A stretch of DNA of 64,000 nt from an uncultured Actinomycetota bacterium. GTDB lineage: Bacteria > Actinomycetota > Actinomycetes > JAHEKZ01. The stretch lies in assembly GCA_963848085.1 (NCBI GenBank), contig CAWKCE010000005.1, forward strand, positions 146,282 through 210,281, read 5' to 3'. The notes under the pieces were generated by a model. That model was given only the letters and a program-made list of their open reading frames with translations, had not been told where the DNA came from and searched no databases. Position 1 is the first letter of the stretch. Each line of letters starts with the position of its first letter. Shown piece after piece: positions 1 to 64,000 of the stretch. The translations under genes and the position numbers were made by a program.

Positions 1-995
1 ACGTACCCGGCATCGTCGTCGCCGAAAGCGTCGATGACGGCGCTCGGGTCGAACCCGGGCGGGCTGTCCTTCAGTGCGAGGCCGAGGCCGACCAGCTTGA
101 CCTTCACCTCGTCGATCGACTTGGCACCGAAGTTGCGGATGTCGAGCAGGTCCGCCTCGCTGCGGCCGACGAGCTCGCCGACGGTGTGGATGCCCTCGCG
201 CTTGAGGCAGTTGTACGACCGCACCGTGAGGTCGAGCTCCTCGATCGGCAGCGCCATGTCGGCTGCCATCGCGGCGTCAGCCGGCGACGGGCCCATGTCA
301 ATGCCCTCGGCCTCGACGTTGAGCTCCCGGAACAGGCCGAACAGCTCGACCAGCGTCTTGCCGGCACTCGCCATGGCGTCGCGCGGACGCATCGACGGCT
401 TGGACTCGACGTCGACCACCAGGCGGTCGAAGTCGGTGCGCTGCTCGACGCGGGTGGCCTCCACCTTGTAGCTCACCTTGAGCACCGGCGAGTAGATGGA
501 GTCGACCGGGATCCGGCCGATCTCCTGGCCCGGCTGCTTGTTGAGCTCGGCCCGGACGTAGCCCCGGCCGCGCTCGACCGTGAGCTCCATCTCGAGCTTG
601 CCCTTGCCGTTCAGCGTGGCCAGAACCAGCTCGGGGTTGTGGACCTCGACCCCTGCCGGCGGGGCGATGTCGGCTGCGGTGACAACACCGGGACCCTGCT
701 TGCGCAGGTACATGACGACCGGCTCGTCGTGCTCGGTGCTGACCACCAGCTCCTTGACGTTGAGAACCAGGTCAGTGACGTCTTCTTTCACCCCCGGGAC
801 GGTGGTGAACTCGTGAAGAACCCCGTCGATCCGGATCGAGGTGACGGCGGCACCCGGAATGGACGACAGGAGCGTGCGTCGCAGGGAGTTGCCGAGGGTG
901 TAGCCGAAGCCAGGCTCGAGTGGCTCGAGCACGAACCGCGACCGGAAGTCGCTGATGACATCTTCGGCCAGCATGGGCCGCTGAGCGATGAGCAA
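1..995 (-). CDS. rpoA: DNA-directed RNA polymerase alpha subunit, C-terminus runs off window start; TTG start at 993-995
   Basis: Reverse-strand translation gives [40 protein letters not shown]..., classic RpoA N-terminus; GGAGGA SD upstream; no stop inside window so absent from ORF track. Confidence 0.9.
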
Positions 996-1078
996 GGGAA
1001 TTCCTCCAGTTCCGGGCGCCCGCTATTTGACGCCGTGGACAGGTGCGGCCGTGCGACCGCGGGGCACTGCTGGGGCCG

Positions 1079-1705
1079 CTACTTCGAGTAGAGCTCGACG
1101 ATCAGCTGCTCCTGCACGAGGGTGTCGATCTGCTGCCGGACCGGCAGCGAGTGAACCAGGATGCGCATGCGGTGAGGCATGACCTCCAGCCATGCGGGCA
1201 CGGTGCGCTCGCCCGCCTCGGCGCGTGCCACCACGAACGGCGTCAGCTCGAGCGAGCTCTGCCGCACCTCGACGATGTCGCTGTCGGACACCCGGTAGGA
1301 GGGCACGTCGACCTTGGCGCCGTTCACCTGGATGTGGCCGTGCCGCACGAGCTGGCGGGCCATGTCACGGGACTTGCCGAAGCCGGCCCGGTAGACGACG
1401 TTGTCCAGGCGGCTCTCCAGGATGCGCAGCAGGTTGTCGCCCGTCTTGCCCTTCTTGCCGCTGGCCTCCTCGTAGTAGCCACGGAACTGCCGCTCGAAGA
1501 TGCCGTAGATCTGCTTGGCCTTCTGCTTCTCGCGCAGCTGCAGCAGGTACTCGCTGTCCTTGCTGCGCCCCCGGCCGTGCTGTCCGGGAGGGTAGGGCCG
1601 CATCTCGAACGGGCACTTGGCGGAGTCGCACTTGGAGCCCTTGAGGTACAGCTTGGTCTTGGCGCGCCGACACTTGCGGCAGTCCGCACCGGTATACCTG
1701 GCCAT
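1079..1705 (-). CDS. rpsD: 30S ribosomal protein S4
   Basis: MARYTGADCRKCRR... S4 signature; alpha-operon position. Confidence 0.96.
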   Translation of the reverse strand: MARYTGADCRKCRRAKTKLYLKGSKCDSAKCPFEMRPYPPGQHGRGRSKDSEYLLQLREKQKAKQIYGIFERQFRGYYEEASGKKGKTGDNLLRILESRLDNVVYRAGFGKSRDMARQLVRHGHIQVNGAKVDVPSYRVSDSDIVEVRQSSLELTPFVVARAEAGERTVPAWLEVMPHRMRILVHSLPVRQQIDTLVQEQLIVELYSK

Positions 1706-1735
1706 GATTCTCCTGCTTGCTTCAGTCGGGACGCG

Positions 1736-2137
1736 TCAGACGCGGCGGCGCTTGGGCGGGCGGCAGCCGTTGAACGGCGCTGGGGTGACGTCCTGGATGG
1801 ACCCGACCTCTAGGCCCGCGGCCTGGAGGGCTCGGATCGCCGTCTCACGCCCGGAGCCCGGGCCTTTGACGAAGACGTCGACCTTGCGCATGCCGTGCTC
1901 CTGCGCACGACGGGCGGCGGCCTCCGCAGTCATCTGGGCGGCGAACGGCGTCGACTTACGCGACCCCTTGAAACCCACCTGGCCGGCAGAAGCCCACGAG
2001 ATCACGGCACCACTGGGGTCCGTGATCGACACGATCGTGTTGTTGAACGTGCTCTTGATGTGAGCGTGCCCGTGGGCGACGTTCTTCTTCTCCTTGCGGC
2101 GCGGCTTCTTCGCGCCGGTCTTGCTCTTGGGTGGCAT
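1736..2137 (-). CDS. rpsK: 30S ribosomal protein S11
   Basis: ORF translation matches S11 ([15 protein letters not shown]...). Confidence 0.96.
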
Positions 2138-2215
2138 ACGCTGATTGCTCCTGGAGATCGTCGGTCCGCGACCCGCAGCTGCCGGACCCGGTGTCCGGCG
2201 GCGGACCTGCGGCTA

Positions 2216-2596
2216 CTACTTCTTGGTGACCTTCTTCTTACCGGCCACTGCCTTGCGCGGACCCTTGCGGCCGCGCGCGTTGGTGTGGGTGCGCTGCCCC
2301 CGGACGGGGAGTCCCCGGCGGTGACGCACACCCTCGTAGGAGCCGATCTCGACCTTGCGGCGGATGTCGGCCTGAACCTCGCGACGGAGGTCACCTTCGA
2401 GCTTGTAGTTCTCCTCGATCCAGTCACGGACCTTCACCAGCTGCTCGTCGGTGAGGTCCTTGGAGAGGAGGTCGGGGTCGACTCCGGTGGCGGCCAGTGT
2501 CGCCCGCGAGCGGGTACGGCCGATCCCGAAGATGTAGGTGAGGGCAACTTCCATGCGCTTGTCGCGCGGAAGGTCGACGCCCACGAGGCGTGCCAT
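2216..2596 (-). CDS. rpsM: 30S ribosomal protein S13 (true start internal to ORF-track entry)
   Basis: [14 protein letters not shown]... at Met46 of the 171-aa ORF; 126 aa. Confidence 0.95.
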
Positions 2597-2813
2597 GGTG
2601 CTCCTGGTGTTCGTGTCGAAGGTTTCGCGGCCGTACCGGTCCCACGTGTCTCGCGACGCGCGGGTCCCCGGCCTTCGTCCGGGGGTGGCGTCCCGTAACG
2701 GTCCGTTCCGGCGGAACCGGACAGATCGCACGGGGGTCGGGTACAGCCCTGAGGTCAGTGCTGGTCGTGCTCGTATTCAGTTGTCGACGCTGGCCGTGCG
2801 CACCGAGGTGCGC

Positions 2814-2927
2814 TCAGCCCTGCCGCTGCTTGTGGCGCAAGTTCTCACAGATGACCATGACCCGTCCGTGACGACGAATCACCTTGCACTTGTCGCAGAT
2901 CGCCTTGACGCTCGGCTGGACCTTCAT
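2814..2927 (-). CDS. rpmJ: 50S ribosomal protein L36
   Basis: Hand translation [37 protein letters not shown]; too short for ORF track. Confidence 0.93.
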
Positions 2928-2996
2928 CGTTGACTCCGTGACGTCGGGGTTCTCACGCACCTAGCGTCGCAAGACGCCGGCGTCGGGGGCTGGTGG

Positions 2997-3218
2997 CTAC
3001 TTGTACCGGTAGACGATCCGACCTCGCGTCAGGTCATACGGGCTGAGCTCCACCACCACGCGGTCCTCGGGGAGGATCCGGATGTAGTGCTGGCGCATCT
3101 TCCCGCTGATGTGCGCGAGGACCTTGTGGCCATTGGCGAGCTCGACCCGAAACATTGCGTTGGGCAAAGACTCGACCACGGTGCCCTCGATCTCAATGGC
3201 ACCTTCTTTCTTGGCCAT
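2997..3218 (-). CDS. infA: translation initiation factor IF-1
   Basis: [27 protein letters not shown]... within longer ORF; 73 aa. Confidence 0.95.
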
Positions 3219-3389
3219 GGTTCCTCTCGCACTCCTGCCGGAGTGTCGTGTCGTCGGGTGATCCGGTCCGGCCCTACCGCCGTCGAGCCACCCTGAGCCC
3301 ACGAGGGGCCAGCCGCAGGGCGTGCCGAGACGACGGCGTCGAGCCGACGCGGCAGTCTACGGGAGACAGCCGGGGGAAGGCCAATCCGC

Positions 3390-3512
3390 CGAGTGCCCAC
3401 CCCCAGGACCCCCCAGCACGCCGAGTGCACGCCCGCGCGGCCCCGCCACGACTTTCGGCTCCGGCCGTGCGCACTCGACGGGGCTGGGTGTCCGCGGACT
3501 GTGCACTCGGCG
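3390..3512. repeat. cluster of GCCGAGTGC / GTGCGCACTCGACGGGGCTGGGTGTCC palindromic motifs (REP-like) downstream of TauE-like gene
   Basis: Repeated GCCGAGTGC decamers at ~3393 and ~3428; near-copy of the 32-bp unit found at 4519-4605 occurs at 3466-3493. Confidence 0.5.
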
Positions 3513-4415
3513 TCAGGGGGTCGGGGCCGGGACGGGGGCGGCTGGCGCCTCGGCGCGCTCGCGGCGCTCGCGCCCACGGGCACGGCGGGCCACAACGGCG
3601 GTCCCGGTCACCATCGCCGCAAACCCCGCCCAGCCCAGTCCGGTCGGCACCTGGGTCACCGCCTGCAGGATCACCATCCCGTTGACTAGGAGGATCAGCC
3701 CGCCGACCATCGTGCCCATGGGGGCCTGGGGAAGCCGGCCGGCCAGCCGGGCAGCGATCGGGGCCACCACCATCCCTCCGGCAACCAGACCGAGGACCGG
3801 TACCCAAGGGATGTCCTCGTGCGCGGCGCCGGTGATGAAGCCGAGCGAGGCGGCGGCCGCGACGATGAACTCCGCAGCGTTGACCGAACCGACGACGCGG
3901 CGCGGCTCGTGCCGGGTCACGGTGAGCATCGACGGGGTGACCACCGGACCCCAGCCCCCGCCGCCGGTCGCGTCGACGAAGCCACCGAGGCCACCGATCG
4001 GGACCAGCCACCGCGCCGTGTGCCCGTGCCTGGGCATGGGAATCAGCCGGACCCCAAAGCCGAAGCGGGCGAAGATCACCAGCCCGAAGAAGAACAGCAG
4101 GCCCGCCATCCAGGCCTTGGCCGAGGCCAGGCTGAGCTCGGTGAGCACCACCGCGCCGACGAAGGCGCCGATCGCGCCGGGAAGCGCCAGCCGCCGGACG
4201 ACCGCCCAGTCGACGTTGCCGTGCCGCCAGTGCGCCAGGCCGCTCACCAGGGTCGTGGGGAGCTTGGCGACGTGGGTAGCGGCCGAAGCCGCCACGGGAG
4301 ACACGCCGAAGGCCAGCAGCAGCGTGGCCGACGTGACGCCGAAGCCCATCCCGAGCGTGCCGTCCACCAGCTGCGCGGCACCACCGGCAAGCGCAAAGGC
4401 GAGAAACCACGCCAT
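3513..4415 (-). CDS. TauE/SafE (DUF81) family sulfite/sulfonate exporter-like membrane protein
   Basis: Multi-TM Gly/Ala-rich protein typical of TauE/SafE; ATG at MAWFLAF preceded by GGAAAGAGGA SD. Confidence 0.8.
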   Translation of the reverse strand: MAWFLAFALAGGAAQLVDGTLGMGFGVTSATLLLAFGVSPVAASAATHVAKLPTTLVSGLAHWRHGNVDWAVVRRLALPGAIGAFVGAVVLTELSLASAKAWMAGLLFFFGLVIFARFGFGVRLIPMPRHGHTARWLVPIGGLGGFVDATGGGGWGPVVTPSMLTVTRHEPRRVVGSVNAAEFIVAAAASLGFITGAAHEDIPWVPVLGLVAGGMVVAPIAARLAGRLPQAPMGTMVGGLILLVNGMVILQAVTQVPTGLGWAGFAAMVTGTAVVARRARGRERRERAEAPAAPVPAPTP

Positions 4416-4518
4416 ATTGTCCTCTTTCCCCATCGACTTAGAAGGAAAAATATCAGCGCTACTGCGGTATTGCAATTTCCGAATCTGAATTCAGTCTTCT
4501 GTGCCGACCACGCCGGCG
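4416..4518 (-). promoter_or_regulatory. unusually AT-rich promoter/5'UTR stretch upstream of TauE-like gene
   Basis: Local AT-rich island in a high-GC genome (ttgcaataccgcagtagcgctgatatttttcc); strong SD before ATG. Confidence 0.4.
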
Positions 4519-4605
4519 GACTGCGCACTCGACGGGGCTGGGTGTCCCCCGAGTGCGCACTCGACGGGGCTGGGTGTCCCCCGAGTGCGCACTCGACGGG
4601 CTAGC
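4519..4605. repeat. 2.5 tandem copies of a 32-bp unit containing the 14-bp perfect palindrome CGAGTGCGCACTCG
   Basis: gagtgcgcactcgacggggctgggtgtccccc repeated directly; sits between map stop and TauE promoter. Confidence 0.7.
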
Positions 4606-5425
4606 GGTGGGCGGGGGTGGCGATGCCCATCGCGGCGAACCGCTCGGCGCCGCCGTCGTGGGCGGTCAGCACCCACGGCCCCTCCGGCGTCAGCGCGACG
4701 GTGTGCTCGAAGTGGGCCGCCCAGCCGCCATCCGCGGTGACGACGGTCCATTCGTCGTCCAGGAGGCGCGTCCGGCGGTCGCCCAGGATGACCATGGGCT
4801 CCACCGCGACCGCCATTCCGGCGACCAGGTGCGGGCCGTGGCCGGGCTGGCCGTAGTTCGGCACGCTGGGCTCCATGTGCATCTGGCTTCCGATGCCGTG
4901 CCCGACGTACTCCTCGACGATGCCGTAGTCGCCCCGTGCCCGGACCGTGGTCTCGACGGCGTGGCCGATGTCGCTGACCCGACCCCCCACCGTGGCGCGT
5001 GCCAGCCCCTGCCAGAGGGCATCCTCGGTCACTTCGGCGAGCGCGCGATGCTCATCGGCAACCTCACCCACACAGATCGTGACCGCCGCGTCGCCGTGCC
5101 AGCCGTCGACGATCGCTCCGCAGTCGACCGACACCAGGTCCCCGTCGTTGATCGTCCGGTCGCCGGGGATCCCGTGGACGATCTCCTCGTTCACCGACAC
5201 ACAGATGGTCGCGGGGTACCCGTGGTAGCCCAGGAAGGAGGGGGTGGCGCCGGCGCCCGAGATGGCGGAGGCCGCCAGGGCGTCCAGGTCCCGGGTCGTC
5301 ATCCCCGGACACGCCGACTGCCGCATCAGCTCGAGGGTGTCGGCCACCACCAGTCCGGCGGCCCGCATGCGCTCGACCTCGACGGCCGACTTGATCTCGA
5401 TCCGGTTCCGGCGGCGCAGGACCAC
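4601..5425 (-). CDS. map: methionine aminopeptidase type I (GTG start)
   Basis: MetAP motifs (VCVSVNEEIVHGIP, HGIGSQMHMEP). Confidence 0.93.
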   Translation of the reverse strand: MVLRRRNRIEIKSAVEVERMRAAGLVVADTLELMRQSACPGMTTRDLDALAASAISGAGATPSFLGYHGYPATICVSVNEEIVHGIPGDRTINDGDLVSVDCGAIVDGWHGDAAVTICVGEVADEHRALAEVTEDALWQGLARATVGGRVSDIGHAVETTVRARGDYGIVEEYVGHGIGSQMHMEPSVPNYGQPGHGPHLVAGMAVAVEPMVILGDRRTRLLDDEWTVVTADGGWAAHFEHTVALTPEGPWVLTAHDGGAERFAAMGIATPAHR

Positions 5426-5428
5426 GGC

Positions 5429-5992
5429 TCAGACCCCGAGCGCGGCGAGAACCCTGCTGGTGACCTCGGCCACGCTGCCCTCACCAGCCACGACACGCAG
5501 GAGCCCCACCCCGGCATAGTGCGCAACGATGGGGGCGGTCTCGGCGTCGTAGACGTCGAACCGGTGACGCACGACTTCCTCGGTGTCGTCGGAGCGGCCG
5601 TCTCGGGCCGCCCGCTCGAGAAGTCGCTGCATGACGACCCCACGGTCCACCGCCAACTCGACGACACCGTCGAGGCTCTCCTCACGGTCGGCCAGGACCC
5701 CGTCCAGGTAGGCCACCTGCGCCAGGTTGCGCGGGTATCCGTCCATGAGAAATCCGGGCAGTGCGTCCGGCTGTGCGAGCCGGTCCCGGACCATCGCGTT
5801 GGTCACCTCGTCGGGGACCAGCCGACCGGAGTCCAGGTATCGCTGAGCCTCCCGCCCGAGCTCGGTGCCGCCCGAGACGTTGCTGCGGAAGATCTCGCCG
5901 GTCGAGATGTGAGGCACGCCAAGGCGGCCTGCCACCGCGGTGGCCTGCGTGCCTTTGCCCGCTCCAGGCGGGCCGACCAGTATGAGGCGCAC
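5429..5992 (-). CDS. adk: adenylate kinase
   Basis: P-loop GPPGAGKGTQA; position after secY. Confidence 0.95.
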   Translation of the reverse strand: MRLILVGPPGAGKGTQATAVAGRLGVPHISTGEIFRSNVSGGTELGREAQRYLDSGRLVPDEVTNAMVRDRLAQPDALPGFLMDGYPRNLAQVAYLDGVLADREESLDGVVELAVDRGVVMQRLLERAARDGRSDDTEEVVRHRFDVYDAETAPIVAHYAGVGLLRVVAGEGSVAEVTSRVLAALGV

Positions 5993-7284
5993 TACCGAAG
6001 GAACCCTTCGTAGTTCCGCTGTTGAAGCTGGCTCTCGATCTGCTTGACGGTGTCGAGGCCCACTCCGACCATGATCAGGATGCTCGTCCCGCCAAAGATG
6101 AAGTTCTGGCCCTGCCCCAGGCTCGAGAAGGCCACCACCGGCAGGACTGCAATGGCACCCAGGTAGATGGCGCCGACCGAGGTCAGACGGGTGAGCACGT
6201 AGTCGAGGTACTCCGCGGTCGGCCGGCCGGCGCGGATGCCGGGGATGAAGCCGCCGTACTGCTTCATGTTGTCGGCGACTTCGTCAGGATTGAAGGTGAT
6301 CGCCACGTAGAAGAACGTGAAGAACACGATCAGGCCGAAGAACAACAAGGCGTAGTACGCCCCAGTGCCCCGCACCAGGTGGGTCTCGATCCACTGCGCC
6401 ACCGGGCCGGTGCTGCCCGTGATCGTGGTGAACAAGACCGGGAGGTACATCATCGACGAAGCGAAGATGACGGGGATGACGCCGGCCTGGTTGACCTTGA
6501 GCGGGATGTAGGTCGAGGTTCCGCCGTACATCCGACGACCGACCATCCGCTTGGCGTACTGAACTGGCACCCGCCGCTGTGCCTGCTCCATCAAGACCAC
6601 GAAGGCCACCACGAGGAGACCGATACCGAGAACGACGAACATGATCCAGTCGCCGCGGCTGGCACGGATCACGGTCAGCTGCCCGGGGAAGCCGGCGATG
6701 ATCGACGTGAAGATCAGCAGGGACATGCCGTTGCCGATGCCGCGGTCGGTGATGAGCTCGCCGAGCCACATGATCACGCCGGTACCGGCGCTCATCACCA
6801 TGATCATCGTGGCGATGGTCCACAGGCTCTCGTTCGGGATGATGTCCAGGTTGCAGCCCCGGATGAGGTTGCCGGACCGTGCGAGCGACACGATTCCCGT
6901 GGACTGCAGAACCGCGAGGCCGACGGTGAGGTACCGGGTGTACTGCGTGATCTTGGCTTGGCCGGCCTGACCCTCCTTCTTGAGGGTCTCCAGCCGGGGG
7001 ATCACCACGACGAGCAGCTGCAAGATGATGCTTGCCGTGATGTACGGCATGATCCCGAGCGCGAAGATCGACAGCTGGAGCAGCGCACCACCGCTGAACA
7101 GGTTGATCAGCGCGTAGAGGCTGTCTCCCTGGACCTGCCGGACACACTCCTGGACGGCGGGGTAGTCGACTCCCGGGGTCGGCACGAACGACCCGATCCG
7201 GTAAATGCCGATCATGGCCAGCATGAAGAGCAGCTTCTTCCGCAGGTCAGGCGTACGGAACGCCTGCGCAAACACGGACAGCAC
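5992..7284 (-). CDS. secY: preprotein translocase subunit SecY
   Basis: 10-TM SecY signature; spc operon position. Confidence 0.95.
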   Translation of the reverse strand: MLSVFAQAFRTPDLRKKLLFMLAMIGIYRIGSFVPTPGVDYPAVQECVRQVQGDSLYALINLFSGGALLQLSIFALGIMPYITASIILQLLVVVIPRLETLKKEGQAGQAKITQYTRYLTVGLAVLQSTGIVSLARSGNLIRGCNLDIIPNESLWTIATMIMVMSAGTGVIMWLGELITDRGIGNGMSLLIFTSIIAGFPGQLTVIRASRGDWIMFVVLGIGLLVVAFVVLMEQAQRRVPVQYAKRMVGRRMYGGTSTYIPLKVNQAGVIPVIFASSMMYLPVLFTTITGSTGPVAQWIETHLVRGTGAYYALLFFGLIVFFTFFYVAITFNPDEVADNMKQYGGFIPGIRAGRPTAEYLDYVLTRLTSVGAIYLGAIAVLPVVAFSSLGQGQNFIFGGTSILIMVGVGLDTVKQIESQLQQRNYEGFLR

Positions 7285-7371
7285 GGTTTGCCCTCCAGCT
7301 GGTCGGGAACCCCTCGGACGATACAGCCCGGCAGGGCCGATGGTGCCAGCCAGCCGGGCTACAGCGGACGG

Positions 7372-7815
7372 TTACTCCAGTTCAGTGGCGGTTCCGCCGG
7401 CAGCGAGGATCTTCTCCTTGGCCGAGCCGGAGAAGGCGTGCACCGTGATCTGAAGGGCTGTCTCGACCGACCCCGCACCGAGCACCTTCACGGGCCGGTC
7501 CTTGCGTACGGCGCCCTTGGCGACGAGGTCATCGACGGTGACCTCTCCGCCCTGCGGGTATAGCGCAGCGATCTTGTCCAGGTTCACGACCTGGAACTCG
7601 ACGCGGAAGGGGTTGGTGAAGCCACGCAGCTTGGGCAGCCGCATGTGCATCGGCATCTGCCCGCCCTCGAAGTTTGCCGGCACCTGGTACCGGGCCTTGG
7701 TGCCCTTGGTGCCGCGACCGGCGGTCTTGCCCTTGGAGCCCTCGCCGCGGCCAACCCGGGTCTTCGCCTTGTGGGCGCCGGGGGCGGGACGAAGGTGATG
7801 GACCTTGAGCGTCAT
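7372..7815 (-). CDS. rplO: 50S ribosomal protein L15
   Basis: [24 protein letters not shown]... Confidence 0.95.
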
Positions 7816-7816
7816 G

Positions 7817-7999
7817 TCAGTCGACCTCCTCGACGGTAATCATGTGGGCAACCGTCTGGACCATTCCCCGGATCTCGGGGCGGTCCTCCTTGACGACGAC
7901 GTCGCCGATCCGCTTCAGCCCCAGCGTTCGCAGCGTCTCGCGCTGGCTGTGGGTGCTGCCGACCTTCGACCTCAGCTGGGTGACCTTGAGACGGGACAT
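7817..7999 (-). CDS. rpmD: 50S ribosomal protein L30 (true start internal to ORF)
   Basis: [32 protein letters not shown]..., 60 aa; ATGA overlap with rpsE stop. Confidence 0.93.
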
Positions 8000-8598
8000 C
8001 ACGCAGACATCCCTGCCGCGCGCGCCCGGAGCAGGCCCTCGGGCGCCACTTCCTCGAGCGACTTCCCCCGCCGGGCGGCCACCTCTTCGGGACGCTCCAG
8101 GCCCTTCAGCGCGGCCACGGTCGCGTGCACGATGTTGATCGCGTTCGACGACCCCAGGGACTTGCTGAGGACGTCGTGGACGCCCGCACACTCCAGGACG
8201 GCGCGCACGGGTCCCCCGGCGATGACGCCAGTACCCGGAGATGCCGGCTTGAGCAGCACGACTCCGGCTGCATCCTCCCCCTGGATGGGGTGGGGGATGG
8301 TGCCCTGGATCCGAGGGACCTTGAAGAACTGCTTCTTGGCCTCCTCAACGCCCTTGGCGATCGCCGCCGGAACCTCCTTGGCCTTGCCGTAACCGACCCC
8401 GACGGTGCCGTCGCCATCACCGACCACGACCAGGGCGGTGAAGCTGAACCGCCGACCGCCCTTGACGACCTTGGCGACCCGGTTGATAGCCACCACGCGC
8501 TCGACGTACGGGTTCTTGTCCGCGGCGTCACCGCGACGACCGTCGCGTCGACGGTCGCTGCCACCGGTGCTGCCACGGCGCTGCTGTCCGTTGCTCAT
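7999..8598 (-). CDS. rpsE: 30S ribosomal protein S5
   Basis: S5 signature with N-terminal RG-rich extension. Confidence 0.95.
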
Positions 8599-8631
8599 GA
8601 ACTGATTCCTCTTCTGTGGTTCATCCGGTGG

Positions 8632-9012
8632 TCAGAACGCCAGACCGGCTTCGCGCGCGCCCTCGGCGAGCGCCGCGACGCGGCCGGTGTACTGGTTGCC
8701 GCCCCGGTCGAAGACGATGTCCTCGACCCCGGCCTGCTTGGCTCGGTCGGCCACGAGCTCGCCGACCTTGCGCGCCTGTGCCGTCTTGTCGGCGCCGAGG
8801 GACCGAACGGAGTCCTCCAACGTCGAGGCCGACGCCAGCGTTCGGCCGACGGTGTCATCGACCACCTGGGCGAACATGTGGCGGGTGGAGCGGGTCACGA
8901 CAAGGCGAGGACGCGTTGCCGTGCCGCTGATCTTCTTGCGCACGCGCAGATGACGGCGCGCGCGTGCGGCGCCCTTGCCACTTGCGCGGCGGGACTGAAG
9001 TCCGAGCGACAT
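8632..9012 (-). CDS. rplR: 50S ribosomal protein L18
   Basis: [24 protein letters not shown]... Confidence 0.94.
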
Positions 9013-9014
9013 GA

Positions 9015-9554
9015 CTACTTACCAGCCTTTCCGACCTTGCGACGGACGTGCTCGCCCGCGTACCGAATGCCCTTGCCCTTGTACGGCTCCGGCTTGCGGA
9101 TCTTGCGGATGTTGGCCGCGACCTGACCGACCTGCTGCTTGTCGACCCCGGTCACTGCGAACTTGGTGGGACTCTCCACCGCGAACTGGATGCCCTCCGG
9201 CGCCTTGTAGAGCACCGAGTGGCTGTAGCCGACGGCGAACTCGAGGTCCGAGCCCTTGGACTGGACACGGTAGCCGACGCCGACGATTTCCAGCTTCTTC
9301 TCGTAGCCGTCGGTGACGCCGGTGACCATGTTGGCGATCAGGCTCCGCGTCAGCCCGTGGAGCGAGCGGCTTTCCCGCTCGTCGTCGGGTCGCAGGATCG
9401 TGAGCACACCCTCCTCGTCACGGCTGATGGTGATGGGCTCGGTGATCTCGTGGGCCAGGGTGCCCTTGGGCCCCTTGACGGTCACCAGCTGGCCGTCGAT
9501 GGTGACCTCCACGCCCGAGGGCAGGCTGATGGGAAGGCGTCCGATGCGCGACAT
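9015..9554 (-). CDS. rplF: 50S ribosomal protein L6 (true start internal)
   Basis: [22 protein letters not shown]... 179 aa. Confidence 0.95.
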
Positions 9555-9565
9555 CTCAGCCCCCG

Positions 9566-9970
9566 CTACCAGACGTAGGCGAGGACTTCCCCACCTACGC
9601 CCTTCTTTGCTGCCTGCCGGTCGGTGAGCAGCCCGGAGGACGTGGAGATGATCGCCACACCGAGGCCGCCCAGAACGCGGGGCAGGGAGGTCGACTTCGC
9701 GTACACACGCAGGCCGGGCTTCGAGATTCGCCGGATCCCGGCGATCGAGCGCTCCCGGCTGGGGCCGAACTTCAGGTCGATCACCAGGGTCTGGCCGACG
9801 CCACCTTCGACGTCCTGCACTCGCCAGTCCCTGATGTAGCCCTCCTGCTTGAGGATTTGAGCCACGCCCTGCTTGATCTTGCTCGACGGCATTGCCACTT
9901 CCTCGTGGTACGCCGAGTTCGCGTTGCGCAGACGGGTCAGCATGTCTGCGATCGGGTCGGTCATCGTCAT
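9566..9970 (-). CDS. rpsH: 30S ribosomal protein S8 (true start internal)
   Basis: [17 protein letters not shown]... 134 aa. Confidence 0.95.
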
Positions 9971-10028
9971 GTGTGTTCGACACTCTCTCGCCGCGGTTTC
10001 CGGTCCGGGACCTTCGGCGTAGGGGTTG

Positions 10029-10214
10029 CTACCAGGAGCTCTTGGTGATGCCGGGAAGCTCACCTCGGTGAGCCATGTTGCGCAGGCAGATCCGGCACAG
10101 GCCGAACTTGCGGTACACCGACCGGGGACGGCCGCACACGCTGCATCGCGTGTAGCCACGCACCCCGAACTTCGGCTTGGCTGCCGCTTTGTTGATCAAG
10201 GCCTTCTTCGCCAC
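10029..10214 (-). CDS. rpsN: 30S ribosomal protein S14 type Z (zinc-binding, 61 aa)
   Basis: CxxC...CxxC short S14 (RCSVCGRP...CRICLRNMA). Confidence 0.94.
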
Positions 10215-10216
10215 GC

Positions 10217-10789
10217 TCAGTTCTCCTTGAACGGGAAGCCGAGGGCCTTCAACAGGGCCCGACCCTCGTCATCAGTCTTGGCGGTCGTGACCACCGTGAT
10301 GTCCATGCCCCGGACTCGGTCGATCGAGTCCTGGTCGATCTCGTGGAACATGCTCTGCTCGTTGAGACCAAAGGTGTAGTTGCCGTTGCCGTCGAACTGC
10401 CGCGGAGACAGGCCACGGAAGTCGCGGATCCGGGGAAGCGCGACCGACAGGAGTCGGTCCAGGAACTCCCACATCCGGTCGTTGCGCAGCGTCGTGTGAC
10501 AGCCGATCGGCATCCCCTCGCGCAGCTTGAACTGGGCGATCGACTTGCGAGCCTTGGTGATGGCCGGCTTCTGGCCGGTGATCACCGACAGGTCGCGGAC
10601 GGCGCCCTCGATCAGCTTGGAGTCCCGGGCGGCGTCGCCGACACCCATGTTGACGACGACCTTGGACACCGTCGGGACCTGCATGACGTTGGCGAAGCCG
10701 AACTCCTCGCGCAGGGCGGGCACGATCTCGTCGCGGTAGCGCTGCTTGAGCCTGGGGACGACGGCCTGCTCGGTCGACGTGCTCATCAC
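10217..10789 (-). CDS. rplE: 50S ribosomal protein L5
   Basis: [15 protein letters not shown]... L5. Confidence 0.95.
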
Positions 10790-11118
10790 AGGTCCTCCCC
10801 CGTCCGCTTGGCCACCCGGATCTTCGTGCCGTCCTCGTCGACGCGGTAGCCCACCCGCGTGCCCACCTTCTTGCCGTCGACCTCCACCACCGGCATCACG
10901 TTGGAGACGTGGATCGGTGCCTCCTGAGTGATGATCCCGCCGGTCTTGGCGCCGCGGTTGCTCTGCCCGATCTTGGTGTGCTTCTTGATGACGTTCACAC
11001 CTTCGACGGTGACCCGGTCCAGCTCGGGGAAGGCGGCGATGACCTTGCCGGTCGCCCCCTTGTCCTTGCCCGAGATGACGACGACGGTGTCACCCTTCTT
11101 GACGCGAAGGTTTGCCAT
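10786..11118 (-). CDS. rplX: 50S ribosomal protein L24 (true start internal)
   Basis: [26 protein letters not shown]...; 110 aa. Confidence 0.95.
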
Positions 11119-11120
11119 GG

Positions 11121-11489
11121 TTAGAGCACCTCCGGTGCCAGCGAGATGATCCGCATGAACCGCTTGTCGCGCAGCTCGCGACCGACCGGTCCGAAGATTC
11201 GGGTTCCGCGCGGGTCGCCGCCGTCCTTGATGATGACGGCCGCGTTCTCGTCGAACTTGATGTAGGAACCGTCCGGACGCCGACGCTCCTTGACGGTGCG
11301 CACGACGACAGCCTTGACGACCTCGCCCTTCTTGGCGTTGCCGCCGGGGATGGCGTCCTTCACCGTGGCGACGATGACGTCGCCAATTCCTGCGTAACGA
11401 CGACCGGAGCCGCCGAGAACCCGGATGCACAAGATTTCCTTGGCACCGGTGTTGTCGGCGACCTTGAGTCGCGACTCCTGCTGGATCAC
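11121..11489 (-). CDS. rplN: 50S ribosomal protein L14
   Basis: [19 protein letters not shown]... Confidence 0.96.
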
Positions 11490-11556
11490 GTCAGCTGCTC
11501 CTGGTTTGTCTGCTGGTTCTCGTCCGAGGTGATCCCCGGCGAGCCTGGCGGAACGG

Positions 11557-11847
11557 TTACTTGGCCTTCTCGAGGATCTCGACGATGCGCCAACGCTTGG
11601 TCCGGCTGGCGGGTCGGGTTTCCATCAGGAGGACGCGGTCGCCGACCCCGGCCTCGTTCTTCTCGTCGTGCGCCTTCAGCTTGCTCGTCCGCCGCAGGAC
11701 CTTGCCGTACAGCGGGTGCTTGACGCGGTCCTCAACGGCAACGACGACGGTCTTGTCCATCTTGTCGCTGACGACCAGGCCCTCGCGTGCCTTGCGGGCA
11801 CCGCGGTCCTGACCGTCGGTCGCTTCGGTGTTGCTGGCCTCACTCAT
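11557..11847 (-). CDS. rpsQ: 30S ribosomal protein S17
   Basis: ORF translation matches S17 ([27 protein letters not shown]...). Confidence 0.94.
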
Positions 11848-12080
11848 GCGGCGTCCTCAGGCGTCTCGATGGTGGTGATGCCGAGCTCACGCTCGCGCAG
11901 CACCGTGTAGATGCGTGCGATCTCCTTGCGGACGGCACGCAGCCGGCCGTGGCTCTCGAGCTGCCCCGTGGCAGCCTGGAACCGGAGATTGAACAGCTCT
12001 TCCTTGGCCTCGCGGAGCTTGATGACGAGCTCTTCGTCCTCGAGTCCACGCAGCTCGGTGGCCTTCGTGCCCGTCGGCAT
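11844..12080 (-). CDS. rpmC: 50S ribosomal protein L29
   Basis: [16 protein letters not shown]... L29. Confidence 0.94.
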
Positions 12081-12499
12081 CAGAACTCACCACCCTCACG
12101 CGTGACGAACTTGGTCTTGATCGGCAGCTTGTGCATCGCTCGGGTCATGGCCTCACGCGCCAGGGGCTCGGACACACCCGAGAGCTCGAACATCACCCGG
12201 CCCGGCTTGACGTTGGCGATCCACCACTCGGGCGATCCCTTGCCGGAGCCCATCCGGGTCTCGGCCGGCTTCTTGGTCAGGGGGCGGTCCGGGTAGATGT
12301 TGATCCAGACCTTCCCACCCCGTCGGATGGCGCGCGTGATCGCAATACGCGCCGACTCGATCTGGCGGTTGGTGATGTAGCCGGGCTCCAGTGCCTGGAG
12401 CCCGTAGTCACCGAACGCGACCTTGGTACCACCCTTGGCCGCACCGCGGCGCGAGGGGTGGTGCTGCTTGCGGTGCTTGACCCGCCGAGGGATCAGCAT
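12080..12499 (-). CDS. rplP: 50S ribosomal protein L16
   Basis: [24 protein letters not shown]... Confidence 0.95.
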
Positions 12500-12502
12500 G
12501 GA

Positions 12503-13447
12503 TCAGACCTCCGTCTCGGTCGCGTCGGTCGCCGGAGCCGCCTCAACGACCGGAGCCGCCTCAACAACGGGAGCCGCCTCAACGACCGGAGCCGCCTCAA
12601 CGACCGGAGCCGCCTCAGCAACGGGAGCCGCCTCAACGGGAGCCGCCTCAACGACCGGAGCCGCCTCGACGACCGGAGCCGCCTCGACCACCGACGTGGG
12701 CTCGGTCGTGGCGACCGGACCGGACGCCGGAGCGTCCTCCCTCGCCTTGCGCACCGGCCGGGCCGGCCGGTTCCGCTGCGAGATTCGGGCGGCAGCCGCG
12801 GCCGCCTCCCGCTCGGTGCGACTCCCGGTCACGTCACCCTTGTAGATCCACACCTTCACACCGATGCGGCCGAACGTGGTCCTGGCCTCGTAGAAGCCGT
12901 AGTCGATGTCGGCACGCAGCGTGTGCAGGGGAACCCGGCCCTCGCGGTAGAACTCGGTGCGAGACATCTCGGCGCCGCCCAGCCGCCCACCGACCTGGAC
13001 GCGGATGCCTTTGGCCCCGGCCTTCATGGCCGACTGCATGGCCTTGCGCATCGCGCGTCGGAAGGAGACCCGGCTGCTCAGCTGCTCGGCAACTCCCTGC
13101 GCGACCAGCTGAGCGTCGATCTCCGGGTTCTTCACCTCGAGGATGTTCAGCTGGACCTGCTTGCCGGTCAGCTGCTCGAGGTCTCCACGGATCCGGTCGG
13201 CCTCAGCGCCGCGACGCCCGATGACGATGCCCGGGCGAGCCGTGTGGATGTCGACCCGGACCCGGTCGCGGGTGCGCTCGATGTCGACGCGGCTGATGCC
13301 GGCCCGCTCCATGCCCTTGCTGAGCATGCGTCGGATCTCGACGTCTTCCTTGATGTAGTCCTTGTACAGCTTGTCGGCGTACCACCGGCTCGTGTACTCG
13401 GTGGTGATGCCCAGCCGAAACCCGTGCGGGTTGACCTTCTGACCCAC
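12503..13447 (-). CDS. rpsC: 30S ribosomal protein S3 with ~60-aa Ala/Pro/Val/Glu repeat C-terminal extension
   Basis: S3 core [14 protein letters not shown]...; C-terminus (EAAPVV)n encoded by 18-nt tandem repeats. Confidence 0.93.
12532..12692 (-). repeat. ~8 tandem 18-nt repeats inside rpsC 3' end (gcctcaacgaccggagcc units)
   Basis: Direct visual tandem repetition; in-frame EAAPVV peptide repeats. Confidence 0.8.
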
Positions 13448-13453
13448 TTCAGG

Positions 13454-13822
13454 TCACCCCTTCCTTGAGGTCGGCGCCGTCTGCGACGACACGACGACCG
13501 TGATGTGACTGGTGCGCTTGCGGATACGAAATGCGCGGCCCTGCGCACGCGGCCGGAAACGCTTGAGCGTCGGCCCCTCGTCCACGAAGGCCTCGCTCAC
13601 GACCAGCGTGTCCCGCTGCATGCTGTGGTTGTGCTCGGCATTGGCCAGGGCGCTGTCGAGCACCTTGCCCACGGTCTCGCTCGCCGCCTGGGGCGCAAAG
13701 CGCAGCACGGTCCGCGCCTCGTCAGCGGGCAGCCCTCGGATCAGGTCCACCATTCGGCGGGCCTTCTGGGGCGTGACGCGGACGTACCGCGCAGTGCTGC
13801 GAGCACTGGCCCTGGCATCCAT
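13454..13822 (-). CDS. rplV: 50S ribosomal protein L22
   Basis: ORF translation matches L22 ([34 protein letters not shown]...). Confidence 0.94.
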
Positions 13823-13908
13823 CTGCTTCCTCTTCCTTCGATCTCCTGCTGGAGAGCTTGCGTCGAGCGGGTTGGTGCGTCGTGCTGCGGGCTGCCGAAG
13901 GCAGGCCG

Positions 13909-14190
13909 TCAGCGGCGGCGGCCCTTTCGGTCGTCCTTCTCATGGCCGCGGAAAGTCCTCGTCGGCGCAAACTCACCGAGCTTGTGACCGACCATGGCCT
14001 CGGTGACGAAGACCGGCACATGCTTGCGCCCGTCGTGCACCGCGATCGTGTGACCCAGCATCGACGGCACGATCATCGAGCGCCGTGACCAGGTCTTGAT
14101 GACGTTGCGGGTGCCCTTGTCGTTCTGGTCGTCCACCTTCTTGGTGAGGTGGTCGTCCACGAAAGGACCCTTCTTCAGGCTGCGCGGCAT
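13909..14190 (-). CDS. rpsS: 30S ribosomal protein S19
   Basis: [15 protein letters not shown]... S19. Confidence 0.96.
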
Positions 14191-14203
14191 CGGTGAGGAG
14201 CTC

Positions 14204-15040
<837 letters not shown>

Positions 15041-15071
15041 CGCTACGTGTCCTTGGGATCGAGTGCGCCGG

Positions 15072-15377
15072 TCAGGAGACCGGCCCGCCGAAGATGTCGA
15101 TACGGTCGCCAGCGGCCACGCTCACGATTGCTCGCTTGGTGTCCTTGCGCTTGCCGAACCCGGTACGGGTACGACGGCGCTTTCCCTGACGGTTGATGGT
15201 GTTGACGCCGGTGACGGTGACACCGAAGACCTTCTCGACCGCGATCTTGATCTGGGTCTTGTTGGCCTCGGGGTCGACCAGGAAGGTGTACTTGTTCTCG
15301 TCGAGCAGGCCGTAGCTCTTCTCAGAGATGACCGGCGCGACCAGGACGTCACGGTGGCTGTGCTCCATGCTGCTCAC
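15072..15377 (-). CDS. rplW: 50S ribosomal protein L23
   Basis: S10-operon position; ORF translation matches L23. Confidence 0.93.
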
Positions 15378-16087
15378 GCTGTGGCCTCCTCGGTGCTGGC
15401 TTCCTCGGCCTCCACGGCGGCGGCCTCCGACGAGGTGGCGACCGCTGAGACCGACCCGCCACGGGCGGGACCGGCCACGAACTGCTCGAGGGCCGCCTGC
15501 GTGAAGATGATGTCGTCGGAGACGAGGACGTCGTAGGTGTTGAGCTGGTCGACGGCCAGGACGTGCACCGTCGTGAGGTTGCGCAGCGACTTCCAGGCGG
15601 CTTCGCTGTCGCGGTCCAGAACCACCAGCACATGACGACGGGTCGACAGGCCGGCCAGCAGCGCGGCGGCCGACTTGGTCGACGGAGCGCCGTCCACGGC
15701 GAAGGTGCTGACGACGTGGATCCGACCGTTGCGGGCCCGGTCCGACAGCGCCCCTCGGAGTGCGGCGGCCTTCATCTTCTTCGGCGTCCGCTGGACGTAG
15801 CTGCGCGGGGTGGGTCCGTGGACGACCCCGCCGCCGGCGAACTGGGGGGCCCGGATCGAACCCTGACGGGCGCGACCGGTCCCCTTCTGGCGGTAGGGCT
15901 TGGCCCCTCCCCCGCGGACGTCCCCGCGGGCGAGAGTCGAGTGCGTCCCCTGGCGGGCAGCGGCCAGCTGGGCCACGACCACCTGGTGGATCAGCGGGAT
16001 GTTCACCGGGACGTCAAAGAGCTCCTCGGGAAGCTCGATGGTTCCGGCCGTGCCCCCGGCGGGGCTGACGACGTCGACGGTGCTCAC
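15374..16087 (-). CDS. rplD: 50S ribosomal protein L4
   Basis: [24 protein letters not shown]... L4. Confidence 0.95.
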
Positions 16088-16734
16088 TGGATTACCCCCT
16101 TCGCGGCGGACCGCACCAGCACGAGGCCGCCGATCGAGCCGGGAACGGCGCCCTTGATGAGCAGCAGTCCCTTCTCGGTGTCAACGGCGTGCACGGTGAG
16201 GTTCTGGACGGTCACGCGTGCACCGCCGTGGCGGCCGGCCATCTTCATGCCCTTGAACACCCGGCTGGGCGTCGAACCGGCACCGATGGAACCTGGCTTG
16301 CGGTGGTTGCGCTTCTGGCCGTGCGAGGCCGAGACGCCGTGGAAGCCGTGCCGCTTCATGACCCCGGTGAAGCCCTTGCCCTTGGAGGTTCCGGTCACAT
16401 CGACGACCTGTCCCGGCTCGAAGACGTCCGGTCCGAGCTCTTGTCCGACCTCGTACTCGGTAGCGTCGTCGGTGCGCAGCTCCACCAGGTGGCGGCGCGG
16501 GGTCACCCCCGCCTTGCTGAAGTGGCCGGCATCCGGCTGGTTGACCTTCCGAGGGTCGATGGCGCCGAATCCCAGCTGGACTGCCGAGTAGCCGTCCGTG
16601 CTGGGGGTGCGGACCGAGGTGACGACGCACGGCCCGGCCTTGACCACGGTGACCGGGACGATCTTGCTGTCGTCGTCCCACACCTGGGTCATGCCGAGCT
16701 TCTCGCCCAGGACTCCCTTGACCTGCTTACCCAT
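16084..16734 (-). CDS. rplC: 50S ribosomal protein L3
   Basis: [22 protein letters not shown]... Confidence 0.95.
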
Positions 16735-16749
16735 GACGTCTGCGTCCCT

Positions 16750-17058
16750 CTACAGCTTGATCTCGATGTCGACTCCCGCAGGGAGGTCGAGTCGCATGAG
16801 CGAGTCCACCGTCTTGGGGGTCGGGTCGATGATGTCGATGAGCCGCTTGTGCGTCCGCATCTCGAAATGCTCGCGGCTGTCCTTGTACTTGTGCGGCGAA
16901 CGAATGACGACGAACACGTTCTTCTCCGTCGGCAACGGCACCGGGCCGGCGACCTGCGCACCCGTACGGGTGGCAGTCTCGACGATCTTCCGCGCCGAGC
17001 TGTCGATGACCTCGTGGTCGTAGGCCTTCAGCCGGATGCGGATCTTCTGTCCCGCCAT
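16750..17058 (-). CDS. rpsJ: 30S ribosomal protein S10
   Basis: [27 protein letters not shown]... Confidence 0.96.
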
Positions 17059-17202
17059 GGCGATGTACCGAATCCTTCTCTCGTGTGCCGCGTGTAGCGC
17101 CGACCCCCGAGGTCGGGTGTGTCGCGCCCCTCCGCGAACGCGGCGGGTCGACGAGCAGGTGGACGGGGGTCAGAGCCCGGTCGAGCCGGGCGCTCGGGGG
17201 CG

Positions 17203-17239
17203 GTGCCCGGGGCGATGTCTCGCGACGCGCCCCGGGCAC
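17203..17239 (-). promoter_or_regulatory. perfect 12-bp-stem hairpin (GTGCCCGGGGCG...CGCCCCGGGCAC) in tuf-rpsJ intergenic region; tuf terminator or S10 leader element
   Basis: Inverted repeat seen directly; lies between tuf stop and rpsJ start. Confidence 0.35.
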
Positions 17240-17303
17240 CAGCCCGAGCAACCTGGACAGTATGCCCCAGGAGGGGCTCAGTTGCCGAATCGGGCCGTTC
17301 GGG

Positions 17304-18497
17304 TCAGGCGTTGATCTTGGTGACCCGGCCGGCGCCGACGGTGCGACCACCCTCGCGGATGGCGAACCGCAGCCCGTCCTCCATGGCGATGGGCTGGATC
17401 AGCGCCACCGTCATCTCGGTGTTGTCCCCCGGCATGACCATCTCGGTGCCCTCGGGGAGGGTCACCACACCGGTCACGTCGGTGGTCCGGAAGTAGAACT
17501 GCGGGCGGTAGTTGTTGAAGAACGGCGTGTGACGGCCGCCCTCGTCCTTGGACAGGATGTAGACCTGCGCCTCGAAGTCGGTGTGCGGGGTGGTCGTGCC
17601 CGGCTTGATCACGACCTGGCCGCGCTCGACATCCTCGCGCTTGATACCGCGGATGAGGAGCCCGACGTTCTCGCCGGCCTGGCCCTCGTCCAACAGCTTC
17701 CGGAACATCTCGATGCCGGTCACCGTGGTGCGCGTGCTCTCCGGCTTGATGCCGACGATCTCGACCTCTTCGTTGATCTTGACCACGCCGCGCTCGATAC
17801 GGCCGGTGACGACCGTGCCGCGCCCGGTGATGGTGAAGACGTCCTCGACGGGCATGAGGAACGGCTTCTCGATCTCCCGCTCAGGGGTCGGGATCGCCAC
17901 GTCGACGGCCGCCATCAGCTCGACGATCTTGGCAGCCCACTCAGCGTCGCCCTCGAGCGCCTTCAGCGCCGAGACCTGGATGACCGGGATGTCGTCGCCG
18001 GGGAACTCGTACTCGTTGAGCAGCTCCCGGACCTCGAGCTCGACGAGCTCGAGGATCTCCTCGTCGTCGACCATGTCGGCCTTGTTCAGCGCCACCACGA
18101 TCGCCGGGACGCCGACCTGACGGGCCAGGAGCACGTGCTCCTTGGTCTGCGGCATCGGGCCGTCGGTCGCGGCGACCACCAGGATCGCGCCGTCCATCTG
18201 CGCGGCGCCGGTGATCATGTTCTTGATGTAGTCCGCGTGGCCGGGGCAGTCGACGTGGGCATAGTGCCGGGCGTCAGTCTGGTACTCGACGTGCGCGATG
18301 GAGATCGTGATGCCCCGCTCGCGCTCCTCCGGTGCCTTGTCGATCTGGTCGAACGGCGTGAAGGGGTTGAGGTCGGGATGCTGGTCGTGGAGCACCTTGG
18401 TGATCGCCGCGGTCAACGTGGTCTTGCCGTGGTCGATGTGACCAATGGTGCCGATGTTGACGTGCGGCTTGGTCCGCTCGAACTTCGCCTTCGCCAC
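17304..18497 (-). CDS. tuf: elongation factor Tu (GTG start)
   Basis: [13 protein letters not shown]..., full EF-Tu; GAGGAGG SD. Confidence 0.97.
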
Positions 18498-18583
18498 TGG
18501 GGTCCTCCTCGGGACTTGATCTTCTTACGCCGTTCGACGTACGTCTGGATGGTTGGGAACTGCTGGTCAGGCGTGGCGCGTGA

Positions 18584-20686
18584 TCACTCGCCCCTTGCCT
18601 TAGCGATGATCTCCGTCGCCACGTTCTGCGGTACCTGGGCGTAGGAGTCGAACTGCATCGAGTACGAGGCGCGGCCCTGCGTCTTGCTGCGCAGGTCGCC
18701 CACGTACCCGAACATCTCCGACAACGGCACCATCGCCTTCACGACCCGAGCGCCGGAGCGCTCGTCCATGGACTGGATGTGACCGCGGCGGGAGTTGAGG
18801 TCGCCGATCACTTCGCCCATGAAGTCCTCCGGGGTGATCACCTCGACGGACATCATCGGCTCGAGCAGGACCGGCTTGGCGCGCCGAGCCCCTTCCTTGA
18901 ACGCCATGGACCCGGCGATCTTGAAGGCCAGCTCGGACGAGTCGACGTCGTGGTAGGCGCCGTCCCGCAGAGTCACCTTGACGTCGACGAGCGGGTACCC
19001 GGCCAGGACGCCGTACTCCATGGCATCCTGCGCACCGGCGTCCACGCTCGGGATGTACTCACGGGGGATGCGGCCACCGGTCACGTTGTTCACGAACTCG
19101 TAGCCGCTCTCGGCGCCCTCGCCCAGCGGCTCGATGTCGATCTGCACCTTGGCGAACTGGCCGGACCCGCCGGTCTGCTTCTTGTGGGTGTAGTCGACCT
19201 TCTCGACCTTGGCGGTGATCGTCTCGCGGTAGGCGACCTGCGGTCGCCCCACGTTCGCCTCGACCTTGAACTCACGCTTCATGCGGTCGACCAGCACCTC
19301 GAGGTGCAGCTCCCCCATGCCGCCGATGATGGTCTGCCCGGTCTCTTCGTCGCTGCGGACCTGGAAGGTCGGGTCCTCCTCCGACAGGCGCTGGATCGCC
19401 GTCCCCAGGCGCTCCTGGTCGGCCTTCGACTTCGGCTCGATCGCCACGTGGATGACCGGAGCCGGGAACTTCATCGACTCCAGGATGACCGGCTTGGCGT
19501 TGTCGCAGAGGGTGTCACCGGTCGTGGTGTCCTTCAGCCCCATCACCGCGACGATCTGGCCCGCGGTTGCGCTCGGGCGCTCCTCACGCTTGTTCGCGTG
19601 CATCTGGAAGATCTTGCCGATCCGCTCCTTGCGACCCTTGGTGCTGTTGAGCACCGACGTGCCGGTCTCCAAGGTGCCCGAGTACAGACGAATGTAGGTC
19701 AGCTTGCCCAGGTGAGGGTCGCTCATGATCTTGAAGGCCAGCGCGGAGAACGGCTCGTCGAACTTCGGCTGGCGCTCGACCGGCTCGTCCTCGTTGCCGA
19801 CCGCGTGGCCGGTGATGGCCTCGACGTCGAGCGGCGAGGGGAGGTAGCGGGTCACCGCGTCGAGCATGGGCTGGACGCCCTTGTTCTTGAACGCCGAGCC
19901 ACACAGGACGGGCGTCAGCTTGCCGGCGATCGTCGCCCGCCGGATCGCGGCGATGAGCTGGTCCTCCGAGGGCTCGTTGCCCTCCAGGTACAGCTCCATC
20001 ATCTCGTCATCGTTCTCAGAGATCGTCTCCAGCAGGCGGTCGCGCCAGTCCCGCGCGGCTTCGGTGTGTGTGGCCGGGATGTCGACGACGTCGTACATCT
20101 CGCCCTTTTCGGCCTCAGCGGACCAGACCAGCGCCTTCATTCCGATCAGATCGACGACCCCGGTGAAGTTTGCCTCCGAGCCGATCGGGATCTGCAGCGG
20201 GAGCGGAATGGCGTTGAGGCGGGACACGATCATGTCCACCGTGCGGTGGAACTCCGCGCCGGTGCGGTCCAGCTTGTTGACAAAGCAGATCCGGGGCACG
20301 TTGTACCGGTCCGCCTGGCGCCACACCGTCTCAGACTGCGGCTCCACCCCGGCGACGCCGTCGAACACCGCGACCGCGCCGTCAAGGACGCGCAGCGACC
20401 GCTCGACCTCGACGGTGAAGTCGACGTGACCGGGAGTATCGATGATGTTGATCAGGTGGTCGTCCCACTCGCAGGTGGTGGCAGCCGAGGTGATCGTGAT
20501 GCCCCGCTCCTGCTCCTGGGGCATCCAGTCCATCGTCGCGGCGCCGTCGTGCACCTCGCCGATCTTGTAGTTGATGCCGGTGTAGAACAGGATCCGCTCG
20601 GTGGTGGTCGTCTTGCCCGCGTCGATATGCGCCATGATCCCGATGTTGCGGACCTTGGCGAGGTCGAGCGCGGTGTCAATGGACAC
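18584..20686 (-). CDS. fusA: elongation factor G (GTG start)
   Basis: [20 protein letters not shown]...; 700 aa. Confidence 0.97.
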
Positions 20687-20743
20687 GGTCGAGTTTCTCC
20701 TGAGTGACAGCGGGTCGGTGCGGTCGCCGACGCAGCGGGTGGC

Positions 20744-21214
20744 TTACCAGCGGTAGTGCGCGAAGGCCTTGTTCGACTCGGCCATCTTGTGGGTGTCCTC
20801 GCGACGCTTGACCGAGGCGCCCAGACCGTTGCTCGCGTCGAGCAGCTCGTTCATCAGCCGCTCGGTCATGGTCTTCTCGCGGCGCTGGCGGGCGTACATG
20901 ATCAGCCACCGGATGGCCAGGGTGGTGCTGCGGCCGGGCTTGACCTCGATTGGCACCTGGTAGGTGGCACCGCCGACGCGGCGGCTGCGGACCTCGAGCG
21001 TGGGCTTGACGTTGTCCAGCGCCCGCTTCAGGGTGACGACGGGGTCGGTGCCGGTCTTGGCGCGGCAGCCCTCCAGCGCGTCGTACACGATGTGCTGCGC
21101 GGTCGAGCGCTTGCCGTCAACGAGCACCTTGTTGATCAACGAGGTGACCAAGGTGTTGTGGTAGACCGGGTCGGAGACGACCGGGTGCTTCTGGGCCGGG
21201 CCCTTGCGGGGCAT
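20744..21214 (-). CDS. rpsG: 30S ribosomal protein S7 (true start internal to 353-aa ORF)
   Basis: [29 protein letters not shown]...; 156 aa; overlaps rpsL stop by 1 nt. Confidence 0.95.
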
Positions 21215-21588
21215 TAGCTCTTCTCCTTCTTGGCGCCGTAGCGGCTGCGCGCCTGCTTGCGGTTCTTCACGCCCTGGGTGTCGAGCGCACCGCGGATGAT
21301 CTTGTAGCGGACGCCGGGGAGGTCCTTCACCCGGCCGCCGCGCACGAGCACGATCGAGTGCTCCTGCAGGTTGTGGCCCACGCCGGGGATGTAGGCGGTG
21401 ACCTCGATCCCGCTGGTCAGCCGGACGCGGGCGACCTTCCGAAGCGCCGAGTTCGGCTTCTTGGGCGTGGTCGTGTACACCCGAGTACAGACCCCACGTC
21501 GCTGCGGGCTGCCCTTCAGGGCAGGCGTCTTGGACTTGGCGATCTTGTCGTGGCGGCCCTTGCGGACCAACTGCTGGATCGTGGGCAC
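21214..21588 (-). CDS. rpsL: 30S ribosomal protein S12 (GTG start)
   Basis: (V)[51 protein letters not shown]; 124 aa. Confidence 0.96.
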
Positions 21589-21906
21589 TGCGGTTCGCTT
21601 CCGTCCGTGGTCGGGTGACCGTTCTCGGTCCTGCTGGCGTCGTGCGGCACTGCGGTGGTCCTCGACCCCCGCACTCGGGTGTGTCGTGCGCCCTTCGGCG
21701 TGCGACACCCACCGTAGTGAGCGAGTCGGCTGGCCCGTGCCGCTCCAGGCGCCAGGCCCGCACGCGAGCGCGTGGACCGACATGGTGGCAGGCACGGTGG
21801 CACACTCAGTGACCTGAGTGCGGCCTGGGGAACCCCAGACACCGGGAGGAGCCTACCTAGTCGGCCCGGACCGGTCAAAGCGGGCGCCGCCGGGGCCAGC
21901 GGAGGG

Positions 21907-22341
21907 TCAGGACCCGACCGCCAGACCGGCCAGCAGCGCGAGCACGAACACCACCGCGAGGACCGCCGTCACCAGGTGGACCCAGGCCACTACCCGTGCT
22001 GCGGTGACCAGTCCCGAGCCAGACCGCCACCCGCCGGACTCGGCGATGGACCGCTCGGCCGCGCCGGCCAGGACGAGGGCGACGACCGCCAGCACGACCG
22101 GGATCAGGATCCAGGACCCGATGGCGCAGACCAGGGCCCAGACCGCCGTGGGCTCGGTCCGGGCCAGGGCTACCGGAGATGACCCCACCCCGCCGGGCCC
22201 TGTGGTCCACGCCGGGGGGCGGTCATCCGGGGGAAGGCCCAGCCCGGGGGGGCCGACCGGCTCGGCCGGATCGGGAGGGAGCGACGCCACCGCTCCATCT
22301 TGCCCGATCGGCGGTCCGCCTCGTGGCCGCGACCGACGCAC
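21907..22341 (-). CDS. hypothetical small Pro-rich membrane protein (2 predicted TM helices); start uncertain
   Basis: ORF begins immediately after the rpoC terminator hairpin; hydrophobic segments ALVCAIGSWILIPVVLAVVALVLAG and VVAWVHLVTAVLAVVFVLALLAGL; could be a GC artefact. Confidence 0.3.
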   Translation of the reverse strand: MRRSRPRGGPPIGQDGAVASLPPDPAEPVGPPGLGLPPDDRPPAWTTGPGGVGSSPVALARTEPTAVWALVCAIGSWILIPVVLAVVALVLAGAAERSIAESGGWRSGSGLVTAARVVAWVHLVTAVLAVVFVLALLAGLAVGS

Positions 22342-22350
22342 TGGCCGGGA

Positions 22351-22399
22351 GACGCGAGCGAGGGGCGGCCCCTCACGGGTACCGCCCCTCGCTCGCGTC
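22351..22399 (-). terminator. rpoC terminator: perfect 18-bp inverted repeat GACGCGAGCGAGGGGCGG / CCGCCCCTCGCTCGCGTC
   Basis: Hairpin seen directly, 17 nt downstream of rpoC stop. Confidence 0.55.
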
Positions 22400-22415
22400 C
22401 GTGCCGAACAGATCC

Positions 22416-25400
22416 CTACTGGCGGTACCCGAAGTCGTAGTCCTCCAGCGGAACGGCTTGGCCGGTGGCGGTGCCACCGAACGAGTACTCGAAGTCGTCG
22501 TAGCCGACCATCGAGTACATCGCGGCCTTGGCCTCCTCGGTGGGCTCCACCCGGACGTTGCGGTACCGGGCCAGGCCCGTTCCCGCCGGGATCAGCTTGC
22601 CGATGATCACGTTCTCCTTCAGGCCGAGCAGCGGGTCCGACTTGGCGTGGATCGCCGCGTCGGTGAGCACCCGAGTCGTCTCCTGGAAGGACGCCGCCGA
22701 CAGCCAGGACTCGGTGGCCAGCGACGCCTTGGTGATACCCATGAGCTCGGGACGGCCGGACGCCGGCGCCCCACCCTCGGAGACGATGCGGCGGTTCTCC
22801 CCTTCGAAGCGCGCCCGCTCGACCAGCTCACCCGGGAGCATCTCGGCGTTCCCGGACTCGATGATCGTCACCCGCTTGAGCATCTGGCGGACGATGACCT
22901 CGATGTGCTTGTCGTGGATCGACACACCCTGGCTGCGGTACACCTCCTGGACCTGCGCGGTCAGGTACTCCTGAACCTTGCGCGGCCCCAGGATGCGCAG
23001 CACCTGCTTCGGGTCGACCGCGCCGACCACCAGCTGCTGCCCCACCTCGACCGCGTCGCCCTCGCCGACGAGCAGCCGCGACCGCTTCGAGATCTTGTAG
23101 GGCATCTCGTCGGAGCCGTCGTCCGGAACCACGACCAGCTTGCGCTCCTTGTCCGACTCCTCGACACGGATCCGGCCGTTCGCCTCGGCGATGGGGGCGT
23201 TGCCCTTGGGCGTGCGGGCCTCGAAGAGCTCGACCACACGCGGCAGGCCGTGCGTGATGTCCTCGCCGGCGACACCGCCGGTGTGGAACGTCCGCATGGT
23301 CAGCTGCGTCCCGGGCTCGCCGATGGATTGGGCGGCGATGATCCCGACCGCCTCGCCGACATCGACCAGCTTTCCGGTCGCCAGCGATCGGCCGTAGCAC
23401 ATCGCGCAGATGCCCTGCTTGCTCTCACACGTCAGGACGCTGCGCACCTTGATGTCCGAGATCCCCTTGGCCACCAGATCGTCGATGACCTCGTCGCCGA
23501 GCAACGTGCCGGCCGAAGCCAGCTCCTTGCTGCCCTTCTTGGCCGGCTCGGCCAAGGTGCGCGAGTAGATGCTGGTCTCGACGTTGTCGATCTTGCGCAG
23601 GCCACCGTCGGTGGTCGGCGTGGCGATGGGCAGCAGGAGGCCGCGATCGGTGCCGCAGTCCTCCTCACGGACGATGACGTCCTGGGAGACGTCGACCAGT
23701 CGTCGGGTGAGGTACCCCGAGTCAGCGGTCCGCAGCGCGGTGTCCGCCAAGCCCTTCCGGGCGCCGTGCGTGGAGATGAAGTACTCCAGCACCGACAGAC
23801 CCTCGCGGAAGTTCGACTTGATCGGGCGGGGGATGATCTCGCCCTTCGGGTTGGCCACCAGGCCGCGCATACCGGCAATCTGACGGACCTGCATCATGTT
23901 TCCGCGGGCGCCGGAGTGGACCATCATCCAGATCGGGTTCCCGATGGACTGGACGAAGTTGTCCTCCATCTCCTTGGCGATCTCGTTCGTCGCCTGCGTC
24001 CAGATCTCGATGAGCTCCTGTCGACGCTCGTCGTCGGTGATGAGGCCCTTTTCGTACTGGCTCTGGACCTTCTCCGCCTTGCCCTCGTAGGACTCCATGA
24101 TCGAGCCCTTCCGCGGCGGGGTGACCACGTCGGAGATCGAGATGGTGACCCCGGAGCGGGTCGCCCAGTGGAACCCGGTGTCCTTCAGCGCGTCCAGCGT
24201 CGCAGCGACCTCGACCTTGGGGTAGCGCTCGGCAAGCTCGTTCACGATGGCGGACAAGCGCCGCTTGTCGACGATGTCCTCGACGTACGGGTAGTCGACC
24301 GGAAGGGCCTGGTTGAACAGGGCCCGGCCGAGGGTGGTGTCGAGCAGGATGGGGTCGCCCTCGGTCCAGCCGTCGGGTGCCACCCACCCCAGCGGGGGCA
24401 CCGCGTCGCGAAGGCGCAGCTTGACCTTCGCCTGCAGGGTGACGTGGCCGCCGTCGAAGGCCATCACGCCTTCCTGGACCGATGAGAAGTGGCTCCCCTG
24501 ACCCTTCTCGTCGTCACGCTCGCCGGTCATGAAGAAGATTCCCAGCACCATGTCCTGGGTCGGCGAGGTGATCGGCCGGCCGTGGGCCGGCGACAGGATG
24601 TTGTTGCTGGACAGCATCAGGATTCGCGCCTCGGCCTGCGCCTCAGCGGACAGCGGCAGGTGGACCGCCATCTGGTCACCGTCGAAGTCGGCGTTGAAGG
24701 CGGTGCAGACCAGCGGGTGGATCTGGATGGCCTTGCCCTCGACCAGCTGCGGCTCGAACGCCTGGATGCCGAGACGGTGCAGCGTCGGGGCGCGGTTCAG
24801 CAGGACCGGGTGCTCGGTGATGACCTCTTCGAGCACGTCCCACACGACGGGACGCTGGCGCTCGACCATGCGCTTGGCAGACTTGATGTTCTGCGCGTGG
24901 TTGAGGTCGACCAGCCGCTTCATGACGAAGGGCTTGAACAGCTCCAGCGCCATCTGCTTGGGCAGGCCGCACTGGTGCAGCTTGAGCTGCGGTCCTACCA
25001 CGATGACCGAGCGCCCCGAGTAGTCGACCCGCTTGCCCAGCAGGTTCTGCCGGAACCGGCCCTGCTTGCCCTTGAGCATGTCCGACAGCGACTTCAGAGC
25101 TCGGTTGCCCGGCCCCGTCACCGGGCGACCACGTCGCCCGTTGTCGAACAGCGCGTCCACTGCCTCCTGGAGCATCCGCTTCTCGTTGTTCACGATGATC
25201 TCGGGCGCGCCGAGGTCCAGCAGCCGCTTCAGCCGGTTGTTCCGGTTGATGACGCGTCGGTACAGGTCGTTGAGGTCCGAGGTGGCGAAACGTCCGCCGT
25301 CGAGCTGAACCATCGGACGAAGGTCCGGCGGGATCACCGGGACGGCGTCCAGGACCATGCCCATGGGGCTGTTCCGGGTGTTGAGGAACGCCGAGACGAC

Positions 25401-26291
25401 CTTGAGCCGCTTCAGCGCACGAGTCTTCTTCTGGCCCTTGCCGGTGGCGATGATCTCGCGGAGCCGCTCGGCCTCGCCCTCGAGACCGAAGCTCTCCAGG
25501 CGGTCCTTGATCGCCTTGGCCCCCATGCCGCCCTTGAAGTACATGCCGAACCGGTCCCGCATCTCGCGGTACAGCAGCTCGTCACCTTCGAGGTCTTGGA
25601 CCTTCAGCCCCTTGAAGCGGTCCCAGACCGAGTTGAGCCGGTCGATCTGGAGGTCGGCCCGCTTGCGGATCTGCGTCATCTCGCGCTCCGCAGACTCGCG
25701 CACCTTCCGGCGTGCGTCGGCCTTCGCGCCCTCGGCCTCGAGGGCAGCCAGGTCGGCCTCCAGCTTCTGCTGGCGCGCCTCGACGTCGGAGTCGCGCTTC
25801 TTCTCCATCTTCTGCCGCTCGAGACCGATCTTGTTCTCCAGCGACGGCAGGTCGCGGTGACGCCCGTCCTCGTCCACCCAGGTGATCATGTAGGCGGCGA
25901 AGTAGATGACCTTCTCGAGGTCCTTCGGGGCCAGGTCCAGCAGGTACCCGAGCCGGCTCGGCACGCCCTTGAAGTACCAGATGTGGGTGACCGGCGCGGC
26001 CAGCTCGATGTGGCCCATCCGCTCGCGGCGCACCTTGGCGCGCGTGACCTCGACCCCGCAGCGCTCGCAGATGATGCCCTTGAAGCGGACCCGCTTGTAC
26101 TTGCCGCAGTAGCACTCCCAGTCGCGAGTCGGGCCGAAGATCTTCTCGCAGAAGAGGCCGTCCTTCTCGGGCTTCAGGGTGCGGTAGTTGATGGTCTCCG
26201 GCTTCTTGACCTCGCCGTGGGACCACTGACGGATGTCGTCAGCAGTAGCGAGGCCGATGCGCAGCTCGTCGAAGTAGTTGACGTCAAGCAC
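22416..26291 (-). CDS. rpoC: DNA-directed RNA polymerase beta' subunit (GTG start)
   Basis: [12 protein letters not shown] catalytic motif; 1291 aa. Confidence 0.97.
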
Positions 26292-26355
26292 TGGGTGTCA
26301 GTCCTTTGGGTAGTTGGACGTCGTGTGGTCTGTCGTGGCCTTGGCGGGGATGCCG

Positions 26356-29300
26356 TCAGACCTCTTCGACACTGCTCGGCTCACGCCGGGACAGGTCGAT
26401 TCCGAGTTCCTCCGCAGCACGGAAGACTTCGTCGTCGGTGTCTCGCATCTCGATGGACATGCCGTCGCTGGACAGCACCTCCACGTTGAGGCACAGCGAC
26501 TGCATCTCCTTGATCAGCACCTTGAACGACTCCGGGATGCCGGGCTCGGGGATGTTCTCGCCCTTGACGATGGCCTCGTACACCTTCACGCGGCCAAGGA
26601 CGTCGTCGGACTTGATAGTGAGCAGCTCCTGCAGCGCGTACGCAGCGCCGTAGGCCTCCAGCGCCCAGACCTCCATCTCGCCGAACCGCTGACCGCCGAA
26701 CTGCGCCTTACCGCCCAGCGGCTGCTGGGTGATCATCGAGTACGGACCGGTGGACCTGGCGTGGATCTTGTCGTCCACCAGGTGCAGCAGCTTCAGGATG
26801 TAGATGTAGCCCACCGAGATCTCGGCCGGGAACGGCTCCCCGGAGCGGCCGTCGAACATCCGTGCCTTGCCGGAGTCCCCGATGAGGTTCGTGCCGTCGC
26901 GGTTCGGCTTGGTCGATCCGAGGAGCCCGGTGATCTCGTGCTCACGGGCACCGTCGAACACCGGTGTCGCCACCGGGGTTCCCGGGGCGCCGTCCTGGGC
27001 CTCCTTGGACAGTCCGGCCGCCCACTCCGGCGACCCCTTGATCGTCCACCCGGACTTGGCCACCCAGCCAAGGTGCGTCTCGAGCACCTGGCCGACGTTC
27101 ATCCGGCCCGGGACGCCGAGGGGGTTGAGGACGATGTCCACCGGAGTGCCGTCCTCGAGGAACGGCATGTCCTCCTCGGGGAGGATCTTGGCGATCACGC
27201 CCTTGTTGCCGTGGCGACCGGCGAGCTTGTCGCCCTCGGTGATCTTGCGCTTCTGAGCGACGTAGACCCGAACCAGCTCATTGACACCCGGCGGCAGCTC
27301 GTCGCCGTTGTCGCGCTCGAACACGCGAACGCCGATGATCACGCCGGACTCCCCGTGGGGAACCTTCAGCGAGGTGTCGCGCACCTCGCGGGCCTTCTCG
27401 CCGAAGATGGCGCGCAGCAGGCGCTCCTCGGGCGTGAGCTCGGTCTCGCCCTTCGGCGTGACCTTGCCGACCAGGATGTCGCCGGGGCGGACCTCAGCGC
27501 CGATCCGGATGATCCCGCGCTCGTCGAGGTCCGCCAGGACCTCCTCGGAGACGTTCGGGATATCCCGCGTGATCTCCTCCGGCCCGAGCTTGGTGTCGCG
27601 GGCGTCGACCTCGTGCTCCTCGATGTGGATCGAGGACAGGACGTCGTCCTTGACCAGCCGCTCGGACAGGATGATCGCGTCCTCGTAGTTGTGGCCCTCC
27701 CATGACATGAACGCCACCAGCAGGTTCTTGCCAAGAGCGATCTCACCGCTCTCGGTGCTGGGGCCGTCAGCGATGACCTGACCGTCGACGACGCGGGCAC
27801 CCTCGACCACGATCGGCTTCTGGTTGTAGGACGTGCCCTGGTTCGACCGGGTGAACTTGGCGACCCGGTACGTGCGGTGGGCACCGTCGTCCTGCTCGAT
27901 CGTGATGTGGTCAGCGGCGACCTCGCTGACAACTCCGGCGCCGTCGGCCCGGATCACGTCTCCGGCGTCGAACGCGGCCCGGTACTCCATGCCGGTCCCG
28001 ACCAGCGGGGCCTCCGGCCGGAGCAGGGGCACGGCCTGCCGCTGCATGTTGGACCCCATCAGCGCGCGGTTGGCGTCATCGTGCTCGAGGAACGGGATCA
28101 ACGCCGTCGCCACGGACCAGATCTGCCGCGGCGAGACGTCCATGTAGTCGACCTCGTCGGGGTGGACGTAGTCGACGTCGCCGCCCTTGGTCCGGACGAG
28201 GACACGGTCCTCGGAGAACCGGCCACCGGCCTCCAGGGGAGCGTTGGCCTGCGCGATGACGTGCAAGTCCTCCTCGTCGGCGGTGAGGTAGTCGATCTTG
28301 TCGGTGACCTTGCCCTTGACCACCTTGCGGTACGGCGTCTCGATGAAGCCGAACGCGTTGACGCGGCCGTAGGTGGACAGCGACCCGATCAGTCCGATGT
28401 TCGGACCTTCTGGGGTCTCGATCGGGCACATGCGGCCGTAGTGGGACGGGTGCACGTCGCGCACCTCGAAGCCAGCCCGCTCACGCGACAGGCCGCCCGG
28501 GCCGAGCGCCGACAGTCGACGCTTGTGAGTCAACCCCGCCAGCGGGTTCGTCTGGTCCATGAACTGCGACAGCTGGCTGGTGCCGAAGAACTCCTTGATC
28601 GACGCCACGACCGGCCGGATGTTGATCAGCGTCTGCGGCGTGATCGCCTCGACGTCCTGGGTCGTCATCCGCTCCCGGACGACGCGCTCCATGCGGGCCA
28701 GGCCGGTGCGCACCTGGTTCTGGATGAGCTCGCCGACAGTCCTCAGCCGGCGGTTGCCGAAGTGGTCGATGTCGTCGACCTCGACGCGCACCGTTCCGGT
28801 CGTGGAAACGAAGTCGGTGTCGCCGGCGTGCAGCGCCACGATGTACTTGATGGTGGCCACGACGTCGTCGAGCGTGAGAACCGACTGCTCGAGCGGCAGG
28901 TCCAGTGCCAGCTTCTTGTCGACCTTGTACCGGCCCACCTTGGCGAGGTCGTAGCGCTTGGTGTTGAAGTACAGGTTGTCCAGCAGCGTCTGGGCCGCCT
29001 CACGGGTGGGGGGCTCGCCCGGGCGCAGCTTGCGGTAGATGTCGAGCAGCGCCTCGTCCTGCGTGGTGGTGTTGTCCTTCTCCAGCGTCTGGCGCATGGA
29101 CTCGTACTGGCCGAACTCCTCGAGGATCTTGGCGTCGTCCCAGCCCAGAGCCTTCAGCAGGACGGTGACGTTCTGCTTGCGCTTGCGGTCGACGCGGACG
29201 CTGACGATGTCCTTCTTGTCGATCTCGAACTCGAGCCAGGCCCCGCGTGACGGGATGACCTTGGCCGTGTAGATGTCCTTGTCCGAGGTCTTGTCGACGG

Positions 29301-29841
29301 TCCGCTCGAAGTACACGCCTGGGGACCGAACCAGCTGGGACACCACGACTCGCTCGGTGCCGTTGATGATGAAGGTGCCCTTGTTCGTCATCAACGGGAA
29401 GTCGCCCATGAAGACCGTCTGGGACTTGATCTCCCCGGTCTCGTTGTTCATGAACTCCGCGGTGACGAACAGCGGGGCCGCGTACGTGAAGTCGCGGTCC
29501 TTGCACTCCTCGACCGAGTTCTTCGCCGGCTCGAACCGATGGTCGCGGAAGCTGAGGGACATGGTCCCCTGGAAGTCCTCGATGGGGCTGATCTCCTCGA
29601 AGATCTCCTCCAGCCCGGACTTGTTCGGGACCGACAGCCCGCTGGCCTCGGCGTCCTCGACACGGGACCGCCAGCCGTCGTTCCCGAGCAGCCAGTCGAA
29701 GCTGTCGACCTGCAGGGCCAGGAGGTCCGGAACCGGCAGCGGCTCCCGGATCTTGGCAAAGCTCACCCTTGCTCGGATCGGATCCGGTGCTACGGGGGTG
29801 GTGCTCTTCGAGGACTTGGCGTCGTTACGCGAGGGGGCCAA
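26356..29841 (-). CDS. rpoB: DNA-directed RNA polymerase beta subunit; TTG start giving 1161 aa; ORF-track 1230-aa version is over-extended
   Basis: N-terminus (L)[53 protein letters not shown] is Streptomyces-like; GGAAGGA SD 6 nt upstream. Confidence 0.93.
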
Positions 29842-30143
29842 GAGGCGTCCTTCCGGGCTCGAATACCGCGCGCAGCCAGATGACCCACGCTGAGCGACCA
29901 CGCAGGCGCGGGGGGCGGGGGGCAGGGGCGGCGCAAAGCGACAGCATAGCGACACAGCGCCGCAAGAGTCCAGCCGGCACCCGCGTCGCACGCAGGGCCG
30001 CCCGAACCCGGACCCGGGAAGGATGACCGCTGTGAGCGGGCAGGTCAAGGACCTGGCCGCATTCTGTGACCCAATCGGGTCTCGCCTCAGGCGCCTGGGG
30101 CGCCCCGAGCCAGCGCTCGGGCAGGCCGCCGGGACCAGCCGCG

Positions 30144-30177
30144 CGACGGCGGCCGCCCCGTAGGGGTCGGCCGCCGT
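30144..30177 (-). terminator. rplL-rpoB intergenic hairpin (GACGGCGGCCG...CGGCCGCCGTC), probable attenuator/terminator
   Basis: 11-15 bp stem ~20 nt downstream of rplL stop, in the 354-bp rplL-rpoB spacer. Confidence 0.5.
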
Positions 30178-30195
30178 CGACGTGCTCGAGCGCTG

Positions 30196-30573
30196 CTACT
30201 TCAGGGTGACCGTGGCGCCGGCGGCCTCGAGAGCTGCCTTCGCCTTCTCGGCGGCGTCCTTGTCGACCTTCTCCAGCACCGCCTTGGGGGTGCCCTCCAC
30301 CAGGTCCTTGGCCTCCTTCAGGCCGAGGCTGGTGAGCGAGCGCACCTCCTTGATGACCTGGATCTTCTTGTCGCCGGCGGCCTCGAGGACGACGTCGAAC
30401 TCGTCCTGCTCGGCGGCGGCCTCCGCCGCAGGCGCAGCCGCTGCGGCTACTGCGACAGGTGCGGCCGCAGTGACATCGAACGTGTCCTCGAACTGCTTCA
30501 CGAACTCGGAGAGCTCGATCAGCGTCATTTCCTTGAACGCGTCCAGCAGCTCGTCGGTGCTCAGCTTCGCCAT
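30196..30573 (-). CDS. rplL: 50S ribosomal protein L7/L12
   Basis: [32 protein letters not shown]... Confidence 0.96.
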
Positions 30574-30633
30574 GGGTCGGCGTCCTTCCTGGTGGGCGGC
30601 CCCGGAGGGCCAGTGGGTTGGTCTCCGGGCCGG

Positions 30634-31392
30634 TCAGCCCTCGGGGGTCTCCTCGGCGGCCTCGGCGGGGGTCTCCACCGCGGCCTCGTGGGTCACATCT
30701 GCCTCAGCGACCGGCTCGGCCGGCGCCTCGTTGGGGGTGTCGTCGCTCTGCTCGGCCGGCGCCTGGTCGACGTCGGCGGCGGCCTCCGCGGGGGTCTCCG
30801 GCGTCGCCTCATCGGTCACGACTGCCTCGGCGGCCGGCTCGGCCGGCACCCCGGCACCGCCGGCGAGGATCGTCGGGTCCTCCTGGGCCTTGGCCTGCAG
30901 CGCACCCAGAACCCGAGCGGTCTGGGCGAGTGGCGCGCTGAACAGCGAGGCGGCGTTGGACAGCGACGCCTTCATCGCTCCGGCGAGCTTGGCGAGCAGG
31001 ACCTCACGCGACTCCAGGTCCGCCATCTGCTTGATCTGCTCGGGGGTGACCGCCTCGCCGTCGAGGACGCCGCCCTTGATCACCAACATCGGGTGGTCCT
31101 TGGCGAAGTCCCGCAGACCCTTGGCCGTCTCCACCGGGTCGCCGGTGATGAACGCAATCGCCGACGGTCCCGCGAGGAGCTCGTCCAGGCTGCCGTAGCC
31201 CGCTTCGGCGGCGGCCCGCTTGGTGAGGGTGTTCTTCACCACCGAGTAGGACGCGTTCCCGCTCAACGCGCGCCGCAGCTCGGTGATCTGCTTCACGGTG
31301 AGCCCGCGGTACTCGGTGAGGACGGCGCCGCTCGAGCTGCGGAACCGCTCCGCGATCTCCGCGACGGCAGCCACTCTGGTCTCCCGCGCCAT
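30634..31392 (-). CDS. rplJ: 50S ribosomal protein L10 with ~70-aa acidic Ala/Glu/Pro/Thr C-terminal extension
   Basis: [35 protein letters not shown]...; tail has an internal DNA duplication. Confidence 0.9.
30640..30900 (-). repeat. internal imperfect tandem duplication (~70 nt units) encoding the L10 acidic tail
   Basis: gcctcggcgggggtctccaccgcggcctcgtgggtcac... / gcctccgcgggggtctccggcgtcgcctcatcggtcac... repeated. Confidence 0.6.
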
Positions 31393-31636
31393 CGTTCTCC
31401 TTCGTCCACAGGTACTGGTCAACCGACCCGGAGACGAAACACGCCCCGACGCAGGAGCGCGGGGCGGCTCGCGGCGTGACTTGCCGCGGACTGCTCACTC
31501 ACCTGCGCGGGTCGCCCACATCCGGGGCCTTCGGCTGCCCGGGTGGGCAGCGACCAGCGGTCTTCGGTCGTTGGCGAGGGTACGCGCCCACCACCGGACC
31601 GGTCAAAACGACCGACGTCAGCCGGAGACGACGAGG
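31393..31636 (-). promoter_or_regulatory. rplJ 5' leader (candidate L10(L12)4 autoregulatory leader)
   Basis: 244-nt non-coding spacer between rplA and rplJ; L10 leader is conserved at this position in bacteria (established knowledge; structure not verified here). Confidence 0.3.
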
Positions 31637-32350
31637 TCAGCCCTCGTCGTCGACGGACAGCTTGCGTGCCCGGTTCGGGTCCAGCGGGATTCCGGGACCC
31701 ATCGTCGTCGACATGACGATCCGCTTGATGTAGCGGCCCTTGGCCGACGACGGCTTCAACCGGAGGACCTCGTCGAGCACCGCGGCGTAGTTCTCCGCCA
31801 GCTGCACGTCGTCGAAGGACGTCTTGCCGATCACCAGGTGCAGGTTCGAGTGCCGGTCGACCCGGAACTCGATCTTGCCGCCCTTGATGTCCTCGACCGC
31901 CTTGGTGACGTCCATGGTCACGGTGCCGGTCTTGGGGTTGGGCATCAGGCCACGCGGGCCGAGCACCTTGCCCAGGCGACCGACCTTGCCCATGAGGTCC
32001 GGCGTGGCAACCGCGGAGTCGAAGTCGGTGAACCCGCCAGCGACCTTCTCGATCAGGTCGTCGGAGCCCACCAGGTCGGCCCCGGCGGCCCGCGCCTCGT
32101 CCGCCTTCTCGCCGGTGGCGAACACCAGCACCCGGGCGGTCTTTCCGGTGCCGTGGGGAAGATTCACCGTTCCGCGGACCATCTGGTCCGCCTTCCGGGG
32201 GTCGACACCGAGGCGCATCGAGACCTCGACGGTCGCCGGGACCTTCATCGGGGAGGTCTCCTTGGCCAGGCGCACTGCCTCCATGGGGGCGTACATGGTG
32301 TCCGGCGAGATCTTCTCGGCGCCGGCTCGGTAGCTCTTGCTGCGCTGCAT
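31637..32350 (-). CDS. rplA: 50S ribosomal protein L1
   Basis: ORF translation matches L1 ([29 protein letters not shown]..., [18 protein letters not shown]...). Confidence 0.95.
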
Positions 32351-32456
32351 CTTCTGACTCCTTGGTCATCGTGCCTGCGGTCAGTCGTGGTGTGCGGGCC
32401 GCGCCGGCCCTCCCACGTGCGGCCGTCGGCCGCGGGGTGGTGCTTGGTCGTGCTGG

Positions 32457-32891
32457 TCAGTCGCGGACGGTGACGCCCATCGACCGAGCAGTACCGGCGA
32501 TGATCTTCTCCGCCGCGTCGAGGTCGTTGGCATTGAGGTCAGCCATCTTCTGCTCGGCGATCGAGCGCACCTGGTCCCGGCTGAGCGAGCCGACCTTGAC
32601 CTTGTGCGGCTCGCCCGAGCCCTTGTCCAGGCCCGCGGCCTTGAGGATCAGCTTCGCCGCCGGCGGCGTCTTGGTGATGAAGGTGAAGGAACGGTCCTCG
32701 TAGACCGTGATCTCCACCGGGATGACGTTGCCGCGCTGCGACTCGGTCGCAGCGTTGTACGCCTTGCAGAACTCCATGATGTTCACGCCGTGCTGGCCGA
32801 GGGCCGGTCCCACCGGCGGGGCTGGGTTGGCCGCGCCCGCCTGGATCTGGAGCTTGATCAGGCCGGCGACCTTCTTGGACTTGGGGGGCAT
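32457..32891 (-). CDS. rplK: 50S ribosomal protein L11
   Basis: [43 protein letters not shown]... Confidence 0.96.
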
Positions 32892-32943
32892 TTCGGTTCG
32901 GGTCCTTCGTTGGTAGGGCGGCGTCGACCTGGCCGGCGACGCG

Positions 32944-33789
32944 TCAGAGCTTCTGGACTTGGTCGAACGAGAGCTCGACCGGGGTCTCCCGGCCGAAGAT
33001 GGAGACCAGGACCTTCAGCTTCTGCTGGTCGGCGTTGATCTCGTTGATGCTTGCGGGCAGCGTGGCGAAGGCGCCGTCGATGACGGTGACCGACTCCCCC
33101 ACCTCGAAGTCCACGATCTGGACCTCGCCGGGTGCGGTGACCCCCGGGGTCTTGGCCCGCTCCGGCTCGGTGAACAAGATGGTGAGCACCTCGTCGGTGG
33201 TCAGCGGGGTCGGCTGGTGGGCGTGACCCACGAAACCGGTCACACCGGGGGTGTGCCGGACCGCGGACCAGGACTCGTCGGTGAGGTCCATGCGGACCAG
33301 GACGTATCCGGGGAACTTGTTGCGCTTGATGTGCTTGCGCTGCCCGGACTTGATCTCGACGACCTCCTCCTGGGGCACCTGGACATCGTGGATCCAGTCC
33401 TCCAGGTTCAGCGACGACCGCCGGGTCTCCAGGTTGTGCTTCACCCGGTTCTCATATCCGGCGTAGGAGTGCACGACGTACCAGTCGCCCGGCAGCGTCA
33501 GCAGATGGTCGCGGAACTCGCCGCGCGGGTCCTCTTCGTCCTCGTCGTCCTCGTCGGACTCGGTGGTGTCGGCCTCCGCGGCCGGTGCCTCGGGAGCCTC
33601 ACCCTCGGTGACGTCGCCGTCGTCGGCCACGGTGGCCCCACCCTCGGTCGCAGCGCCGTCGTCGGCCACGGTGGCGTCAGCGTCCGCGACGGCATCCGCG
33701 GCGCCGTCGTCAGCCACGACGACCTCGACGTCAGTCACGTCGACTGTGGTGGCCTCGGCTGCGGCGCTGCCGGGTTCGGTGTCGGACAC
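32944..33789 (-). CDS. nusG: transcription termination/antitermination factor NusG with acidic N-terminal extension (GTG start)
   Basis: NGN domain [15 protein letters not shown] and KOW domain; GGGAGA SD. Confidence 0.93.
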
Positions 33790-33825
33790 GGTGTTGATCT
33801 CCCAAGTGGACGGGGGGTCGGGCGG

Positions 33826-34080
33826 TCAGCCGCCGAAGACCCAGGACACGACGCGGGCGACGCCGAGGTCGAACAGCAGGACAGCACCAGCGAACAGCCC
33901 CACGAAGATGATGACCACCGTGGTGTAGGTGATCAGTTCGCTCCGGGTCGGCCAGACGACCTTGCGCAGCTCGGCCACGACCTGGCGGTAGAACAGCCCG
34001 ATCCTGGCGATCGGGCCCTTTCGACCCGAATCGGGACGGCCGTGCTCCGGCGTCGCGGTGGAGCCCCGCGGCTCGGTCAT
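33826..34080 (-). CDS. secE: preprotein translocase subunit SecE (true start internal to 193-aa ORF)
   Basis: MTEPRGS...[43 protein letters not shown]; 84 aa. Confidence 0.9.
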
Positions 34081-34154
34081 GGCCTCACCCGATCTGTGTC
34101 GTGGGCCTGGTGACCCGATCGTCGACTTCACCCGGCCGGGCGTCGTCGCGGACG

Positions 34155-34227
34155 CAGGGCAGGAGGGACTCGAACCCCCAACCACCGGTTTTGGAGACCG
34201 GGACTCTGCCAGTTGAGCTACTGCCCT
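34155..34227 (-). tRNA. tRNA-Trp (anticodon CCA)
   Basis: AGGGCAGTAGCTCAACTGGCAGAGTCCCGGTCTCCAAAACCGGTGGTTGGGGGTTCGAGTCCCTCCTGCCCTG cloverleaf; canonical position upstream of secE. Confidence 0.9.
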
Positions 34228-34391
34228 GTGGCTGCCCCGAGTCCCGACCCCGCGGGCCCGGGGCGGGCATGCCGAGTCGGGTGGTTCGAAGCCACCGTCG
34301 TCGGAGTGTACGGGGTGGGTCCGCCGGGCGTCGAACCGTGGCCGGCCCCGACCGGAAACCCGGGCGCGACGCCGCCGCCCGGTTTGGCAGG

Positions 34392-35609
34392 ATGCCAGAC
34401 ATGTCATCGCCCCCCAGCCTGTCCGCCCGCGTCGCCGGGATCGCCGAGTCCGCCACCCTGGCGGTCGACGCCAAGGCCAAGGCGCTGCAGGCCGCCGGGC
34501 GCCCGGTCATCGGCTTCGGCGCCGGCGAGCCCGACTTCCCGACCCCGGGGTACATCGTGGAGGCCGCCGCGGCCGCTGCCCACGACCCCCGCTGGCACCG
34601 CTACACACCCGCCGCGGGGATCCCGGCGCTTCGGGAGGCGATTGCGGCCAAGACGCTGCGCGACTCCGGGCTGGCCGTCGGCGCCGACCAGGTCCTGGTC
34701 ACCAACGGCGGCAAACACGCCATCTTCAACGCCGTCGCCGCACTGGTGGACCCCGGCGACGAGGTCATCATCCAGGCGCCGTACTGGGTCACCTACCCGG
34801 AGGTGGTCCGGATCTTCGGCGGGGTGCCGGTGCCCGTGGTCACCGACGAGTCCAGTGGGTACCTCGCGACCGTCGAGCAGCTCGAGGCCGCCCGGACACC
34901 GCGCACCACGATGCTGATCTTCGTCTCACCGTCGAACCCGACGGGGGCCGTCTACCCGCCGGACCAGGTCGCCGCCATCGGGCGCTGGGCCGCGGAGCAC
35001 GGGCTGTGGGTTCTCACCGACGAGATCTACGAGCACCTCGTCTACGGGGAAGCTCAGTTCTCGTCACTCCCGGTTCTGGTGCCGGAGGCCGCCGAGCGGT
35101 GCATCGTGGTGAACGGCGTGGCCAAGACGTTCGCCATGACCGGCTGGCGGGTCGGTTGGATGATCGGCCCCAAGGCCGTGGTCAAGGGTGCCGCCAACCT
35201 GCAGTCCCACGCCACGTCGAACGTGAGCAACGTCTCCCAGGTGGCAGCGCTGACCGCGGTGACCGGCTCGTTGGACGCGGTGGCTGACATGCGGGTGGCG
35301 TTCGACCGGCGCCGACGGGCCATCGTGGCCATGCTGAACGCCATCGACGGTGTGACGTGCCCGGAGCCACAAGGGGCCTTCTACGCCTACCCGTCGGTGA
35401 AGGGGGTCCTCGGGCGCACCATCCGGGGCCGCACGCCTACGTCGTCGGCCGAGCTCGCCGACCTCGTGCTGGACGAGGCCGAGGTGGCAGTGGTCCCCGG
35501 TGAGGCCTTCGGCACGCCCGGCTACCTGCGGATGTCGTACGCGCTGGGCGACGACGACATCGCCGAGGGCGTCGGCCGCCTCGCGGCGCTCCTCGCCGAG
35601 TCCACCTGA
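34392..35609 (+). CDS. pyridoxal-phosphate-dependent aminotransferase, class I (aspartate aminotransferase-like); alternative ATG at 34401
   Basis: [35 protein letters not shown] motifs. Confidence 0.9.
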
Positions 35610-35616
35610 CCCCTAC

Positions 35617-35710
35617 CGCCGAGTGCGCACTCGCCGGACACCTTTCGTCGCCGAGTGTGCACCCGCAGGACACCTTTCGTCGCCGAGTGCACCGTGGCAG
35701 AGTGCGACCC
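35617..35710. repeat. three copies of a CGCCGAGTG(C/T)GCAC motif including the perfect palindrome CGAGTGCGCACTCG and direct repeat GGACACCTTTCGTCGCCGAGTG x2
   Basis: Seen directly in the convergent intergenic region between the aminotransferase and dsrE-like gene; same palindrome as at 4519-4605. Confidence 0.65.
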
Positions 35711-35798
35711 CGGTCGCAGGGCTCCCCCACGGAGGGCGACCGGGGCCGCGGCCCGCCCACCGGCTGCCAGTCGTCAGCCGCTGGACGGAGCTTGCGGG

Positions 35799-36329
35799 CT
35801 AGATGAACAGCAGCTGGGCGCCGTCGGTCATCTCGATGAAGTCCGAGGCGTTGATGATCGCCTCGACTCCGTCGTAGAGGTCCTCCTCGGTCAGCTTGTT
35901 CATGTCCGCGGACATCCGGCAGGCCCACAGGTGGCCGCCGGACGCCACGATCTGCTCGAGGAAGTCAGGAACCTCGGGAATCCCGAGGTCGACGAGCTGC
36001 TGCTTCATCATCTTGGTCGCCATGGCCTGCATGCCGGGGACGGGCGCGAGCGCCTGCGGCACCCGGACATCACCGATGGGCATGTGCATGGCGGTGTTGC
36101 CGACCGGGCTGAACTTCAGGTCGTGCATCCGGGACTTGGTGATCATGTCGAAGCCCCAGAACGTGAAGAACAGGTGCGTCTCAATGCCCTCGCCGAGAGC
36201 GGCGTTGCCCAGCACGAGTGCCGGGTAGGCCATGTCGAGGTTGCCCTTGCTGCAGATGATGGCGAGCTTGCGGTCGGTCTCCTCGTCGTCAAACGAGGGG
36301 ATCAGGGGGGTGTCGGTCTGCGTGGTCAT
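35799..36329 (-). CDS. DsrE/DsrF-like sulfur-relay family protein
   Basis: Small protein matching the DsrE/DsrF fold family; clustered with tusE/dsrC-like, DUF1641 and sqr. Confidence 0.65.
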   Translation of the reverse strand: MTTQTDTPLIPSFDDEETDRKLAIICSKGNLDMAYPALVLGNAALGEGIETHLFFTFWGFDMITKSRMHDLKFSPVGNTAMHMPIGDVRVPQALAPVPGMQAMATKMMKQQLVDLGIPEVPDFLEQIVASGGHLWACRMSADMNKLTEEDLYDGVEAIINASDFIEMTDGAQLLFI

Positions 36330-36357
36330 CGTGTCTTCTCCTCAGGATTGGTCGCGC

Positions 36358-36672
36358 TCACACGCAGCCGTGGGGCTTCGGGACACCCGCGATGTACGAC
36401 ATCTTCTTTGCGGGCTTCTTGGGGAACAGGGTGAACAGCTTCTTGGTGTCGACCCCGCCGGCGGTAGAGACCCGGCGAATGGTGGGCGTCTCGCCCTGCG
36501 CCTGGTAGTCCTCCCGGACGAACTTGATGACCTTCCAGTGGTCATCGGTCAGGTCGATGGCGATGTTTGCGGCGAGGACCTTCGCCAGGTCCTCATCCCA
36601 CTCGGCGTACTCGGTCATGAAGCCCTCGTCGTCGACGTGGATGTCGCGGCCGTTGATCGTGGTGACTGGCAT
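36358..36672 (-). CDS. TusE/DsrC-family sulfur-transfer protein (true start internal to 306-aa ORF)
   Basis: C-terminus ...YIAGVPKPHGCV matches the DsrC/TusE conserved C-terminal Cys motif; 104 aa. Confidence 0.7.
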   Translation of the reverse strand: MPVTTINGRDIHVDDEGFMTEYAEWDEDLAKVLAANIAIDLTDDHWKVIKFVREDYQAQGETPTIRRVSTAGGVDTKKLFTLFPKKPAKKMSYIAGVPKPHGCV

Positions 36673-36677
36673 CGTGC

Positions 36678-37388
36678 TTACCTTCCTTCGTGGGGTGAGT
36701 GCGAGTCGGCAGGCTTGTCCTCGCCGACCGAGCGAAGCATGGTCAGTGCGCGGCCGAGGCCGCGGCGGGTCTGCGGGTCGCGCATCTGCTTGAACAGCGC
36801 CAGCAGCGACGGCGGTTCGACGTGTTCGTCCTCGACCTCCTGCACGGTGACGGCGGTGCGCTGCAGGAGAGTCATGACCTCCGGCTGCGTCATCTCTTTG
36901 ACCGTGTTGAGGATCAAGACGACGTTGTCGCCGAGCGCCTCGACGTCCTCCTCCGTGAACGACGTCACGACGCGGTCGACAATCCCGGCGCCGCTGCGGG
37001 CGAACGCGAAGTAGCCCTTGTCGTCGAAGTCCTGGAGCGTGGCGGTGAGCGTGGCCATGGCCGGCGTCGCCAGCGGGATGACCTCGCTGCTCAGGTCGCT
37101 GAGCGACTGGAGCTGGGCGAGAAGGGCTTCCATCGTCGGGAGGGCACGCGCCATCGTGCGTCCGAAGCGGGCCAGGTCCTCGACGGTGACGTCGTCGCTG
37201 AGGTCCTCGAGCTCGCGGCTCACCGCAGCGAACGCCTCCGACGTGACCGGAGCCATGTCCTGCACGAGCTCCCCCCACCGCTCGCGCTGCTCGCGCTCGC
37301 GACGAAGCTCGTCCGCCATGACCTGAATCTGGGCGGTGAGGATGTCGAGCCGCTCGTCGGTCGTCACCGAAGTCGTGACGGTGGTCAT
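36678..37388 (-). CDS. DUF1641 domain protein (commonly paired with sulfide:quinone oxidoreductase)
   Basis: Glu/Leu-rich alpha-helical protein; gene context with sqr. Confidence 0.6.
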   Translation of the reverse strand: MTTVTTSVTTDERLDILTAQIQVMADELRREREQRERWGELVQDMAPVTSEAFAAVSRELEDLSDDVTVEDLARFGRTMARALPTMEALLAQLQSLSDLSSEVIPLATPAMATLTATLQDFDDKGYFAFARSGAGIVDRVVTSFTEEDVEALGDNVVLILNTVKEMTQPEVMTLLQRTAVTVQEVEDEHVEPPSLLALFKQMRDPQTRRGLGRALTMLRSVGEDKPADSHSPHEGR

Positions 37389-38632
37389 GACTCCGTGTCC
37401 TCGGGAATCTCTTTGCCGGCCATGGACATCAGGGCCGGAAGCGGAAGCTCCTTGCCCGGGAGCAGCACGTTCCAGTAGATCCAGCGGAACATGAGCTTGC
37501 CCCAGTGGTTGAGCTCGGTCTCCTTGAGCAGGCTGAATGGACCGATGCCCGGGAGCGGGTACTTGCCAGGCATGGGCTCGGTGTCGTAGTTGAAGTCGAT
37601 GAGCATGCCCTTGCCGTCGCCAGACTCGATGAAGCAGTTGGCGTGGCCGTCGAACCTCTGATCCATCGCCAGTCCGTCGATGTGACGCACGAAGTTGTGG
37701 GCGAAGATGTCGACGGCGAAGTGGGCGACCGAACCCGCCTTGGAGGCCGGGATGTTCGACGCGTCCCCGATGGCGAAGATGTTGTCGTGCTGGGTCGACA
37801 GGAAGGTCTCCTTGTCCACCTTGACGTAGTTGAGATCGTCGCCCAGGCCGGACCGGGCGACGAAGTCGGCGCCCATGTTGAGCGGGATGGTCACCAGGAG
37901 GTCGAACGGGACCTCGCGCTCGTCGTATGAGACGACGGTCTTCGCCTCAGGGTCGATGCGCTCAACCATGAAGTCGGACTCGAGCTCGACCTTGCGCTCA
38001 TCGAGCATCCCGCCGAGGTACCGGGACGCGATCGGCTTGGTGAACGCACCCGGGAGGGGGGTGACGTACACGATCTCCACCTGGTCGCGGATCCCGTGCT
38101 CACGGAAGAAGGAGTCGGCGAGGAACGTGAACTCCAGCGGAGCTACCGGGCACTTGATGGGCATGTCGACGATGTGGACGACCAGCCGGCCGCCCTCCCA
38201 CGTCTTCAGCTTCTCGCCGAGCGCGGTGGCACCCTCGAACGTGTAGAACTCGTGGATGCTCTTGCCCCACTCGCCCTCGTCCATGCCAGGAGTCTCGGCC
38301 GGCCGCGGCGTGGTCCCGCTGGCGATCACCAGCTGGTCATACAAGAGCTCTGTGCCGTCGGCCAGGACGACCTTGTTCTCGTCAGCGACGACACGGTCGA
38401 TCTCGCCGTGCAGGAGGTCGACGCCCTCGGGGATGAACCGCTTGGTGGGCTTGACCACCTCATCCGGCCGGTAGGCGCCGAACGGGATGAACAGATAGCC
38501 CGGCTGGTAGTAGTGGACGTCGCGCTGGTCGACCACGGTGATCTGCCACTCGTCGCGTGGCAGCCGGGGACGCAGCTTGTTGACGACCATGGTGCCGGCG
38601 GTTCCGCCGCCGAGTACGAGCAGGCGCTTCAT
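37385..38632 (-). CDS. sqr: sulfide:quinone oxidoreductase / FAD-dependent pyridine nucleotide-disulfide oxidoreductase
   Basis: MKRLLVLGGGTAGTMVVNKL Rossmann motif and SQR-like sequence; true start is Met71 of the ORF-track entry. Confidence 0.8.
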   Translation of the reverse strand: MKRLLVLGGGTAGTMVVNKLRPRLPRDEWQITVVDQRDVHYYQPGYLFIPFGAYRPDEVVKPTKRFIPEGVDLLHGEIDRVVADENKVVLADGTELLYDQLVIASGTTPRPAETPGMDEGEWGKSIHEFYTFEGATALGEKLKTWEGGRLVVHIVDMPIKCPVAPLEFTFLADSFFREHGIRDQVEIVYVTPLPGAFTKPIASRYLGGMLDERKVELESDFMVERIDPEAKTVVSYDEREVPFDLLVTIPLNMGADFVARSGLGDDLNYVKVDKETFLSTQHDNIFAIGDASNIPASKAGSVAHFAVDIFAHNFVRHIDGLAMDQRFDGHANCFIESGDGKGMLIDFNYDTEPMPGKYPLPGIGPFSLLKETELNHWGKLMFRWIYWNVLLPGKELPLPALMSMAGKEIPEDTES

Positions 38633-38811
38633 GCAGCCCTCCCAGTCGCTGTGCTCCCACCAGGACCGGAATCCGTGGGGGATGTCCTGGGGACCACAGT
38701 AGGTGCTCCACCGTATACCCCCCAGGGCATCTGGTCCTCGCTCCCCCGGGCCTTTGGTCCCCTCTCCGGTCCGGCGCCCCCCGGCGCGCCCGCCTGGCAA
38801 GATCTCCAGCC

Positions 38812-39855
38812 GTGACGCCCACCGGTCGGGACCTTCAGACACTGCCCAAGTCCCACCTGCACCTGCACTTCACCGGCGCCATGCGTCACCGCACGCTGAT
38901 TGAGCTGGCGCAGGCGCACGGTGTCCACCTTCCGGAGCCGCTCCGGTTGGAGCGGCTCCCACACCTTCACGCCACCGACGAGCGCGGCTGGTTCCGATTC
39001 CAGCGGCTGTACGACGTCGCCAGGTCCGTGCTGCGGGAGCCGGCTGACCTGCGTCGGCTGGTCCACGAGGTGGCTGAGGACGAGGTGGCCGACGGGTCGC
39101 GCTGGCTCGAGATCCAGATCGACCCCTCTGGTTACGCCGCCCAGTTCGACGGGCTGACGGCGACCCTGGAGATCGTGCTGGACGCCGCGCGAACGGCCAG
39201 TCTGGCCTCCGGCGTCGGTATCGGGGTGATCGTCGGGGCCAACCGGACGCGTCACCCGTTGGACGCCCGGACGCTCGCCCGGCTGGCCGCCCGATACGTG
39301 GACGACGGCGTCGTCGGCTTCGGCCTGGCCAACGACGAGCGGCACGGCCCCCCCGAGGACTTCGCCCGGGCCTTCCGGATCGCCCGCGAGGCCGGCCTGG
39401 CCTCCGTACCGCACGCCGGCGAGCTCGCCGGCGCCCCCAGCGTGCGCTCCGCCTTGGCGTCGCTGGCCGCGACGCGCATTGGACACGGCGTCCGCAGCGT
39501 CGAGGACCCGGAGGTCGTCGCGGAGCTGGCGTCGCACGGCGTGACGCTGGAGGTGTGCCCGGGGTCGAACATCGGGATGGGCGTCTACGAGCAGGCGGCG
39601 GACGTACCGCTCCGTCAGCTGTTCGACGCGGGGGTGCCGATCGCCTTGGGCGCGGACGACCCGCTGCTGTTCGGCTCCCGACTCGTCGACCAGTACCGCG
39701 TGGCGCGAGACGTGCACGGCTTCGACGACGCCGAGCTGGCCGAGCTGGCGCGGATGTCGGTCCGTGGCTCGATGGCCCCCGCCCCACTCCAAGACCAGCT
39801 TCTCGCCGACATCGACGCCTGGCTCACCACCCCCGCCGCCCCCACCACCCCTTAG
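38812..39855 (+). CDS. add: adenosine deaminase
   Basis: PKSHLHLHFTGAM matches the PKxELHxHLDG signature; metal-binding His/Asp later. Confidence 0.85.
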   Translation: MTPTGRDLQTLPKSHLHLHFTGAMRHRTLIELAQAHGVHLPEPLRLERLPHLHATDERGWFRFQRLYDVARSVLREPADLRRLVHEVAEDEVADGSRWLEIQIDPSGYAAQFDGLTATLEIVLDAARTASLASGVGIGVIVGANRTRHPLDARTLARLAARYVDDGVVGFGLANDERHGPPEDFARAFRIAREAGLASVPHAGELAGAPSVRSALASLAATRIGHGVRSVEDPEVVAELASHGVTLEVCPGSNIGMGVYEQAADVPLRQLFDAGVPIALGADDPLLFGSRLVDQYRVARDVHGFDDAELAELARMSVRGSMAPAPLQDQLLADIDAWLTTPAAPTTP

Positions 39856-39980
39856 GCGCATTGACGCACTGCACCGCCTCTAGCGGCGAAACAACGCACA
39901 CTGCGGCACGCCTCCCCCGGCGCTGATCGTCATCGTGCGGGGAAACGCCGCTAGGTCCGGGGCAGTGCGTCAATGTGCCG
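39855..39980. ncRNA. candidate structured element: nested inverted repeats (outer 16 bp GCATTGACGCACTGC/GCAGTGCGTCAATG, inner 9 bp CTAGCGGCG/CGCCGCTAG) around a ~55-nt loop
   Basis: Seen directly in the add-murB convergent spacer; no known family assigned. Confidence 0.3.
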
Positions 39981-40016
39981 GGGAGGGGGTGGTGAGGCTC
40001 GGCGCCGGGGAGGGCG

Positions 40017-40087
40017 GTCAGAGCTGGGAGGGGGTGGGGGTCAGAGCTGGGAGGGGGTGGGGGTCAGAGCGGGGGGAGGAGGGTGGG
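40017..40087. repeat. G-rich tandem repeat (23-mer GTCAGAGCTGGGAGGGGGTGGGG x ~2.5) with G-quadruplex potential
   Basis: Direct tandem repetition; GGGG tracts on + strand; overlaps murB stop region. Confidence 0.6.
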
Positions 40088-41110
40088 TTCGGGGGTCAGG
40101 TGGATGGCGAAGTGGGCGTGGACCGCCGCCTGGACGGCCTGCGCCAGGGTGACGACGTCCGACGTCGTCGCGCCGCCCCGGTTGGTCACGGCCAGCGGGT
40201 GCTTGGTCGACAACGTGGCCCGACCCCCCGTCAGCCCGCCGCCCCAGCCCCGTCCCATCCCGGACCGCTCGATCAGCCACGCCGCCGAGGTCTTGACCCG
40301 CCCGTCATCCTGCCCCCAGCGAGGCGCCTCTGCGGGCAGCAGGTCCGCGGCGGCGGCTGACAGCACCGGGTTGGTGAAGAACGAGCCGGCGCTCCACGTG
40401 TCGTGGTCGGCCGGGTCCAGCACCATCCCCTTCGACCGGCGGAGCTCGAGAACCGCCTCCCGCACGGCCGGCAGCGGAGCCGACGCACCCTGTTCGACGC
40501 CGAGCACCCGGGCCAGCTCGGCGTAGCGAATCGGCGTGCCCGCCGCTGCCGTCCGCAGCCGCAGCTCGACCGACACCACGACGAACCGGTCCGGTTCCTG
40601 CTTGAACCGGCTGGTGCGGTAGCCGAACCCGCACGTGTCGGCCGGCAGCGTGACCCGCAGGCCGCTGCCGCGGTCCAGAGCGTCGACCGACACCATCGTG
40701 TCGGCCACCTCCTGGCCGTAGGCGCCGACGTTCTGGATCGGCGTCGCCCCGACGAGCCCCGGGATCCCCGACAGCGCCTCGATGCCCGCCCAGCCCTCGC
40801 CGACCGCCCGCGACACGACGGCGTCCCACGTCTCGCCCGCAGCCAGCCGGAGCCGTACCTCACCGTCGGCGGACGCCGCCACGTCAACGCCCCGCCAGGC
40901 CACCCGGAGCACCGTCCCCGGGAAGCCGGCGTCCCCGACGACGAGGTTCGACCCGCCCCCGAGAACGAGTACCGGCTCCCCGTCAGCGGCCGCCTCGGCC
41001 AGCAGCGCCGTCAGCTCCGCCGGCTCGGTCACGTCCACCAGACGCCGGGCCGGCCCGCCGACGCGCAGGGTGGTCAGGTCTGCGAGCGGAACCTCGCGAC
41101 GTTCAGTCAC
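40064..41110 (-). CDS. murB: UDP-N-acetylenolpyruvoylglucosamine reductase; start approximate (GTG near 41110); 493-aa ORF-track entry over-extended
   Basis: FAD-binding domain LTTLRVGGPARRLVDVTEPAELTALL...VLVLGGGSNLVV and MurB C-terminal domain. Confidence 0.8.
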   Translation of the reverse strand: MTERREVPLADLTTLRVGGPARRLVDVTEPAELTALLAEAAADGEPVLVLGGGSNLVVGDAGFPGTVLRVAWRGVDVAASADGEVRLRLAAGETWDAVVSRAVGEGWAGIEALSGIPGLVGATPIQNVGAYGQEVADTMVSVDALDRGSGLRVTLPADTCGFGYRTSRFKQEPDRFVVVSVELRLRTAAAGTPIRYAELARVLGVEQGASAPLPAVREAVLELRRSKGMVLDPADHDTWSAGSFFTNPVLSAAAADLLPAEAPRWGQDDGRVKTSAAWLIERSGMGRGWGGGLTGGRATLSTKHPLAVTNRGGATTSDVVTLAQAVQAAVHAHFAIHLTPEPTLLPPL

Positions 41111-41120
41111 CTCCCGCGCC

Positions 41121-42062
41121 CTAGGTCCGCGGGGCGAGCAGCTCGTCGTGGCCACGGAACCGCTGCAGCAGCCGGTCGTAGGTCCGGCGCGACTCCCGGT
41201 CCCGGTAGGTCGGGTCCGAGTCGTGGTACCCGCGGTGCCGTTCCTGGTGGACCGGCAGCTCCCCGGCCGGCACGACGAGCCGCCCGCCAGCCTCGCGCAG
41301 CGCGAGCGACAGCTCCATGTCCGCGTTGCGGTAGAAGCGCGCCTTGGGGTGGGGGCCGCCGACCGCGAGCAGCGCGTCCCGCCGCACCGCCATGAGGTAG
41401 CCGAGCAGCGCATCCACCTCCCCGGTGCCGGCATCCACGAAGGACCGCCAGTTGTCGTCCAGGTCCACGTTGGTGCCGCGCCACCCGGCGGCGACGACCC
41501 CGGGCTCGGCCAGCGCCTCGAGCAGCGGTGTGACGGCGTCGCCATCGAGCACGCTGGACGGGTCCATGAGGACGTGGGTCGCCGCAGTGTCCAGCCGCAT
41601 CAACGCCTGGCGCGCCGGCCCCCAGCCAGCCTGCTGGGGGGTAGCGGCCACGTGCCACTCCTCGACCCGTCCCGGGTGCTCAGTTGCCAGGTCGTGCAGC
41701 GCCCGCCCCGCCCCGTCGACGTCACCCAGGTCCAGCCCGATCACGACGACGTCGGGCGGCGCGTGGGCCAGGAGCGCCGCCACGCACCGCACCAGGTCCT
41801 CCGGCCAGCCCTCGACGAGCAGCCCGACCGAGCAGCGACGCGTGTCCGGCTCGGCTGACCGGTCCGGCAGGTCGGCCAGCCCCCGGAGCACGTCGAACGG
41901 CGGCCGCGGAGCCAATGTGTAGCCGTCCGGCACGTCGGCCACGACCCAGCCGAGGTTCGCGATCTCGTCCCGGAGCACGTCGGCGGAGGCGAAGTCGCGC
42001 GCCGCCCTCGCTTCGGACCGACGGTCCGCCAGCTCCACGACCTCGCTCGGGGGTTCCGTCAC
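41121..42062 (-). CDS. hypothetical protein, possibly glycosyltransferase family 2-like
   Basis: ORF with weak GT-A-like features (LMDPSS..D); no confident family. Confidence 0.35.
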   Translation of the reverse strand: MTEPPSEVVELADRRSEARAARDFASADVLRDEIANLGWVVADVPDGYTLAPRPPFDVLRGLADLPDRSAEPDTRRCSVGLLVEGWPEDLVRCVAALLAHAPPDVVVIGLDLGDVDGAGRALHDLATEHPGRVEEWHVAATPQQAGWGPARQALMRLDTAATHVLMDPSSVLDGDAVTPLLEALAEPGVVAAGWRGTNVDLDDNWRSFVDAGTGEVDALLGYLMAVRRDALLAVGGPHPKARFYRNADMELSLALREAGGRLVVPAGELPVHQERHRGYHDSDPTYRDRESRRTYDRLLQRFRGHDELLAPRT

Positions 42063-42487
42063 GACAGCTGCACCAGCACCCGCGCCATCCCCAGCACCTT
42101 GTCGCCGGCGCAGGTGGCTGTCAGCTCCACCCGGGCCCGCCGGTCGTCCAGCAGCTCGGTGACCTTCGCGGACACGTCCAGCAGGGCCCCGACGGCGTCG
42201 TCGGGAACCGGCACCGGCCGGGTGAACCGCACGCTGTACTCCAGGACGGCGGCCGGGTCCGCGACCCAGTCGGTGACCACGCGGGCAGCCATCGCCATCG
42301 TGAGCATCCCGTGGGCGATGACGTCGGGCAGGCCGACCGACTGCGCGACCCGCTGGTTCCAGTGGATGACGTTGAAGTCGCCGGACGCGCCCGCGTACCG
42401 GACGAGGTCAGCGCGGGTGACCGGGAAGGACGCCGGGGGGAGCTCGGTACCCACAGCGACGTCGGCGTGCGCTACGGCAGCGGCCAC
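42059..42487 (-). CDS. MaoC-like (R)-specific enoyl-CoA hydratase/dehydratase (HadB-like)
   Basis: Hot-dog fold motif; paired MaoC genes downstream of rpmG as in other actinobacteria. Confidence 0.7.
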   Translation of the reverse strand: MAAAVAHADVAVGTELPPASFPVTRADLVRYAGASGDFNVIHWNQRVAQSVGLPDVIAHGMLTMAMAARVVTDWVADPAAVLEYSVRFTRPVPVPDDAVGALLDVSAKVTELLDDRRARVELTATCAGDKVLGMARVLVQLS

Positions 42488-42490
42488 CGG

Positions 42491-42943
42491 TCAGCCCTCC
42501 GACTCGACGGCACGGGCGACCAGCGTGGCGCGCACGGTGGCCACGGGCTCGCCGTCGGCCCCGGAGACGTCCGACCGGATGGCGAGAATGTCGTTGCCGG
42601 CGACCGTGCGGGCCGAGTCGACCGTGGCAACCACACTGAGCATGTCCCCGGCCGTGATGGGCCGGTGCAGCAGGAACTTCTGGTCGCCGTGCACCACGCG
42701 GGAGAAGTCCAGCCCCAGCTCAGGGTCGTCGATCACCGCCTTCTGCGGCTCCCGGGTGACGACCACGGCGAACGTCGGCGGCGCCACCACGTCGGCATGG
42801 CCGAGGGCGCGGGCGGCTTGGGCGTCGCGGTAGGCCGGGTTGGGGTCGCCGATCGCGTCGGCAAACTCGCGGATCTTCTCCCGCCCCACCTCGTATGTGG
42901 CCGGGGGGTAGGCGGCGCCCACCTTCTCCAGGTTCAGTGCCAT
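42491..42943 (-). CDS. MaoC-like dehydratase subunit (HadA-like)
   Basis: Hot-dog fold; adjacent to partner. Confidence 0.65.
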   Translation of the reverse strand: MALNLEKVGAAYPPATYEVGREKIREFADAIGDPNPAYRDAQAARALGHADVVAPPTFAVVVTREPQKAVIDDPELGLDFSRVVHGDQKFLLHRPITAGDMLSVVATVDSARTVAGNDILAIRSDVSGADGEPVATVRATLVARAVESEG

Positions 42944-43756
42944 CTACCCCATCCCTCCGAACTGGCCGCCGGTGACCGGGATGGTCACCCCGGAGACGAA
43001 GTCGCTGTCGGGCGAGGCGAGGAACGCGTGCACGTTGGCGACATCCTCCGGCTGGCCGAACCGCCCCAGCGCGATCATCCCGCGGATTGACCGACGGATC
43101 TCCTCGGGGATGCCGAGCGGGTCGGTCTCGGACTTGGGGGCGGTCAGCCGCGTCTCCACGAAGCCTGGGGCCACGGCGTTCACGTTGATGCCGAACGGTC
43201 CCAGCTCCTGTGCCAGGGTCTTGGTCAGCGCGATCAGCGCACCCTTGGCGGCGGTGTAGTTCGCCTGCCCCGGGTTGCCGGTCAGCGCGGCGACCGACGC
43301 GGTGAAGATGACCTTCCGGTGGTGGGAGGGGGCACCGTCGCGCTCGATCTCGGCCTTGGCGACGTCGCGCAGGAAGGGCAGCGCTGCCTGGGTGGTGTTC
43401 CACGCGGTCCGCAGGTTGGCGTCCAGCACGGATTCGAGGCCGGCCAGGTCCATCCGGTGGAACATCCGGTCGCGGGTGGTCCCGGCGTTGTTGACCACGA
43501 TGTCCAGCCGCCCGAAGTGCTCAATGGCGGTGGCCACGAGGGCCCCGGCGACCGATGGATCCGACGTCGAGCCGACGTGGGTAGCCGCGCGCCCTCCTGC
43601 CTCGGCGACCGCGGCGGCAGTCTCCGCGAGCGGCTCCGGGTCAAGGTCGTTCAGCGCGAGCAGGGCACCATCCGCGGCCAGCCGCCGGGCGGTGGCGCGC
43701 CCGATCCCCCGACCCGCGCCGGTGACCAGTGCAACCCGTCCGTCCAGGACGCCCAT
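42944..43756 (-). CDS. short-chain dehydrogenase/reductase (3-oxoacyl-ACP reductase-like)
   Basis: VTGAGRGIGRA cofactor motif, YxxxK. Confidence 0.8.
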   Translation of the reverse strand: MGVLDGRVALVTGAGRGIGRATARRLAADGALLALNDLDPEPLAETAAAVAEAGGRAATHVGSTSDPSVAGALVATAIEHFGRLDIVVNNAGTTRDRMFHRMDLAGLESVLDANLRTAWNTTQAALPFLRDVAKAEIERDGAPSHHRKVIFTASVAALTGNPGQANYTAAKGALIALTKTLAQELGPFGINVNAVAPGFVETRLTAPKSETDPLGIPEEIRRSIRGMIALGRFGQPEDVANVHAFLASPDSDFVSGVTIPVTGGQFGGMG

Positions 43757-43811
43757 GAACCGCCCTTCGTCGCTCGGAACCGCCGACCGCGCTCACGCGC
43801 GACCGGCTGGG

Positions 43812-43976
43812 TCAGCGGGTCTCGCGGTGCTCGGTGTGCTTGCCGCAGTTCGGGCAGAACTTCTGCAGCGCGATCCGGTCGGGGTCGTTGCGGCGGTTCT
43901 TGCGCGTGATGTAGTTGCGGTGCTTGCAGTCAGCGCACGCCATGGTGATCTTCGGGCGAACGTCGTTCTTGGCCAC
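43812..43976 (-). CDS. rpmG: 50S ribosomal protein L33 (GTG start)
   Basis: Hand translation (V)[53 protein letters not shown]. Confidence 0.9.
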
Positions 43977-44041
43977 CGGGTGCTCCCTGCTCGTTGGTAC
44001 TGCTGGTCGTTACTGCGGGTCGTTCTGGTCGGACGTCGAGG

Positions 44042-44118
44042 TGGTAGCGGAGGCCGGATTTGAACCGGCGACACAGCGATTATGAGCCGCTTGCTCTGCC
44101 AGGCTGAGCTACTCCGCC
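44042..44118 (-). tRNA. tRNA-Met (anticodon CAT; elongator or Ile2-lysidine type), CCA encoded
   Basis: GGCGGAGTAGCTCAGCCTGGCAGAGCAAGCGGCTCATAATCGCTGTGTCGCCGGTTCAAATCCGGCCTCCGCTACCA. Confidence 0.85.
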
Positions 44119-44171
44119 TGCCGAACCGGGCTCCGACCGCCTCGACGACGGCCGGGGACACCGGCCCCCAG

Positions 44172-44244
44172 AGCCCCAATACGGAATCGAACCGTAGACC
44201 TTCTCCTTACCATGGAGACGCTCTGCCGTCTGAGCTATTGGGGC
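44172..44244 (-). tRNA. tRNA-Thr (anticodon GGT)
   Basis: GCCCCAATAGCTCAGACGGCAGAGCGTCTCCATGGTAAGGAGAAGGTCTACGGTTCGATTCCGTATTGGGGCT. Confidence 0.85.
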
Positions 44245-44376
44245 GCGCTCGTGACAAGCCCCGCAAGGGTACACAGCAGGCATCCGGACCAGGTAATCGG
44301 TCGGCTGGGGCGGAGCCCCTGCCGTCTGCGGCCGGAACGCGCCGGACCCCCGGCACCAGGCCGGGGGTCCGAGGGG

Positions 44377-44458
44377 TGGCAGGTGTTGGATTCGAACCAA
44401 CGTAGGCTGAGCCGACGGATTTACAGTCCGCTCCCTTTGGCCACTCGGGCAACCTGCC
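44377..44458 (-). tRNA. tRNA-Tyr (anticodon GTA) with long variable arm
   Basis: GGCAGGTTGCCCGAGTGGCCAAAGGGAGCGGACTGTAAATCCGTCGGCTCAGCCTACGTTGGTTCGAATCCAACACCTGCCA. Confidence 0.85.
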
Positions 44459-44529
44459 TGGATTGCCATGACGGCGGTTGGCAGGATAGCGCAGCGCAAC
44501 TGCCCCCAGCCCCCCACCCGGAGGACCTC

Positions 44530-45021
44530 ATGGCCGACTCCTCGTTCGACATCGTGAGCAACGTCGACCGGCAGGAAGTGGACAACGCCCTCAACCAGGC
44601 CGCGAAGGAGATCTCGCAGCGGTTCGACTTCAAGAACACCGGGGCGTCGATCGCCTGGCAAGGCGAAATGGGCGTGGAGATCCGAGCCAACTCCGAGGAG
44701 CGGGCCAAGGCAGTGCTCGACCTGTTCCAGGACAAGCTGGTCAAGCGCAAGGTGTCGTTGAAGCACCTGGACGCCGGCGAGCCGCAGTCCAGCGGCAAGG
44801 AGTACCGGATCGCTGCGACGCTGACGCAGGGAATCTCGCAGGAGAACGCCAAGAAGATCGGCAAGATGATCCGCGACGAAGGCCCCAAGGGCGTCAAGGC
44901 CCAGATCCAGGGCGACGAGCTGCGGGTGTCGAGCAAGAAGCGGGACGACCTTCAGGCAGTGATCGCGCTGCTCAAGGGCAAGGACCTCGACGTCGCCCTG
45001 CAGTTCGTCAACTACCGGTAG
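44530..45021 (+). CDS. yajQ: YajQ family nucleotide-binding protein (UPF0234)
   Basis: [37 protein letters not shown]...; true start internal to ORF-track entry. Confidence 0.85.
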
Positions 45022-45039
45022 TCGACCGAGCCCGCCGCG

Positions 45040-46038
45040 ATGCCGCCGCCTCCCGACCCGTTTGTCGAGCACTCGCTGCGGACATCGCTGTTCTTCCCGC
45101 AGAGCCGACTGTTCGTCGCAGGCAACCCCAAGGCGGCCGGCACGAGCCTGCGCTGGTGGCTTCTGGAGGCCCACGGCGTGGACGTCGCTGCCGCCACCCA
45201 GGAGAGCCTGTGGGGTGAGTCCGCTCCGTTCCAAGCGGTCTGGGACGGCGCGGTGGACCTGCGGTTCACCTGGGACCGACTGTCCGACGTGGAGCGGGAG
45301 GACGCCCTGACCGCCACGGACGTGGTCACCGTCCAGCCAGTACGCCACCCGGTCACCCGTGCGTTCTCGGCCTGGGCCGGCAAGTACCTGACCGCCGAGC
45401 CGTACTACGTCGAGCGGCTGCCGTCGGGATTCGCCGCCCTGCCGGACAGTGTCGAGTCGGAGGAGCAGATTCGCGATCTGTTCACCGACTTCGTCACCGC
45501 TCTCGCCGGCCACGTCGTGGGCGGCGACTCATGGAGCGACATTGACGTCCACTTCTGGCCGCAAGCCCGACTGCTCGCCCGCCCGGCGGCGGGACAGACC
45601 CTGGTGCTCCGCCAGGAACAGCTCGCCGCGGGTCTGCGGCTCGTCGAGGCCCAGCTTCGGGAGCACGGCGTCGACGTCGAGCCGATGCCCCATGTGAACG
45701 AGAACGTGGTCTCGTACCGCGCCGACCTGGTCGACCCGGCCGCCGTCGAGCTGCTCGCGTCGCTGTACTCCGACGACTTCGAAGCCTGGGACTACCCGAC
45801 AACTGCCCCGCAGAAGCACGGGCGTCCCGTCGACCTGGACTGGCTCAACGACGTACGCGGCCGCAACCGCCGCTACGGCGTGGTGCACCGGGCCGCCACG
45901 GCCGAGCGTCACCGTGCCGAGCGCGCGGAACACGAGCTGGCCGCGGCCCGACGCCGGGAGACCGAGCTGACCGCCAGCCACTCGTGGCGGGTGACCCGCC
46001 CGCTGCGTTGGGCGTCGGAGCGGGCCAGACGGCGCTGA
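45040..46038 (+). CDS. hypothetical protein, possible sulfotransferase-family (PAPS-binding P-loop-like NPKAAGTS)
   Basis: 5'-PSB-like motif only; weak. Confidence 0.35.
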   Translation: MPPPPDPFVEHSLRTSLFFPQSRLFVAGNPKAAGTSLRWWLLEAHGVDVAAATQESLWGESAPFQAVWDGAVDLRFTWDRLSDVEREDALTATDVVTVQPVRHPVTRAFSAWAGKYLTAEPYYVERLPSGFAALPDSVESEEQIRDLFTDFVTALAGHVVGGDSWSDIDVHFWPQARLLARPAAGQTLVLRQEQLAAGLRLVEAQLREHGVDVEPMPHVNENVVSYRADLVDPAAVELLASLYSDDFEAWDYPTTAPQKHGRPVDLDWLNDVRGRNRRYGVVHRAATAERHRAERAEHELAAARRRETELTASHSWRVTRPLRWASERARRR

Positions 46039-46054
46039 CTTCGCCCCATTCGGA

Positions 46055-46915
46055 TCAGCGGTAGCCGGCCATCTCCTCGAGCCTCGCCACCCGGTCGGAG
46101 ATCGGGGGGTGCGTGGAGAACAGGTTCGCCATCCCGCCGACCCGGAACGGGTTGGCGATCATCAACGCGCTCGCGGTCTCCAGCTCGGGTGACGGCGCGA
46201 GCGGGGCGGCCTGCGTGCCCTGCTCCAGCTTGCGCAGGGCGCTCGCCAGCGCCATCGGGTCGCCCGTGATCGTGGCCCCCGTCTGGTCGGCCTGGTACTC
46301 CCGCGAGCGGCTGATCGCGAACTGCAGCAGCCCGGCCGCCACCGGCCCGAGGATCATGAGCAGCAGGGCCCCCAGCGGGTTGCCACGTCCTCCGCCGCGT
46401 CCACCCATGGGGATCAGCCACGCGAAGTTGGCCACGAAGACGATCACCGAGGCGAGTGTGGCCGCCACCGACGCGATGAGGATGTCGCGGTTGTAGACGT
46501 GCGCGAGCTCGTGAGCCAGCACGCCCTTCAGCTCACGGTCGTCGAGCAGCTGCAGGATGCCCTCCGTGCAGCAGACCGCTGCGTTCTGCGGGTTGCGACC
46601 GGTGGCAAAGGCGTTGGGGGCCATCGTCGGCGAGATGTACAGAGCAGGCATCGGCTGGTTCTGCCCCACGGCGAGGTTCTGGACCACCCGGTACATCGTG
46701 GGCTGCTCGGCCTCGGTCACCGGTCGCGCGTGCATGGCGCGCAGCGCGAGCTTGCCCGAGTTCCAGTAGGAGTACCCGTTCATCGCCAACGCGATCACGA
46801 GCGCGATGACCAGGCCGGTGCTGCCACCGAGCCACGCGCCGATGCCCAGGATGAGGGCGGACAGCCCGCCGAGGAGGACGGCCGTCTTCAGCCCGTTGAA
46901 GTAGTTGCGCTGCAT
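46055..46915 (-). CDS. htpX: zinc metalloprotease HtpX (M48); start Met at MQRNYFNGLKT, alternative TTG at 46945
   Basis: HELAHVYNRD HExxH motif and TM topology. Confidence 0.88.
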   Translation of the reverse strand: MQRNYFNGLKTAVLLGGLSALILGIGAWLGGSTGLVIALVIALAMNGYSYWNSGKLALRAMHARPVTEAEQPTMYRVVQNLAVGQNQPMPALYISPTMAPNAFATGRNPQNAAVCCTEGILQLLDDRELKGVLAHELAHVYNRDILIASVAATLASVIVFVANFAWLIPMGGRGGGRGNPLGALLLMILGPVAAGLLQFAISRSREYQADQTGATITGDPMALASALRKLEQGTQAAPLAPSPELETASALMIANPFRVGGMANLFSTHPPISDRVARLEEMAGYR

Positions 46916-47025
46916 CCCTTGGTTATAACCCGTCGACGGCTCCAAGTGCCAATGGGAACCGGCCAGGAAGACCGCCCTCGCTCGGACCTGGCGTCACGGC
47001 CACCATCAGCGCTCCCGGCGCGACC

Positions 47026-47949
47026 CTAGGGTTCGTGACCGATCCGATCGCTCGATCTGGGCGCTGCGTCGGGGATGCGGCGCCCCTCAAAGACGCCGAG
47101 CGCTCCCATGGCCCCGATCACGAGCACCGCACCCAGGGCCTGCCGAGCACCTAGCTTCTCGCCCAGAAGCAGCCCACTGAAGATGAGTCCGAACACCGGT
47201 ACCAACGTGAGGAACATGCCGGCGTGTGCCGCCGATGTGCGTCGAAGTCCCGCGACGTAGAAGAGGAAGGCGACGCCGTAGTAGAGGCCTCCGCCCAGAA
47301 TGGCGCTCAGCGTCTGTCCAGCAGTGGGAGTGTGCCAAGGCAGACGGATGGCACCGTCAACGGCCGCCACTGCCACGGCGAACGTCAGTGCTGCCACCTG
47401 CTGGACGAACACAACGCTGAGCGTCCCGTCGGCCAGGTGCATGCGGCGCAACAGAATCGAGTACAGCGCACACGCGAAGACGGCCGCGAATGTCAGAAGG
47501 ACGCCCGCGAGCGAGGTTGCGCTAGCAGGGCCCCCAACAATCAGGGTCACCCCCAGCATTGCCCCTGCCAGGCAGACGACCGCATATCCCGCGATGGTCT
47601 CGCGTAGGAAGATGAATGCCATCAGCACGATCAGGACCGGTTCCGTGGCCCAGATGATCACCGAGACTGAGGCGTCGATCCGCGCTAGCCCCAGCAGCCC
47701 GAGCGCGTAGGCGACTCCCGGGTTGAGTACGCCGAGCCACGCGATGCGAGCCGGCTGGTGCATCCCACGCAGGCTGGTCTTCGAGACCGAGACAAACCCC
47801 AGGAGCAGGAGAACGCTGACCAGCAACTGAAACGGAAGAAGCACGGTCGCGTCGTAGCCGCCAAGTGCGTACTTGCTGAGGACCGTGCCCAAGCCCCAAG
47901 AAGCGGCAGCTGCGATCAGGAAGGCGTGGTTTGTTCGTGCCTGGGACAT
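47026..47949 (-). CDS. EamA/DMT-family transporter
   Basis: 10-TM hydrophobic profile, two EamA-like halves; AGGAG SD. Confidence 0.75.
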   Translation of the reverse strand: MSQARTNHAFLIAAAASWGLGTVLSKYALGGYDATVLLPFQLLVSVLLLLGFVSVSKTSLRGMHQPARIAWLGVLNPGVAYALGLLGLARIDASVSVIIWATEPVLIVLMAFIFLRETIAGYAVVCLAGAMLGVTLIVGGPASATSLAGVLLTFAAVFACALYSILLRRMHLADGTLSVVFVQQVAALTFAVAVAAVDGAIRLPWHTPTAGQTLSAILGGGLYYGVAFLFYVAGLRRTSAAHAGMFLTLVPVFGLIFSGLLLGEKLGARQALGAVLVIGAMGALGVFEGRRIPDAAPRSSDRIGHEP

Positions 47950-48159
47950 GAGACTCCTGCGAGAAGAAGGGCGCGGCGCATCTGCTTGCCCTTAGTCAGC
48001 GCAGTCATCGCAGCAGTCGTACCCGGGCAGGCGCGGTCGACGGCCATCGCTCCGGTACATGTCTCGAACTGTAGGCCGGCACCCACCGGCAGGGAAGGGT
48101 GGACGTTCCTTGTCAGTCAGCCAAGCCGCGATCCCCGAGGGACCTTTGACGGCGGCTCA

Positions 48160-48385
48160 CTGCTATCCCCGGATGTCTGCACGTGGCTCAGGACAGACAT
48201 GCAGCGCCGCAGCCCGGCGCTGTCGGGCATTGACTGGGGCGCTCGATAACCCGGGACGATCACGAGCCTCCGTCGGCCGGCCGCCGCTGGCGAGACAGGT
48301 GAGGAGCGTGGGGTTACCCGCCCCGGTGCACCGCCCAGCGCTGTGTGAGGGCGAGGCGCACATAACGGCACCTCGGTTCGCTCGG
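48160..48385 (+). repeat. degenerate/composite copy of the 48-64 kb repeat family (conserved boxes GGATGTCT..., GTGGGGTT..., GCGCACATAACGGCACCTCGGTTCG; 5' module rearranged)
   Basis: Alignment by eye to copies at 50066, 52621 etc. Confidence 0.6.
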
Positions 48386-48393
48386 TGGCTCAT

Positions 48394-49383
48394 TCAGTCG
48401 GGGCCGCACGAGACCAGGATCTTGCCCGAACGTCCCCCGCGTGCTGCGTGCGCCACGGCCTCCTTGATTCTGCTCAGTGGGTAGACCTCCTCGACCTCTA
48501 CGGACAGGGCACCCTCGGCGAGCATTGACGCGAGCATCCGATACAACGTCGCGATCTCATCCGGCGGCGTCTCCGCGAACCAGCGGCGCAGCCAGAAGCC
48601 GGTCAAGGTCACGCCCCGGAAGATCAACTCGCGGCCGTCGATCATCGACGACTGGCCACTCAGGATGCCGTAGTTCACCACGGTGCCACCATCGGTCAAG
48701 CAATGCGCCAGGCTCTGGGTAGCCGCCCCACCAACCGCGTCGAGGGCGAGCGGCACGACTCCGTCGCCGATCACATCGCGGACGCGAGCAGCAAGTTCTG
48801 GACCATCGAGGACCACTACGTCGGCCCCGCCAGCACTTAGCGGCTCGATGAGTTGCGGCCTGCGGACCACGTTGATGCTCTTCATGCCGATCTCGCGGGC
48901 GAGCTCGGTGACCAGGCGCCCGACTCCGGAGTTTGCGGCGTTCTGCACCACCCAATGACCGGGCTCTGGAGCGACGAAATGGTGGAGCAACAGATAGGCG
49001 GTGGGCGGGTTGACCCTCAGCATGGCGAGTTGGCGAGGGTCGACTCCGCTGGGCAAGGCAAACACGGAGGCGGCGTTGCAGACCACACGTTCCCGCCAGG
49101 CGCCGGGACCGGGCAGCAACACCCGATCCCCGGCTTCCACGTGTGTCACGCCCGGGCCGACCATCGCCACAACCCCGACTCCTTCTGTGCCCACGACCAT
49201 CGGAAGGGCTGGGGGCGTCGCGCCGTAGTTCCCTGCCAAGTTCTCCAGGTCAGCGGGATTGATCGGGAACAGCTCCGCCTCGATCAGCACCTCACCGGCA
49301 CCCGGCCCACCCGGATCGGGCCGCTCGACAAGCTCGATCACCTCGTCAGCTCTGCCAAACCTCGACAACTGAGCAACCAGCAT
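48394..49383 (-). CDS. zinc-type alcohol dehydrogenase / quinone oxidoreductase (MDR superfamily); ATG start with GAGGGAG SD
   Basis: MDR fold with nucleotide-binding segment VVQNAANSGVG. Confidence 0.8.
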   Translation of the reverse strand: MLVAQLSRFGRADEVIELVERPDPGGPGAGEVLIEAELFPINPADLENLAGNYGATPPALPMVVGTEGVGVVAMVGPGVTHVEAGDRVLLPGPGAWRERVVCNAASVFALPSGVDPRQLAMLRVNPPTAYLLLHHFVAPEPGHWVVQNAANSGVGRLVTELAREIGMKSINVVRRPQLIEPLSAGGADVVVLDGPELAARVRDVIGDGVVPLALDAVGGAATQSLAHCLTDGGTVVNYGILSGQSSMIDGRELIFRGVTLTGFWLRRWFAETPPDEIATLYRMLASMLAEGALSVEVEEVYPLSRIKEAVAHAARGGRSGKILVSCGPD

Positions 49384-49592
49384 GGGCAGCTCCCTCGAAA
49401 CCGACACGCACGGACAAACTCGATCATGCCCCTGCGGCCCCCACAGGAAAGCCGGATCGCACCTATGCGCGGGTCGTCACCTCAGCGGCGGTCCGGCGGG
49501 TCATCCTGCCCGACAAAGCAGGTCCGAATGCCGGTCGACCCCCAGGAAGGCGATCGAGAACGGCACTTCGGTCCGCGGTGGACGGGTGGTGC

Positions 49593-50057
49593 TCAGTCCA
49601 CGACGCTCGGGTTGTCGTCTGGGTTAAACACCGCGATCTCGTCGGCGTTGAGGTCGCACTCTTCTGGGAGGTCGAGGGTGACATCGGCTGAGTCGGGCCG
49701 GGAGTAGCCACCTGTGCCCTTCACCGTCTGCCCCTCGGCGACCAGCGCGCCGGACGGCAGGCGCACCGAGAGCGGGTCGTCGTCCACGAGCTCAGTGCCG
49801 CTGGGCCAGATCGCCGCGACCACCCGGTCCGGTGCATCTGGAGATGCCAGGCCGACGCATCCGTTCTTCACGGTCAGCGTGCCGGCGATCAGCGCATCTA
49901 CGCCTCCTCGGGGCAGCAGGGAGCCGTCATGGACGAGCAGGGTGGCGCTCCCCTGCGTCGTAACCGACTGCCCGCCGCCGCATCCGCTCACCGACGCACT
50001 CAGCACCAGAGCGACGATCACCGGTCCGATGGTCCTCTTGACCTGGATAGCCCCCAC
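49593..50057 (-). CDS. hypothetical lipoprotein (GTG start; signal peptide with VSGC lipobox)
   Basis: N-terminal KRTIGPVIVALVLSASVSGC. Confidence 0.55.
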   Translation of the reverse strand: MGAIQVKRTIGPVIVALVLSASVSGCGGGQSVTTQGSATLLVHDGSLLPRGGVDALIAGTLTVKNGCVGLASPDAPDRVVAAIWPSGTELVDDDPLSVRLPSGALVAEGQTVKGTGGYSRPDSADVTLDLPEECDLNADEIAVFNPDDNPSVVD

Positions 50058-50065
50058 GCGATTCA

Positions 50066-50197
50066 GAATGCCGGATATCGCGCGGATCCGGGACCGGAGC
50101 CAGGGGGTGTCTTAACGATGTGTGGGGTTGCCGGCCTGCGTGCACCGCCCAGACGCTGTGTGAGGGCGAGGCGCACATAGCGGCACTTCGGTTCGGT
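50066..50197 (+). repeat. repeat family copy 1 (reference copy): 5' hairpin CCGGAT-N7-ATCCGG, box GAGCCAGGGGGTGTCTTAACGATGTGTGGGGTT, GC-rich variable centre, 3' box GCGCACATAGCGGCACTTCGGTTCGG
   Basis: Seen directly; non-coding (reading frames not conserved between copies). Confidence 0.85.
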
Positions 50198-50280
50198 CGA
50201 CCGCCGGCTCGTCAGAGGAAATGATCTCCGTTAATGGACACTCACGTCGTAGCAGTTCTGGGGAGGCCCGCTGGTCGGAG

Positions 50281-51300
50281 CTATCTGGTGGGCTGCAGCC
50301 GGACGTGCGTCGCGCCAGTCAGGCCCGGCCCCACCCTCCCGTCGAGCTCGACCCGGACCGCTTCGCGGCCGGTCGCTGAGTCCTGCGTCGCGTAGATCGC
50401 GGTCCCATCGGGCGCCCAGCTGGGCTGCCACACGTGCACGCCCCGGTCGACCGACGTCAGCTGGCGCCCCTCGGAGCCGTCCGGGGCCACGGTCCACAGG
50501 TCCCAGGTGTCGGCCCAGTCCGGCTGGTCGGCGGCGTACTGGACGGTCTCGACGCTGTAGACGATCGCGGATCCGTCGGGACTCCAGTCCGGGTAGTAGG
50601 CGTAGTCCTTGTAGTCGGTGAGCACCGTGGGCTTGCCGCCTGCCAGCGCAACGACGGCGATCGCGGACCCGGTCTCGTCCCCGTTGGCGTCGAAGCGGTC
50701 AATGCCGTAGACGAGCTGCTTGCCATCCGGTGACCACCTCGCGACGTCGACCAAGCGAGGCGAGGAGTCCTGGACGACCTGGCTCATCGTCCCCGACTGC
50801 AGGTCGAGGACCTCGATCGAGGAGGACTTAGGCGGTCCGTCGCGACCGGGTACGTACTGCGTGAACAGGATGCTGAGGCCGTCTGGAGACCACGCCGGGT
50901 AGTCGCAGTCCGAGCAGTCGTGCACGCGCTTCGCTGCAGTACCGTCGGGCGCCATGACCCACAGGCCGGACTTCTGGTCGGCGAAGACGACCCTCGTACC
51001 GTCGGGGGACCAGTCGGGGTGGAAGCCCTGAGCCACCCCTTCGGGGAGCACGTCGCGAGATCCACTCCCGTCGTTGCCCGCGAAGGTCACGCTGTCTCCA
51101 CCCTGAGATCCTTGCCACTGGTACACGAGCAGTGCCCCGGTTGGTACAACCCCGCCGGAGGAGCCCGACTGCGCGGGTGATGAATTCCCGCTTGGCGAGC
51201 CCGGACTCGTGGGCGCGACGGAGCCTCCCGAAGAGCACCCGACCACGACGGCCGCCGTCGCCGCCGCCGCACACGCCAACAGCCTGAGTCGTCGAACCAT
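50281..51300 (-). CDS. TolB-like beta-propeller lipoprotein (PD40/WD40-like repeats)
   Basis: Repeated WSPDG / PDWSPDG blades; lipoprotein signal AAVVVGCSSG; GGAGGG SD. Confidence 0.7.
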   Translation of the reverse strand: MVRRLRLLACAAAATAAVVVGCSSGGSVAPTSPGSPSGNSSPAQSGSSGGVVPTGALLVYQWQGSQGGDSVTFAGNDGSGSRDVLPEGVAQGFHPDWSPDGTRVVFADQKSGLWVMAPDGTAAKRVHDCSDCDYPAWSPDGLSILFTQYVPGRDGPPKSSSIEVLDLQSGTMSQVVQDSSPRLVDVARWSPDGKQLVYGIDRFDANGDETGSAIAVVALAGGKPTVLTDYKDYAYYPDWSPDGSAIVYSVETVQYAADQPDWADTWDLWTVAPDGSEGRQLTSVDRGVHVWQPSWAPDGTAIYATQDSATGREAVRVELDGRVGPGLTGATHVRLQPTR

Positions 51301-51379
51301 CGCGTCGCCCTCCATGGTGGTGCGCGCCCCAGTGGGCGCACGCCCTACCTGGTTTGAGGCACGACCCAGCGCCGAGGTT

Positions 51380-52306
51380 TCACGCCCTCACGGACGAGAT
51401 GCGGCCGGTGTAGGAGAGCGGGAGCTGATGGATGAGCTCCTCGTGGATCCGAGCGGCCACTCCTCCAACGTCAGGCACGGAGGTCTCGCGCAAGCGCAGC
51501 CGCAGACGGTCGCCGTCGCGATGCACGTCGTACGAGGTGTCACTCGGTGGATCTGGCACCTGGTGATGTGTGAGCACGGTCCCGATCAGCTGGTGCGCGC
51601 CGTTGTCGAAATGCTCGCCTGCGGCGGTGCCGAACCAGAAGGCTCCGTTGGCCACCTCGAGCACCCAGCGGGTCTTGCCGCGCGGCATGTGTTCCAGGAT
51701 CGCTTCGGTCTGGTCGCTGAAACGGTGCTCGCGCATCCACGCTGCGCACCAATCCGGCCCGACCAGCTCCTCGCTGACCCAGCGACCCGACATATCCCCG
51801 AGCCGCGACGCCAGTGCGATCCGAGCCCGCCGCAGCCACGTCTTCACAGTGGCCTCGGGGACTCCCAGCTCTCGGGCCACCTGCGCGACCGGGAGGTCCG
51901 CGAGGTAGTGGAGCTTCACCGCGGCGGCGTGCCTCGTCGGCAACGCCGCGATCGCGCGTAGAAGGTCGTCGTCGACAGGGCTCAGGAAGCTGTACGTCTG
52001 ACGCCCGGCCTCCGCTTCGGCCTCCCGAGGCACTCGCCGCGCCTCGCGCTGTGTCGTGCGCCAGGCCAAGCGCGTCGCCACCATCGTGATCCACGCCAGA
52101 GGCTCGTCGCACCTGGCGACGTCGGACCAACGGCGCGCGGCGATCGCATAAGCCTCCTGGACGACGTCGTCCGCCTGCTCTCGGCAGATCGGGCGCAAAG
52201 ACCGGACCAGCCGCGCCGCGTCGGAGGCGTACAGCTGGCCTAGGTCCGGTGGTTGGTCTGCCACCCCGCCATTGTCGGGCCTCTCCGCCGGCGAGCGAAA
52301 GCGCAT
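51380..52306 (-). CDS. ECF-type sigma-70 factor with ~150-aa C-terminal extension; start uncertain
   Basis: Region 2 (DVVQEAYAIAARRW) and region 4 HTH (LPVAQVARELGVPEATVKTWLRRARIAL) followed by extra domain. Confidence 0.7.
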   Translation of the reverse strand: MRFRSPAERPDNGGVADQPPDLGQLYASDAARLVRSLRPICREQADDVVQEAYAIAARRWSDVARCDEPLAWITMVATRLAWRTTQREARRVPREAEAEAGRQTYSFLSPVDDDLLRAIAALPTRHAAAVKLHYLADLPVAQVARELGVPEATVKTWLRRARIALASRLGDMSGRWVSEELVGPDWCAAWMREHRFSDQTEAILEHMPRGKTRWVLEVANGAFWFGTAAGEHFDNGAHQLIGTVLTHHQVPDPPSDTSYDVHRDGDRLRLRLRETSVPDVGGVAARIHEELIHQLPLSYTGRISSVRA

Positions 52307-52620
52307 TGAAGCGCTGAGCCGGAACGTATGACGGCTCCAGCCGAGCGGGGGGAGAGTCCTACCGGTACTACTCGGGTAGCCGGATGACGGAGTGTCAGCA
52401 TGTCGGCCGCGTGGCCGACGAGTTCTCGACGGCCACGCCAAGTCTGACGGCATCGAGCCGCAGTCGCGCTGGCCCCTGCTGGCCGGCCACTGCGGCCAGG
52501 GGCGCTGACCGGCTGCCTAACCGCAGAGACATCACAGAGCGGGACGCAGCTACCGACCGTCTTGGTGCCGCTCACCTGGTGCTCCGACTGCTCCGCCCGC
52601 GTCGGTGCAGTTGAGCAGCC

Positions 52621-52766
52621 TAATGCCGGATCTTGGGCGGATCCGGGACGACGAGCCAGGGGATGTCTTCACGATGTGTGGCGTTACCCGCCCCGGTGCA
52701 CCGCCTCGGGGCATCGCCCAGGCGCTCCGCGAAGGCGCGGGGCATAACGGCACATCTGCGCGTCGC
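52621..52766 (+). repeat. repeat family copy 2 (longer variable centre)
   Basis: taatgCCGGATcttgggcGGATCCGGGAC...GAGCCAGGGGATGTCTTCACGATGTGTGGCGTT...GGCATAACGGCACATCTGCG. Confidence 0.85.
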
Positions 52767-52794
52767 CCGGGGTCCGGACACGTAGCCTGCGGGC

Positions 52795-53148
52795 ATGGAG
52801 AGGACCTCCGACGCCGTAGACGAGTACATGGCGAGCCTGGAAGGCGATGCGCACACGATCGCTCAGGAAGTTCGGCAGATCATCCAACGTGCAGCACCTG
52901 GGATCCACGAGACGCTGCGCTACCAGATGCCGTGCTTCGCGATCGACGGGCAGTACCTGGTCTACCTAGGGGCGTGGAAGAAGCACCTCGGCCTCTATCC
53001 GATCCCGACCCTCGACGGCGAGCTCGAGCGCGATCTCGCGCCCTACCGTGCCGCCACAGACACCGTTCGCTTCCCCTACCGCCAGGCGATCCCCTACGAC
53101 CTCATCGAACGACTCGTCGCGGCACTTGTGGATCGGATACGTGACTGA
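52795..53148 (+). CDS. DUF1801 (YdhG-like) family protein
   Basis: LRYQMPCFAIDGQYLVYLGAWKKHLGLYP motif. Confidence 0.7.
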   Translation: MERTSDAVDEYMASLEGDAHTIAQEVRQIIQRAAPGIHETLRYQMPCFAIDGQYLVYLGAWKKHLGLYPIPTLDGELERDLAPYRAATDTVRFPYRQAIPYDLIERLVAALVDRIRD

Positions 53149-53317
53149 CCGCCAGCCCTGAGACCGAGTGCGTCTGTCGGGCGGGCACGAATGCAGAGCC
53201 GTCTGTCCAGAATCGAGGCAGAACGGCACGTCTGTTCGCGCAGCCATGCGGTCTGCACCGGCCCAGTTGTAGCCTGCGCGAGAGGCCGTCGGGTCGTCAG
53301 GGCTCGACCAGTCCTTG

Positions 53318-53590
53318 ATGGAGGGTTCTGTGGCGATCAAGGTCGTTGTCGAGTTCCAGGCCGAGCCGGGTGCACGCGCGGAACTCATGAGTCTGCTCGC
53401 GAGCATCTCAGCGACACATCAGCCGACAACCCCCGGATTTATCGGCAGCTCGGTGTATGAGGTGCTGGACAACCCTGACGGCGTCATCGAGATCGCCGAG
53501 TGGGAGTCAGCGGAGGCGCAGGCCGCCGCTGCCGAACAAGCGATGGGTCTGGGGGTCGGACCCTCCCCCTACGCGCCGTACCGGGAGTAA
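53318..53590 (+). CDS. antibiotic-biosynthesis-monooxygenase (ABM) domain protein
   Basis: ~90-aa ferredoxin-like ABM pattern (IKVVVEFQAEPGARAEL...VIEIAEWESAEAQAA). Confidence 0.65.
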   Translation: MEGSVAIKVVVEFQAEPGARAELMSLLASISATHQPTTPGFIGSSVYEVLDNPDGVIEIAEWESAEAQAAAAEQAMGLGVGPSPYAPYRE

Positions 53591-53592
53591 CC

Positions 53593-54357
53593 ATGAACAA
53601 AACTCTGCTGATCACCACCGCAGCCGCATCGGTGCTGGCAGTCGCCGGCTGCACGTCCAGCGCCAGTGACAACGCCGCACCCGCCTCACCGGCGGCGGCC
53701 CCCACCACGCAATCGCCGAGCCCAGCTGCTGTCGACGTGCCCAACTGCCCGAATCCTCATGGCGGCAGTTGCCTCGGGACGCTCGAACCGGGCGAGTACC
53801 AGACCACCACCTTCGCGCCGCAGCTGACCTACACCGTTCCAGCGGGGTGGACCAACCTGGAGGACCTACCGGGCAACTTCCTGCTCGAGGACGTGAAAGA
53901 CCCCCAGCCGGACAATGCTCTCGGCGGCAGCTACTTCGGCATATACACCAACGTCTACGCGGCTGCGATCGCCTGCAAGGAAACCTCACAGAAGGGCGTC
54001 GGCATCAAGCCCAAGGAGTTGGTCGCCTGGTACCAGTCCGTGCCCGGGCTCATCGTTTCCACGCCCAAGAAGGTGTCCGTCGGCGGACTCCGCGGACTCC
54101 AAGTCGACCTATCCGCCAAGCCGAAAGAGGAACCGTGCACCTTCGACGGGTACGCAGCGGTACCACTCATCATCGGCGACGGTGTCTCCCAGGTGCATCA
54201 CGTCGTAGGCAAGGGGCAAGACGTCCGGTTGGTCATCTTGGGCTGGAACGACGGCAACGTGACCCTGGAGATCACCAACGTGGACAAGCAACACAGCGCC
54301 AAGGACTACCGAGCCCAGGTCCAGCCGATCATCGACTCGATGGAGTTCAAAGCCTGA
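53593..54357 (+). CDS. hypothetical lipoprotein (signal + AGC lipobox); true start internal to ORF-track entry
   Basis: MNKTLLITTAAASVLAVAGCTSS...; GGGAG SD. Confidence 0.6.
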   Translation: MNKTLLITTAAASVLAVAGCTSSASDNAAPASPAAAPTTQSPSPAAVDVPNCPNPHGGSCLGTLEPGEYQTTTFAPQLTYTVPAGWTNLEDLPGNFLLEDVKDPQPDNALGGSYFGIYTNVYAAAIACKETSQKGVGIKPKELVAWYQSVPGLIVSTPKKVSVGGLRGLQVDLSAKPKEEPCTFDGYAAVPLIIGDGVSQVHHVVGKGQDVRLVILGWNDGNVTLEITNVDKQHSAKDYRAQVQPIIDSMEFKA

Positions 54358-54540
54358 CCACAGGCTGGAGCGGAGCCCGGCCCGGGCCCGGAGCGAGCGA
54401 GCCACGGACCGGACCCGCGCACGGCCTGTAGACCCAACGGCCCATGCCTTGCCGTCCCCCTTGTCGGCGTAGGTTGCGGTGGCCAGTCGGTCGGCGAAGC
54501 GGTGCCCAGTCACGCGCACACTTTGCCAGTGCCAGCCGCG

Positions 54541-54677
54541 CATACTGCCGGATATTGCGAGCAAACGGGACGGGGGCCCAGGGGGTGTCTTAATGATGTG
54601 TGGGGTTCGCCGCCCCGGTGGCCCCGCCCCCAAGCTCCGTGTGGTAGGAGCGCACATAACGGCACCTCTGTTCGGGC
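54541..54677 (+). repeat. repeat family copy 3
   Basis: catactgCCGGATattgcgag...CCCAGGGGGTGTCTTAATGATGTGTGGGGTT...GCGCACATAACGGCACCTCTGTTCGGG. Confidence 0.85.
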
Positions 54678-54771
54678 TCGGACTGAAGAGACGACCTGAT
54701 CCTGGCGGCACCCAGCGGTGGGTCCGCCCTGCTAGAGGGCCGGTCCCTCGGCGCTCGTTCATGCATGACTG

Positions 54772-55443
54772 TTAGGTCGGCGTGTCCCCGAACCGCGTCC
54801 AGTGCCCTTCGGAGACCACGTCGGAGGAACCGTCGACGACCCTGATGGCCGTCTGTTCGTCGATGGCATAAGCCGGGATACCGATGTCGGCGGCCCAGCG
54901 CTCTGCGTCGGCCTGACTGTTCTCCGGGAAGGCGTCCAGGTGCGGGAAGATCGAGAAGTCGACGACTCCCAAGGTGCGGTCGTCCAGGGCTGCTGGCCAC
55001 TCCACGAAGTCCGTTCCGATCCGGGGTGTCATCACCATGCTGCCGGCGCTCACACCCACCCAGACCGTGTCGAGTAGCGACGGCAGTAGCTCGGCGAGGC
55101 CGGACTCCTTCATCCAATGGCACAGGTACGTCGCGTCACCACCGTCGACCAGGAGTGCGTCGGCCTCCCGAACCCAGGGAACCCATCGCTCCGCCCCGAT
55201 GGTGGGAAGCGCGGTCAACTCGAGGACTCCGAGCGATGCCCAGCCCAGGCCTGACAGGTGGTCCCATCCGGGATCGGCGGCCACGAAGCCCCGCACCGAG
55301 GTCGGACCACACATCGGGTGGCCCCATTGCCCGGTGGGGATGCAGAGGGCGTGGCACTCGGTGATCGGCTTGCCGAGAAGCTGCACGAGCGCTGAGTGGA
55401 TGCTTGGGTTCGTGACTCCGCCCGACGTCAGCAGCAGCCGCAT
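54772..55443 (-). CDS. peptidase E (S51) / class-I glutamine amidotransferase-like family protein
   Basis: MRLLLTSGG... and GVSAGSMV nucleophile elbow; GGGAGG SD. Confidence 0.65.
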   Translation of the reverse strand: MRLLLTSGGVTNPSIHSALVQLLGKPITECHALCIPTGQWGHPMCGPTSVRGFVAADPGWDHLSGLGWASLGVLELTALPTIGAERWVPWVREADALLVDGGDATYLCHWMKESGLAELLPSLLDTVWVGVSAGSMVMTPRIGTDFVEWPAALDDRTLGVVDFSIFPHLDAFPENSQADAERWAADIGIPAYAIDEQTAIRVVDGSSDVVSEGHWTRFGDTPT

Positions 55444-55627
55444 GGGGCCTCCCAATTCGTCTCAGGCTGAAGGTAACCATTGCCAGTCAATCTCATGAGT
55501 CACATCAGCCGAACGCGACGGGCCGGTCGCTCGTCAGCAGGCGATCCAGATCGGCACTTCGGCTTCGCCCCGCCAATCCCCAGAGGGAACACCCGTCCTG
55601 CTGGGCTGAGGGCGGCGGGTCGCGGAC

Positions 55628-56212
55628 TCAGGTGGTGCGGCGGTAGCGGATGTGGGTGGTCAATGGTGAGTGCAGCACCTCGGCGGGCTCAAAGCCGAAG
55701 GACGCCACCCCGTCGAAGATGCGCTCGCCCGAACCGAGCAGGACGGGCGCGATGTCGAGGGTGAGTTCATCGATCACGCCGGCGATCAACGCCTGTCGGA
55801 CGGTCGAGGCTCCACCGGCGATGTCCACTCCGTTGCCGCCAGCCGCCTCACGCGCTGCGGAGTAGGCCGCGGCGAAGCCCTCTGTGACGAAGTGGAACGT
55901 CGTCCCTCCGTCCATCTGAATCGAATCTTGGCGGTGATGGGTCAATACGAAGACGGGCGCGTGGTACGGCGGCTCGGGGCCCCACCAACCAGACCAGGCC
56001 TCGTCCCAGTCCCCGCGAATCGGGCCGAACATGTTCCTGCCCATTACATACGCACCTCGGGGGCGCATGAGCCACTCGTTCGCGACCTTGTCCGCGTCGT
56101 TGGCACGCGGGTCGCCGATATGCCAGCCATGCAGCTCCCGCCCCCGCTTTCCCAGGGGCTCCTCCCGGCTCTGATCCGGCCCAGCGACGAACCCGTCAAG
56201 CGCGATCGACAT
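55628..56212 (-). CDS. dihydrofolate reductase-like protein (RibD C-terminal domain family)
   Basis: MSIALDGFVAGPD... and GGASTVRQALIAGVIDELTLDIAPVLLGSGERIFDG signature. Confidence 0.75.
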   Translation of the reverse strand: MSIALDGFVAGPDQSREEPLGKRGRELHGWHIGDPRANDADKVANEWLMRPRGAYVMGRNMFGPIRGDWDEAWSGWWGPEPPYHAPVFVLTHHRQDSIQMDGGTTFHFVTEGFAAAYSAAREAAGGNGVDIAGGASTVRQALIAGVIDELTLDIAPVLLGSGERIFDGVASFGFEPAEVLHSPLTTHIRYRRTT

Positions 56213-56404
56213 ATGGCAAGTGGTGTCCGACACCAAGTGCTCCCAAGCAGTTGCGAAGTGGAAGAAGTCGCCCGGACGATATCGGGCGGCATCTTCCGGG
56301 GCCACCGAACGCGAATGCCGGAGTGGCTGTGCACCCGACGTCCCCTATCGGCAGCTGCCGATCGCGCTCCTCGGCGTTGGATGGCACCGCGCTCGACGTT
56401 GTAG

Positions 56405-56758
56405 TCAGTCGGCCTCAAGGTGCCCGAAGCGGCGAACCTCCTGGGGCCAGCCGCAGGCCTCCGCGATCTTTCCCGCCCACATCGTGGCAGCCTCGTCATC
56501 AGCCACGTCCACCACGGTAAACCCGCCCAAGATCTCCTTGGTCTCCACGAACGGTCCGTTGGTGATCACCAAGGTGCCGCTGGTGGTGTCGGCGCTGTAG
56601 ACCGGGCCGTCCTGCTCCAGCCCACCGGCGAAGAGGTACGCGCCAGCAGCCTTGATCTCGTCCACCACCGCCTCGGCGAGCGGTCCGCGCGCGCGGAACC
56701 ACTCCTCGGTGTGGTCGCCCACCCACTGCTGGTTGAAGTAGATGAGGTACTCGGCCAT
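56405..56758 (-). CDS. YciI-like (YCII-related) domain protein
   Basis: MAEYLIYFN...GPLAEAVVDEIKAAGAYLFAGGL...GGFTVVDV pattern. Confidence 0.65.
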   Translation of the reverse strand: MAEYLIYFNQQWVGDHTEEWFRARGPLAEAVVDEIKAAGAYLFAGGLEQDGPVYSADTTSGTLVITNGPFVETKEILGGFTVVDVADDEAATMWAGKIAEACGWPQEVRRFGHLEAD

Positions 56759-56913
56759 GACCACTCCTTCTCCTCCGGGGACCCAATGGCCCGCGTCGCC
56801 TACCCTACGAACGGCAACAGGCGAATCCGACTCGGTCACACCAGAGCGAACACCGGGCATCGGCCTGGCAACGGCGAGTCCTCCCGCTCATCGGCATGAG
56901 CGCCGCCGGAGGC

Positions 56914-56990
56914 CGCGCATACTGCCGGTGATCTCAACCGGTCGATGCAACACCCTCGTTGTTTGGGGGTCGTGTCGTCGGGAGGTTGGG
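56914..56990 (+). repeat. relic partial copy of the repeat family (shares 15-mer CGCGCATACTGCCGG with copy 3)
   Basis: Seen directly; rest diverged. Confidence 0.4.
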
Positions 56991-57120
56991 ATGGTCAGGT
57001 TGTCGGTGGAGGAGAAGGCGGAGATTCGGAAGTTGGCGGGGGCGTAGCGGCCCAATGGCTCGGCGCGTCGCAGCTATAGAGTCACAACCCACGAGTCGTG
57101 CGAGGCGAAGGAGACTTGCG

Positions 57121-57591
57121 GTGGAGATCAAGGAACTCGGGCACCTGGTTCTCTACGTGCGCGACCTCAAGGCGTCGGTGCACTTCTACCGCGACGTCCT
57201 GGGCTGGCGACCGATCCTCGGCGGAGACGACGACGAACCGCTGCCGTTTCCGGCCGCCGCCTTCAACGCGCCGTCCAACCGCACCCACCACGAGCTGCTG
57301 CTCATCGAGGTCGGCAAGGACGCCACTGCGATCCCGCACGGCCGACGCGTGGGTCTGTACCACTTCGGCCTCAAGGTCGGCGACAGCGACGACGAGCTGC
57401 GCGAGGCACTCGCCACACTGCAGGAGAACGACGTTACGATCCTCGGTTCCAGCGACCACACGGTGACGCACAGCCTCTACATCGCCGACCCCGACGGCAA
57501 CGAGGTCGAGCTGTTCATCGACGTCCCCGGCGTCGACTGGAAGAACGACCCGGCGCTCATCGCCGCCCCGGTCAAGCCCCTCGTGCTCTGA
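57121..57591 (+). CDS. VOC/glyoxalase-family protein (GTG start, AAGGAGA SD)
   Basis: (V)EIKELGHLVLYVRDLKASVHFYRDVLGW...HHELLLIEV...GLYHFGLKV pattern. Confidence 0.75.
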   Translation: MEIKELGHLVLYVRDLKASVHFYRDVLGWRPILGGDDDEPLPFPAAAFNAPSNRTHHELLLIEVGKDATAIPHGRRVGLYHFGLKVGDSDDELREALATLQENDVTILGSSDHTVTHSLYIADPDGNEVELFIDVPGVDWKNDPALIAAPVKPLVL

Positions 57592-57709
57592 ACGAGCCCG
57601 CTGATCCTGACAAGGACGTCTATCCTTCCAACGCCGGGCGCTAACTCCCCGCGACGGTCAGTGGGCGCCGATCCCGAGCGGGCCGCCAGTGTGACGGATC
57701 AATGAGCGC

Positions 57710-57843
57710 GAATGCCGGATATTTGGCGGCCCCGGGACCACGAGCCAGGGGATGCCTTAACGATGTGTGGGTTTGCCGGCCCAGGCGCCCCGCCCAGGCG
57801 CTCCGCGAGGGCGGGGCGCCGACAACGACACGTCGGTTCGGGT
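57710..57843 (+). repeat. repeat family copy 4
   Basis: GAATGCCGGATatttggcGGCCCCGGGACcacGAGCCAGGGGATGCCTTAACGATGTGTGGGTTT...CGGTTCGGG. Confidence 0.85.
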
Positions 57844-58381
57844 TGGGCCTGCCGTGACACCCGGTTTCAGCTCGGGCCGTGCCACCGGACTTCAGCCACT
57901 TCCGACCGGGACGCTCTTGAGACCAGCGGACCGGACGACTGGTGTATGCCCAGGTCGTCGGCGGTGACCCGTCACCCAAGGGCGCCGAGCAGACCGAGTC
58001 GGCAAGCCCCGGTGCTCCTCATGCCGACATTCGCCCGAGGCTGACCTTGCGTACAACAGGTCAGTCGGCCGCAAGGCGCCAGGGTTCGCCCGCCGACGCT
58101 CATCGTCCGCCAGGCGCTTCGTCGCGACCGGGTCAACGACGCTAGGACCGGCGAAACGGTCATACAACGAGCGACGGCCACCAAACAGGCACAGGCGCCA
58201 TCCCAAGGCCTCCCCCGCAACCCCACACCAGTTGGTCCTTCTCGGCTTCCCGCCTCCGGGGCATTCCCTCTGGACACCCGAGACGCTAGACAGCCTGACC
58301 CGGCGCTATCCGGCTCTCGACATCGAGCCGTGGCTGGCCGCTGCGCCCTTGGACTGATCACGGCCACGCACTGAGGGCGAG

Positions 58382-59113
58382 TTACGACTCCAGCTCCCAC
58401 AGCTTGCGGTAGTAGGCGATCCGTTCCTCGTCCGGTTCGATTCCGTAGGACTCGAAGAACTCACCTTGATGGCCTTCACCGAAGTTCCAGTCGAGGCTCA
58501 AGGAGGCGATGGCCAGGTCCGCCCATCGGTCGCCCACCGCCAAGTCACCGAAGTCGACGTTGCCCGTCCACTCCCCGGAGGACGAGATCAGCGTGTTGGG
58601 TGCACACGCGTCCCCGTGGACAACCACCGGCTCATCCACTGGGGGGCGGGGGCCGATCGATGGAGGCGTGCGACCGACCCAGACCTCCGATGTCCAGCCG
58701 GCTGGGAAATCATCGGTGGGGATCGAATGAATAGATCGAAGGCCCACGGCGATGGCCCGGATCGCCTCCGGCCGACGGGCGCGCCAGTTGTCTCCGACAG
58801 CGTGCTCGCCGGGCAGCGCCTCGGTGACAAGCCACTGGGCCGCCTCGTCCCCGCCGAAGTCGAGCACCCGCGGAGCCGGATGGCGCTTCGAGATCCACTC
58901 GAGCCGCACCTTCTCTCGCCCCAGATCAACACCGGCCGACCGCGGATACCACTTCACATACGTATCGCCGGCACAGAAGGTCAGACCGCCAAGTTCGCTG
59001 CGCCAGATGAGGTCCTTGGGACGCGCCCCGGCTAGCTGGACCACGATGTCCGGCACGGGATCATCCCCCAGGGAGTGAAGGGCATCCAGGTCCGAGAGGT
59101 CGCTTCCCGTCAT
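58382..59113 (-). CDS. aminoglycoside phosphotransferase (APH family, APH(3')-like); alternative TTG start at 59146
   Basis: VVHGDACAPNTLI and VDFGDLAVGDRWADLAIA motifs (Brenner and DFG-like). Confidence 0.8.
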   Translation of the reverse strand: MTGSDLSDLDALHSLGDDPVPDIVVQLAGARPKDLIWRSELGGLTFCAGDTYVKWYPRSAGVDLGREKVRLEWISKRHPAPRVLDFGGDEAAQWLVTEALPGEHAVGDNWRARRPEAIRAIAVGLRSIHSIPTDDFPAGWTSEVWVGRTPPSIGPRPPVDEPVVVHGDACAPNTLISSSGEWTGNVDFGDLAVGDRWADLAIASLSLDWNFGEGHQGEFFESYGIEPDEERIAYYRKLWELES

Positions 59114-59317
59114 GGCATCAGGTTCCCCGTCGCGCGGGCGTTTCAACTATTCCCGCCCGCTGGCCTTGCGAGCAGCGACCTCGACGCGGACGTGGTACGC
59201 CTTCCACCGACAGGCCAGCCGGCCTGTCGGGTCGCCGGGACCGAAGGCCTGCCCATGCCCACGGACCCGACACAAGACGGTCAGGTGCGCCGATAATCGG
59301 ACCCACGTGACGGCGGT

Positions 59318-60025
59318 TCAGTTCTTCGTCGCAGGGGACTGGGCGACGCATACGACTCCGGTGTTGCCGTCCTGGTCGGCGATCACGGTGAGCGACGGCG
59401 CGTCGCTGTCATCGACGACCGTCCCACCCGCGGCGACGGCCGCGGCGATTCGTTGCTCGGCCACCTCGGGCGCCACATAGACCTCGACGTGGAACCGCTG
59501 ACGCGGGGTCTCGTGCTCGTCGGCGTCCCCGAACCACAGGTTCGGTACCCGACCCGTGGCGTCCCGGATCTCGTCGCTGGGGGACCCGTGGCCCTGGGCT
59601 CCGGCGTTCCCGGTCAGCAGGGCGGCCCACACCGGGGCGATGGTCGCGGAGTGCGCCGTGTCGAGGCCGAGCTCGATGACGCTGACCGAGGCGGGGTCGG
59701 CGTCGACCTTGTGCTCGGCGGCGATCTCGGTGATCCGTCGCGCGAGGTCGACGTCCTGCTGGGTCACCCATTCGACGACGTGTTCGGTGCCCTCGTCGTC
59801 GCGGTAGATGGCGTCGGCGCTGACCAGCTTGAGGTCGACGTACCCGTCGCCGATCGCCACGCTCGGGTGGTGTCCGAGCGCGTCGCCCGCCTCGCCTACC
59901 GTGGCGACGAACCGTGCGCCGGTGCCGAAGTCGTCGACCAGGTAGCGGGCATGCAGTCCCTGTGCCAGCTTGCGCCAGTCGGTCAGCTTGGCCTCGGCGA
60001 TCTCCTCGCCCTTCAGCATGTCCAT
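59318..60025 (-). CDS. fusion protein: pterin-4a-carbinolamine dehydratase (PCD/DCoH) domain + VOC/glyoxalase-like domain
   Basis: N-terminal ...LTDWRKL...GDALGHHPSVAIGDGYVDLKLVS (E-x-HHP-like motif); C-terminal glyoxalase-like half. Confidence 0.6.
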   Translation of the reverse strand: MDMLKGEEIAEAKLTDWRKLAQGLHARYLVDDFGTGARFVATVGEAGDALGHHPSVAIGDGYVDLKLVSADAIYRDDEGTEHVVEWVTQQDVDLARRITEIAAEHKVDADPASVSVIELGLDTAHSATIAPVWAALLTGNAGAQGHGSPSDEIRDATGRVPNLWFGDADEHETPRQRFHVEVYVAPEVAEQRIAAAVAAGGTVVDDSDAPSLTVIADQDGNTGVVCVAQSPATKN

Positions 60026-60182
60026 GTTCGGGGACCCTAACTGTGATTCAGCCGAAGCGGGGCTGGGTGCGCCGCGGGGCCCTGACTGCGCGTCAGCTGC
60101 GCTTTGCGTCGATCGCTCGGTCGACGATGTTCCCTCCGGAATATCGCCACGTCCAAATCCCGCCCGACCACCGGCGATGCCT

Positions 60183-60295
60183 CATGCCGGATACTGCGCG
60201 GATCCGGGACCGGGCCAGGGGATGTCTTGACGATGTGTGGGGTTAGCCGCCCCGATGCTCTGTGAGGGGGCGCACATATCGGCACTTCAGCGCAG
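60183..60295 (+). repeat. repeat family copy 5 (shortest)
   Basis: catgCCGGATactgcgcGGATCCGGGACcGGGCCAGGGGATGTCTTGACGATGTGTGGGGTT...GCGCACATATCGGCACTTCAGCG. Confidence 0.85.
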
Positions 60296-60367
60296 GTCCT
60301 CTGACCGTCCGGTGTGCCCTCATTGAGTGTCCATGCTGGTGTGCCTGACACGAGGTCGCTGGTTGCC

Positions 60368-61690
60368 CTATGCCGTCGGGTCGACGACGTGTCCGACGAA
60401 GACCGGCGTTTGAGTGGGTTCGTGGACCACTGCCCAGGCGTACGGCCGGTCTACTCCCATCGTCTTCGTGGTGATGGGACCTGAGACAAGCATTCCGATA
60501 CCGGTGACGGCGGCAGCTTCGGACCCTTCCTCGTCGACGGTGATGTTCGCGCGATGAACTGCCTGGCTGACCGTCACTCCGGGAGCAATACCGGTGAGGT
60601 CACCCAGACTGCTGAGACCCAGCGCGCTCAGCGCACTCAGCAGCTCCAAGTCCGTGCCGGTGTCCCAGCGAGGCAGGGTGAGGTCCACCGCTTGGGTCGC
60701 GTCGGCCGCTACCGGGGCGGTGGCGACCGGCAACAGAGCGTTCAGGGCGGGCAGGTCGCGCACCACGGTTCGCGGGAGCACGACGCGCATGGTCAGCTCG
60801 TCGCCGACGTACGGCAGGGTGATCCGTTGCCACCGGTCGTTCTCGGTGTACCGGACTGGCTCGGTCGTCTGGCGCATCATCTGTGCCTGCACTGACGAGC
60901 CGGCGGAGGTTGTGAAGAGTCCGGTTGTGGTGGCTGAGGCGGAGAACTGGGTGACCCAGGTGGCCTTGAGGTAGACGGCGTTGGCGAGCACCATCAGCGT
61001 GTTGGGGTCGAGCTGGTCGAAGAGTCTCTTGATCCGGCCGTGAGTCTGCTTCGTCACCCAGGCGTTGATGGTCTCTGTCGCTGCCGGGGAGCCGAAGTCC
61101 ACACTGTCTGGGTGCGCTCCGTACTGGGCAGCGAGCAGGTCGAGGAATGGCTGTTCGACCGAAGGTCCGAATCCGTCAGCCACGAACAGCCCGTTGGCGA
61201 CCGCGACCACGGGGGTCGGGGCCGGCTGCTCGCTCGGTGGCGGTGGCGGGGTCACCAGGTGCGCCGTGAGTGCGTTCAGAGCCTGGTGCGGTGAACCTTC
61301 GGCGCGGTTGCTCGGCGGAAAACCAAACACAGCGTCGATCTGGGTGGCAGTCTCCCCGCGACTTCCCGCGCGCAACATCCCGAAGGCCACCGCGATCGAC
61401 AGCGGCGACACGGTGAAGTTGGCTGACGGTGCGGCAGCAAGAGCGTGCAGATGCGAGGCAAACGCGTCCATCCCCGCCACAACTTCGGGCAGGTCGGGCG
61501 CTTCGGACAGCGAGACGACGGCTCTGTCGACCTGGGACACCCTGATCGGCCCCGCTGGTCCACCTCCACCCGGGGCCGCTGACTGGGAACACCCCACCAG
61601 GGCCGGCGCCGCCCCGACTGCGAGGAGACCGAGCATCGTGAGCATGGTCCGACGAGAGAGCAGTTCGGCCGAGCGGTCAACCGGTTGCAT
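60368..61690 (-). CDS. serpin-family serine protease inhibitor with Tat-like/lipoprotein signal; true start internal to 482-aa ORF
   Basis: NAVYLKATWVTQF..., RCL-like C-terminal region; N-terminal SRRTMLTMLGLLAVGAAPALVGC. Confidence 0.7.
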   Translation of the reverse strand: MQPVDRSAELLSRRTMLTMLGLLAVGAAPALVGCSQSAAPGGGGPAGPIRVSQVDRAVVSLSEAPDLPEVVAGMDAFASHLHALAAAPSANFTVSPLSIAVAFGMLRAGSRGETATQIDAVFGFPPSNRAEGSPHQALNALTAHLVTPPPPPSEQPAPTPVVAVANGLFVADGFGPSVEQPFLDLLAAQYGAHPDSVDFGSPAATETINAWVTKQTHGRIKRLFDQLDPNTLMVLANAVYLKATWVTQFSASATTTGLFTTSAGSSVQAQMMRQTTEPVRYTENDRWQRITLPYVGDELTMRVVLPRTVVRDLPALNALLPVATAPVAADATQAVDLTLPRWDTGTDLELLSALSALGLSSLGDLTGIAPGVTVSQAVHRANITVDEEGSEAAAVTGIGMLVSGPITTKTMGVDRPYAWAVVHEPTQTPVFVGHVVDPTA

Positions 61691-61872
61691 CAAGAACGGC
61701 CACCTTCCCCTACTCCACCTACGACGACTGGGCGACCTCGCCCGTTCCTCGACGCCGCAAGTACCTCCCGACATGCGGAAACACAGCCGACCTCCGCCAC
61801 TCGGTGGCGGCAGCACAGTGGTGGCGTGTCAACAATCGGTGCCAACTGTCGCACGCGCCGCCCAGGCAAACC

Positions 61873-61993
61873 GAATGCCGGATGCCGGGCTGTTCCGGGG
61901 AGAAGCGAGTCAGGGGACGGATGGGCGATGTGTGGGGTCGCCCGCCAGGTGCTCTACGAGGCCGGCGAGGCACACATGACGGCGCATCTGCAC
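61873..61993 (+). repeat. repeat family copy 6 (more diverged)
   Basis: GAATGCCGGATgccgggctgTTCCGGGGAgaagcGAGTCAGGGGAcGGATGGGCGATGTGTGGGGTcg...GCACACATGACGGCGCATCTGC. Confidence 0.8.
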
Positions 61994-62019
61994 CGGGTCC
62001 GATCCAGATCCGAGTTGCG

Positions 62020-62481
62020 CTAGTCCTCGATGACATCCAGACCCTGCTCTCGGAGCAGTGCCAAGCGATCGAGCATGCCCTTCAGCACTTCCGGGGAGTG
62101 CCCCTCCCACTTCTCCACCTCGCTGACTACCAGCAGCGGATGGCGGGTGCGGTAGGACTGTGTGATGTTGCCGGGGAACTTCTTGTTCGTCACGTTGGGG
62201 TCGTCCTCGAAGGGGCCGGTGGGCCTGACGACATAGATGTAGCCCCGCTCTCCGGTACCCGCGCGAGCAGTCGCCAGCTCCGCCCCCCATGCCGCGGTGT
62301 CCACGAGCGCGGTGAAGTAGATGTTGTTCGACACCCTGCCTTCGTGGAAGTTGGAGCCGTAACCGGGCAGGAGCTCTTCTCCGACCGTGAGCGCGGATTT
62401 CGTTCCGTGGTAGAAGGGTCCCTCGATGTGGTCGCAGTTCTCGTAGGTAACCGGAATGTGCGTGCTTCTGGGTTCTTCCAC
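62020..62481 (-). CDS. arr: NAD(+)--rifampin ADP-ribosyltransferase (Arr); GTG start; the 317-aa ORF-track entry is over-extended
   Basis: EGPFYHGTKSALTVGEELLPGYGSNFHEGRVSNNIYFTALVDTAAWGAELA...GYIYVVRPTGPFEDDPNVTNKKFPGNITQSYRTRHPLLVVSEVEKWEGH matches the Arr family along its length; GAGAGGA SD. Confidence 0.85.
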   Translation of the reverse strand: MEEPRSTHIPVTYENCDHIEGPFYHGTKSALTVGEELLPGYGSNFHEGRVSNNIYFTALVDTAAWGAELATARAGTGERGYIYVVRPTGPFEDDPNVTNKKFPGNITQSYRTRHPLLVVSEVEKWEGHSPEVLKGMLDRLALLREQGLDVIED

Positions 62482-62665
62482 ACGTGTCCTCTCGAATTCA
62501 TCCGACGCTCTGGGTGGCACCCGAATCTGGCGGCTATCACCTACGGCCGGGTCGGCAGGCGCGAACGATACAACGCCCCTCAAGGGAAGCACGCCAGACA
62601 TTCCTTGGCCCGGGTCCCGAAGGACCCATGACCCTCGTCCGCCCAACCCTGGAATAGTCCCTGTC

Positions 62666-62965
62666 ATGGGCGACCCGCCGGAACTTCGCCACAGCGGACA
62701 CTGGAGGATCGCTGTTTGGGCCCTTCGAGTGGGGTACGTCGGGCTGGCCGTCGCCATTGCCGGCCTCATCGTGACGTCGTTGGGATACACGCCGTGGGTG
62801 CTGGCCGTTGGGGTGATCATTTGGCTCGCCGCCGCAGCCGTCACGTTGGCGGGGTTCTTCTGGTCCCGGCACGAGCTTCCCGAGCCACGACCTGGGTTCT
62901 GGTCGATGCGGTTCATGCTCGTCCACGACACGGTCCACGCCCAGTCGCCGTCCCAGCGGTCCTGA
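62666..62965 (+). CDS. hypothetical small membrane protein (2 TM helices)
   Basis: MGDPPELRHSGHWRIAVWALRVGYVGLAVAIAGLIVTSLGYTPWVLAVGVIIWLAAAAV... Confidence 0.4.
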   Translation: MGDPPELRHSGHWRIAVWALRVGYVGLAVAIAGLIVTSLGYTPWVLAVGVIIWLAAAAVTLAGFFWSRHELPEPRPGFWSMRFMLVHDTVHAQSPSQRS

Positions 62966-63070
62966 CAGCCCATTCCTCGGCCGCTGCGTCCGCCGTACGC
63001 CAGTCTCCCGACTCGTCCACCGACCCGGATGTGCCACCACCGATCGGCTTCGAAGGGTGCCCCGTATCAC

Positions 63071-63190
63071 TGGAAATTGGGGACTTCCGGGACTCACGAG
63101 TCAGGAGATGTCCTCGCGACCTGTGGGGTTCCCCGCCCACCGCCCGGGCGCTCCGCGAGCTACGGGGAACACATACCCGCACATCTTGCG
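63071..63190 (+). repeat. repeat family copy 7 (5' hairpin module diverged)
   Basis: ...TTCCGGGACtcacGAGTCAGGAGATGTCctcGCGAcctGTGGGGTTcc...ACACATAcccGCACatcttgcg. Confidence 0.75.
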
Positions 63191-63267
63191 CGCCTCACCG
63201 GCAGGCCACGTACCTCGGGGGCCTGGTCAGTAGTGCGTTCGCGGCGTGACGGCCGTAGATTCCCAGG

Positions 63268-63621
63268 ATGGGCCTGGAATGGGAGCAAGTGGTCGTGGAC
63301 GCCGCAGACCCGGTGATGTTGGGCCGGTGGTGGGCTAACGCCCTCGGATGGGTCGTGGTGAACGACGCGCCGGAAGAGTTCGAGATACAACCCGCGGCGG
63401 ATCGGCTGCCCGGACTGATCTTCGAACCAGTCGGAGAGGCGAAGGGCGGCAAGAACCGTCTTCACTTGGACTTCCGGCCCGACGACCAGCAGGCCGAAGT
63501 CGCGCGCCTCCTGGGCCTCGGCGCTCGGCACGCGGACGTCGGCCAGGGACAGCAGTCCTGGGTCGTGCTGGCAGATCCCGAAGGCAACGAGTTCTGTGTG
63601 CTGTCATCCAAACGCACGTAG
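63268..63621 (+). CDS. VOC/glyoxalase-family protein (bleomycin-resistance/glyoxalase I-like fold)
   Basis: MGLEWEQVVVDAADPVMLGRWWANALGW...RLHLDF...VVLADPEGNEFCV. Confidence 0.7.
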   Translation: MGLEWEQVVVDAADPVMLGRWWANALGWVVVNDAPEEFEIQPAADRLPGLIFEPVGEAKGGKNRLHLDFRPDDQQAEVARLLGLGARHADVGQGQQSWVVLADPEGNEFCVLSSKRT

Positions 63622-63709
63622 CCACCTCAGCCTCCGTCCATGCTCGGTAGGCGACGGCAGCCAATCCAACTGGGGGCAGTCCGGGCTGTCCGGCACCCGA
63701 GCGATCGTC

Positions 63710-63835
63710 CCGGATGTTGGCCGGCTCCGGGACCCACGAGTCAGGGATGTCCCAGCGATGCGTGAGGTTGGCTGGTGAAGGGACGCCCCTCCAATTGGAG
63801 AGCCAGTCGCGTGCGCACAGAACGGCACTGCGGGG
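63710..63835 (+). repeat. repeat family copy 8
   Basis: CCGGATgttggccGGCTCCGGGACccacGAGTCAGGGATGTCccagCGATGcGTGAGGTT...GCGCACAGAACGGCACTGCGGGG. Confidence 0.8.
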
Positions 63836-63893
63836 CGGTCAGTTTGGACCAGCTGAAGGCGGTCTGGCTCTGGCCGGGGCCGGTCTCGTTCGA

Positions 63894-64000
63894 TCAGACA
63901 AGTGGGTCGAACATGATCTCCCGGACCTCCTGCGCACAGCGGCACGCGACGGCGAACTTGGCAGCCCACTCCAGCGCATCCTCGCGCGAGGGCACGTCGA
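63894..64000 (-). CDS. YciI-like domain protein, C-terminal fragment (gene runs off window end)
   Basis: C-terminus ...EDALEWAAKFAVACRCAQEVREIMFDPLV resembles C-terminus of the YciI-like protein at 56405-56758 (...EAATMWAGKIAEACGWPQEVRRF...). Confidence 0.45.
   Translation of the reverse strand, partial: DVPSREDALEWAAKFAVACRCAQEVREIMFDPLV

Follow-up and report, generated by a model that had tools for sequence, protein, structure and literature searches.

A TauE/SafE-family gene at the map-infA junction of an actinomycete and the dispersed 32-bp tandem repeats that flank it

Introduction

In the 64-kb window (the whole stretch of DNA that was analysed) a gene for a TauE/SafE-family permease, here called TauE, lies between map and infA and is bracketed on both sides by repeats of one type. 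This arrangement raises the question whether the gene and the repeats share a history or a function. The original prediction offered two answers, namely that the gene was inserted by recombination between the repeats, or that the repeats are recognized by a palindrome-binding factor that regulates it. The bracketing was confirmed (arrays A and B, see below); neither of the two answers held up.

The locus is an ordinary one, in which a permease gene that is native and has a predicted promoter to itself occupies a variable slot among dispersed repeats that arrived later. More specifically, TauE would already have been present at the boundary between secY-adk-map and infA-rpmJ-rpsM, where actinomycetes commonly hold lineage-specific genes, and would be expressed from its own predicted sigma-70-type promoter and short leader, which together make up an AT-rich island. 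The repeats would later have colonised the 3' flanks of map and TauE, and likewise that of an unrelated aminotransferase gene 31 kb away. TauE then is a compositionally native, vertically inherited, single-gene transcription unit, and the 32-bp repeats form a lineage-restricted, dispersed, intergenic tandem family, REP- or MIRU-like, that settles just 3' of stop codons. As a whole, we consider this explanation probable. Its anatomy, synteny, order of events, dispersal and stop-codon adjacency are established, as are the gain and loss of arrays among relatives and the concerted evolution of their units.

The permease gene and its neighbours

TauE is located at 3513-4415 on the minus strand and encodes a 300-aa membrane permease of the TauE/SafE (YfcA) family. 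The match with PF01925 (E=2e-40) has a score of 139.3 bits at a cut-off of 32.6, which passes the Pfam gathering threshold, and extends over profile positions 2-233 of 237, i.e. the full domain. In its full-length domain and its size, typically about 300 aa, the protein resembles the TauE/SafE/YfcA anion permeases in general. The start codon is an ATG (4413-4415), preceded by the Shine-Dalgarno sequence GAGGA (4420-4424). Homologues number 6040, and those of Nocardioides and Aeromicrobium have 68-76% identity. The GC3 of the gene (0.90) equals that of its neighbours.

A specific function could not be read from these data. NCBIfam holds no equivalog or specific name for the permease, and no genes of sulfonate or sulfite pathways adjoin it, the neighbours being map and infA. 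Orthologues at other loci have unrelated neighbours. The linkage with sulfonate genes through which sulfite or sulfoacetate export is ascribed to TauE/SafE exporters is thus absent from the window gene, and judged by gene context an assignment of substrate would seem unsupported.

All genes in the first 9 kb of the window are encoded on the minus strand, in the order secY-adk-map-[repeats]-TauE-[repeats]-infA-rpmJ-rpsM, followed by rpsK and rpsD. The block secY (5992-7284), adk (5429-5992) and map (4601-5425) ends with the last, the methionine aminopeptidase gene (PF00557, E=1.6e-44; TAG stop at 4601-4603). On the other side infA (2997-3218; PF01176, E=2.8e-30), which encodes IF-1, is preceded by a region with a promoter-like ATTGGCC...TAGACT and a 5' leader (3219-3386, minus strand) that is near-invariant among relatives and bounds the downstream repeats. 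The presence of a 300-aa TauE/SafE-family gene between map and infA is therefore borne out by both the PF01925 match and the gene order.

A variable junction

The original prediction considered map adjoining infA to be the conserved order. We collected 80 genome loci around related map genes (L001-L080, about 800 kb) and located adk, map, TauE, infA and rpsM on each. Of 61 loci, 18 have the two genes contiguous, with a gap below 400 bp; relative to this order TauE is indeed extra. Contiguity is not the general state, as the gap measures 0.5-4.7 kb in the other 43, and 19 further loci lack infA within 5 kb of map. The cargo of the gap differs by lineage and includes, among others, a luciferase-like monooxygenase, DUF1707, HxlR, DJ-1/AraC, a SpoU methylase, a hexapeptide transferase, an amidohydrolase, a GATase and a 3-dmu-9_3-mt-type protein, all mutually unrelated. 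The map-infA junction is hypervariable, a tolerated slot for lineage-specific genes of which TauE is the occupant in the window's clade. It provides one more example of such a slot at the boundary of the spc and alpha operons.

Closer relatives were recovered via the TauE protein, and one more, L143, is a metagenome contig with 92.8% nucleotide identity to positions 1-5581 of the window. All six recovered relatives that span the junction carry TauE between map and infA in like orientation, at identities of 99% (L081), about 98% (L143, for the parts compared), 89% (L083), 78% (L002), 76% (L204) and 68% (L001). Orthologues in Nocardioides, Aeromicrobium and others occur in four different other contexts.

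The repeats have a narrower distribution. Among the relatives spanning the junction, units were found only in the nearest three, L081, L143 and L083, and a repeat profile search yielded none in L204, L002 and L001, nor in any of L001-L080 (about 800 kb). Synteny thus separates the gene, present in six of six, from the repeats, present in three. Since L204, L002 and L001 have TauE at the same site without repeats, the gene is older than the repeats, and the repeats cannot have inserted it. A recent transfer of TauE is not supported either: its composition is native, no tRNA genes are found within about 30 kb, and the gene, the repeats and the leader fill the interval between map and infA, so that no room is left for an integrase gene. 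On the same grounds, together with the three gene-bearing relatives without repeats, a genomic island or site-specific insertion was rejected.

The AT-rich island

High-GC actinobacteria normally have AT-rich islands at their promoters. The AT-rich stretch reported upstream of TauE was confirmed by the GC profile: GC is 0.45-0.50 over 4400-4519 as against 0.72-0.79 in the flanks, in a window of 68% GC, and the island measures about 95 bp. It contains a predicted -35 hexamer TTGCAA (4470-4475) and, after a spacer of 17 nt, a predicted -10 hexamer TATTTT (TAnnnT; 4447-4452), both read on the minus strand. Both hexamers keep the same distance to the start codon in each of the six relatives that carry TauE at this site. 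At the -35 position L143, L204, L002, L083 and L001 have TTGCAA/TTGCAT/TTGAAT/TTGCGC, and at the -10 position the orthologues have TACCTT, TACTGT or, in L001, GACAGT. A strict sigma-70 scan returned no promoter, the predicted -35 falling below the consensus threshold, and therefore the promoter is inferred from positional conservation. The proposal that the island is the site of the TauE promoter is plausible in view of hexamers whose position is conserved across six orthologous loci.

Between the -10 hexamer and the Shine-Dalgarno sequence, the short 5' leader (4416-4449, minus strand) contains an inverted repeat TTTTCC (4444-4449) / GGGGAAA (4425-4431). The arms co-vary in the relatives, which have TTCCCC/GGGGAA, TTTCCTA/TAGGAAA, TATTCC/GGAATA and TTCCCG/CGGGAA. 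RNAalifold on seven orthologous leaders gave a stem of 6 bp, in three of whose pairs both bases have changed, at a weak energy of -5.3 kcal/mol. The inverted repeat may be a 5'-terminal mRNA hairpin or equally a small DNA operator. A search of positions 2600-5000 of the window against Rfam 15 gave no meaningful match. The island as a whole would thus represent a conserved predicted promoter of the sigma-70 type with a short 5' leader.

Repeat arrays in the window

Array A (4521-4598, minus strand) starts 2 nt past the map stop codon and consists of unit 1 (4567-4598), unit 2 (4535-4566) and a partial unit 3 that comprises the core only (4521-4534). The 2.5 tandem copies described earlier were found by Tandem Repeats Finder as a perfect array (4522-4600, period 32, 100% identity, score 158). 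In gene sense the unit reads CGTCGAGTGCGCACTCGGGGGACACCCAGCCC. The 12-mer GAGTGCGCACTC occurs four times where 0.39 occurrences are expected. The description of the 32-bp units as palindromic applies to the 14-nt core CGAGTGCGCACTCG and not to the full unit.

Cluster B (3387-3512) begins at the base right after the TauE stop codon. That a further copy and related motifs lie downstream of TauE was correct, and their arrangement is an inverted composite: two sense units (3481-3512 and 3449-3480, the latter degenerate) are followed by two degenerate antisense units (3387-3418 and 3419-3450). A 46-nt copy (3467-3512) has 87-89% identity to the units of array A, and GCCGAGTGC motifs are found at 3388, 3420 and 3503. 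Together the cluster forms a 126-nt imperfect inverted repeat with 42-nt arms that are 74% complementary.

A third member, array C (35617-35692, plus strand), contains CGCCGAGTGCGCACTCGCCGGACACCTTTCGT twice plus a partial core (Tandem Repeats Finder: period 32, 2.3 copies, 90%). It starts 7 nt past the stop codon of a gene for an aspartate aminotransferase, 31 kb from the TauE locus, and precedes a conserved terminator hairpin that is common to this gene and a convergent DsrE-like gene. The window therefore has three repeat clusters, all intergenic and all adjacent to a stop codon. In fact, the repeat is not specific to TauE and belongs to a dispersed family found 3' of unrelated genes. That two of the three clusters bracket TauE is a coincidence, for which our model offers as sole explanation that two adjacent 3' flanks were available.

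A dispersed family adjacent to stop codons

Metagenome contigs were scanned for two cores at a spacing of 30-34 nt; matches of low GC were set aside as unrelated satellites with the same 11-mer. At least about 80 non-redundant arrays were found, on contigs of 62-75% GC. Among the matches listed three subfamilies can be distinguished, with periods of 32-34 nt: the type of the window (CCGCCGAGTGCACACCCCCAGGACACC.., 32 nt), a second type (..GAGTGCACACCTGGGTGAC.., 32 nt) and a third (CGTCGAGTGTGCACTTCGTGCC.., 33-34 nt). The family was not found in viral contigs, where a single unrelated match was obtained. Rfam had no relevant match in eight array-bearing loci or contigs, and full-text searches of the literature on actinobacterial REPs or tandem repeats near stop codons did not yield a description of it.

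Open reading frames on the contigs were called by a GC3 heuristic, and a call was considered confident for a long, high-GC3, same-strand frame 5' of the array. Among the matches listed, 29 arrays (a count that includes some orthologous copies of one locus) had such a frame, and 22 of these start 4-16 nt past its stop codon; in six the distance is exactly 4 nt, giving TGA-CGCC-GAGTG. Many other arrays lie visibly 3' of TGA, TAG or TAA on contigs too short for a call. The distance to a convergent stop codon on the 3' side is more spread (6-50 nt). The orientation is mostly that of the upstream gene, with exceptions such as the antisense arrays adjoining infA. The basic layout is a head-to-tail tandem, and sense-then-antisense composites were observed at five loci including cluster B (among the matches listed).

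The arrays are gained and lost between close relatives. Array C is present in the window and in a 99% relative (L215), present but diverged in L213 (90%), and absent in L211/L212 (95% protein identity), where the site consists of CGCCGAGCGCGC and the native terminator hairpin alone. Since this hairpin is present whether the site is filled or not, termination at the locus does not depend on the array. Moreover, the units evolve in concert: every unit of L143 has GAGTGCACACCCCGGGGACACC where every unit of the window has GAGTGCGCACTCGGGGGACACC, and three substitutions relative to the window are common to all L143 copies. The core of the orthologous array (93% nucleotide identity) is GAGTGCACACCC in every copy, which is not palindromic.

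The map protein ends in ..TPAHR before the stop codon in the window and in ..PA in L143, L001 and L002. As the stop in L143 is at the ancestral ..PA, the array was placed 3' of the stop codon without truncating the protein. An element that supplies a stop codon or truncates a protein was rejected for this reason, and also because the TauE stop is conserved.

Relation to known repeats

The family shares several features with the REP and BIME sequences of Enterobacteria and Pseudomonas (PMC3733652), which are short (20-40 bp), GC-rich, extragenic and dispersed. REPs cluster between co-directional or convergent genes, often no more than about 15-20 nt from the upstream stop, and their inverted clusters form long hairpins, as would cluster B. 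A large fraction of the REPs of E. coli is located at most 15-20 nt past the upstream stop (PMC12306157). The 5' end CGYC of the window family resembles the tag of the CGTC REPs, which have 8-9-bp stems and 4-5-nt loops and are not reported in Actinobacteria (PMC3733652). Like REPs, the window family is extragenic, dispersed and multi-copy. Nevertheless, a REP unit is by itself a stem-loop palindrome, and here only the variant of the window strain is palindromic. In addition, head-to-tail dimers are negligible among tagged REPs (PMC3733652), whereas the window family is mainly head-to-tail with a fixed period of 32 nt.

By description the family is also like the MIRUs (PMC3184786): these are actinobacterial, intergenic, directly repeated in tandem, variable in number, co-oriented with genes and located at or across the ends of neighbouring ORFs, and they show filled and empty orthologous sites. 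However, MIRUs measure 40-100 bp and have their own ORFs, which overlap the stop and start codons on either side (PMC3184786). The unit of the window family has 32-34 nt, is not a multiple of three, holds no ORF and comes in 2-4 copies, and its arrays begin past the stop codon without overlapping it.

CRISPR and ToxI-like arrays are alike in that short repeats of 30-36 nt stand in tandem immediately 5' of a gene. A CRISPR was rejected, as cas genes and unique spacers are both absent and the segments between cores are near-identical within arrays and conserved between them. A type III toxin-antitoxin array was rejected as well: the downstream gene encodes the TauE permease, not a ToxN/AbiEii-like endoribonuclease, and the units also occur at unrelated loci.

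Function and spread of the repeats

The RNA of array A has a predicted fold of -57.8 kcal/mol (z=-2.6) with a centroid hairpin of -36 kcal/mol, and that of cluster B a fold of -88.1 kcal/mol (z=-2.8), a hairpin of about 125 nt. In the window strain the palindromic core would thus give rise to hairpins in array A, 2 nt past the map stop, and to the long hairpin in cluster B. Such hairpins may terminate the transcripts of the genes upstream or make them more stable, or may slow terminating ribosomes by analogy with E. coli REPs, which are reported to stall ribosomes when located within 15 nt of the stop codon (Liang et al. 2015, as given in PMC12306157). The arrays of this strain may in this way act as hairpin terminators or insulators that separate map from the TauE promoter, and TauE from the infA promoter.

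One may go further and regard the arrays in general as selected 3'-end modules, i.e. factor-independent hairpin terminators or insulators, 3' stabilisers, or stop-proximal structures that attenuate translation. Their position 4-16 nt past stop codons and the bias towards sense orientation (both among the matches listed) would agree with this, as would the strong predicted hairpins of the window strain, the recurrent composites that give long hairpins and, by analogy, the precedent of the E. coli REPs. Folding across the family, however, was no better than that of shuffled sequences (median z -0.55, 23% below -2, for 79 arrays among the matches listed). The window array, with a z of about -4.8 in the same test, owes its strong fold to the strain-specific palindromic core. 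Furthermore, the hairpins are not followed by a U-tract, a terminator scan of the locus gave no relevant terminator, and array C is followed by a conserved terminator that was there before it, and a 95% relative does without the array. A general role of this kind is compatible with our explanation, and we regard it as possible rather than probable. A C-rich site for the loading of Rho was rejected, as the window units are not C-biased and the orientation of arrays in co-directional gene pairs seemed mixed.

Alternatively, the units could be a non-autonomous mobile element that targets the nucleotides past stop codons, with arrays growing by slippage or unequal exchange. In many independent loci the arrays have a sharp left edge at the stop codon, which points in this direction, and so do the filled and near-empty orthologous sites at the aminotransferase locus, the insertion exactly past the ancestral map stop and the restricted taxonomic distribution. 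On the other hand, neither a transposase nor a target-site duplication was identified in the 64-kb window and the short metagenome contigs, and the family is absent from the viral contigs. The array-specific tails at the aminotransferase locus are not duplicated flanks, by which target-site duplication was rejected as their source, and purifying selection against other positions could give part of the positional bias. Mobility of this type, although again compatible with our explanation, is doubtful.

Within the preferred explanation, of later-arriving repeats around a native gene, it is more likely that the family is a selfish or neutral minisatellite than that it is required. Combining the two lines of thought, we tentatively propose an undescribed actinomycete repeat family whose founding copies came to lie, in a defined orientation, a few nucleotides past stop codons, either through a mobilising enzyme that targets stops or through selection for a function in translation termination or at transcript 3' ends, and whose subfamilies, with periods of 32-34 nt, occur across uncultured high-GC lineages. 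As an actinobacterial example the family is a clean one: its short tandem repeats are tied to stop codons, orthologous sites are filled in some relatives and empty in others, and the units evolve in concert. It could help to find out in what way sequences of the REP and MIRU type spread, and could serve to test stop-proximal structures as modulators of termination in high-GC bacteria with few canonical terminators.

The two readings of the original prediction fare considerably worse. In one of them, TauE is regulated by a transcription factor that binds palindromes; the units would then be its operators, spaced by three helical turns. The perfect 14-bp palindrome of the window strain, which recurs every 32 bp just upstream of the predicted promoter, would suit such a role. 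But the palindrome is not kept in the orthologous arrays of L143 and L083, and since the palindromic core is strain-specific, a palindrome-binding regulator is unlikely. Moreover, identical units occur 3' of TauE and of the aminotransferase gene, relatives have the same predicted promoter without units, and the position of the arrays follows the upstream stop codon, with no fixed distance to the promoter. We therefore judge this reading very improbable. The other, insertion of TauE by recombination between repeats that would be scars or att-like sites, agrees with the same repeat on both sides and the contiguity of map and infA in some relatives, but is already largely refuted and, to us, scarcely credible: next to the three relatives with the gene and no units, the native composition and the absence of a tRNA gene within about 30 kb and of space for an integrase gene, the copies on the two sides do not form simple direct repeats (cluster B being sense plus antisense), the same family lies 3' of the unrelated aminotransferase gene, and TauE orthologues at other loci are without such repeats.

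Variation in copy number

Array A has the same 2.5 copies in L081 and L143 and at least three in L083. The number of antisense units in cluster B is two for the window and three for L143 and L083. The arrays could serve as a strain-typing (VNTR) marker for uncultured lineages.

Sequence turnover and conservation around the repeats

The junction between map and infA shows further turnover: in one relative (L002), which has the TauE/SafE-family permease gene at this junction without the 32-bp repeats, an extra 3-dmu-9_3-mt/VOC-type gene (L002 5950-6432, minus strand) is found between map and the permease gene, on the opposite strand. The infA upstream region itself, which comprises a promoter-like ATTGGCC..TAGACT element and a leader of ~150 nt, is nearly unchanged among the window (3219-3386) and the repeat-bearing relatives L083 (1260-1422) and L143 (about 2225-2370), while the intergenic DNA beside it has diverged. 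It is still conserved in part in L002 and in L001, another relative with the permease gene and no repeats. The region had no match in Rfam; it could be an autoregulatory leader of infA.

At the repeat array that follows the aspartate aminotransferase gene, a conserved strong hairpin (GCGACCCCGGTCGC...GCGACCGGGGCCGC) is located in the intergenic space where the aminotransferase gene and the DsrE-like gene converge, both in the window (35700-35750), where the array is present, and in the array-free orthologous locus L211 (3745-3800). This hairpin is likely a bidirectional terminator. L211 keeps CGCCGAGCGCGC adjoining AGAGTGCGG (3716-3740, versus 35607-35700 in the window), which would be either the remnant left by collapse of an array or the seed from which the array grew. 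The convergent cluster of DsrE-like, DsrC (TusE)-like, HMP and Pyr_redox_2 (sulfide:quinone-reductase-like) genes (35799-38842) is also kept in L211 and in L213, a relative with a diverged array. This sulfur-metabolism cluster lies 31 kb from the TauE-family permease gene.

Other repeats

Two sister subfamilies of the 32-nt repeat, with periods of 32-34 nt, occur in other high-GC metagenome contigs: fam2 (L090, L106, L128, L161, L169 and others) and fam3 (L086, L107, L152, L156, L171, L184 and L203). They have the core CGAGTGYRCAC in common and differ in their 3' halves, and their arrays likewise begin near stop codons. Other tandem repeats in the window include an 18-bp repeat (9.2 copies, 12532-12693) inside the ribosomal protein S3 gene (12503-13447, minus strand), where it codes for the (VVEAAP)n tail that forms the C-terminus of the protein, a 39-bp repeat (2.1 copies, 33596-33675) and a G-rich 23-bp repeat with unit GGGGTGGGGGTCAGAGCTGGGAG (2.9 copies, 40007-40074).

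Follow-up and report, generated by a model that had tools for sequence, protein, structure and literature searches.

The window, meaning the whole stretch of 64,000 nucleotides that was analysed, has a G+C content of 68% and contains an actinomycete block of ribosomal-protein, rpoBC and EF-Tu genes. Short repeat arrays, here called A, B and C, lie at two loci in it. At the first, the gene order on the minus strand is secY-adk-map-array B-tauE-array A-infA-rpmJ-rpsM. At the second, a plus-strand aminotransferase gene ending at 35609 is followed by array C, a G+C-rich hairpin and the 3' end of dsrE2. The earlier note on this DNA had named sulfur-related neighbours for the repeats, and these identities (TauE; SQR-DUF1641-DsrC-DsrE2) were confirmed by Pfam. 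The same TauE product was called at the tauE locus of contigs from other strains, and named TauE homologues at ~70% identity are found in Nocardioides and Aeromicrobium. The features discussed below are as follows.

3386-3512 (units 3390-3509), no strand assigned: array A, between the tauE stop (3513) and the conserved region upstream of infA
3513-4415, minus strand: tauE, a TauE/SafE-family permease of 300 aa (Pfam PF01925, E = 2e-40), flanked by arrays B and A
4500-4600, minus strand: array B, in the gap between map and tauE, starting 3 nt after the map stop
4550-4563, no strand assigned: perfect 14-bp palindrome CGAGTGCGCACTCG, copy 1 (exact match)
4582-4595, no strand assigned: perfect 14-bp palindrome CGAGTGCGCACTCG, copy 2 (exact match)
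35616-35715, plus strand: array C, between the aminotransferase stop (35609) and the hairpin after dsrE2
35620-35633, no strand assigned: perfect 14-bp palindrome CGAGTGCGCACTCG, copy 3 (exact match)
35706-35747, no strand assigned: G+C-rich hairpin (GACCCCGGTCGC...GCGACCGGGGCC) directly after dsrE2, invariant among strains
35799-38632, minus strand: sqr-DUF1641-dsrC-dsrE2 operon (Pfam, and gene calls on contigs L113 and L114), with array C downstream of its last gene
35799-36329, minus strand: dsrE2-like gene, the last of the operon (Pfam, gene calls)
about 36358-36672, minus strand: dsrC/tusE-like gene (Pfam, gene calls)
36678-37388, minus strand: DUF1641 gene (Pfam, gene calls)
about 37385-38632, minus strand: sqr, an SQR-type flavoprotein gene (Pfam)
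38714-38730, no strand assigned: palindrome TATACCCCCCAGGGCAT (minus strand ATGCCCTGGGGGGTATA) upstream of sqr, from alignment with relatives

The palindrome CGAGTGCGCACTCG matches exactly at the three sites listed, compared with a mean of 0.00 and a maximum of 0 in 100 dinucleotide-preserving shuffles. Three perfect copies had been reported before; they do exist, at positions 5-8 bp away from those given (4543, 4575 and 35625). Degenerate copies were located at 4518 and 35652 (two mismatches) and at 3390, 3422, 3464 and 3496 (three mismatches each), with a decayed copy at 35684. Across the window as a whole, matches with at most three mismatches show no excess over chance (15 vs 12.2 expected); of these, only the family copies keep a 32-bp register and fall into three intergenic clusters. 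According to gene calls and Pfam, every copy of the unit is intergenic.

In all three clusters, CGAGTGCGCACTCG does not stand alone but forms the centre of a 32-bp unit with a defined orientation, CGAGTGCGCACTCG-NN-GGACACC-N9, which is repeated head-to-tail. Tandem Repeats Finder assigned a period of 32 to two stretches: 4522-4600, with 2.5 copies and a 100% match, and 35617-35690, with 2.3 copies and a 90% match. Array B ends about 85 nt short of the tauE start codon. In minus-strand reading, it consists of two identical units (4564-4595 and 4532-4563, CGAGTGCGCACTCGGGGGACACCCAGCCCCGT) with the structure CGAGTGCGCACTCG-GG-GGACACC-CAGCCCCGT, after which comes a truncated variant (4500-4531, CGAGTGCGCAGTCCGC...). 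In array C, the plus-strand unit is CGAGTGCGCACTCG-CC-GGACACC-TTTCGTCGC with the spacer CCGGACACCTTTCGTCGC; its copies range from a perfect core (35620-35651) through one with two core mismatches (35652-35683) to a decayed one (35684-35715). Both of these arrays are purely head-to-tail. Array A contains four decayed units, two in minus orientation (3478-3509 and 3446-3477) and then two in plus orientation (3422-3453 and 3390-3421), with one inverted junction.

The relationship among the arrays extends into the spacers. Compared with the spacer of the B unit, that of unit A1 is identical at 17/18 positions and those of A4, C1 and C2 at 10/18 each, whereas random 18-mers from the window have a mean identity of 5.4 with this spacer (P(>=10) = 0.015). 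A repeat search of the window also grouped arrays A, B and C independently (families D9, D14, I1 and I3). Homology among the arrays is thus not confined to the palindrome, and the unit has an orientation. Since the spacers are related, the equal 32-bp phasing came with the unit by descent, and no explanation by helical phase is required. It was also observed that the two units nearest to tauE, B3 (4500-4531) and A1 (3478-3509), share a private variant, CGAGTGC(G/A)CAGTCCGC. The gene appears to be bracketed by a duplicated junction, which is at odds with the presence of tauE at the same place in relatives that have no arrays.

Variation within the species was assessed using 17 contigs from other samples that are 97.3-99.9% identical to the window. 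Over all strain alignments, 27/128 positions are polymorphic in array A, 7/85 in array B (part of which may be due to short-read mis-assembly of exact repeats) and 4/94 in array C, compared with 461/34703 (1.3%) in the rest of the aligned sequence and 0.8-1.6% directly beside the arrays. Among strains of 98-99.9% identity, the arrays are 3-20 times more polymorphic than their flanks (4-21% of positions vs ~1.3% elsewhere). Of the three, array A varies most, even though it is not an exact repeat. In one strain contig (L002), array B has 1.5 units instead of the 2.5 in the window, although the flanks are 99.9% identical and the TauE protein is identical; in three others (L001, L107 and L108), single-base changes in array B break a core. 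The perfect core of array C reads CGGGTGCGCACTCG in three of five strains. Within the 211-nt intergenic stretch around it, the four sites that vary are all inside the array, and the adjoining hairpin is invariant. Within the species, the arrays gain and lose units and collect substitutions far faster than the flanking DNA. In addition, short-read contigs often end at the arrays: L003 and L004 start at 4550, L005 ends at 3378, and L102 starts inside array A.

We also compared the two loci with those of relatives. In 128.7 kb from relatives carrying an orthologous tauE or sqr-dsrC-dsrE2 (L109, L117-L123, L111 and L129), no copy of the palindrome with two or fewer mismatches was found. In L109, TauE is 78% identical and the order map-(one extra gene)-tauE-infA is present, with no family copy on either side of tauE; upstream of this gene, it shares with the window only an AT-rich stretch containing TTGCAAT/TTGCATT. 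In the window, this stretch (4416-4500) is an AT-rich island between array B and the tauE start codon that holds a 10-bp perfect palindrome (CTGAATTCAG, 4485-4494), TTGCAAT (4470-4476) and an ATTC-N8-AAAT motif, the last one mismatch away from the SqrR-type site ATTC-N8-GAAT. At the second locus, L117, L119 and L122/L123 encode DsrE2 proteins with 84-87% identity and have the same gene order as the window (murB-add-sqr-dsrC-dsrE2-aminotransferase-secE), with no array after dsrE2. Because array-free relatives share this organisation, both gene sets predate the arrays. Judged against these 128.7 kb, the arrays are specific to one species-level lineage.

Two other elements near the sulfur operon are retained in relatives. 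The hairpin after dsrE2 in the window (GGCCCCGG...CCGTGGGGGAGCC...CCGGGGCC) is also present in L117 and L122. As the hairpin at 35706-35747 is invariant among strains and kept in array-free relatives, it is probably the real bidirectional terminator. The palindrome upstream of sqr (38714-38730) is conserved as ATACCCTnGGGGGTAT in L117 and L122 and is degenerate in L119. Its sequence resembles CsoR/CstR-type operators, and it is likely the true operator of the sqr-dsrC-dsrE2 operon. No CsoR-like gene was detected among the window ORFs scanned.

Taken together, we think it likely that CGAGTGCGCACTCG is the core of the 32-bp unit of a lineage-specific, dispersed, intergenic family of REP-like/MIRU-like tandem repeats, three loci of which are seen here. 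The unit length falls within the 10-100 bp of minisatellites, homologous units are arranged head-to-tail at three intergenic loci, and the number of units differs between close strains (array B in L002). A REP-like family of extragenic palindromes had been mentioned in the earlier note as the second of two possibilities; it fits the evidence and can be refined, in that the palindrome is the core of a head-to-tail minisatellite unit. The accompanying statement that the copies sit at convergent 3' ends holds for array C and fails for arrays A and B, since map, tauE and infA are co-directional on the minus strand.

The family shares several features with REP/BIME elements of the GTAG and CGTC superfamilies (PMC3733652, PMC2817692), including a short G+C-rich palindrome that is strictly extragenic and capable of forming a stem-loop. 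As with REPs, most copies here lie past the end of an ORF, the two adjoining genes being co-directional or convergent; clustered copies can fold into larger hairpins, and the family is confined to a species. CGTC abuts the core in the B units and in one A unit (CCCCGTCGAGTGC), and lies 2 nt away in the C units. In tagged REPs, an unpaired GTAG or CGTC tag is conserved at one end. However, the stem here is ~5 bp with a 4-nt loop, whereas that of CGTC families is 8-9 bp and starts with A/T pairs, and the head-to-tail arrangement at a fixed 32-bp period contrasts with tagged REPs, which form mainly head-to-head or tail-to-tail dimers and in which head-to-tail dimers are negligible (PMC3733652). 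REP families have tens to thousands of copies per genome, compared with three loci in ~74.5 kb here. The GTAG type is associated with a RAYT transposase that the repeats flank; no transposase domain, RAYT included, was found among the window ORFs scanned. The survey of CGTC repeats lists five phyla; Actinobacteria are not among them, nor mentioned there (PMC3733652).

The second likeness is to the MIRU-VNTR loci of Mycobacterium tuberculosis: tandem direct repeats of a few tens of bp, with homologous units at several intergenic or intercistronic loci and differences in unit number between close strains. MIRU units are roughly 40-100 bp long. The unit described here is shorter (32 bp), has no sequence relationship to MIRUs, has a palindromic core as its most conserved part and contains no overlapping small ORFs. 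Copy-number variation of MIRUs has been described (PMC3635867). The behaviour of the arrays fits MIRU-type minisatellites most closely, and their location and hairpin potential are REP-like.

Other known elements were considered and rejected. A CRISPR array does not apply, given that any one array has 18-nt intervals that are the same or nearly so, and a MITE does not apply, given that the three loci differ in length and architecture. No site resembling a canonical intrinsic terminator, with a G+C-rich hairpin and a U-tract, was found at any array. The consensus sequences of CIRCE, HAIR, parS and SlmA-type sites differ in half-sites or spacing.

As to how the family may have arisen, the arrays would gain and lose units through replication slippage or unequal recombination, while point mutations erode them. 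On this basis array B, whose units are 100% identical, would be young, array C intermediate and array A old, and new loci may be seeded by some form of copying, for instance gene conversion or transposase-like mobilisation. Several observations count against a dispersed family: only three loci with ~10 units are seen in ~74.5 kb of the species (the window plus L107, L124 and L125), none of 185,579 representative genomes has the 20-nt signature of the repeat more than once, and the Pfam scan detected no mobilising enzyme (transposase or integrase domain) among the window ORFs scanned. About 3.9 kb of sequence to the right of the window contains no array.

The adjacency of all three arrays to sulfur-related genes has a chance probability of ~1e-3, or ~0.02 if arrays A and B represent one event, as a rough estimate in which ~30 intergenic gaps of >=80 nt are taken as equally available. 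Arrays A and B are clearly not independent: they belong to the same subfamily, and their tauE-proximal units carry the private CAGTCCGC variant. The coincidence is further weakened by the fact that TauE is a generic permease family whose sulfur label is loose and by the fact that the association was spotted after the fact. The adjacency would then be positional and not regulatory, insertion-tolerant gaps being few in the ribosomal/rpoBC block, an explanation that is itself post hoc. Most of the other gaps in the window either are leaders of ribosomal operons under constraint or hold a second repeat family.

That second dispersed repeat is unrelated to CGAGTGCGCACTCG and comprises eight same-strand copies of ~130 nt (AATGCCGGATATTGCGCGGATCCGGGAC...GAGCCAGGGGATGTCTTAACGATGTGTGGGGTT...CGCACATAACGGCAC), at about 48282-48384, 50058-50200, 52613-52724, 54535-54680, 57702-57845, 60174-60271, 61906-61946 and 63097-63157. 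They occupy the intergenic gaps of an accessory block encoding an ECF sigma factor, glyoxalases, YCII, RibD_C, a serpin and an Arr rifampin ADP-ribosyltransferase. No Rfam family matches the element, which also lacks clear covariation and may represent a shared promoter/5'UTR or something MITE-like. Elsewhere, a near-perfect 141-nt hairpin (39850-39990; -86.4 kcal/mol, z = -6.4) lies between the convergent add and murB genes and is followed in the same gap by a 23-bp tandem repeat of 2.9 copies (40007-40074, GGGGTGGGGGTCAGAGCTGGGAG); in L117 and L122, the ends of add and murB abut without this hairpin and repeat spacer. Moreover, an 18-bp tandem repeat of ~9 copies (12504-12711) is located in a coding gene between rplV (L22) and rplP (L16), presumably as the repetitive C-terminal tail of ribosomal protein S3, and L107 aligns there with extra, offset matches, which suggests differences in copy number.

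Among the alternatives to a dispersed minisatellite, the one that fares best is that the arrays are selected RNA elements, which terminate or protect mRNA 3' ends and insulate tauE and the sulfur operon from highly expressed neighbours; we consider this unlikely. As the core is self-complementary, transcripts or single-stranded DNA across an array can form hairpins, each unit potentially contributing a 5-bp stem with a 4-nt loop in addition to long inter-unit helices. The positions of array B, 3 nt after the map stop, and of array C, after the aminotransferase stop, would suit such a role, and two sources report REPs as 3'UTR elements (PMC3733652; bioRxiv 10.64898/2026.03.23.713779). The predicted folding is divided. 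A single unit, with its 5-bp stem and 4-nt loop, folds no better than shuffles, and array C is unremarkable (z = -1.2); on the other side, the stem of the B units is extended by CCCC/GGGG to -12 kcal/mol, and both array B on its transcribed strand (-63 kcal/mol, z = -3.4) and array A, as an imperfect hairpin of ~130 nt (-88.1 kcal/mol, z = -3.5), fold better than shuffles. Consensus scans of the arrays found neither a U-tract terminator nor a sigma-70-like promoter, no Rfam family matched them at gathering or E-value thresholds, and relatives have the single conserved hairpin and no arrays. Substitutions among strains break the stems without compensation, and therefore a role at the RNA level is at best incidental. 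The hairpins may incidentally alter 3'-end stability or read-through from map into tauE.

According to the favoured proposal of the earlier note, the phased palindromes form an operator array through which a dimeric regulator (ArsR/SqrR/BigR, CsoR/CstR or TetR-like) co-regulates tauE and sqr-dsrC-dsrE2. It seems very improbable that this is so. The proposal draws on a perfect 14-bp palindrome at a 32-bp phase, about three helical turns, and on the sulfur-related genes that border all three arrays, but the arrays are largely in the wrong places. Array B does lie 103-185 nt upstream of the tauE start codon, and it is the only one upstream of a sulfur-related gene, arrays A and C being downstream of tauE and dsrE2. 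The upstream region of sqr (38633-38812) contains no copy and has a different, conserved palindrome instead. The likeness to the operators of sulfide repressors (CstR/CsoR, SqrR/BigR) consists of a perfect palindrome near sulfur-oxidation and TauE-like genes; against it stand the wrong placement of two of the three arrays and the lack of conservation of the CGAGTGCGCACTCG site, since the orthologous tauE and sqr-dsrE2 loci of relatives have no copies. Consensus sites of CsoR/CstR are of the G+C-rich ATACCC...GGGTAT type, and that of SqrR is ATTC-N8-GAAT; CGAGTGCGCACTCG is unlike either. The cores mutate freely among strains, and a whole unit is dispensable, as in L002. No regulator of the ArsR, CsoR or TetR type was found by Pfam beside either locus (flanking genes, and ORFs at 44-64 kb), none of the scanned window ORFs has an ArsR- or CsoR-family domain, and pairs of the palindrome in other actinobacterial contigs (L008 and L071) have non-sulfur neighbours. 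The shared regulon fails on position, on conservation in relatives and on constraint among strains: two of the three arrays lie downstream of the sulfur genes, orthologous promoters in relatives lack the sites, and the sites show no purifying selection within the species.

The palindrome was then sought in other lineages. A 20-nt signature of the repeat (CGAGTGCGCACTCGNNGGAC) gave 12 single matches in 185,579 representative genomes, mostly in coding DNA of unrelated taxa, and no genome in this collection of 185,579 species had multiple copies. The only related-looking match is in a Nocardioidaceae MAG (L008, 2537-2572), in which two perfect 14-mers with a period of 22 lie between convergent nitrobindin-like and peroxidase-like genes. 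A scan of metagenomes for two perfect 12-mers (GAGTGCGCACTC) 6-32 nt apart, which by design selects any tandem repeat holding this 12-mer, returned 84 loci, none of them in a sulfur context; the count covers the GAGTGCGCACTC pattern alone. In a soil contig of 74% G+C (L071, 4043-4097), two perfect copies with a period of 43 and an internal hairpin lie between convergent hexapeptide-transferase and beta-lactamase-like genes, and the tail GCACTCGGCGTGCTCGGGGGGTC closely matches GCACTCGGCGTGCTGGGGGGTC of array A. Several further metagenomic contigs have GAGTGCGCACTC arrays with periods of 21-44 bp. Viral contigs gave 0 matches, and a literature search for the palindrome sequence retrieved only unrelated primers and oligonucleotides.

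The majority of the metagenomic loci (79/84, within L018-L101; for example, L039 2894-2971 and L081 754-831) belong to an unrelated 22-bp family with a GAGTGCGCACTC core in rumen-type Bacteroidota. Exactly four units are present in 58/79 of these arrays, and conservation is far stronger in the palindrome than in the spacers, of which 162 distinct 10-nt versions occur among 323 units. The arrays are often bounded by AAAAAT/ATTTTT, adjoin a hairpin (CCCTCCACAGGTACCTGTGGAGGG) and have no match in Rfam; their neighbours are housekeeping or Bacteroidota-type genes, such as those for FtsY, a RimO-like radical-SAM enzyme, a SusC-like receptor and transporters. That GAGTGCGCACTC marks a cross-phylum class of palindrome-cored repeats, distinct from GTAG/CGTC REPs and sharing a hairpin-recognising enzyme or host factor, is a highly doubtful proposition.

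Recurrence of the 12-mer GAGTGCGCACTC in arrays of other periods in other taxa, like the spacing of the palindromes by about three helical turns, might also point to an architectural, nucleoid-associated or partition-type protein that binds the arrays and is unrelated to sulfur. We give this little credence, since the arrays are unconserved in relatives and unconstrained among strains, are seen at only three loci and have a core that does not match actinobacterial parS (GTTTCACGTGAAAC). Least probable of all is a recombination scar or attachment site at which tauE and sulfur operon cassettes integrated, leaving direct repeats at the junctions: same-orientation, same-subfamily units do bracket tauE, with CAGTCCGC shared by B3 and A1, but in array-free relatives tauE is already in the map-infA interval and the sulfur operon in the add-aminotransferase interval, only one end of the sulfur operon adjoins an array, and no integrase or transposase was found in the window.

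It is the dispersed, palindrome-cored minisatellite, then, that we favour, and what had been a tempting shared sulfur operator appears to be repeat DNA, the conserved cis-element of the operon lying elsewhere, upstream of sqr. The repeat arrays account for the breaks in short-read assemblies at these loci and represent a practical assembly hazard, and since they vary from strain to strain, they can serve as markers of the VNTR type in this uncultured lineage. Short palindromic repeats have mostly been catalogued in Proteobacteria; this family is an actinobacterial one with a head-to-tail arrangement. If the cross-phylum recurrence of GAGTGCGCACTC were to prove non-random, it would represent an unrecognised class of repeats.

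Follow-up and report, generated by a model that had tools for sequence, protein, structure and literature searches.

Type III sulfide:quinone oxidoreductase cassette with a DUF1641 gene and two sulfur-carrier genes in an uncultured actinomycetote

Introduction

The operon MFUM_v2_0219-21 of Methylacidiphilum fumariolicum SolV encodes a sulfide:quinone oxidoreductase (SQR) of type III, TusA and DsrE2; it is upregulated by sulfide, in cells adapted to this compound, and the SQR has been proposed to explain the oxidation of H2S to sulfur that was observed (PMC10205796). In the 64-kb stretch of actinomycetote DNA analyzed here (hereafter, the window), a gene for a small sulfur carrier and then one of DsrE2 type likewise come after a type III SQR gene in one operon. 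The two operons differ in that the carrier of M. fumariolicum is TusA, that its operon has no DUF1641 gene and that its host belongs to a different phylum, and the DsrE2-like protein of the window scores below the NCBIfam DsrE2 cutoff.

Two further groups of systems share parts of this arrangement. In the sulfur relays of Escherichia coli (TusBCD-TusE, which feeds MnmA) and Allochromatium (DsrEFH-DsrC, which feeds DsrAB), sulfur comes from cysteine desulfurase or sulfur globules. As in the window, a DsrE-family cysteine protein and a TusE/DsrC protein with a penultimate cysteine are encoded together, whereas here they have an SQR as neighbor and, in some relatives, as fusion partner. The window's DsrE-like protein is a single-subunit protein of the PF13686 type rather than a DsrEFH heterohexamer, and the CysB of DsrC is absent from the carrier. 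The cst operon of Staphylococcus aureus (cstR, tauE, cstA, cstB, sqr) also combines an SQR with Cys-persulfide carrier domains, CstA containing TusA-like and DsrE/TusD-like domains, and its tauE has a counterpart in a TauE-family gene elsewhere in the window. In contrast, its SQR is type II, and it contains CstB (persulfide dioxygenase-rhodanese) and a CstR gene, neither of which was found in the window.

DUF1641 proteins have published roles in scaffolding enzymes, attaching them to the membrane and transporting quinones; in Ncp/YjlC-Ndh, ForE-ForC (formate dehydrogenase) and HucM-Huc hydrogenase, a small helical protein with a DUF1641 motif at its C-terminus adjoins a quinone-reducing dehydrogenase, as in the window (PMC13524794, PMC8808070).

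Results

Organization and distribution of the cassette

Four translationally tight genes on the minus strand lie between adenosine deaminase and aspC-secE-nusG (Table 1), where an earlier note made from the sequence had placed them, and Pfam assigns Pyr_redox_2, DUF1641, DsrC and DrsE_2 in the order that it had given. The note's view of the genes as accessory at this site holds as well, given that the add / aspC-secE placement recurs in just 4 of 85 related loci (L002 has the same flanks) and that GC content is 0.63–0.67 over the cassette versus 0.69–0.75 in the flanks.

Table 1 Features of the cassette and its surroundings in the window.
Feature	Position	Strand	Description
TauE-family gene	3513..4436		
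nusG	32944..33789		secE sits between nusG and aspC
aspC, flank	34380..35609	+	aspartate aminotransferase
32-nt tandem repeat	35617..35693	.	2 full units + partial; carries CGAGTGCGCACTCG palindrome
GC-rich hairpin	35704..35749	-	about 50 nt past dsrE2-like stop; likely 3' end/terminator structure
dsrE2-like gene	35799..36329	-	DsrE/DsrF/DrsH-like, PF13686; 176 aa
Sulfur carrier gene	36358..36672	-	TusE/DsrC/DsvC family, PF04358; 104 aa; ATG at 36672
DUF1641 gene	36678..37388	-	PF07849 (Pfam); 236 aa
sqr	37385..38632	-	type III SQR, Cys form; 415 aa; ATG at 38632, stop at 37385
Divergent intergenic region add-sqr	38633..38811	-	presumed operon promoter site; 179 bp
CsoR/CstR-type operator-like palindrome	38716..38729	.	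about 85–95 nt upstream of sqr ATG
add, flank	38812..39855	+	adenosine deaminase

Among related loci drawn from at least 596 species-level matches, SQR, TusE and DsrE2 genes are adjacent in all 66 that were fully covered, and two proteins in which SQR and TusE are naturally fused (P0245, 581 aa; P0280, 562 aa) both end in PKPxGC[VI]. Synteny and fusions support the earlier description of an SQR-centered sulfur-relay operon. This core is common in Actinobacteria, its carriers being mostly heterotrophic soil and freshwater members such as Nocardioides, Kribbella and Micromonospora. The cassette also occurs in Chloroflexia and Trueperaceae bins and its genomic location varies; together with the GC dip, these occurrences point to horizontal mobility of the operon, which we consider probable.

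The flavoprotein belongs to the type III SQRs

A ribosome-binding site, GGGAGG, precedes the start codon of sqr by 5 nt. The product of sqr matches the NCBIfam model for type III SQR (NF049943) over its full length (positions 1-406/406) with 635.5 bits against a cutoff of 525, and a UniRef homologue with 79% identity carries the same name, so the earlier label of type II has to be replaced. The protein has both FAD motifs, and its redox cysteines Cys161 (MPIKCPVAP) and Cys333 (GHANCFIE) are invariant among relatives (alignment A3). The best solved relative is human SQOR (E 5e-37, full length, both cysteines aligned), whereas matches to NADH dehydrogenases of type II (NDH-2) reach about 1e-9 and cover only the N-terminal ~120 residues; the protein thus groups with SQRs, as first proposed.

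A DUF1641 gene translationally coupled to sqr

The start codon of the DUF1641 gene overlaps the sqr stop codon as ATGA, an overlap shared by about 19 related loci. The product has a Pfam match of 35.9 bits (cutoff 21, E 6.8e-9), the motif of the family occupying residues 188-222, and is predicted to be all-helical, as in an AF2 monomer of low confidence (pLDDT 55). The best solved match of the family profile, a weak one, was ForE1/YjgD (8rqz, E 0.01, residues 115-231), and those to YjlC/Ncp (9snk, 9pxk; E 0.19–0.44) were not significant. With 236 aa, it is longer than the known scaffolds (140-186 aa). Unlike Ncp, ForE and HucM, it is dispensable in many related operons (present in 29 of 66 fully covered loci, absent from 37) and has as its partner an SQR with its own membrane-binding helices. 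The C-terminal amphipathic region of SQR (NHWGKLMFRWIYWNVLLPG...) is essentially unchanged with or without DUF1641 across related loci; the protein is therefore no substitute for a lost membrane anchor, in contrast to Ncp, which replaces that of Bacillus subtilis Ndh.

The homology to ForE and Ncp suggests that the protein may be an SQR-coupling or quinone-conduit subunit. It is possible, though we think it doubtful, that it is instead an accessory of the HTH_17-PocR regulator unit described below, or an assembly or stabilizing factor, with SQR binding membrane and quinone alone. The frequent absence of DUF1641 and the constancy of the SQR helices fit that reading, as do the usual company of the upstream regulator gene (24 of the 29 DUF1641-bearing loci) and the lack, at an 85% threshold, of any SQR columns that discriminate between DUF1641-bearing and DUF1641-less groups. 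On the other side, five loci (the window and four others) keep DUF1641 without the regulator, the start codon overlaps the stop of sqr and not the regulator gene, and the DUF1641 proteins characterized to date all partner a quinone-reducing enzyme (PMC13524794). Pairing with SQR-like genes also recurs in archaea without the HTH_17-PocR regulator: on haloarchaeal plasmids such pairs adjoin TusA or rhodanese genes. In Ignicoccus, an SQR-like/DUF1641 pair is co-induced (PMC3149612).

The sulfur carriers and the destination of the sulfur

The third gene encodes a protein of the DsrC family (PF04358, 119.7 bits, passed; TIGR03342, 92.5 bits, above its cutoff of 53.5) whose sole cysteine, Cys103, lies in the C-terminal tail PKPHGCV that had been noticed before. 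Across 82 TusE homologues, the tail KPxGC[VI] and its penultimate cysteine are conserved in all, CysB is absent from all (in the window its position is a serine), and 79 have exactly one cysteine. The earlier family assignment therefore stands, and since CysB is absent, the carrier is not a true DsrC. The expected DsrE/DsrF-like protein is also present (PF13686, 112.1 bits; NCBIfam DsrE2 NF047629, 118.7 bits, below the cutoff of 210); its Cys137 is conserved in 75 of 75 homologues and Cys26 in 71 of 75, and among solved structures it can be aligned with 2qs7 and 3pnx, two putative DsrE sulfurtransferases.

It was in the tRNA thiolation relay of E. coli that the families of TusE and of DsrE (TusD-like) were first defined, and several sources call members of this cluster 'tRNA 2-thiouridine synthesizing protein E'. 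An assimilatory role, in which sulfide would pass through protein persulfides to a thio-cofactor or tRNA 2-thiouridine as in the Tus pathway, would also suit a window in which no dioxygenase homologue was found. We regard this as unlikely: the carrier reaches 78 bits on the TusE equivalog model, against a cutoff of 191, always adjoins SQR and in some cases forms one protein with it; no mnmA or tusBCD was found in the Pfam-annotated flanks of L002-L005; and some related loci have hallmarks of sulfide stress, namely nearby PDO-rhodanese and TauE genes or CsoR/CstR-type operators.

Delivery of SQR-derived sulfur via TusE and DsrE2 to an energy-conserving sHdr- or rDsr-type complex encoded elsewhere seems quite unlikely. 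TusA/DsrE/DsrC-type relays do supply rDsr and sHdr systems (Allochromatium, Hyphomicrobium), and M. fumariolicum, with its similar operon, fixes CO2 using H2S as its only source of energy (PMC10205796). However, the Pfam-annotated flanks of L002-L005 hold no such complex, the relatives are mostly heterotrophs, and the carrier lacks the CysB that DsrC needs for trisulfide chemistry.

That the flavoprotein is an NDH-2 or a CoA/persulfide reductase-type enzyme with sulfur-carrier neighbors by coincidence is extremely improbable, since the shared Pyr_redox_2 fold, weak matches to NDH-2 and CoA-disulfide reductase and the DUF1641 partner of B. subtilis Ndh are set against the full-length SQOR and type III SQR matches, the invariant cysteine pair, the absence of a second GxGxxG nucleotide-binding motif from the sequence and the unbroken synteny with the carriers.

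An operator-like site upstream of sqr

The palindrome in the divergent intergenic region (+ strand, TACCCCCCAGGGCA; sqr strand, TGCCCTGGGGGGTA) is one mismatch from TACCC-N4-GGGTA, and it lies at the position (-94) where its counterparts in the closest relatives, L006 (-97) and L007 (-98), match perfectly. It resembles published CsoR/CstR operators (PMC3902906, PMC8643695), including the G-tract TAC...GTA palindrome upstream of the S. aureus cst operon (PMC8643695), although the mismatch falls in the critical TAC triplet and the spacing is TAC-N8-GTA versus N9 in the published operators, that of S. aureus CstR among them. Allowing one mismatch, there were 21 such palindromes in the 22.4 kb immediately before sqr versus 44 in 1.2 Mb of background (~25-fold). 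The motif is present in 21 of 52 regulator-less loci and none of 33 regulator-bearing loci; taken alone in the window, the site is not significant. No sigma-70-like consensus was found in the intergenic region.

PF02583 repressor genes lie beside three of the regulator-less, palindrome-bearing loci. A search for a persulfide-sensing regulator near the cassette had been suggested earlier, and no CsoR-family match was found in the 64-kb window. L002 carries a 235-aa HTH_17-PocR regulator gene between add and sqr; tblastn detected no homologue in the window, from which this gene has apparently been lost.

A hairpin and dispersed repeats at the 3' end

The hairpin has 14-nt arms (93% complementary) and an 18-nt loop, its region folds with z = -4.1, and it is kept in L006, which has no repeats. 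Having no T-tract, it does not count as a canonical intrinsic terminator; it likely forms the operon's 3' end or terminator structure. Beyond it, the CGAGTGCGCACTCG palindrome (35620-35633) and a copy with two mismatches (35652-35665) make up the 32-nt tandem repeat, with two units at 35617-35680 and a third that is partial. Five matches with up to two mismatches occur in the window versus 1.0 expected (0 of 100 shuffles reach five). The palindrome and its 32-nt spacing recur in another array just 3' of map (4518-4595), which has the same orientation relative to its upstream gene as the array at 35617. The 32-nt repeat is absent from the L006 operon and SNP-variant in L001. The repeats are thus present, as had been reported, and because they are dispersed and missing from the operon of the closest relative, they do not belong to the module.

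Discussion

The earlier note had taken the genes for the set described for SQR-based detoxification (sqr, persulfide dioxygenase, rhodanese/CstA and CstR). This equation fails for the 64-kb window, in which neither a CsoR-family regulator nor, by tblastn with a relative's fused TauE-dioxygenase-rhodanese protein, a persulfide dioxygenase or rhodanese was found. Judging from sequence, the operon is probably a mobile sulfide-oxidizing set acting on the cytoplasmic face, whose sulfur product is handed to proteins.

In the mechanism that we propose, the type III SQR would oxidize H2S at the Cys161/Cys333-FAD site and keep the sulfane sulfur on the enzyme, the two electrons passing from FAD to the membrane quinone pool (menaquinone in Actinobacteria). 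Rather than being released as polysulfide or to glutathione, the sulfur would move to Cys103, carried on the flexible C-terminal arm that the TusE-type carrier has, undergo exchange with Cys137 in the DsrE2-like protein, and from there reach low-molecular-weight thiols, further oxidation or biosynthesis. Counting against this direction, DsrE-type proteins of canonical relays donate to TusE/DsrC. Expression would probably be controlled by a CsoR/CstR-type repressor that responds to persulfide and is encoded elsewhere; the HTH_17-PocR gene that provides related cassettes with a dedicated regulator has presumably been deleted here.

The DUF1641 protein would be an optional fourth subunit, most likely, by homology to ForE, Ncp/YjlC and HucM, an oligomeric scaffold of helices that would hold SQR at the membrane and channel or store menaquinone for it. 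In the literature searched on DUF1641, we found no description of an SQR paired with such a quinone-ferrying partner. The SQR-TusE-DsrE2 core is common in Actinobacteria; in the operon analyzed here it is accompanied by a protein that may couple SQR to the quinone pool.

Gene order and setting of the sulfur cassette

The interval 35799-38632 carries four same-strand genes whose junctions are short or overlapping. Gene calls and Pfam domains, all above the gathering score (Pyr_redox_2, DUF1641, DsrC and DrsE_2), confirmed the co-directional four-gene module described in the earlier note. Its nature as a sulfur module was also correctly recognized, as family models identified a sulfide:quinone oxidoreductase (SQR) together with a TusE-type and a DsrE2-like carrier. 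The cassette is flanked on one side by the aspartate aminotransferase gene (aspC), followed by secE and nusG, and on the other by the adenosine deaminase gene (add) and murB. Its GC content is 3-10 points below that of the flanks. The same proteins, differing by a few SNPs, were found in another uncultured actinobacterium (GCA_032127035.1). A consensus scan of 35400-39100 detected neither a sigma-70 promoter nor an intrinsic terminator, and a plasmid search returned only relatives of <40% identity, with no sign of a plasmid-borne cassette. Public databases already annotate these genes correctly at the domain level; the cassette is a real, widely conserved operon that is experimentally uncharacterised.

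Coordinates of the cassette, its surroundings and related features (window positions unless preceded by an L number, which denotes a related locus in another genome)
Feature	Position	Strand	Remarks
sqr	38632..37385	-	415 aa; GGGAGG 5 nt ahead of ATG
DUF1641 gene	37388..36678	-	236 aa; ATG shares ATGA with sqr TGA
tusE/dsrC-family gene	36672..36358	-	104 aa; GGAAGG upstream
dsrE2-like gene	36329..35799	-	176 aa; GGAGAAG upstream
GC-rich hairpin	35704-35749		after dsrE2-like gene; conserved in L006
32-nt tandem repeat array	35617-35693		palindrome CGAGTGCGCACTCG; between hairpin and aspC stop
Second array	4518-4595		three units of the same 32-nt repeat; immediately 3' of map
aspC	34380..35609		followed by secE, nusG
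add	38812..39855		with murB
Operator-like palindrome	38716-38729		TGCCCTGGGGGGTA; in conserved block upstream of sqr
TauE/SafE-family gene	3513-4436	-	PF01925, E 2.5e-40
map	4601..5425
HTH_17-PocR regulator gene	L002:9276-9983, L003:9306-10004, L005:9216-9986		absent from window 38633-38811
Persulfide dioxygenase genes	L003:44-2383, L010:4570-7204, L057:6514-9265		few kb from cassette

The flavoprotein is assigned to type III SQR

Residues 2-408 of the SQR matched positions 1-406 of the 406-position NCBIfam model NF049943 (635.5 bits, cutoff 525), and a homologue from Kineosporia sp. (79% identical) carries the UniRef name type III SQR. The best solved relative is human SQOR (E 5e-37), at 131 bits against 635 for the type III model, and the NCBIfam matches of the window SQR included no type II model. 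As judged from the curated-model match, the flavoprotein is thus a type III SQR and not the type II enzyme proposed earlier. It has FAD-binding motifs (GGGTAG at the N-terminus, GD at 289-290) and exactly two cysteines, Cys161 (MPIKCPVAP) and Cys333 (GHANCFIE), which align with both catalytic cysteines of human SQOR and are invariant among close relatives (SQR alignment A3).

The full name of NF049943 is 'type III sulfide quinone reductase, selenoprotein subtype'. The window sqr is a Cys form, an uninterrupted ORF without in-frame TGA and with Cys in both positions, and all 82 relatives examined for selenocysteine were likewise Cys forms. The model scores such Cys-type proteins, including the window SQR, far over its cutoff, so that automated naming calls them selenoproteins (e.g., the UniRef name of the cluster representative P0070). 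Another representative, P0282, which starts at Val163, was considered as a split selenoprotein gene and rejected, as it is merely cut by a contig end. A third, P0252 (568 aa), is a type III SQR homologue fused to tandem CBS domains.

An invariant SQR-TusE-DsrE2 core in related operons

The SQR family is very large: a word-index search scored at least 8000 candidates, all at E ≤ 1e-10, and 602 clusters at 50% identity were obtained at E ≤ 1e-30. Alignment A2 (28 sequences, 36-80% identity) was too diverse to seed a genome scan, and A3 was used. Scanning a single genome from each species gave at least 596 relatives, of which the best 80 (64-91% identity) were kept. These best 80 were mostly from Actinomycetota, including cultured Nocardioides, Kribbella, Nakamurella and Micromonospora, and a few were bins labelled Chloroflexia, Trueperaceae, Roseilinea or Acidobacteriota.

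ORFs were called in all kept loci and searched with the window proteins. In every one of the 66 loci with complete flanks, among these best 80 of at least 596, SQR was followed by TusE and DsrE2. Three architectures were detected in the same set, i.e., SQR-TusE-DsrE2 (n = 37), HTH_17/PocR regulator-SQR-DUF1641-TusE-DsrE2 (n = 24), and the form of the window, SQR-DUF1641-TusE-DsrE2 (n = 5). Placement between add and aspC-secE was restricted, among the kept relatives, to the window, its strain variant L001, and loci L006, L007 and L002 (SQR identity 91%, 89% and 80%, respectively), and the other kept loci had the cassette in unrelated genomic contexts, in agreement with the earlier suggestion that it is accessory here.

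Persulfide dioxygenase (PDO) genes near some of the related cassettes occurred either as a TauE-PDO(Lactamase_B)-rhodanese fusion or as PDO-rhodanese and TauE in separate genes. A tblastn search of the 64-kb window with a relative's PDO-rhodanese protein detected no dioxygenase-rhodanese homologue; the only match in the window to this query, or to the regulator and CsoR-family queries, was the gene of a TauE/SafE-family (sulfite-exporter-like) membrane protein. The TauE gene sits between map and infA, its leader (~4400-4510) is unusually AT-rich, and it seems to be a further accessory insertion within the conserved ribosomal/adk-map region. Compared with cst-type detoxification systems, which combine SQR with a PDO, a rhodanese and a CstR repressor, the window has, besides the SQR, only an operator-like palindrome and this distant TauE gene. 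The cassette is therefore not the described SQR detoxification set for which it had been taken, given that neither PDO-rhodanese nor CsoR-family homologues were found by tblastn in the 64-kb window.

A single-cysteine TusE-type carrier linked to SQR

The 104-aa carrier passed the TusE/DsrC/DsvC model TIGR03342 (92.5 bits, cutoff 53.5) and matched Pfam PF04358 at 119.7 bits. An alignment with crystallised DsrCs shows that the penultimate CysA is kept (…PKPHGCV) and that Ser occupies the CysB position. The tail KPxGC[VI] was conserved in 82/82 operon-linked TusE homologues, as the earlier note had expected of a DsrC-like tail, CysB was replaced by Ala or Ser in all 82, and the cysteine was the only one in 79, which together indicate a single-Cys TusE-type carrier. 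Identity as a true DsrC was rejected on the substitution of CysB, 11 residues upstream of CysA. Two cluster representatives, P0245 (581 aa) and P0280 (562 aa), are natural SQR-TusE fusions ending in PKPxGC[VI]; as Rosetta-stone evidence, they indicate that carrier and enzyme work together directly.

The 176-aa protein belongs to the DsrE/DsrF/DrsH-like family PF13686 (112.1 bits, cutoff 25) and scored 118.7 bits with the NCBIfam DsrE2 model NF047629, under its cutoff of 210; by these scores it is classed as a family member and not as a certified DsrE2 orthologue. It resembles putative DsrE sulfurtransferase structures (2qs7, 3pnx), with Cys137 conserved in 75/75 and Cys26 in 71/75 homologues.

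DUF1641 as a possible quinone conduit for SQR

The DUF1641 motif (PF07849) spans residues 188-222 (E 6.8e-9, 35.9 bits, cutoff 21). A 46-sequence family profile had ForE1 as its top solved match (8rqz, E 0.01, residues 115-231), with YjlC/Ncp (9snk, 9pxk) also among the top ones, and an AF2 monomer from the 46 sequences was all-helical with low confidence (pLDDT 55, pTM 0.22). Two Bacillus formate dehydrogenases depend on their DUF1641 subunit, ForE, to reduce menaquinone (PMC8808070). The DUF1641 protein Ncp/YjlC assembles into tubes filled with lipid and quinone, by which Ndh is coupled to the membrane, and HucM has this role for the Huc hydrogenase (PMC13524794). In Ignicoccus, a DUF1641 gene and an adjoining pyridine-nucleotide-disulfide oxidoreductase gene show co-induction (PMC3149612). 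Like the genes of ForE, Ncp and HucM, the gene here lies next to that of a quinone-reducing dehydrogenase, and its start overlaps the sqr stop (ATGA) both here and in ~19 related loci. Judged from titles, abstracts and selected passages, none of 16 papers mentioning DUF1641 appears to connect it with SQR, and nothing relevant was found on HucM and sulfide.

The gene was missing from 37 of the 66 complete-flank operons (best 80 of at least 596 kept). The C-terminal amphipathic segment of SQR (NHWGKLMFRWIYWNVLLPG…MSMAGK) hardly differs between operons that have DUF1641 and those that lack it, so DUF1641 is no substitute for a lost anchor, unlike Ncp, whose partner Ndh has lost its membrane-binding segment. 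No SQR column separated DUF1641-linked from DUF1641-less sequences at ≥85%/85%, and soft group differences were seen only by eye, near residues 373 and 394-396. A DUF1641-TusE fusion in L026 was set aside, as a garbled DUF1641 motif before the TusE start looks like frameshift or read-through.

Two haloarchaeal plasmids, L087 (Natronorubrum) and L088 (Halobaculum), carry SQR-like/DUF1641 pairs adjoining TusA or rhodanese genes, indicating that the pairing of such flavoproteins and DUF1641 with sulfur carriers spans both prokaryotic domains. Their gene orders are rhodanese-SQR-like-DUF1641 and TusA-SQR-like-DUF1641-FAD oxidoreductase-DUF1641, with an MBL-fold hydrolase nearby.

From the profile matches and the gene pairing, a quinone conduit or scaffold is the best reading of the DUF1641 protein, held tentatively. 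A more specific version, in which a quinone- or lipid-filled DUF1641 scaffold docks the type III SQR and the single-Cys TusE takes the SQR sulfane sulfur in the same complex, is conceivable but rather doubtful. About equally doubtful, and concerning this subunit alone, is a role as a non-quinone accessory; the absence of the gene from many operons and the retained SQR segment speak for it, and the overlap with the sqr stop and the recurring archaeal pairing with SQR-like genes speak against it.

Two arrangements upstream of sqr

In the five-gene form, sqr is directly preceded, often with an overlap, by the gene of a 232-256-aa protein with HTH_17 and PocR domains. Two cysteines of this protein are almost invariant (31/33), a third is frequent, and in the kept loci its gene almost exclusively co-occurs with that of DUF1641. 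L002 carries this regulator gene at the site where the window has just 179 bp, and tblastn detected no homologue anywhere in the window, indicating that the lineage of the window, to which L006 and L007 belong, has lost it. The HTH_17-PocR protein, so far uncharacterised, is a possible new sensor of sulfide/persulfide or of quinone; a literature search on PocR and sulfide found nothing relevant.

The conserved block that holds the palindrome upstream of sqr reads TACCCTGGGGGGTA in L006 and L007 and, in L002, ahead of the regulator gene. The 22.4 kb directly upstream of sqr held 21 sites of the form TACCC-N4-GGGTA (≤1 mismatch), as against 44 in the remaining 1.2 Mb, a ~25-fold enrichment. Such upstream sites were found in 21/52 regulator-less and 0/33 regulator-bearing loci. 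By its pattern, the palindrome is an operator-like site of the G-tract TAC…GTA pseudopalindromic kind that is characteristic of CsoR/CstR operators, such as the published ATATACCCCTNAGGGGTATAT and ATATACCCTTATGGGGTATAT (PMC3902906, PMC8643695); the spacing is N8 here and N9 there. Genes for two-cysteine PF02583 repressors lie beside L045, L063 and L068, and tblastn with three CsoR-family queries detected no such gene in the 64-kb window. For the persulfide-sensing regulator sought nearby, the window showed a putative operator and no CsoR-family gene. We infer that a CstR-like persulfide sensor may exert control in trans, perhaps less tightly in the window, where the TAC triplet carries a mismatch.

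Palindromic repeats at the 3' end

The repeat unit consists of CGAGTGCGCACTCG plus a GGACACC/GGTGTCC spacer. Both arrays lie directly 3' of a stop codon, that of map or of aspC, and share one orientation with respect to the gene ahead of them; they resemble a dispersed element of REP or terminator type. The repeats differ by SNPs in L001 and are absent from L006 (91% identical). Given this absence and the second array 31 kb away, the palindromic repeat was rejected as a part of the operon, to which the earlier note had assigned it; the repeats appear to be a dispersed REP-like element outside the sulfur module.

Proposed mechanism and alternatives

We consider it probable that SQR-based sulfide oxidation passes sulfur to TusE and DsrE2, with DUF1641 optional and a persulfide-responsive repressor in control. 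SQR would oxidise sulfide and deliver the electrons to menaquinone, and the sulfane sulfur would move to TusE Cys103 and be exchanged with Cys137 of the DsrE2-like protein. DUF1641, where present, would scaffold the enzyme or feed it quinone, and expression would be under the persulfide-responsive repressor. The nearest known parallel is found in Methylacidiphilum, whose type III SQR-TusA-DsrE2 operon is induced by sulfide (PMC10205796) and has TusA as the carrier; nothing relevant was found in the literature on TusE, DsrE2 and sqr together.

Sulfur trafficking for biosynthesis is unlikely: although the carrier is of the TusE family, it scored 78 bits with the TusE equivalog model for tRNA 2-thiouridine (NF008562), under the cutoff of 191. 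Entry of the sulfur into a dissimilatory pathway encoded elsewhere, against which the replaced CysB speaks, is slightly less likely still. That the flavoprotein is no SQR is highly improbable. NDH-2 structures match it (E 6e-10 to 1e-8) only over the N-terminal FAD-binding residues ~2-120, and the region of the second dinucleotide motif, residues ~148-165, reads GGRLVVHIVDMPIKCPVAP and has no GxGxxG; grouping with NDH-2, which the earlier note had named as the result that would overturn its SQR assignment, is rejected on both grounds.

Implications

SQR-based sulfide oxidation is well known, and the physiological acceptor of the SQR-bound sulfane sulfur is debated, notably in glutathione-free Actinobacteria. 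What is new here is that SQR is coupled to TusE and paired with DUF1641; neither is unexpected in kind. The invariant core (66/66) and the natural SQR-TusE fusions point to a concrete, testable protein sulfur acceptor; if true, a TusE-type acceptor would answer where SQR sulfur goes in bacteria without glutathione. The two mutually exclusive regulatory designs of one operon, an uncharacterised Cys-containing HTH_17-PocR regulator and a CsoR/CstR-type operator, are both candidates for a new persulfide sensor. DUF1641 proteins are established quinone carriers of a hydrogenase, of formate dehydrogenase and of NADH dehydrogenase (PMC13524794, PMC8808070). A conserved, translationally coupled SQR-DUF1641 pair in bacteria and archaea would extend this quinone-carrier principle to sulfide respiration, making sulfide oxidation, if true, the fourth respiratory input for DUF1641 conduits after Huc, ForCE and Ndh-Ncp, and placing such conduits in Actinobacteria, Chloroflexia and haloarchaea.

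Follow-up and report, generated by a model that had tools for sequence, protein, structure and literature searches.

Co-oriented repeats mark gene-module exchange in a chromosomal island of an uncultured actinobacterium

The integron is the textbook means of storing and reshuffling accessory genes. An earlier note on a 64,000-nucleotide stretch of DNA from an uncultured Actinomycetota bacterium (hereafter, the window) described a co-oriented, structured repeat that splits the last 16 kb into small gene modules, and read it as an integron-like cassette array with an integrase and attI beyond the window's end. The locus raises the question of whether this chromosome carries an integron, or an array that only behaves like one.

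The repeat array and its locus

A direct-repeat search and a covariance model (CM) built from the copies placed nine full repeat copies (~150 nt; CM scores of 91-148 bits) on the + strand. One mini copy (the mini form being ~45 nt) and one decayed copy accompany them within 48.2-63.9 kb; the rest of the window has none, the CM search returning zero copies on either strand of window positions 1-48000. The copies are as follows:

48214..48395, + strand: boundary copy, 90.8 bits
49527..49570, + strand: mini copy of 44 nt, keeping only the two ends, GAATGCCGG...GAGAACGGCACTT
50062..50210, + strand: full copy, 148.3 bits, central CGGCAC from 50181
52617..52779, + strand: full copy, 126.1 bits, CGGCAC from 52748
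54539..54689, + strand: full copy, found with the covariance model, CGGCAC from 54660
56914..57044, + strand: decayed full-length copy
57706..57855, + strand: full copy, 134.8 bits, central hexamer CGACAC from 57826
60178..60311, + strand: full copy, 119.7 bits, CGGCAC from 60280
61869..62009, + strand: full copy, 104.6 bits, central hexamer CGGCGC from 61980
63061..63208, + strand: full copy, found with the covariance model
63701..63854, + strand: last strong copy, 101.4 bits, CGGCAC from 63823

The eight good copies and one degenerate copy that the earlier note had placed on the + strand were borne out as the nine full copies; its relic at 56914-56990 is real and extends as a decayed full-length copy to 57044, and the mini copy is an addition to its list. 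Orientation is identical in 9/9 full copies, with a chance probability of ~0.4%, and every copy in the arrays of strains L104 and L105 and of the related species L012 is likewise co-oriented. The repeats are intergenic in every case, and their orientation is constant whereas the neighboring genes lie on either strand.

As had been proposed, the repeats split the region into gene modules; these measure 0.5-3 kb, many hold two to four genes, and Pfam confirmed their accessory content (ADH, PD40, ECF-like sigma factor, DUF1801, ABM, S51 peptidase, RibD_C, YCII, several glyoxalases, APH, serpin, and Arr). The genes along the island are assigned as follows:

46055-46945: htpX, neighbor of the EamA gene
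47026..47949, - strand: EamA transporter gene (Pfam), first gene of the lineage-specific insertion
48394..49383, - strand: zinc-type alcohol dehydrogenase (ADH) module
49593..52453, - strand: two modules divided by the copy at 50062, one with a 154-aa protein, the other with a PD40 beta-propeller and an ECF-like sigma factor
52795..54357, + strand: inverted module with DUF1801, ABM (53330-53590), and a 254-aa lipoprotein-like gene
within 54772..57591, left of the decayed copy, - strand: S51 peptidase, RibD_C, and YCII
57121-57591, right of the decayed copy, + strand: Ble-like glyoxalase
58382..60025, - strand: APH phosphotransferase and a pterin-4a-dehydratase/glyoxalase fusion
60368..61690, - strand: serpin, 440 aa
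62020-62481, - strand: Arr rifampin ADP-ribosyltransferase
62666-62965, + strand: 99-aa membrane protein
63268-63621, + strand: Glyoxalase_6

The ABM position given here corrects a previous placement at 53191-53460. A repeat had been said to lie just past the stop codon of the last minus-strand gene in every case; this holds for most minus-strand ORFs but not for aph: 527 nt separate its stop codon from the closest copy, and this gap contains no convincing ORF.

Sequence past 64 kb was recovered via matching contigs. The array goes on there for ~4 kb with small genes, while its near flank holds EamA, htpX, and tRNA genes; the island as a whole, inserted between two core genes, htpX and nuoN, measures ~22 kb and runs from window position 46946 to ~5.4 kb beyond the end of the window. 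At least 15 related species have nuoN directly beside htpX, which makes the full 22 kb an insertion specific to this lineage; the EamA gene is missing at the nuoN-htpX junction of relatives. The integrase and attI predicted past 64 kb did not appear: the array ends at RidA, a methyltransferase, and nuoN, and domain annotation turned up no recombinase, Phage_integrase domains included, in a stretch that begins on the r-protein/rpoBC side, takes in the entire array, and reaches the nuo operon.

In the sequences scanned, the repeat family is limited to this island locus, in the source species and one close relative. The exact core pattern gave zero matches in species-representative genomes, 1.33 Mb around htpX from 80 related genomes held zero copies, and a metagenome scan, which recovered three of the five pattern-matching in-window copies and nothing else, returned three contigs only, all from the htpX-nuoN island locus.

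Exchange of modules between strains

The strain comparison that the earlier note had called for found that modules do vary between close strains, which are 98.9-100% identical in shared segments and yet carry different modules. In L093/L104, 5.8 kb (GNAT acetyltransferases, HIT, DUF4386, and others) replaces 13.5 kb of the window, and an extra DUF3500 gene and Ble-like glyoxalase lie beside EamA; L105 has an additional PadR/HAAS module; L125/L126 part from the window sequence at 53546 onwards; and the related species L012, in which the serpin is kept, has 3.4 kb of different genes in place of window positions 48061-60360. A glyoxalase module 92% identical to that at 57121-57591 occupies another array position in L104 and L105. 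Minis homologous to the copy at 49527..49570 were found in L011, L104, and L125, and L011 and L104 have a 44-nt mini copy where the window has the decayed copy.

About ten junctions were mapped, six of them inside two conserved blocks of the repeat: four independent junctions fall directly 3' of AACGGCAC, give or take up to 2 nt, and two lie within GYGTGGGGTT, with hybrid copies as the outcome. The remaining four are J1, at 63107 in the copy 63061..63208, of which L093/L104 keeps the 3' part only; J3 and J4, which coincide with a start and a stop codon; and one within ABM. Junction J2 lies directly 3' of the mini copy at 49527..49570. The ADH segment (48306-49568, 1263 nt), bounded by both blocks, is 100% identical in L104, where both its neighbors are different; its 0 differences stand against 70 in 7490 nt of flank (0.9%; P ~7e-6). 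Repeat copies lie at both ends of four or five of the six variable segments, and left repeat halves move with the left gene and right halves with the right gene (DUF3500, ADH, and the Ble-like glyoxalase). The boundary copy, previously taken for simply the most decayed, is a hybrid: its left half, with a ~45-nt insertion, comes from the chromosomal flank, its right half matches the ADH-associated one in L104 exactly, and a three-way alignment places the switch inside GCGTGGGGTT. The same arrangement of flank-specific left arm and normal right arm occurs in L012.

These comparisons show that the repeats are places of module gain, loss, and exchange among near-identical strains. Functionally, the locus has what marks an integron-like cassette array, namely co-oriented sites, strain-variable modules, and junctions at the sites.

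The sites and how they may recombine

We judge the chances to be about even that the locus is a new integron-analogous, lineage-specific hypervariable cassette island that recombines at its own repeats, by a recombinase encoded elsewhere or by homology-driven exchange, and we infer that each repeat is a recombination site. The best crossover candidate would be the conserved 3' block, which on the + strand consists of GGCGCACATAA, the hexamer CGGCAC, and a partly palindromic arm, and which may represent a dif-like, tyrosine-recombinase 11-6-11 layout whose inner arm reads TTATGT on the - strand; the ~120 nt to the left of this putative core would serve as an accessory arm. The AACGGCAC block lies inside this motif, whose partial palindromy resembles a tyrosine-recombinase (dif-like) core. 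The central hexamer is CGGCAC in 19 of the 22 tabulated copies, minis counted, and most full copies have the inner TTATGT, the outer arm being GCGCC. Arm palindromy averages 4.8 of 11 matches (9/11 in the best copy) versus 2.86 +/- 0.32 by chance, with 0 of 5000 resamples as high, a statistic that overstates independence because the copies are related by descent. Against such a core, the conserved left arm is missing from mini copies, and the right arm is often weak. At dif position 25, XerD arms carry a highly conserved adenine (PMC2731167); it is missing in the repeats, which have no XerD-type arm TTATGTnAAnT with A25.

As neither the island nor its flanks encode a recombinase, the enzyme would have to act in trans; it could be XerC/XerD of the host or a tyrosine recombinase encoded elsewhere in the genome. 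Two co-oriented sites would recombine to excise a module as a circle with one site, and the circle could re-enter at any other site, a model that shares the logic of integron cassettes, Xer-exploiting elements, and dif modules. Mycobacterial XerCD is known for the spontaneous excision of cassettes between direct dif sites anywhere in the chromosome (bioRxiv 10.1101/758037), and hybrid pdif sites are marks of dif-module exchange (PMC13141974). The more specific proposal, a previously unrecognized integron-analogous gene-capture system of Actinomycetota in which modules with a ~150-nt site (dif-like 11-6-11 core plus accessory arm) are moved at a fixed chromosomal locus by a recombinase encoded elsewhere, possibly the housekeeping XerCD, is tentative, and we lean against it. 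Homology-driven recombination predicts crossovers in the longest identity blocks, and the two conserved crossover blocks are also the longest identity blocks between parental copies, so the two-block pattern counts against a site-specific model. Exchange between copies, driven by homology or microhomology, accounts better for the crossovers inside GYGTGGGGTT and for the off-repeat junctions. Moreover, strain L105 carries a 95.7% identical counterpart of the copy 54539..54689 between wholly different genes on both sides, which a single-site cassette model does not predict.

That counterpart and the match of crossovers to the longest identity blocks also suit another explanation, in which a small non-autonomous mobile element, of MITE or PATE type and perhaps transferred as ssDNA by an IS200/IS605-type transposase, would have spread as the repeat between the genes of an already variable island, the strain differences arising via homologous or microhomology recombination and ordinary gene gain and loss. 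Strand-specific single-strand transposition (IS608) within one replichore is expected to give uniform orientation, and the one shared orientation fits it. Consistent with such an element are the discrete repeat ends with short terminal inverted bases (TGCCG...CGGCA), a conserved 5' hairpin (CCGGAT-N9-ATCCGG), minis that retain the two ends only, and the lack of any visible target duplication. We nonetheless regard this explanation as fairly improbable: zero copies turned up beyond the island, whether in the adjoining 48 kb of chromosome, the 1.33 Mb of relatives, or the metagenome matches; no transposase was seen, plasmid, phage, and viral collections held no repeat match, and copies stand at both ends of most variable segments.

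Less probable still is a tandem accretion of tiny integrase-less integrative elements, in which the ~150-nt repeat would be attP-like with a mid-repeat crossover at GTGGGGTT, the EamA-side copy an attL-type hybrid, and an integrative element located elsewhere the source of the integrase. The boundary copy shared with L012, the travel of left and right halves with their respective genes, and two crossovers at GTGGGGTT agree with accretion, but four junctions lie at the AACGGCAC block instead, inverted core-type binding sites around GTGGGGTT are not evident, the far end has no complementary attR-type hybrid, and no integrase was found in the island or its flanks.

A classical sedentary chromosomal integron or CALIN, with IntI acting on folded attC hairpins and an integrase and attI just past the window, now seems very unlikely, even though most minus-strand ORFs are followed by a co-oriented repeat, the genes make up a cassette-like repertoire, and cassette content differs between strains. 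The repeat length of ~130-150 nt is also similar to that of attC sites of chromosomal integrons. The claim that the repeat is structured did not survive folding, with DNA folding z-scores on both strands of -2.6 to +1.7, 87% of predicted pairs paired in repeats versus 86% in shuffles, and essentially no covariation among copies. The attC-like fold proposed for the copies fared no better: folding and shuffles reveal no long, nearly fully paired hairpin of attC type, the repeats have no conserved R''/R' boxes (RYYYAAC/GTTRRRY), the sole such pair on both strands of 20 kb lying outside any repeat, and the TTAAC-like stretch differs from copy to copy. Junctions fall mid-repeat and at the end opposite to that which an attC R' box predicts for minus-strand ORFs, no tyrosine recombinase lies between the r-protein/rpoBC side and the nuo operon, and complete integrons are unreported from Actinobacteria in large surveys (PMC9024848; PMC13323075). 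An integron with a cis integrase is here largely refuted. Judged by defining features, the locus qualifies neither as an integron nor as a CALIN made up of attC sites and shares only the behavior of an integron cassette array; of the integron-like reading, the module partition, strain variation, lineage-specific insertion, and locus confinement stand, whereas the integrase, attI, and attC features fall.

Equally hard to credit is a transcript-level element (3'-UTR stabilizer, terminator, or small RNA) only incidentally linked to gene turnover, for which the intergenic position, the 5' hairpin, and a faint Y-RNA-like match (22.6 bits versus a gathering score of 69) speak, and against which stand the lack of a matching Rfam family and of promoter or terminator consensus within the copies, the orientation fixed while neighboring genes face either way, folding and covariation no better than controls, and the gathering of strain junctions in the repeat.

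What the island resembles

For the cassette island that we favor, the consequence is that an actinobacterial chromosome holds a cassette-style array with resistance-type genes (arr, aph, bleomycin-type glyoxalases, and Eis-like acetyltransferases) whose content changes from one near-identical strain to another at a new repeat, with no integron part in it. Should a dedicated or co-opted recombinase act on the sites, the island would be an independent solution to the integrons' problem, invisible to current integron-finding tools, and the gene-capture reading, if true, would occupy the niche of the "missing integron" in this phylum, which is virtually without integrons. If the exchanges are homology-driven only, the locus still shows a locus-confined repeat making an island into exchangeable modules.

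Like chromosomal integron arrays and CALINs, the island has small, mostly unrelated accessory genes (arr, aph, glyoxalase/bleomycin-type, GNATs, DUFs) and one species-specific repeat family in a single orientation between modules; cassette content differs among close strains as in integron arrays, and the integrase is not adjacent, as in a CALIN. Unlike both, its repeats are not near-perfect hairpins with conserved R''/R' boxes, its crossovers fall mid-repeat and at the 3' block, and many modules hold two to four genes; its host is an actinobacterium, from a phylum with no complete integron on record (PMC9024848).

With Acinetobacter plasmid dif (pdif) modules and IMEX the island shares modules without their own recombinase and hybrid junction sites with arms from different parental sites; the 28-bp 11-6-11 sites that bound the modules there have a putative counterpart in the island, and the enzyme there is supplied by the host, as may be the case in the island. 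On plasmids, pdif sites come in alternating orientation (C/D, D/C; PMC13141974), the Acinetobacter type on Rep_3 plasmids, in contrast to the sites of the island, which are all co-oriented and chromosomal, and whose putative core forms part of a conserved element of ~150 nt. The likeness to dif itself extends to the inner arm TTATGT and partial palindromy only, the conserved A25 being missing.

Direct att-like repeats between integrase-less segments, with a hybrid site at the chromosomal flank, recall CIME/ICE accretion arrays; the island differs in modules of just 0.5-3 kb and more than 10 sites in 20 kb, and it has neither a tRNA-derived core nor an integrase-bearing partner close by. Neisseria minimal mobile elements are alternative gene cassettes between conserved flanking genes across strains, and Correia/NIME elements are small intergenic repeats associated with rearrangement. 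Exchange in minimal mobile elements and Correia/NIME-type repeat arrays proceeds by homologous recombination in flanking core genes, whereas in the island the exchanges are internal, at co-oriented, locus-confined repeats.

Repeat copies and the island that holds them

Repeats were located by a direct-repeat search of 47-64 kb, which recovered a single family, and then with a covariance model trained on the copies themselves. This model found nine copies in the window, every one on the plus strand and scoring 91-148 bits, so the same-strand repeat family described in the earlier note is real; it found zero copies in window 1-48000 on both strands with filters off.

Features of the window (the nine strong repeat copies were located by covariance model)
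22416-26291, minus strand, rpoC
26356-30048, minus strand, rpoB
48214-48395, plus strand, repeat copy at the EamA side of the array (boundary copy)
49527-49570, mini copy, 44 nt, only the two ends kept (GAATGCCGG...AACGGCACTT)
50062-50210, plus strand, repeat copy
52617-52779, plus strand, repeat copy
54539-54689, plus strand, repeat copy
56914-57044, decayed full-length repeat copy
57706-57855, plus strand, repeat copy
60178-60311, plus strand, repeat copy
61869-62009, plus strand, repeat copy
63061-63208, plus strand, repeat copy
63701-63854, plus strand, repeat copy, last strong copy

Read on the plus strand, a full copy comprises a 5' hairpin (CCGGAT-N9-ATCCGG), GAC..CGAGCCAGGGGATGTCTTAACGATGTGTGGGGTT, a G+C-rich variable stretch of 33-62 nt, GGCGCACATAA-CGGCAC, and a tail of two classes, TCGGTTCGG or ATCTGCGCG.

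The first 44 kb of the window correspond to the conserved str/S10/spc cluster of ribosomal-protein genes, together with tuf, fusA, rplKAJL, and nusG-type genes. Since this whole set is encoded on the minus strand, replication is expected to run from high to low coordinates, the direction in which most array genes also point. Array genes have a third-position GC of 0.78-0.86, below the 0.85-0.95 of the core genes. Three tRNA genes cluster on the minus strand at 44045-44458, separated from the start of the array by ~3.7 kb; a fourth tRNA gene is at 34155-34227.

Sequence past 64 kb was reached through near-identical metagenome contigs, in which the last strong copy is followed by YCII, cupin, two P-loop proteins, DinB/MST, two glyoxalases, RidA, methyltransferase, and nuoN-nuoK. 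In at least 15 related species htpX directly follows nuoN; here the interval spans 22.4 kb (EamA, the array, RidA, and methyltransferase) and, judged by sequence comparison, is a lineage-specific insertion. The genomes closest to this one are MAGs of uncultured Actinomycetes, labelled as Nanopelagicales or Sporichthyaceae (HtpX identity 75-81%). The exact EamA product had no database record, and a 64% homologue sits in an unrelated gene context.

Pfam agreed in outline with the gene repertoire previously listed for the array, with small corrections, including the position of the ABM gene (53330-53590). The aph gene was likewise confirmed, but the copy at 57706, said to lie close downstream of its stop codon, is 527 nt away, since the intervening stretch (57855-58382) has no convincing ORF. 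Codon bias there is not coding-like in any ORF, and the stretch may be non-coding DNA or a decayed gene. An ECF-type sigma factor with a long C-terminal extension (51380-52453) and a PD40 beta-propeller protein (50281-51315) form one two-gene module, a pair that is unusual as cassette-like cargo.

Module turnover between strains and its junctions

Several assemblies are 98.9-100% identical to the window in shared segments and carry different modules. One strain (retrieved sequences L093 and L104, 227-kb contig) matches the window in the flank as far as the boundary copy, in the alcohol dehydrogenase (ADH) segment (48306-49568, 100% identical in L104), and in the far end from 63107 on. The window's 49568-63107 interval (13.5 kb) corresponds in this strain to 5.8 kb that codes for an Eis-like protein and two other GNAT acetyltransferases, a P-loop paralogue, HIT, DUF4386, and others; this segment carries its own diverged repeat copies. 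Between EamA and ADH the same strain has DUF3500 and a Ble-like glyoxalase, and another assembly (L105) has an extra PadR/HAAS/79-aa module between this glyoxalase and ADH; the glyoxalase module and its preceding mini copy occur in the window at 92% identity and at a different array position (57048-57840). Two further sequences (L125 and L126) diverge from the window at 53546 onwards, ending in another mini copy. A related species (L012) differs over 12.3 kb of the window: in its 3.4-kb counterpart the genes are unrelated (lipoprotein, opposite-strand ADH, and DsrE-like protein), and the repeat is represented by a half copy, a full copy, and a relic.

The window's own module order is backed by independent repeat-spanning contigs. 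Look-ups of Arr, serpin, and DUF1801 returned mostly the window's arrangement, with many short-read contigs stopping at repeats. Around the serpin (60368-61690), many independent short-read contigs of ~2.25 kb (L110-L117) end inside both flanking copies, which suggests assembly-graph branching at repeats, with alternative neighbours in the population.

Four independent junctions fall immediately 3' of AACGGCAC, with at most 2 further bases, two lie inside the mid-repeat block GYGTGGGGTT, and four lie elsewhere.

Module junctions
3' of AACGGCAC: window versus L104, after the mini copy, 49568
3' of AACGGCAC: PadR-module insertion in L105
3' of AACGGCAC: L011 (another assembly) versus window, 57045
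3' of AACGGCAC: L012 versus window, 48385
Inside GYGTGGGGTT: window boundary copy, equal to the left half of the L104 flank copy plus the right half of the L104 ADH copy
Inside GYGTGGGGTT: DUF3500-associated right half, with different left halves in L104 and L105
Off-block: inside a truncated repeat copy
Off-block: exactly at the cupin start codon
Off-block: exactly at the MST stop codon
Off-block: within the ABM 3' end

Modular turnover is rapid, and its junctions are concentrated in two conserved repeat blocks; the switch point of the boundary copy lies within a 10-nt identical stretch. Over its 1263 nt, the ADH segment bounded by these blocks has 0 differences when the window is compared with L104, against 70 in 7490 nt of the adjoining flank, from which ~11.8 would be expected in the segment (P ~7e-6), so this segment was exchanged in a recent event, independent of the sequence around it.

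Two other places also differ. The ABM 3' end is not the same in the window (53330-53590) as in L125 and L126 (L125 1261-1554), and in the window a 254-aa lipoprotein-like gene starts 2 nt after ABM, as if its arrival had replaced the ABM end. Beyond the window (composite 64923-66217; L001, another retrieved sequence, 4383-5679), the space between MST and cupin is taken up by a pair of neighbouring P-loop NTPase-like genes (198 and 173 aa) with no repeat; L093 has in their place a small unrelated gene between two weak repeat copies (11159-11977) and, elsewhere in its array, a paralogue of the 173-aa gene at 79% identity.

Distribution and alternative origins of the repeat

The exact core pattern had 0 matches in 185,579 species-representative genomes, and in JGI metagenomes it matched three contigs only, all of this locus, two from the same strain and one from a related species at ~86% nucleotide identity. 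The JGI scan recovered three of the five pattern-matching in-window copies and none from other loci, which argues against many dispersed copies. Across 80 related genomes, the 1.33 Mb surrounding htpX gave zero copies with the covariance model, and a search for another repeat family at the nuoN-htpX locus of six relatives found none, those relatives being without the island altogether. The family is new, locus-confined, and co-oriented. Given this distribution, it is unlikely that the repeats are a MITE-like element within a plastic island.

Accretion through an attP-like core in mid-repeat, where two of the junctions fall, is more doubtful still. No att-like duplication of tRNA 3' ends was seen in the repeats. 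Neither two viral pattern scans nor BLAST against plasmids and phages matched the repeat.

Rfam at gathering and E-value thresholds gave no family for the repeat, returning only tRNAs and a faint YrlA (Y-RNA-like) match in one copy (54573-54683; 22.6 bits versus a gathering score of 69). This match is driven by a GGGG-TTCGCCG-CCCC hairpin resembling a tRNA T-arm, the T-loop consensus not being kept in other copies. A tRNA 3' end was considered as the source of the GGGG-TTNCCCG-CCCC hairpin, and no tRNA model matches. A conserved encoded peptide was rejected because indels change the frame among copies. Promoter and terminator consensus scans returned nothing within repeat copies.

The earlier note had proposed an integron-like cassette array of attC-like structured repeats, with an integrase and attI beyond 64 kb. 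Recombinase domains are missing from the array itself, from the near-side 48 kb, and from the nuo operon beyond its far end, where the array gives way to RidA, methyltransferase, and nuoN-nuoK; the integrase and attI are therefore judged absent. By the defining features examined here the repeat does not qualify as an attC site: its copies contain no canonical RYYYAAC...GTTRRRY pairs and do not conserve the TTAAC-like stretch, single-strand folding energies are ordinary (z -2.6 to +1.7), and predicted pairs show no covariation beyond shuffles. Across 20 kb there is one canonical attC-style box pair, GCCTAAC...GTTGAGC (52515-52616, 102 nt apart, two complementarity mismatches); it adjoins the left side of the copy at 52617 and is probably a chance occurrence. 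With neither integrase nor attC signature at this array, a classical integron is nearly excluded.

A candidate recombination core and its known counterparts

We propose that the repeats would serve as recombination sites for an enzyme whose gene lies elsewhere, probably a tyrosine recombinase that would act at a candidate dif-like core. Homologous or microhomology exchange may also contribute; the longest stretches of identity between copies coincide with the two crossover blocks, which is where homology-driven exchange would also be expected to fall. At the commonest junction the plus strand reads GGCGCACATAA-CGGCAC-arm, and the candidate core on the minus strand is ..GCGCAnAW-GTGCCG-TTATGTGCGCC. 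The CGGCAC hexamer is kept in 19 of 22 tabulated copies, minis counted; the mini copies are without the left arm of the core. Arm palindromy averages 4.8 of 11 matches versus 2.86 +/- 0.32 expected by chance (0 of 5000 resamples as high), among copies that share common descent and are not independent, and reaches 9 of 11 in the best copy. A second palindromic core, sought by eye around GTGGGGTT, was not found.

The candidate core resembles the dif sites listed in PMC2731167 in its 11-6-11 layout and inner TTATG, but the conserved A25 of their XerD arms is absent from it; comparison with actinobacterial dif is tentative, as the mycobacterial sequence was inferred only from primer sequences (PMC5364183). 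Hybrid sites at exchanges are likewise reported for dif modules (PMC13141974). Mycobacterial host XerCD excises cassettes between direct dif sites at ordinary chromosomal loci (bioRxiv 10.1101/758037), which makes a recombinase acting in trans plausible in Actinomycetota. In large surveys integrons are virtually absent from Actinobacteria (PMC9024848, PMC13323075), and it is within this phylum that the cassette-array idea would take a new form.
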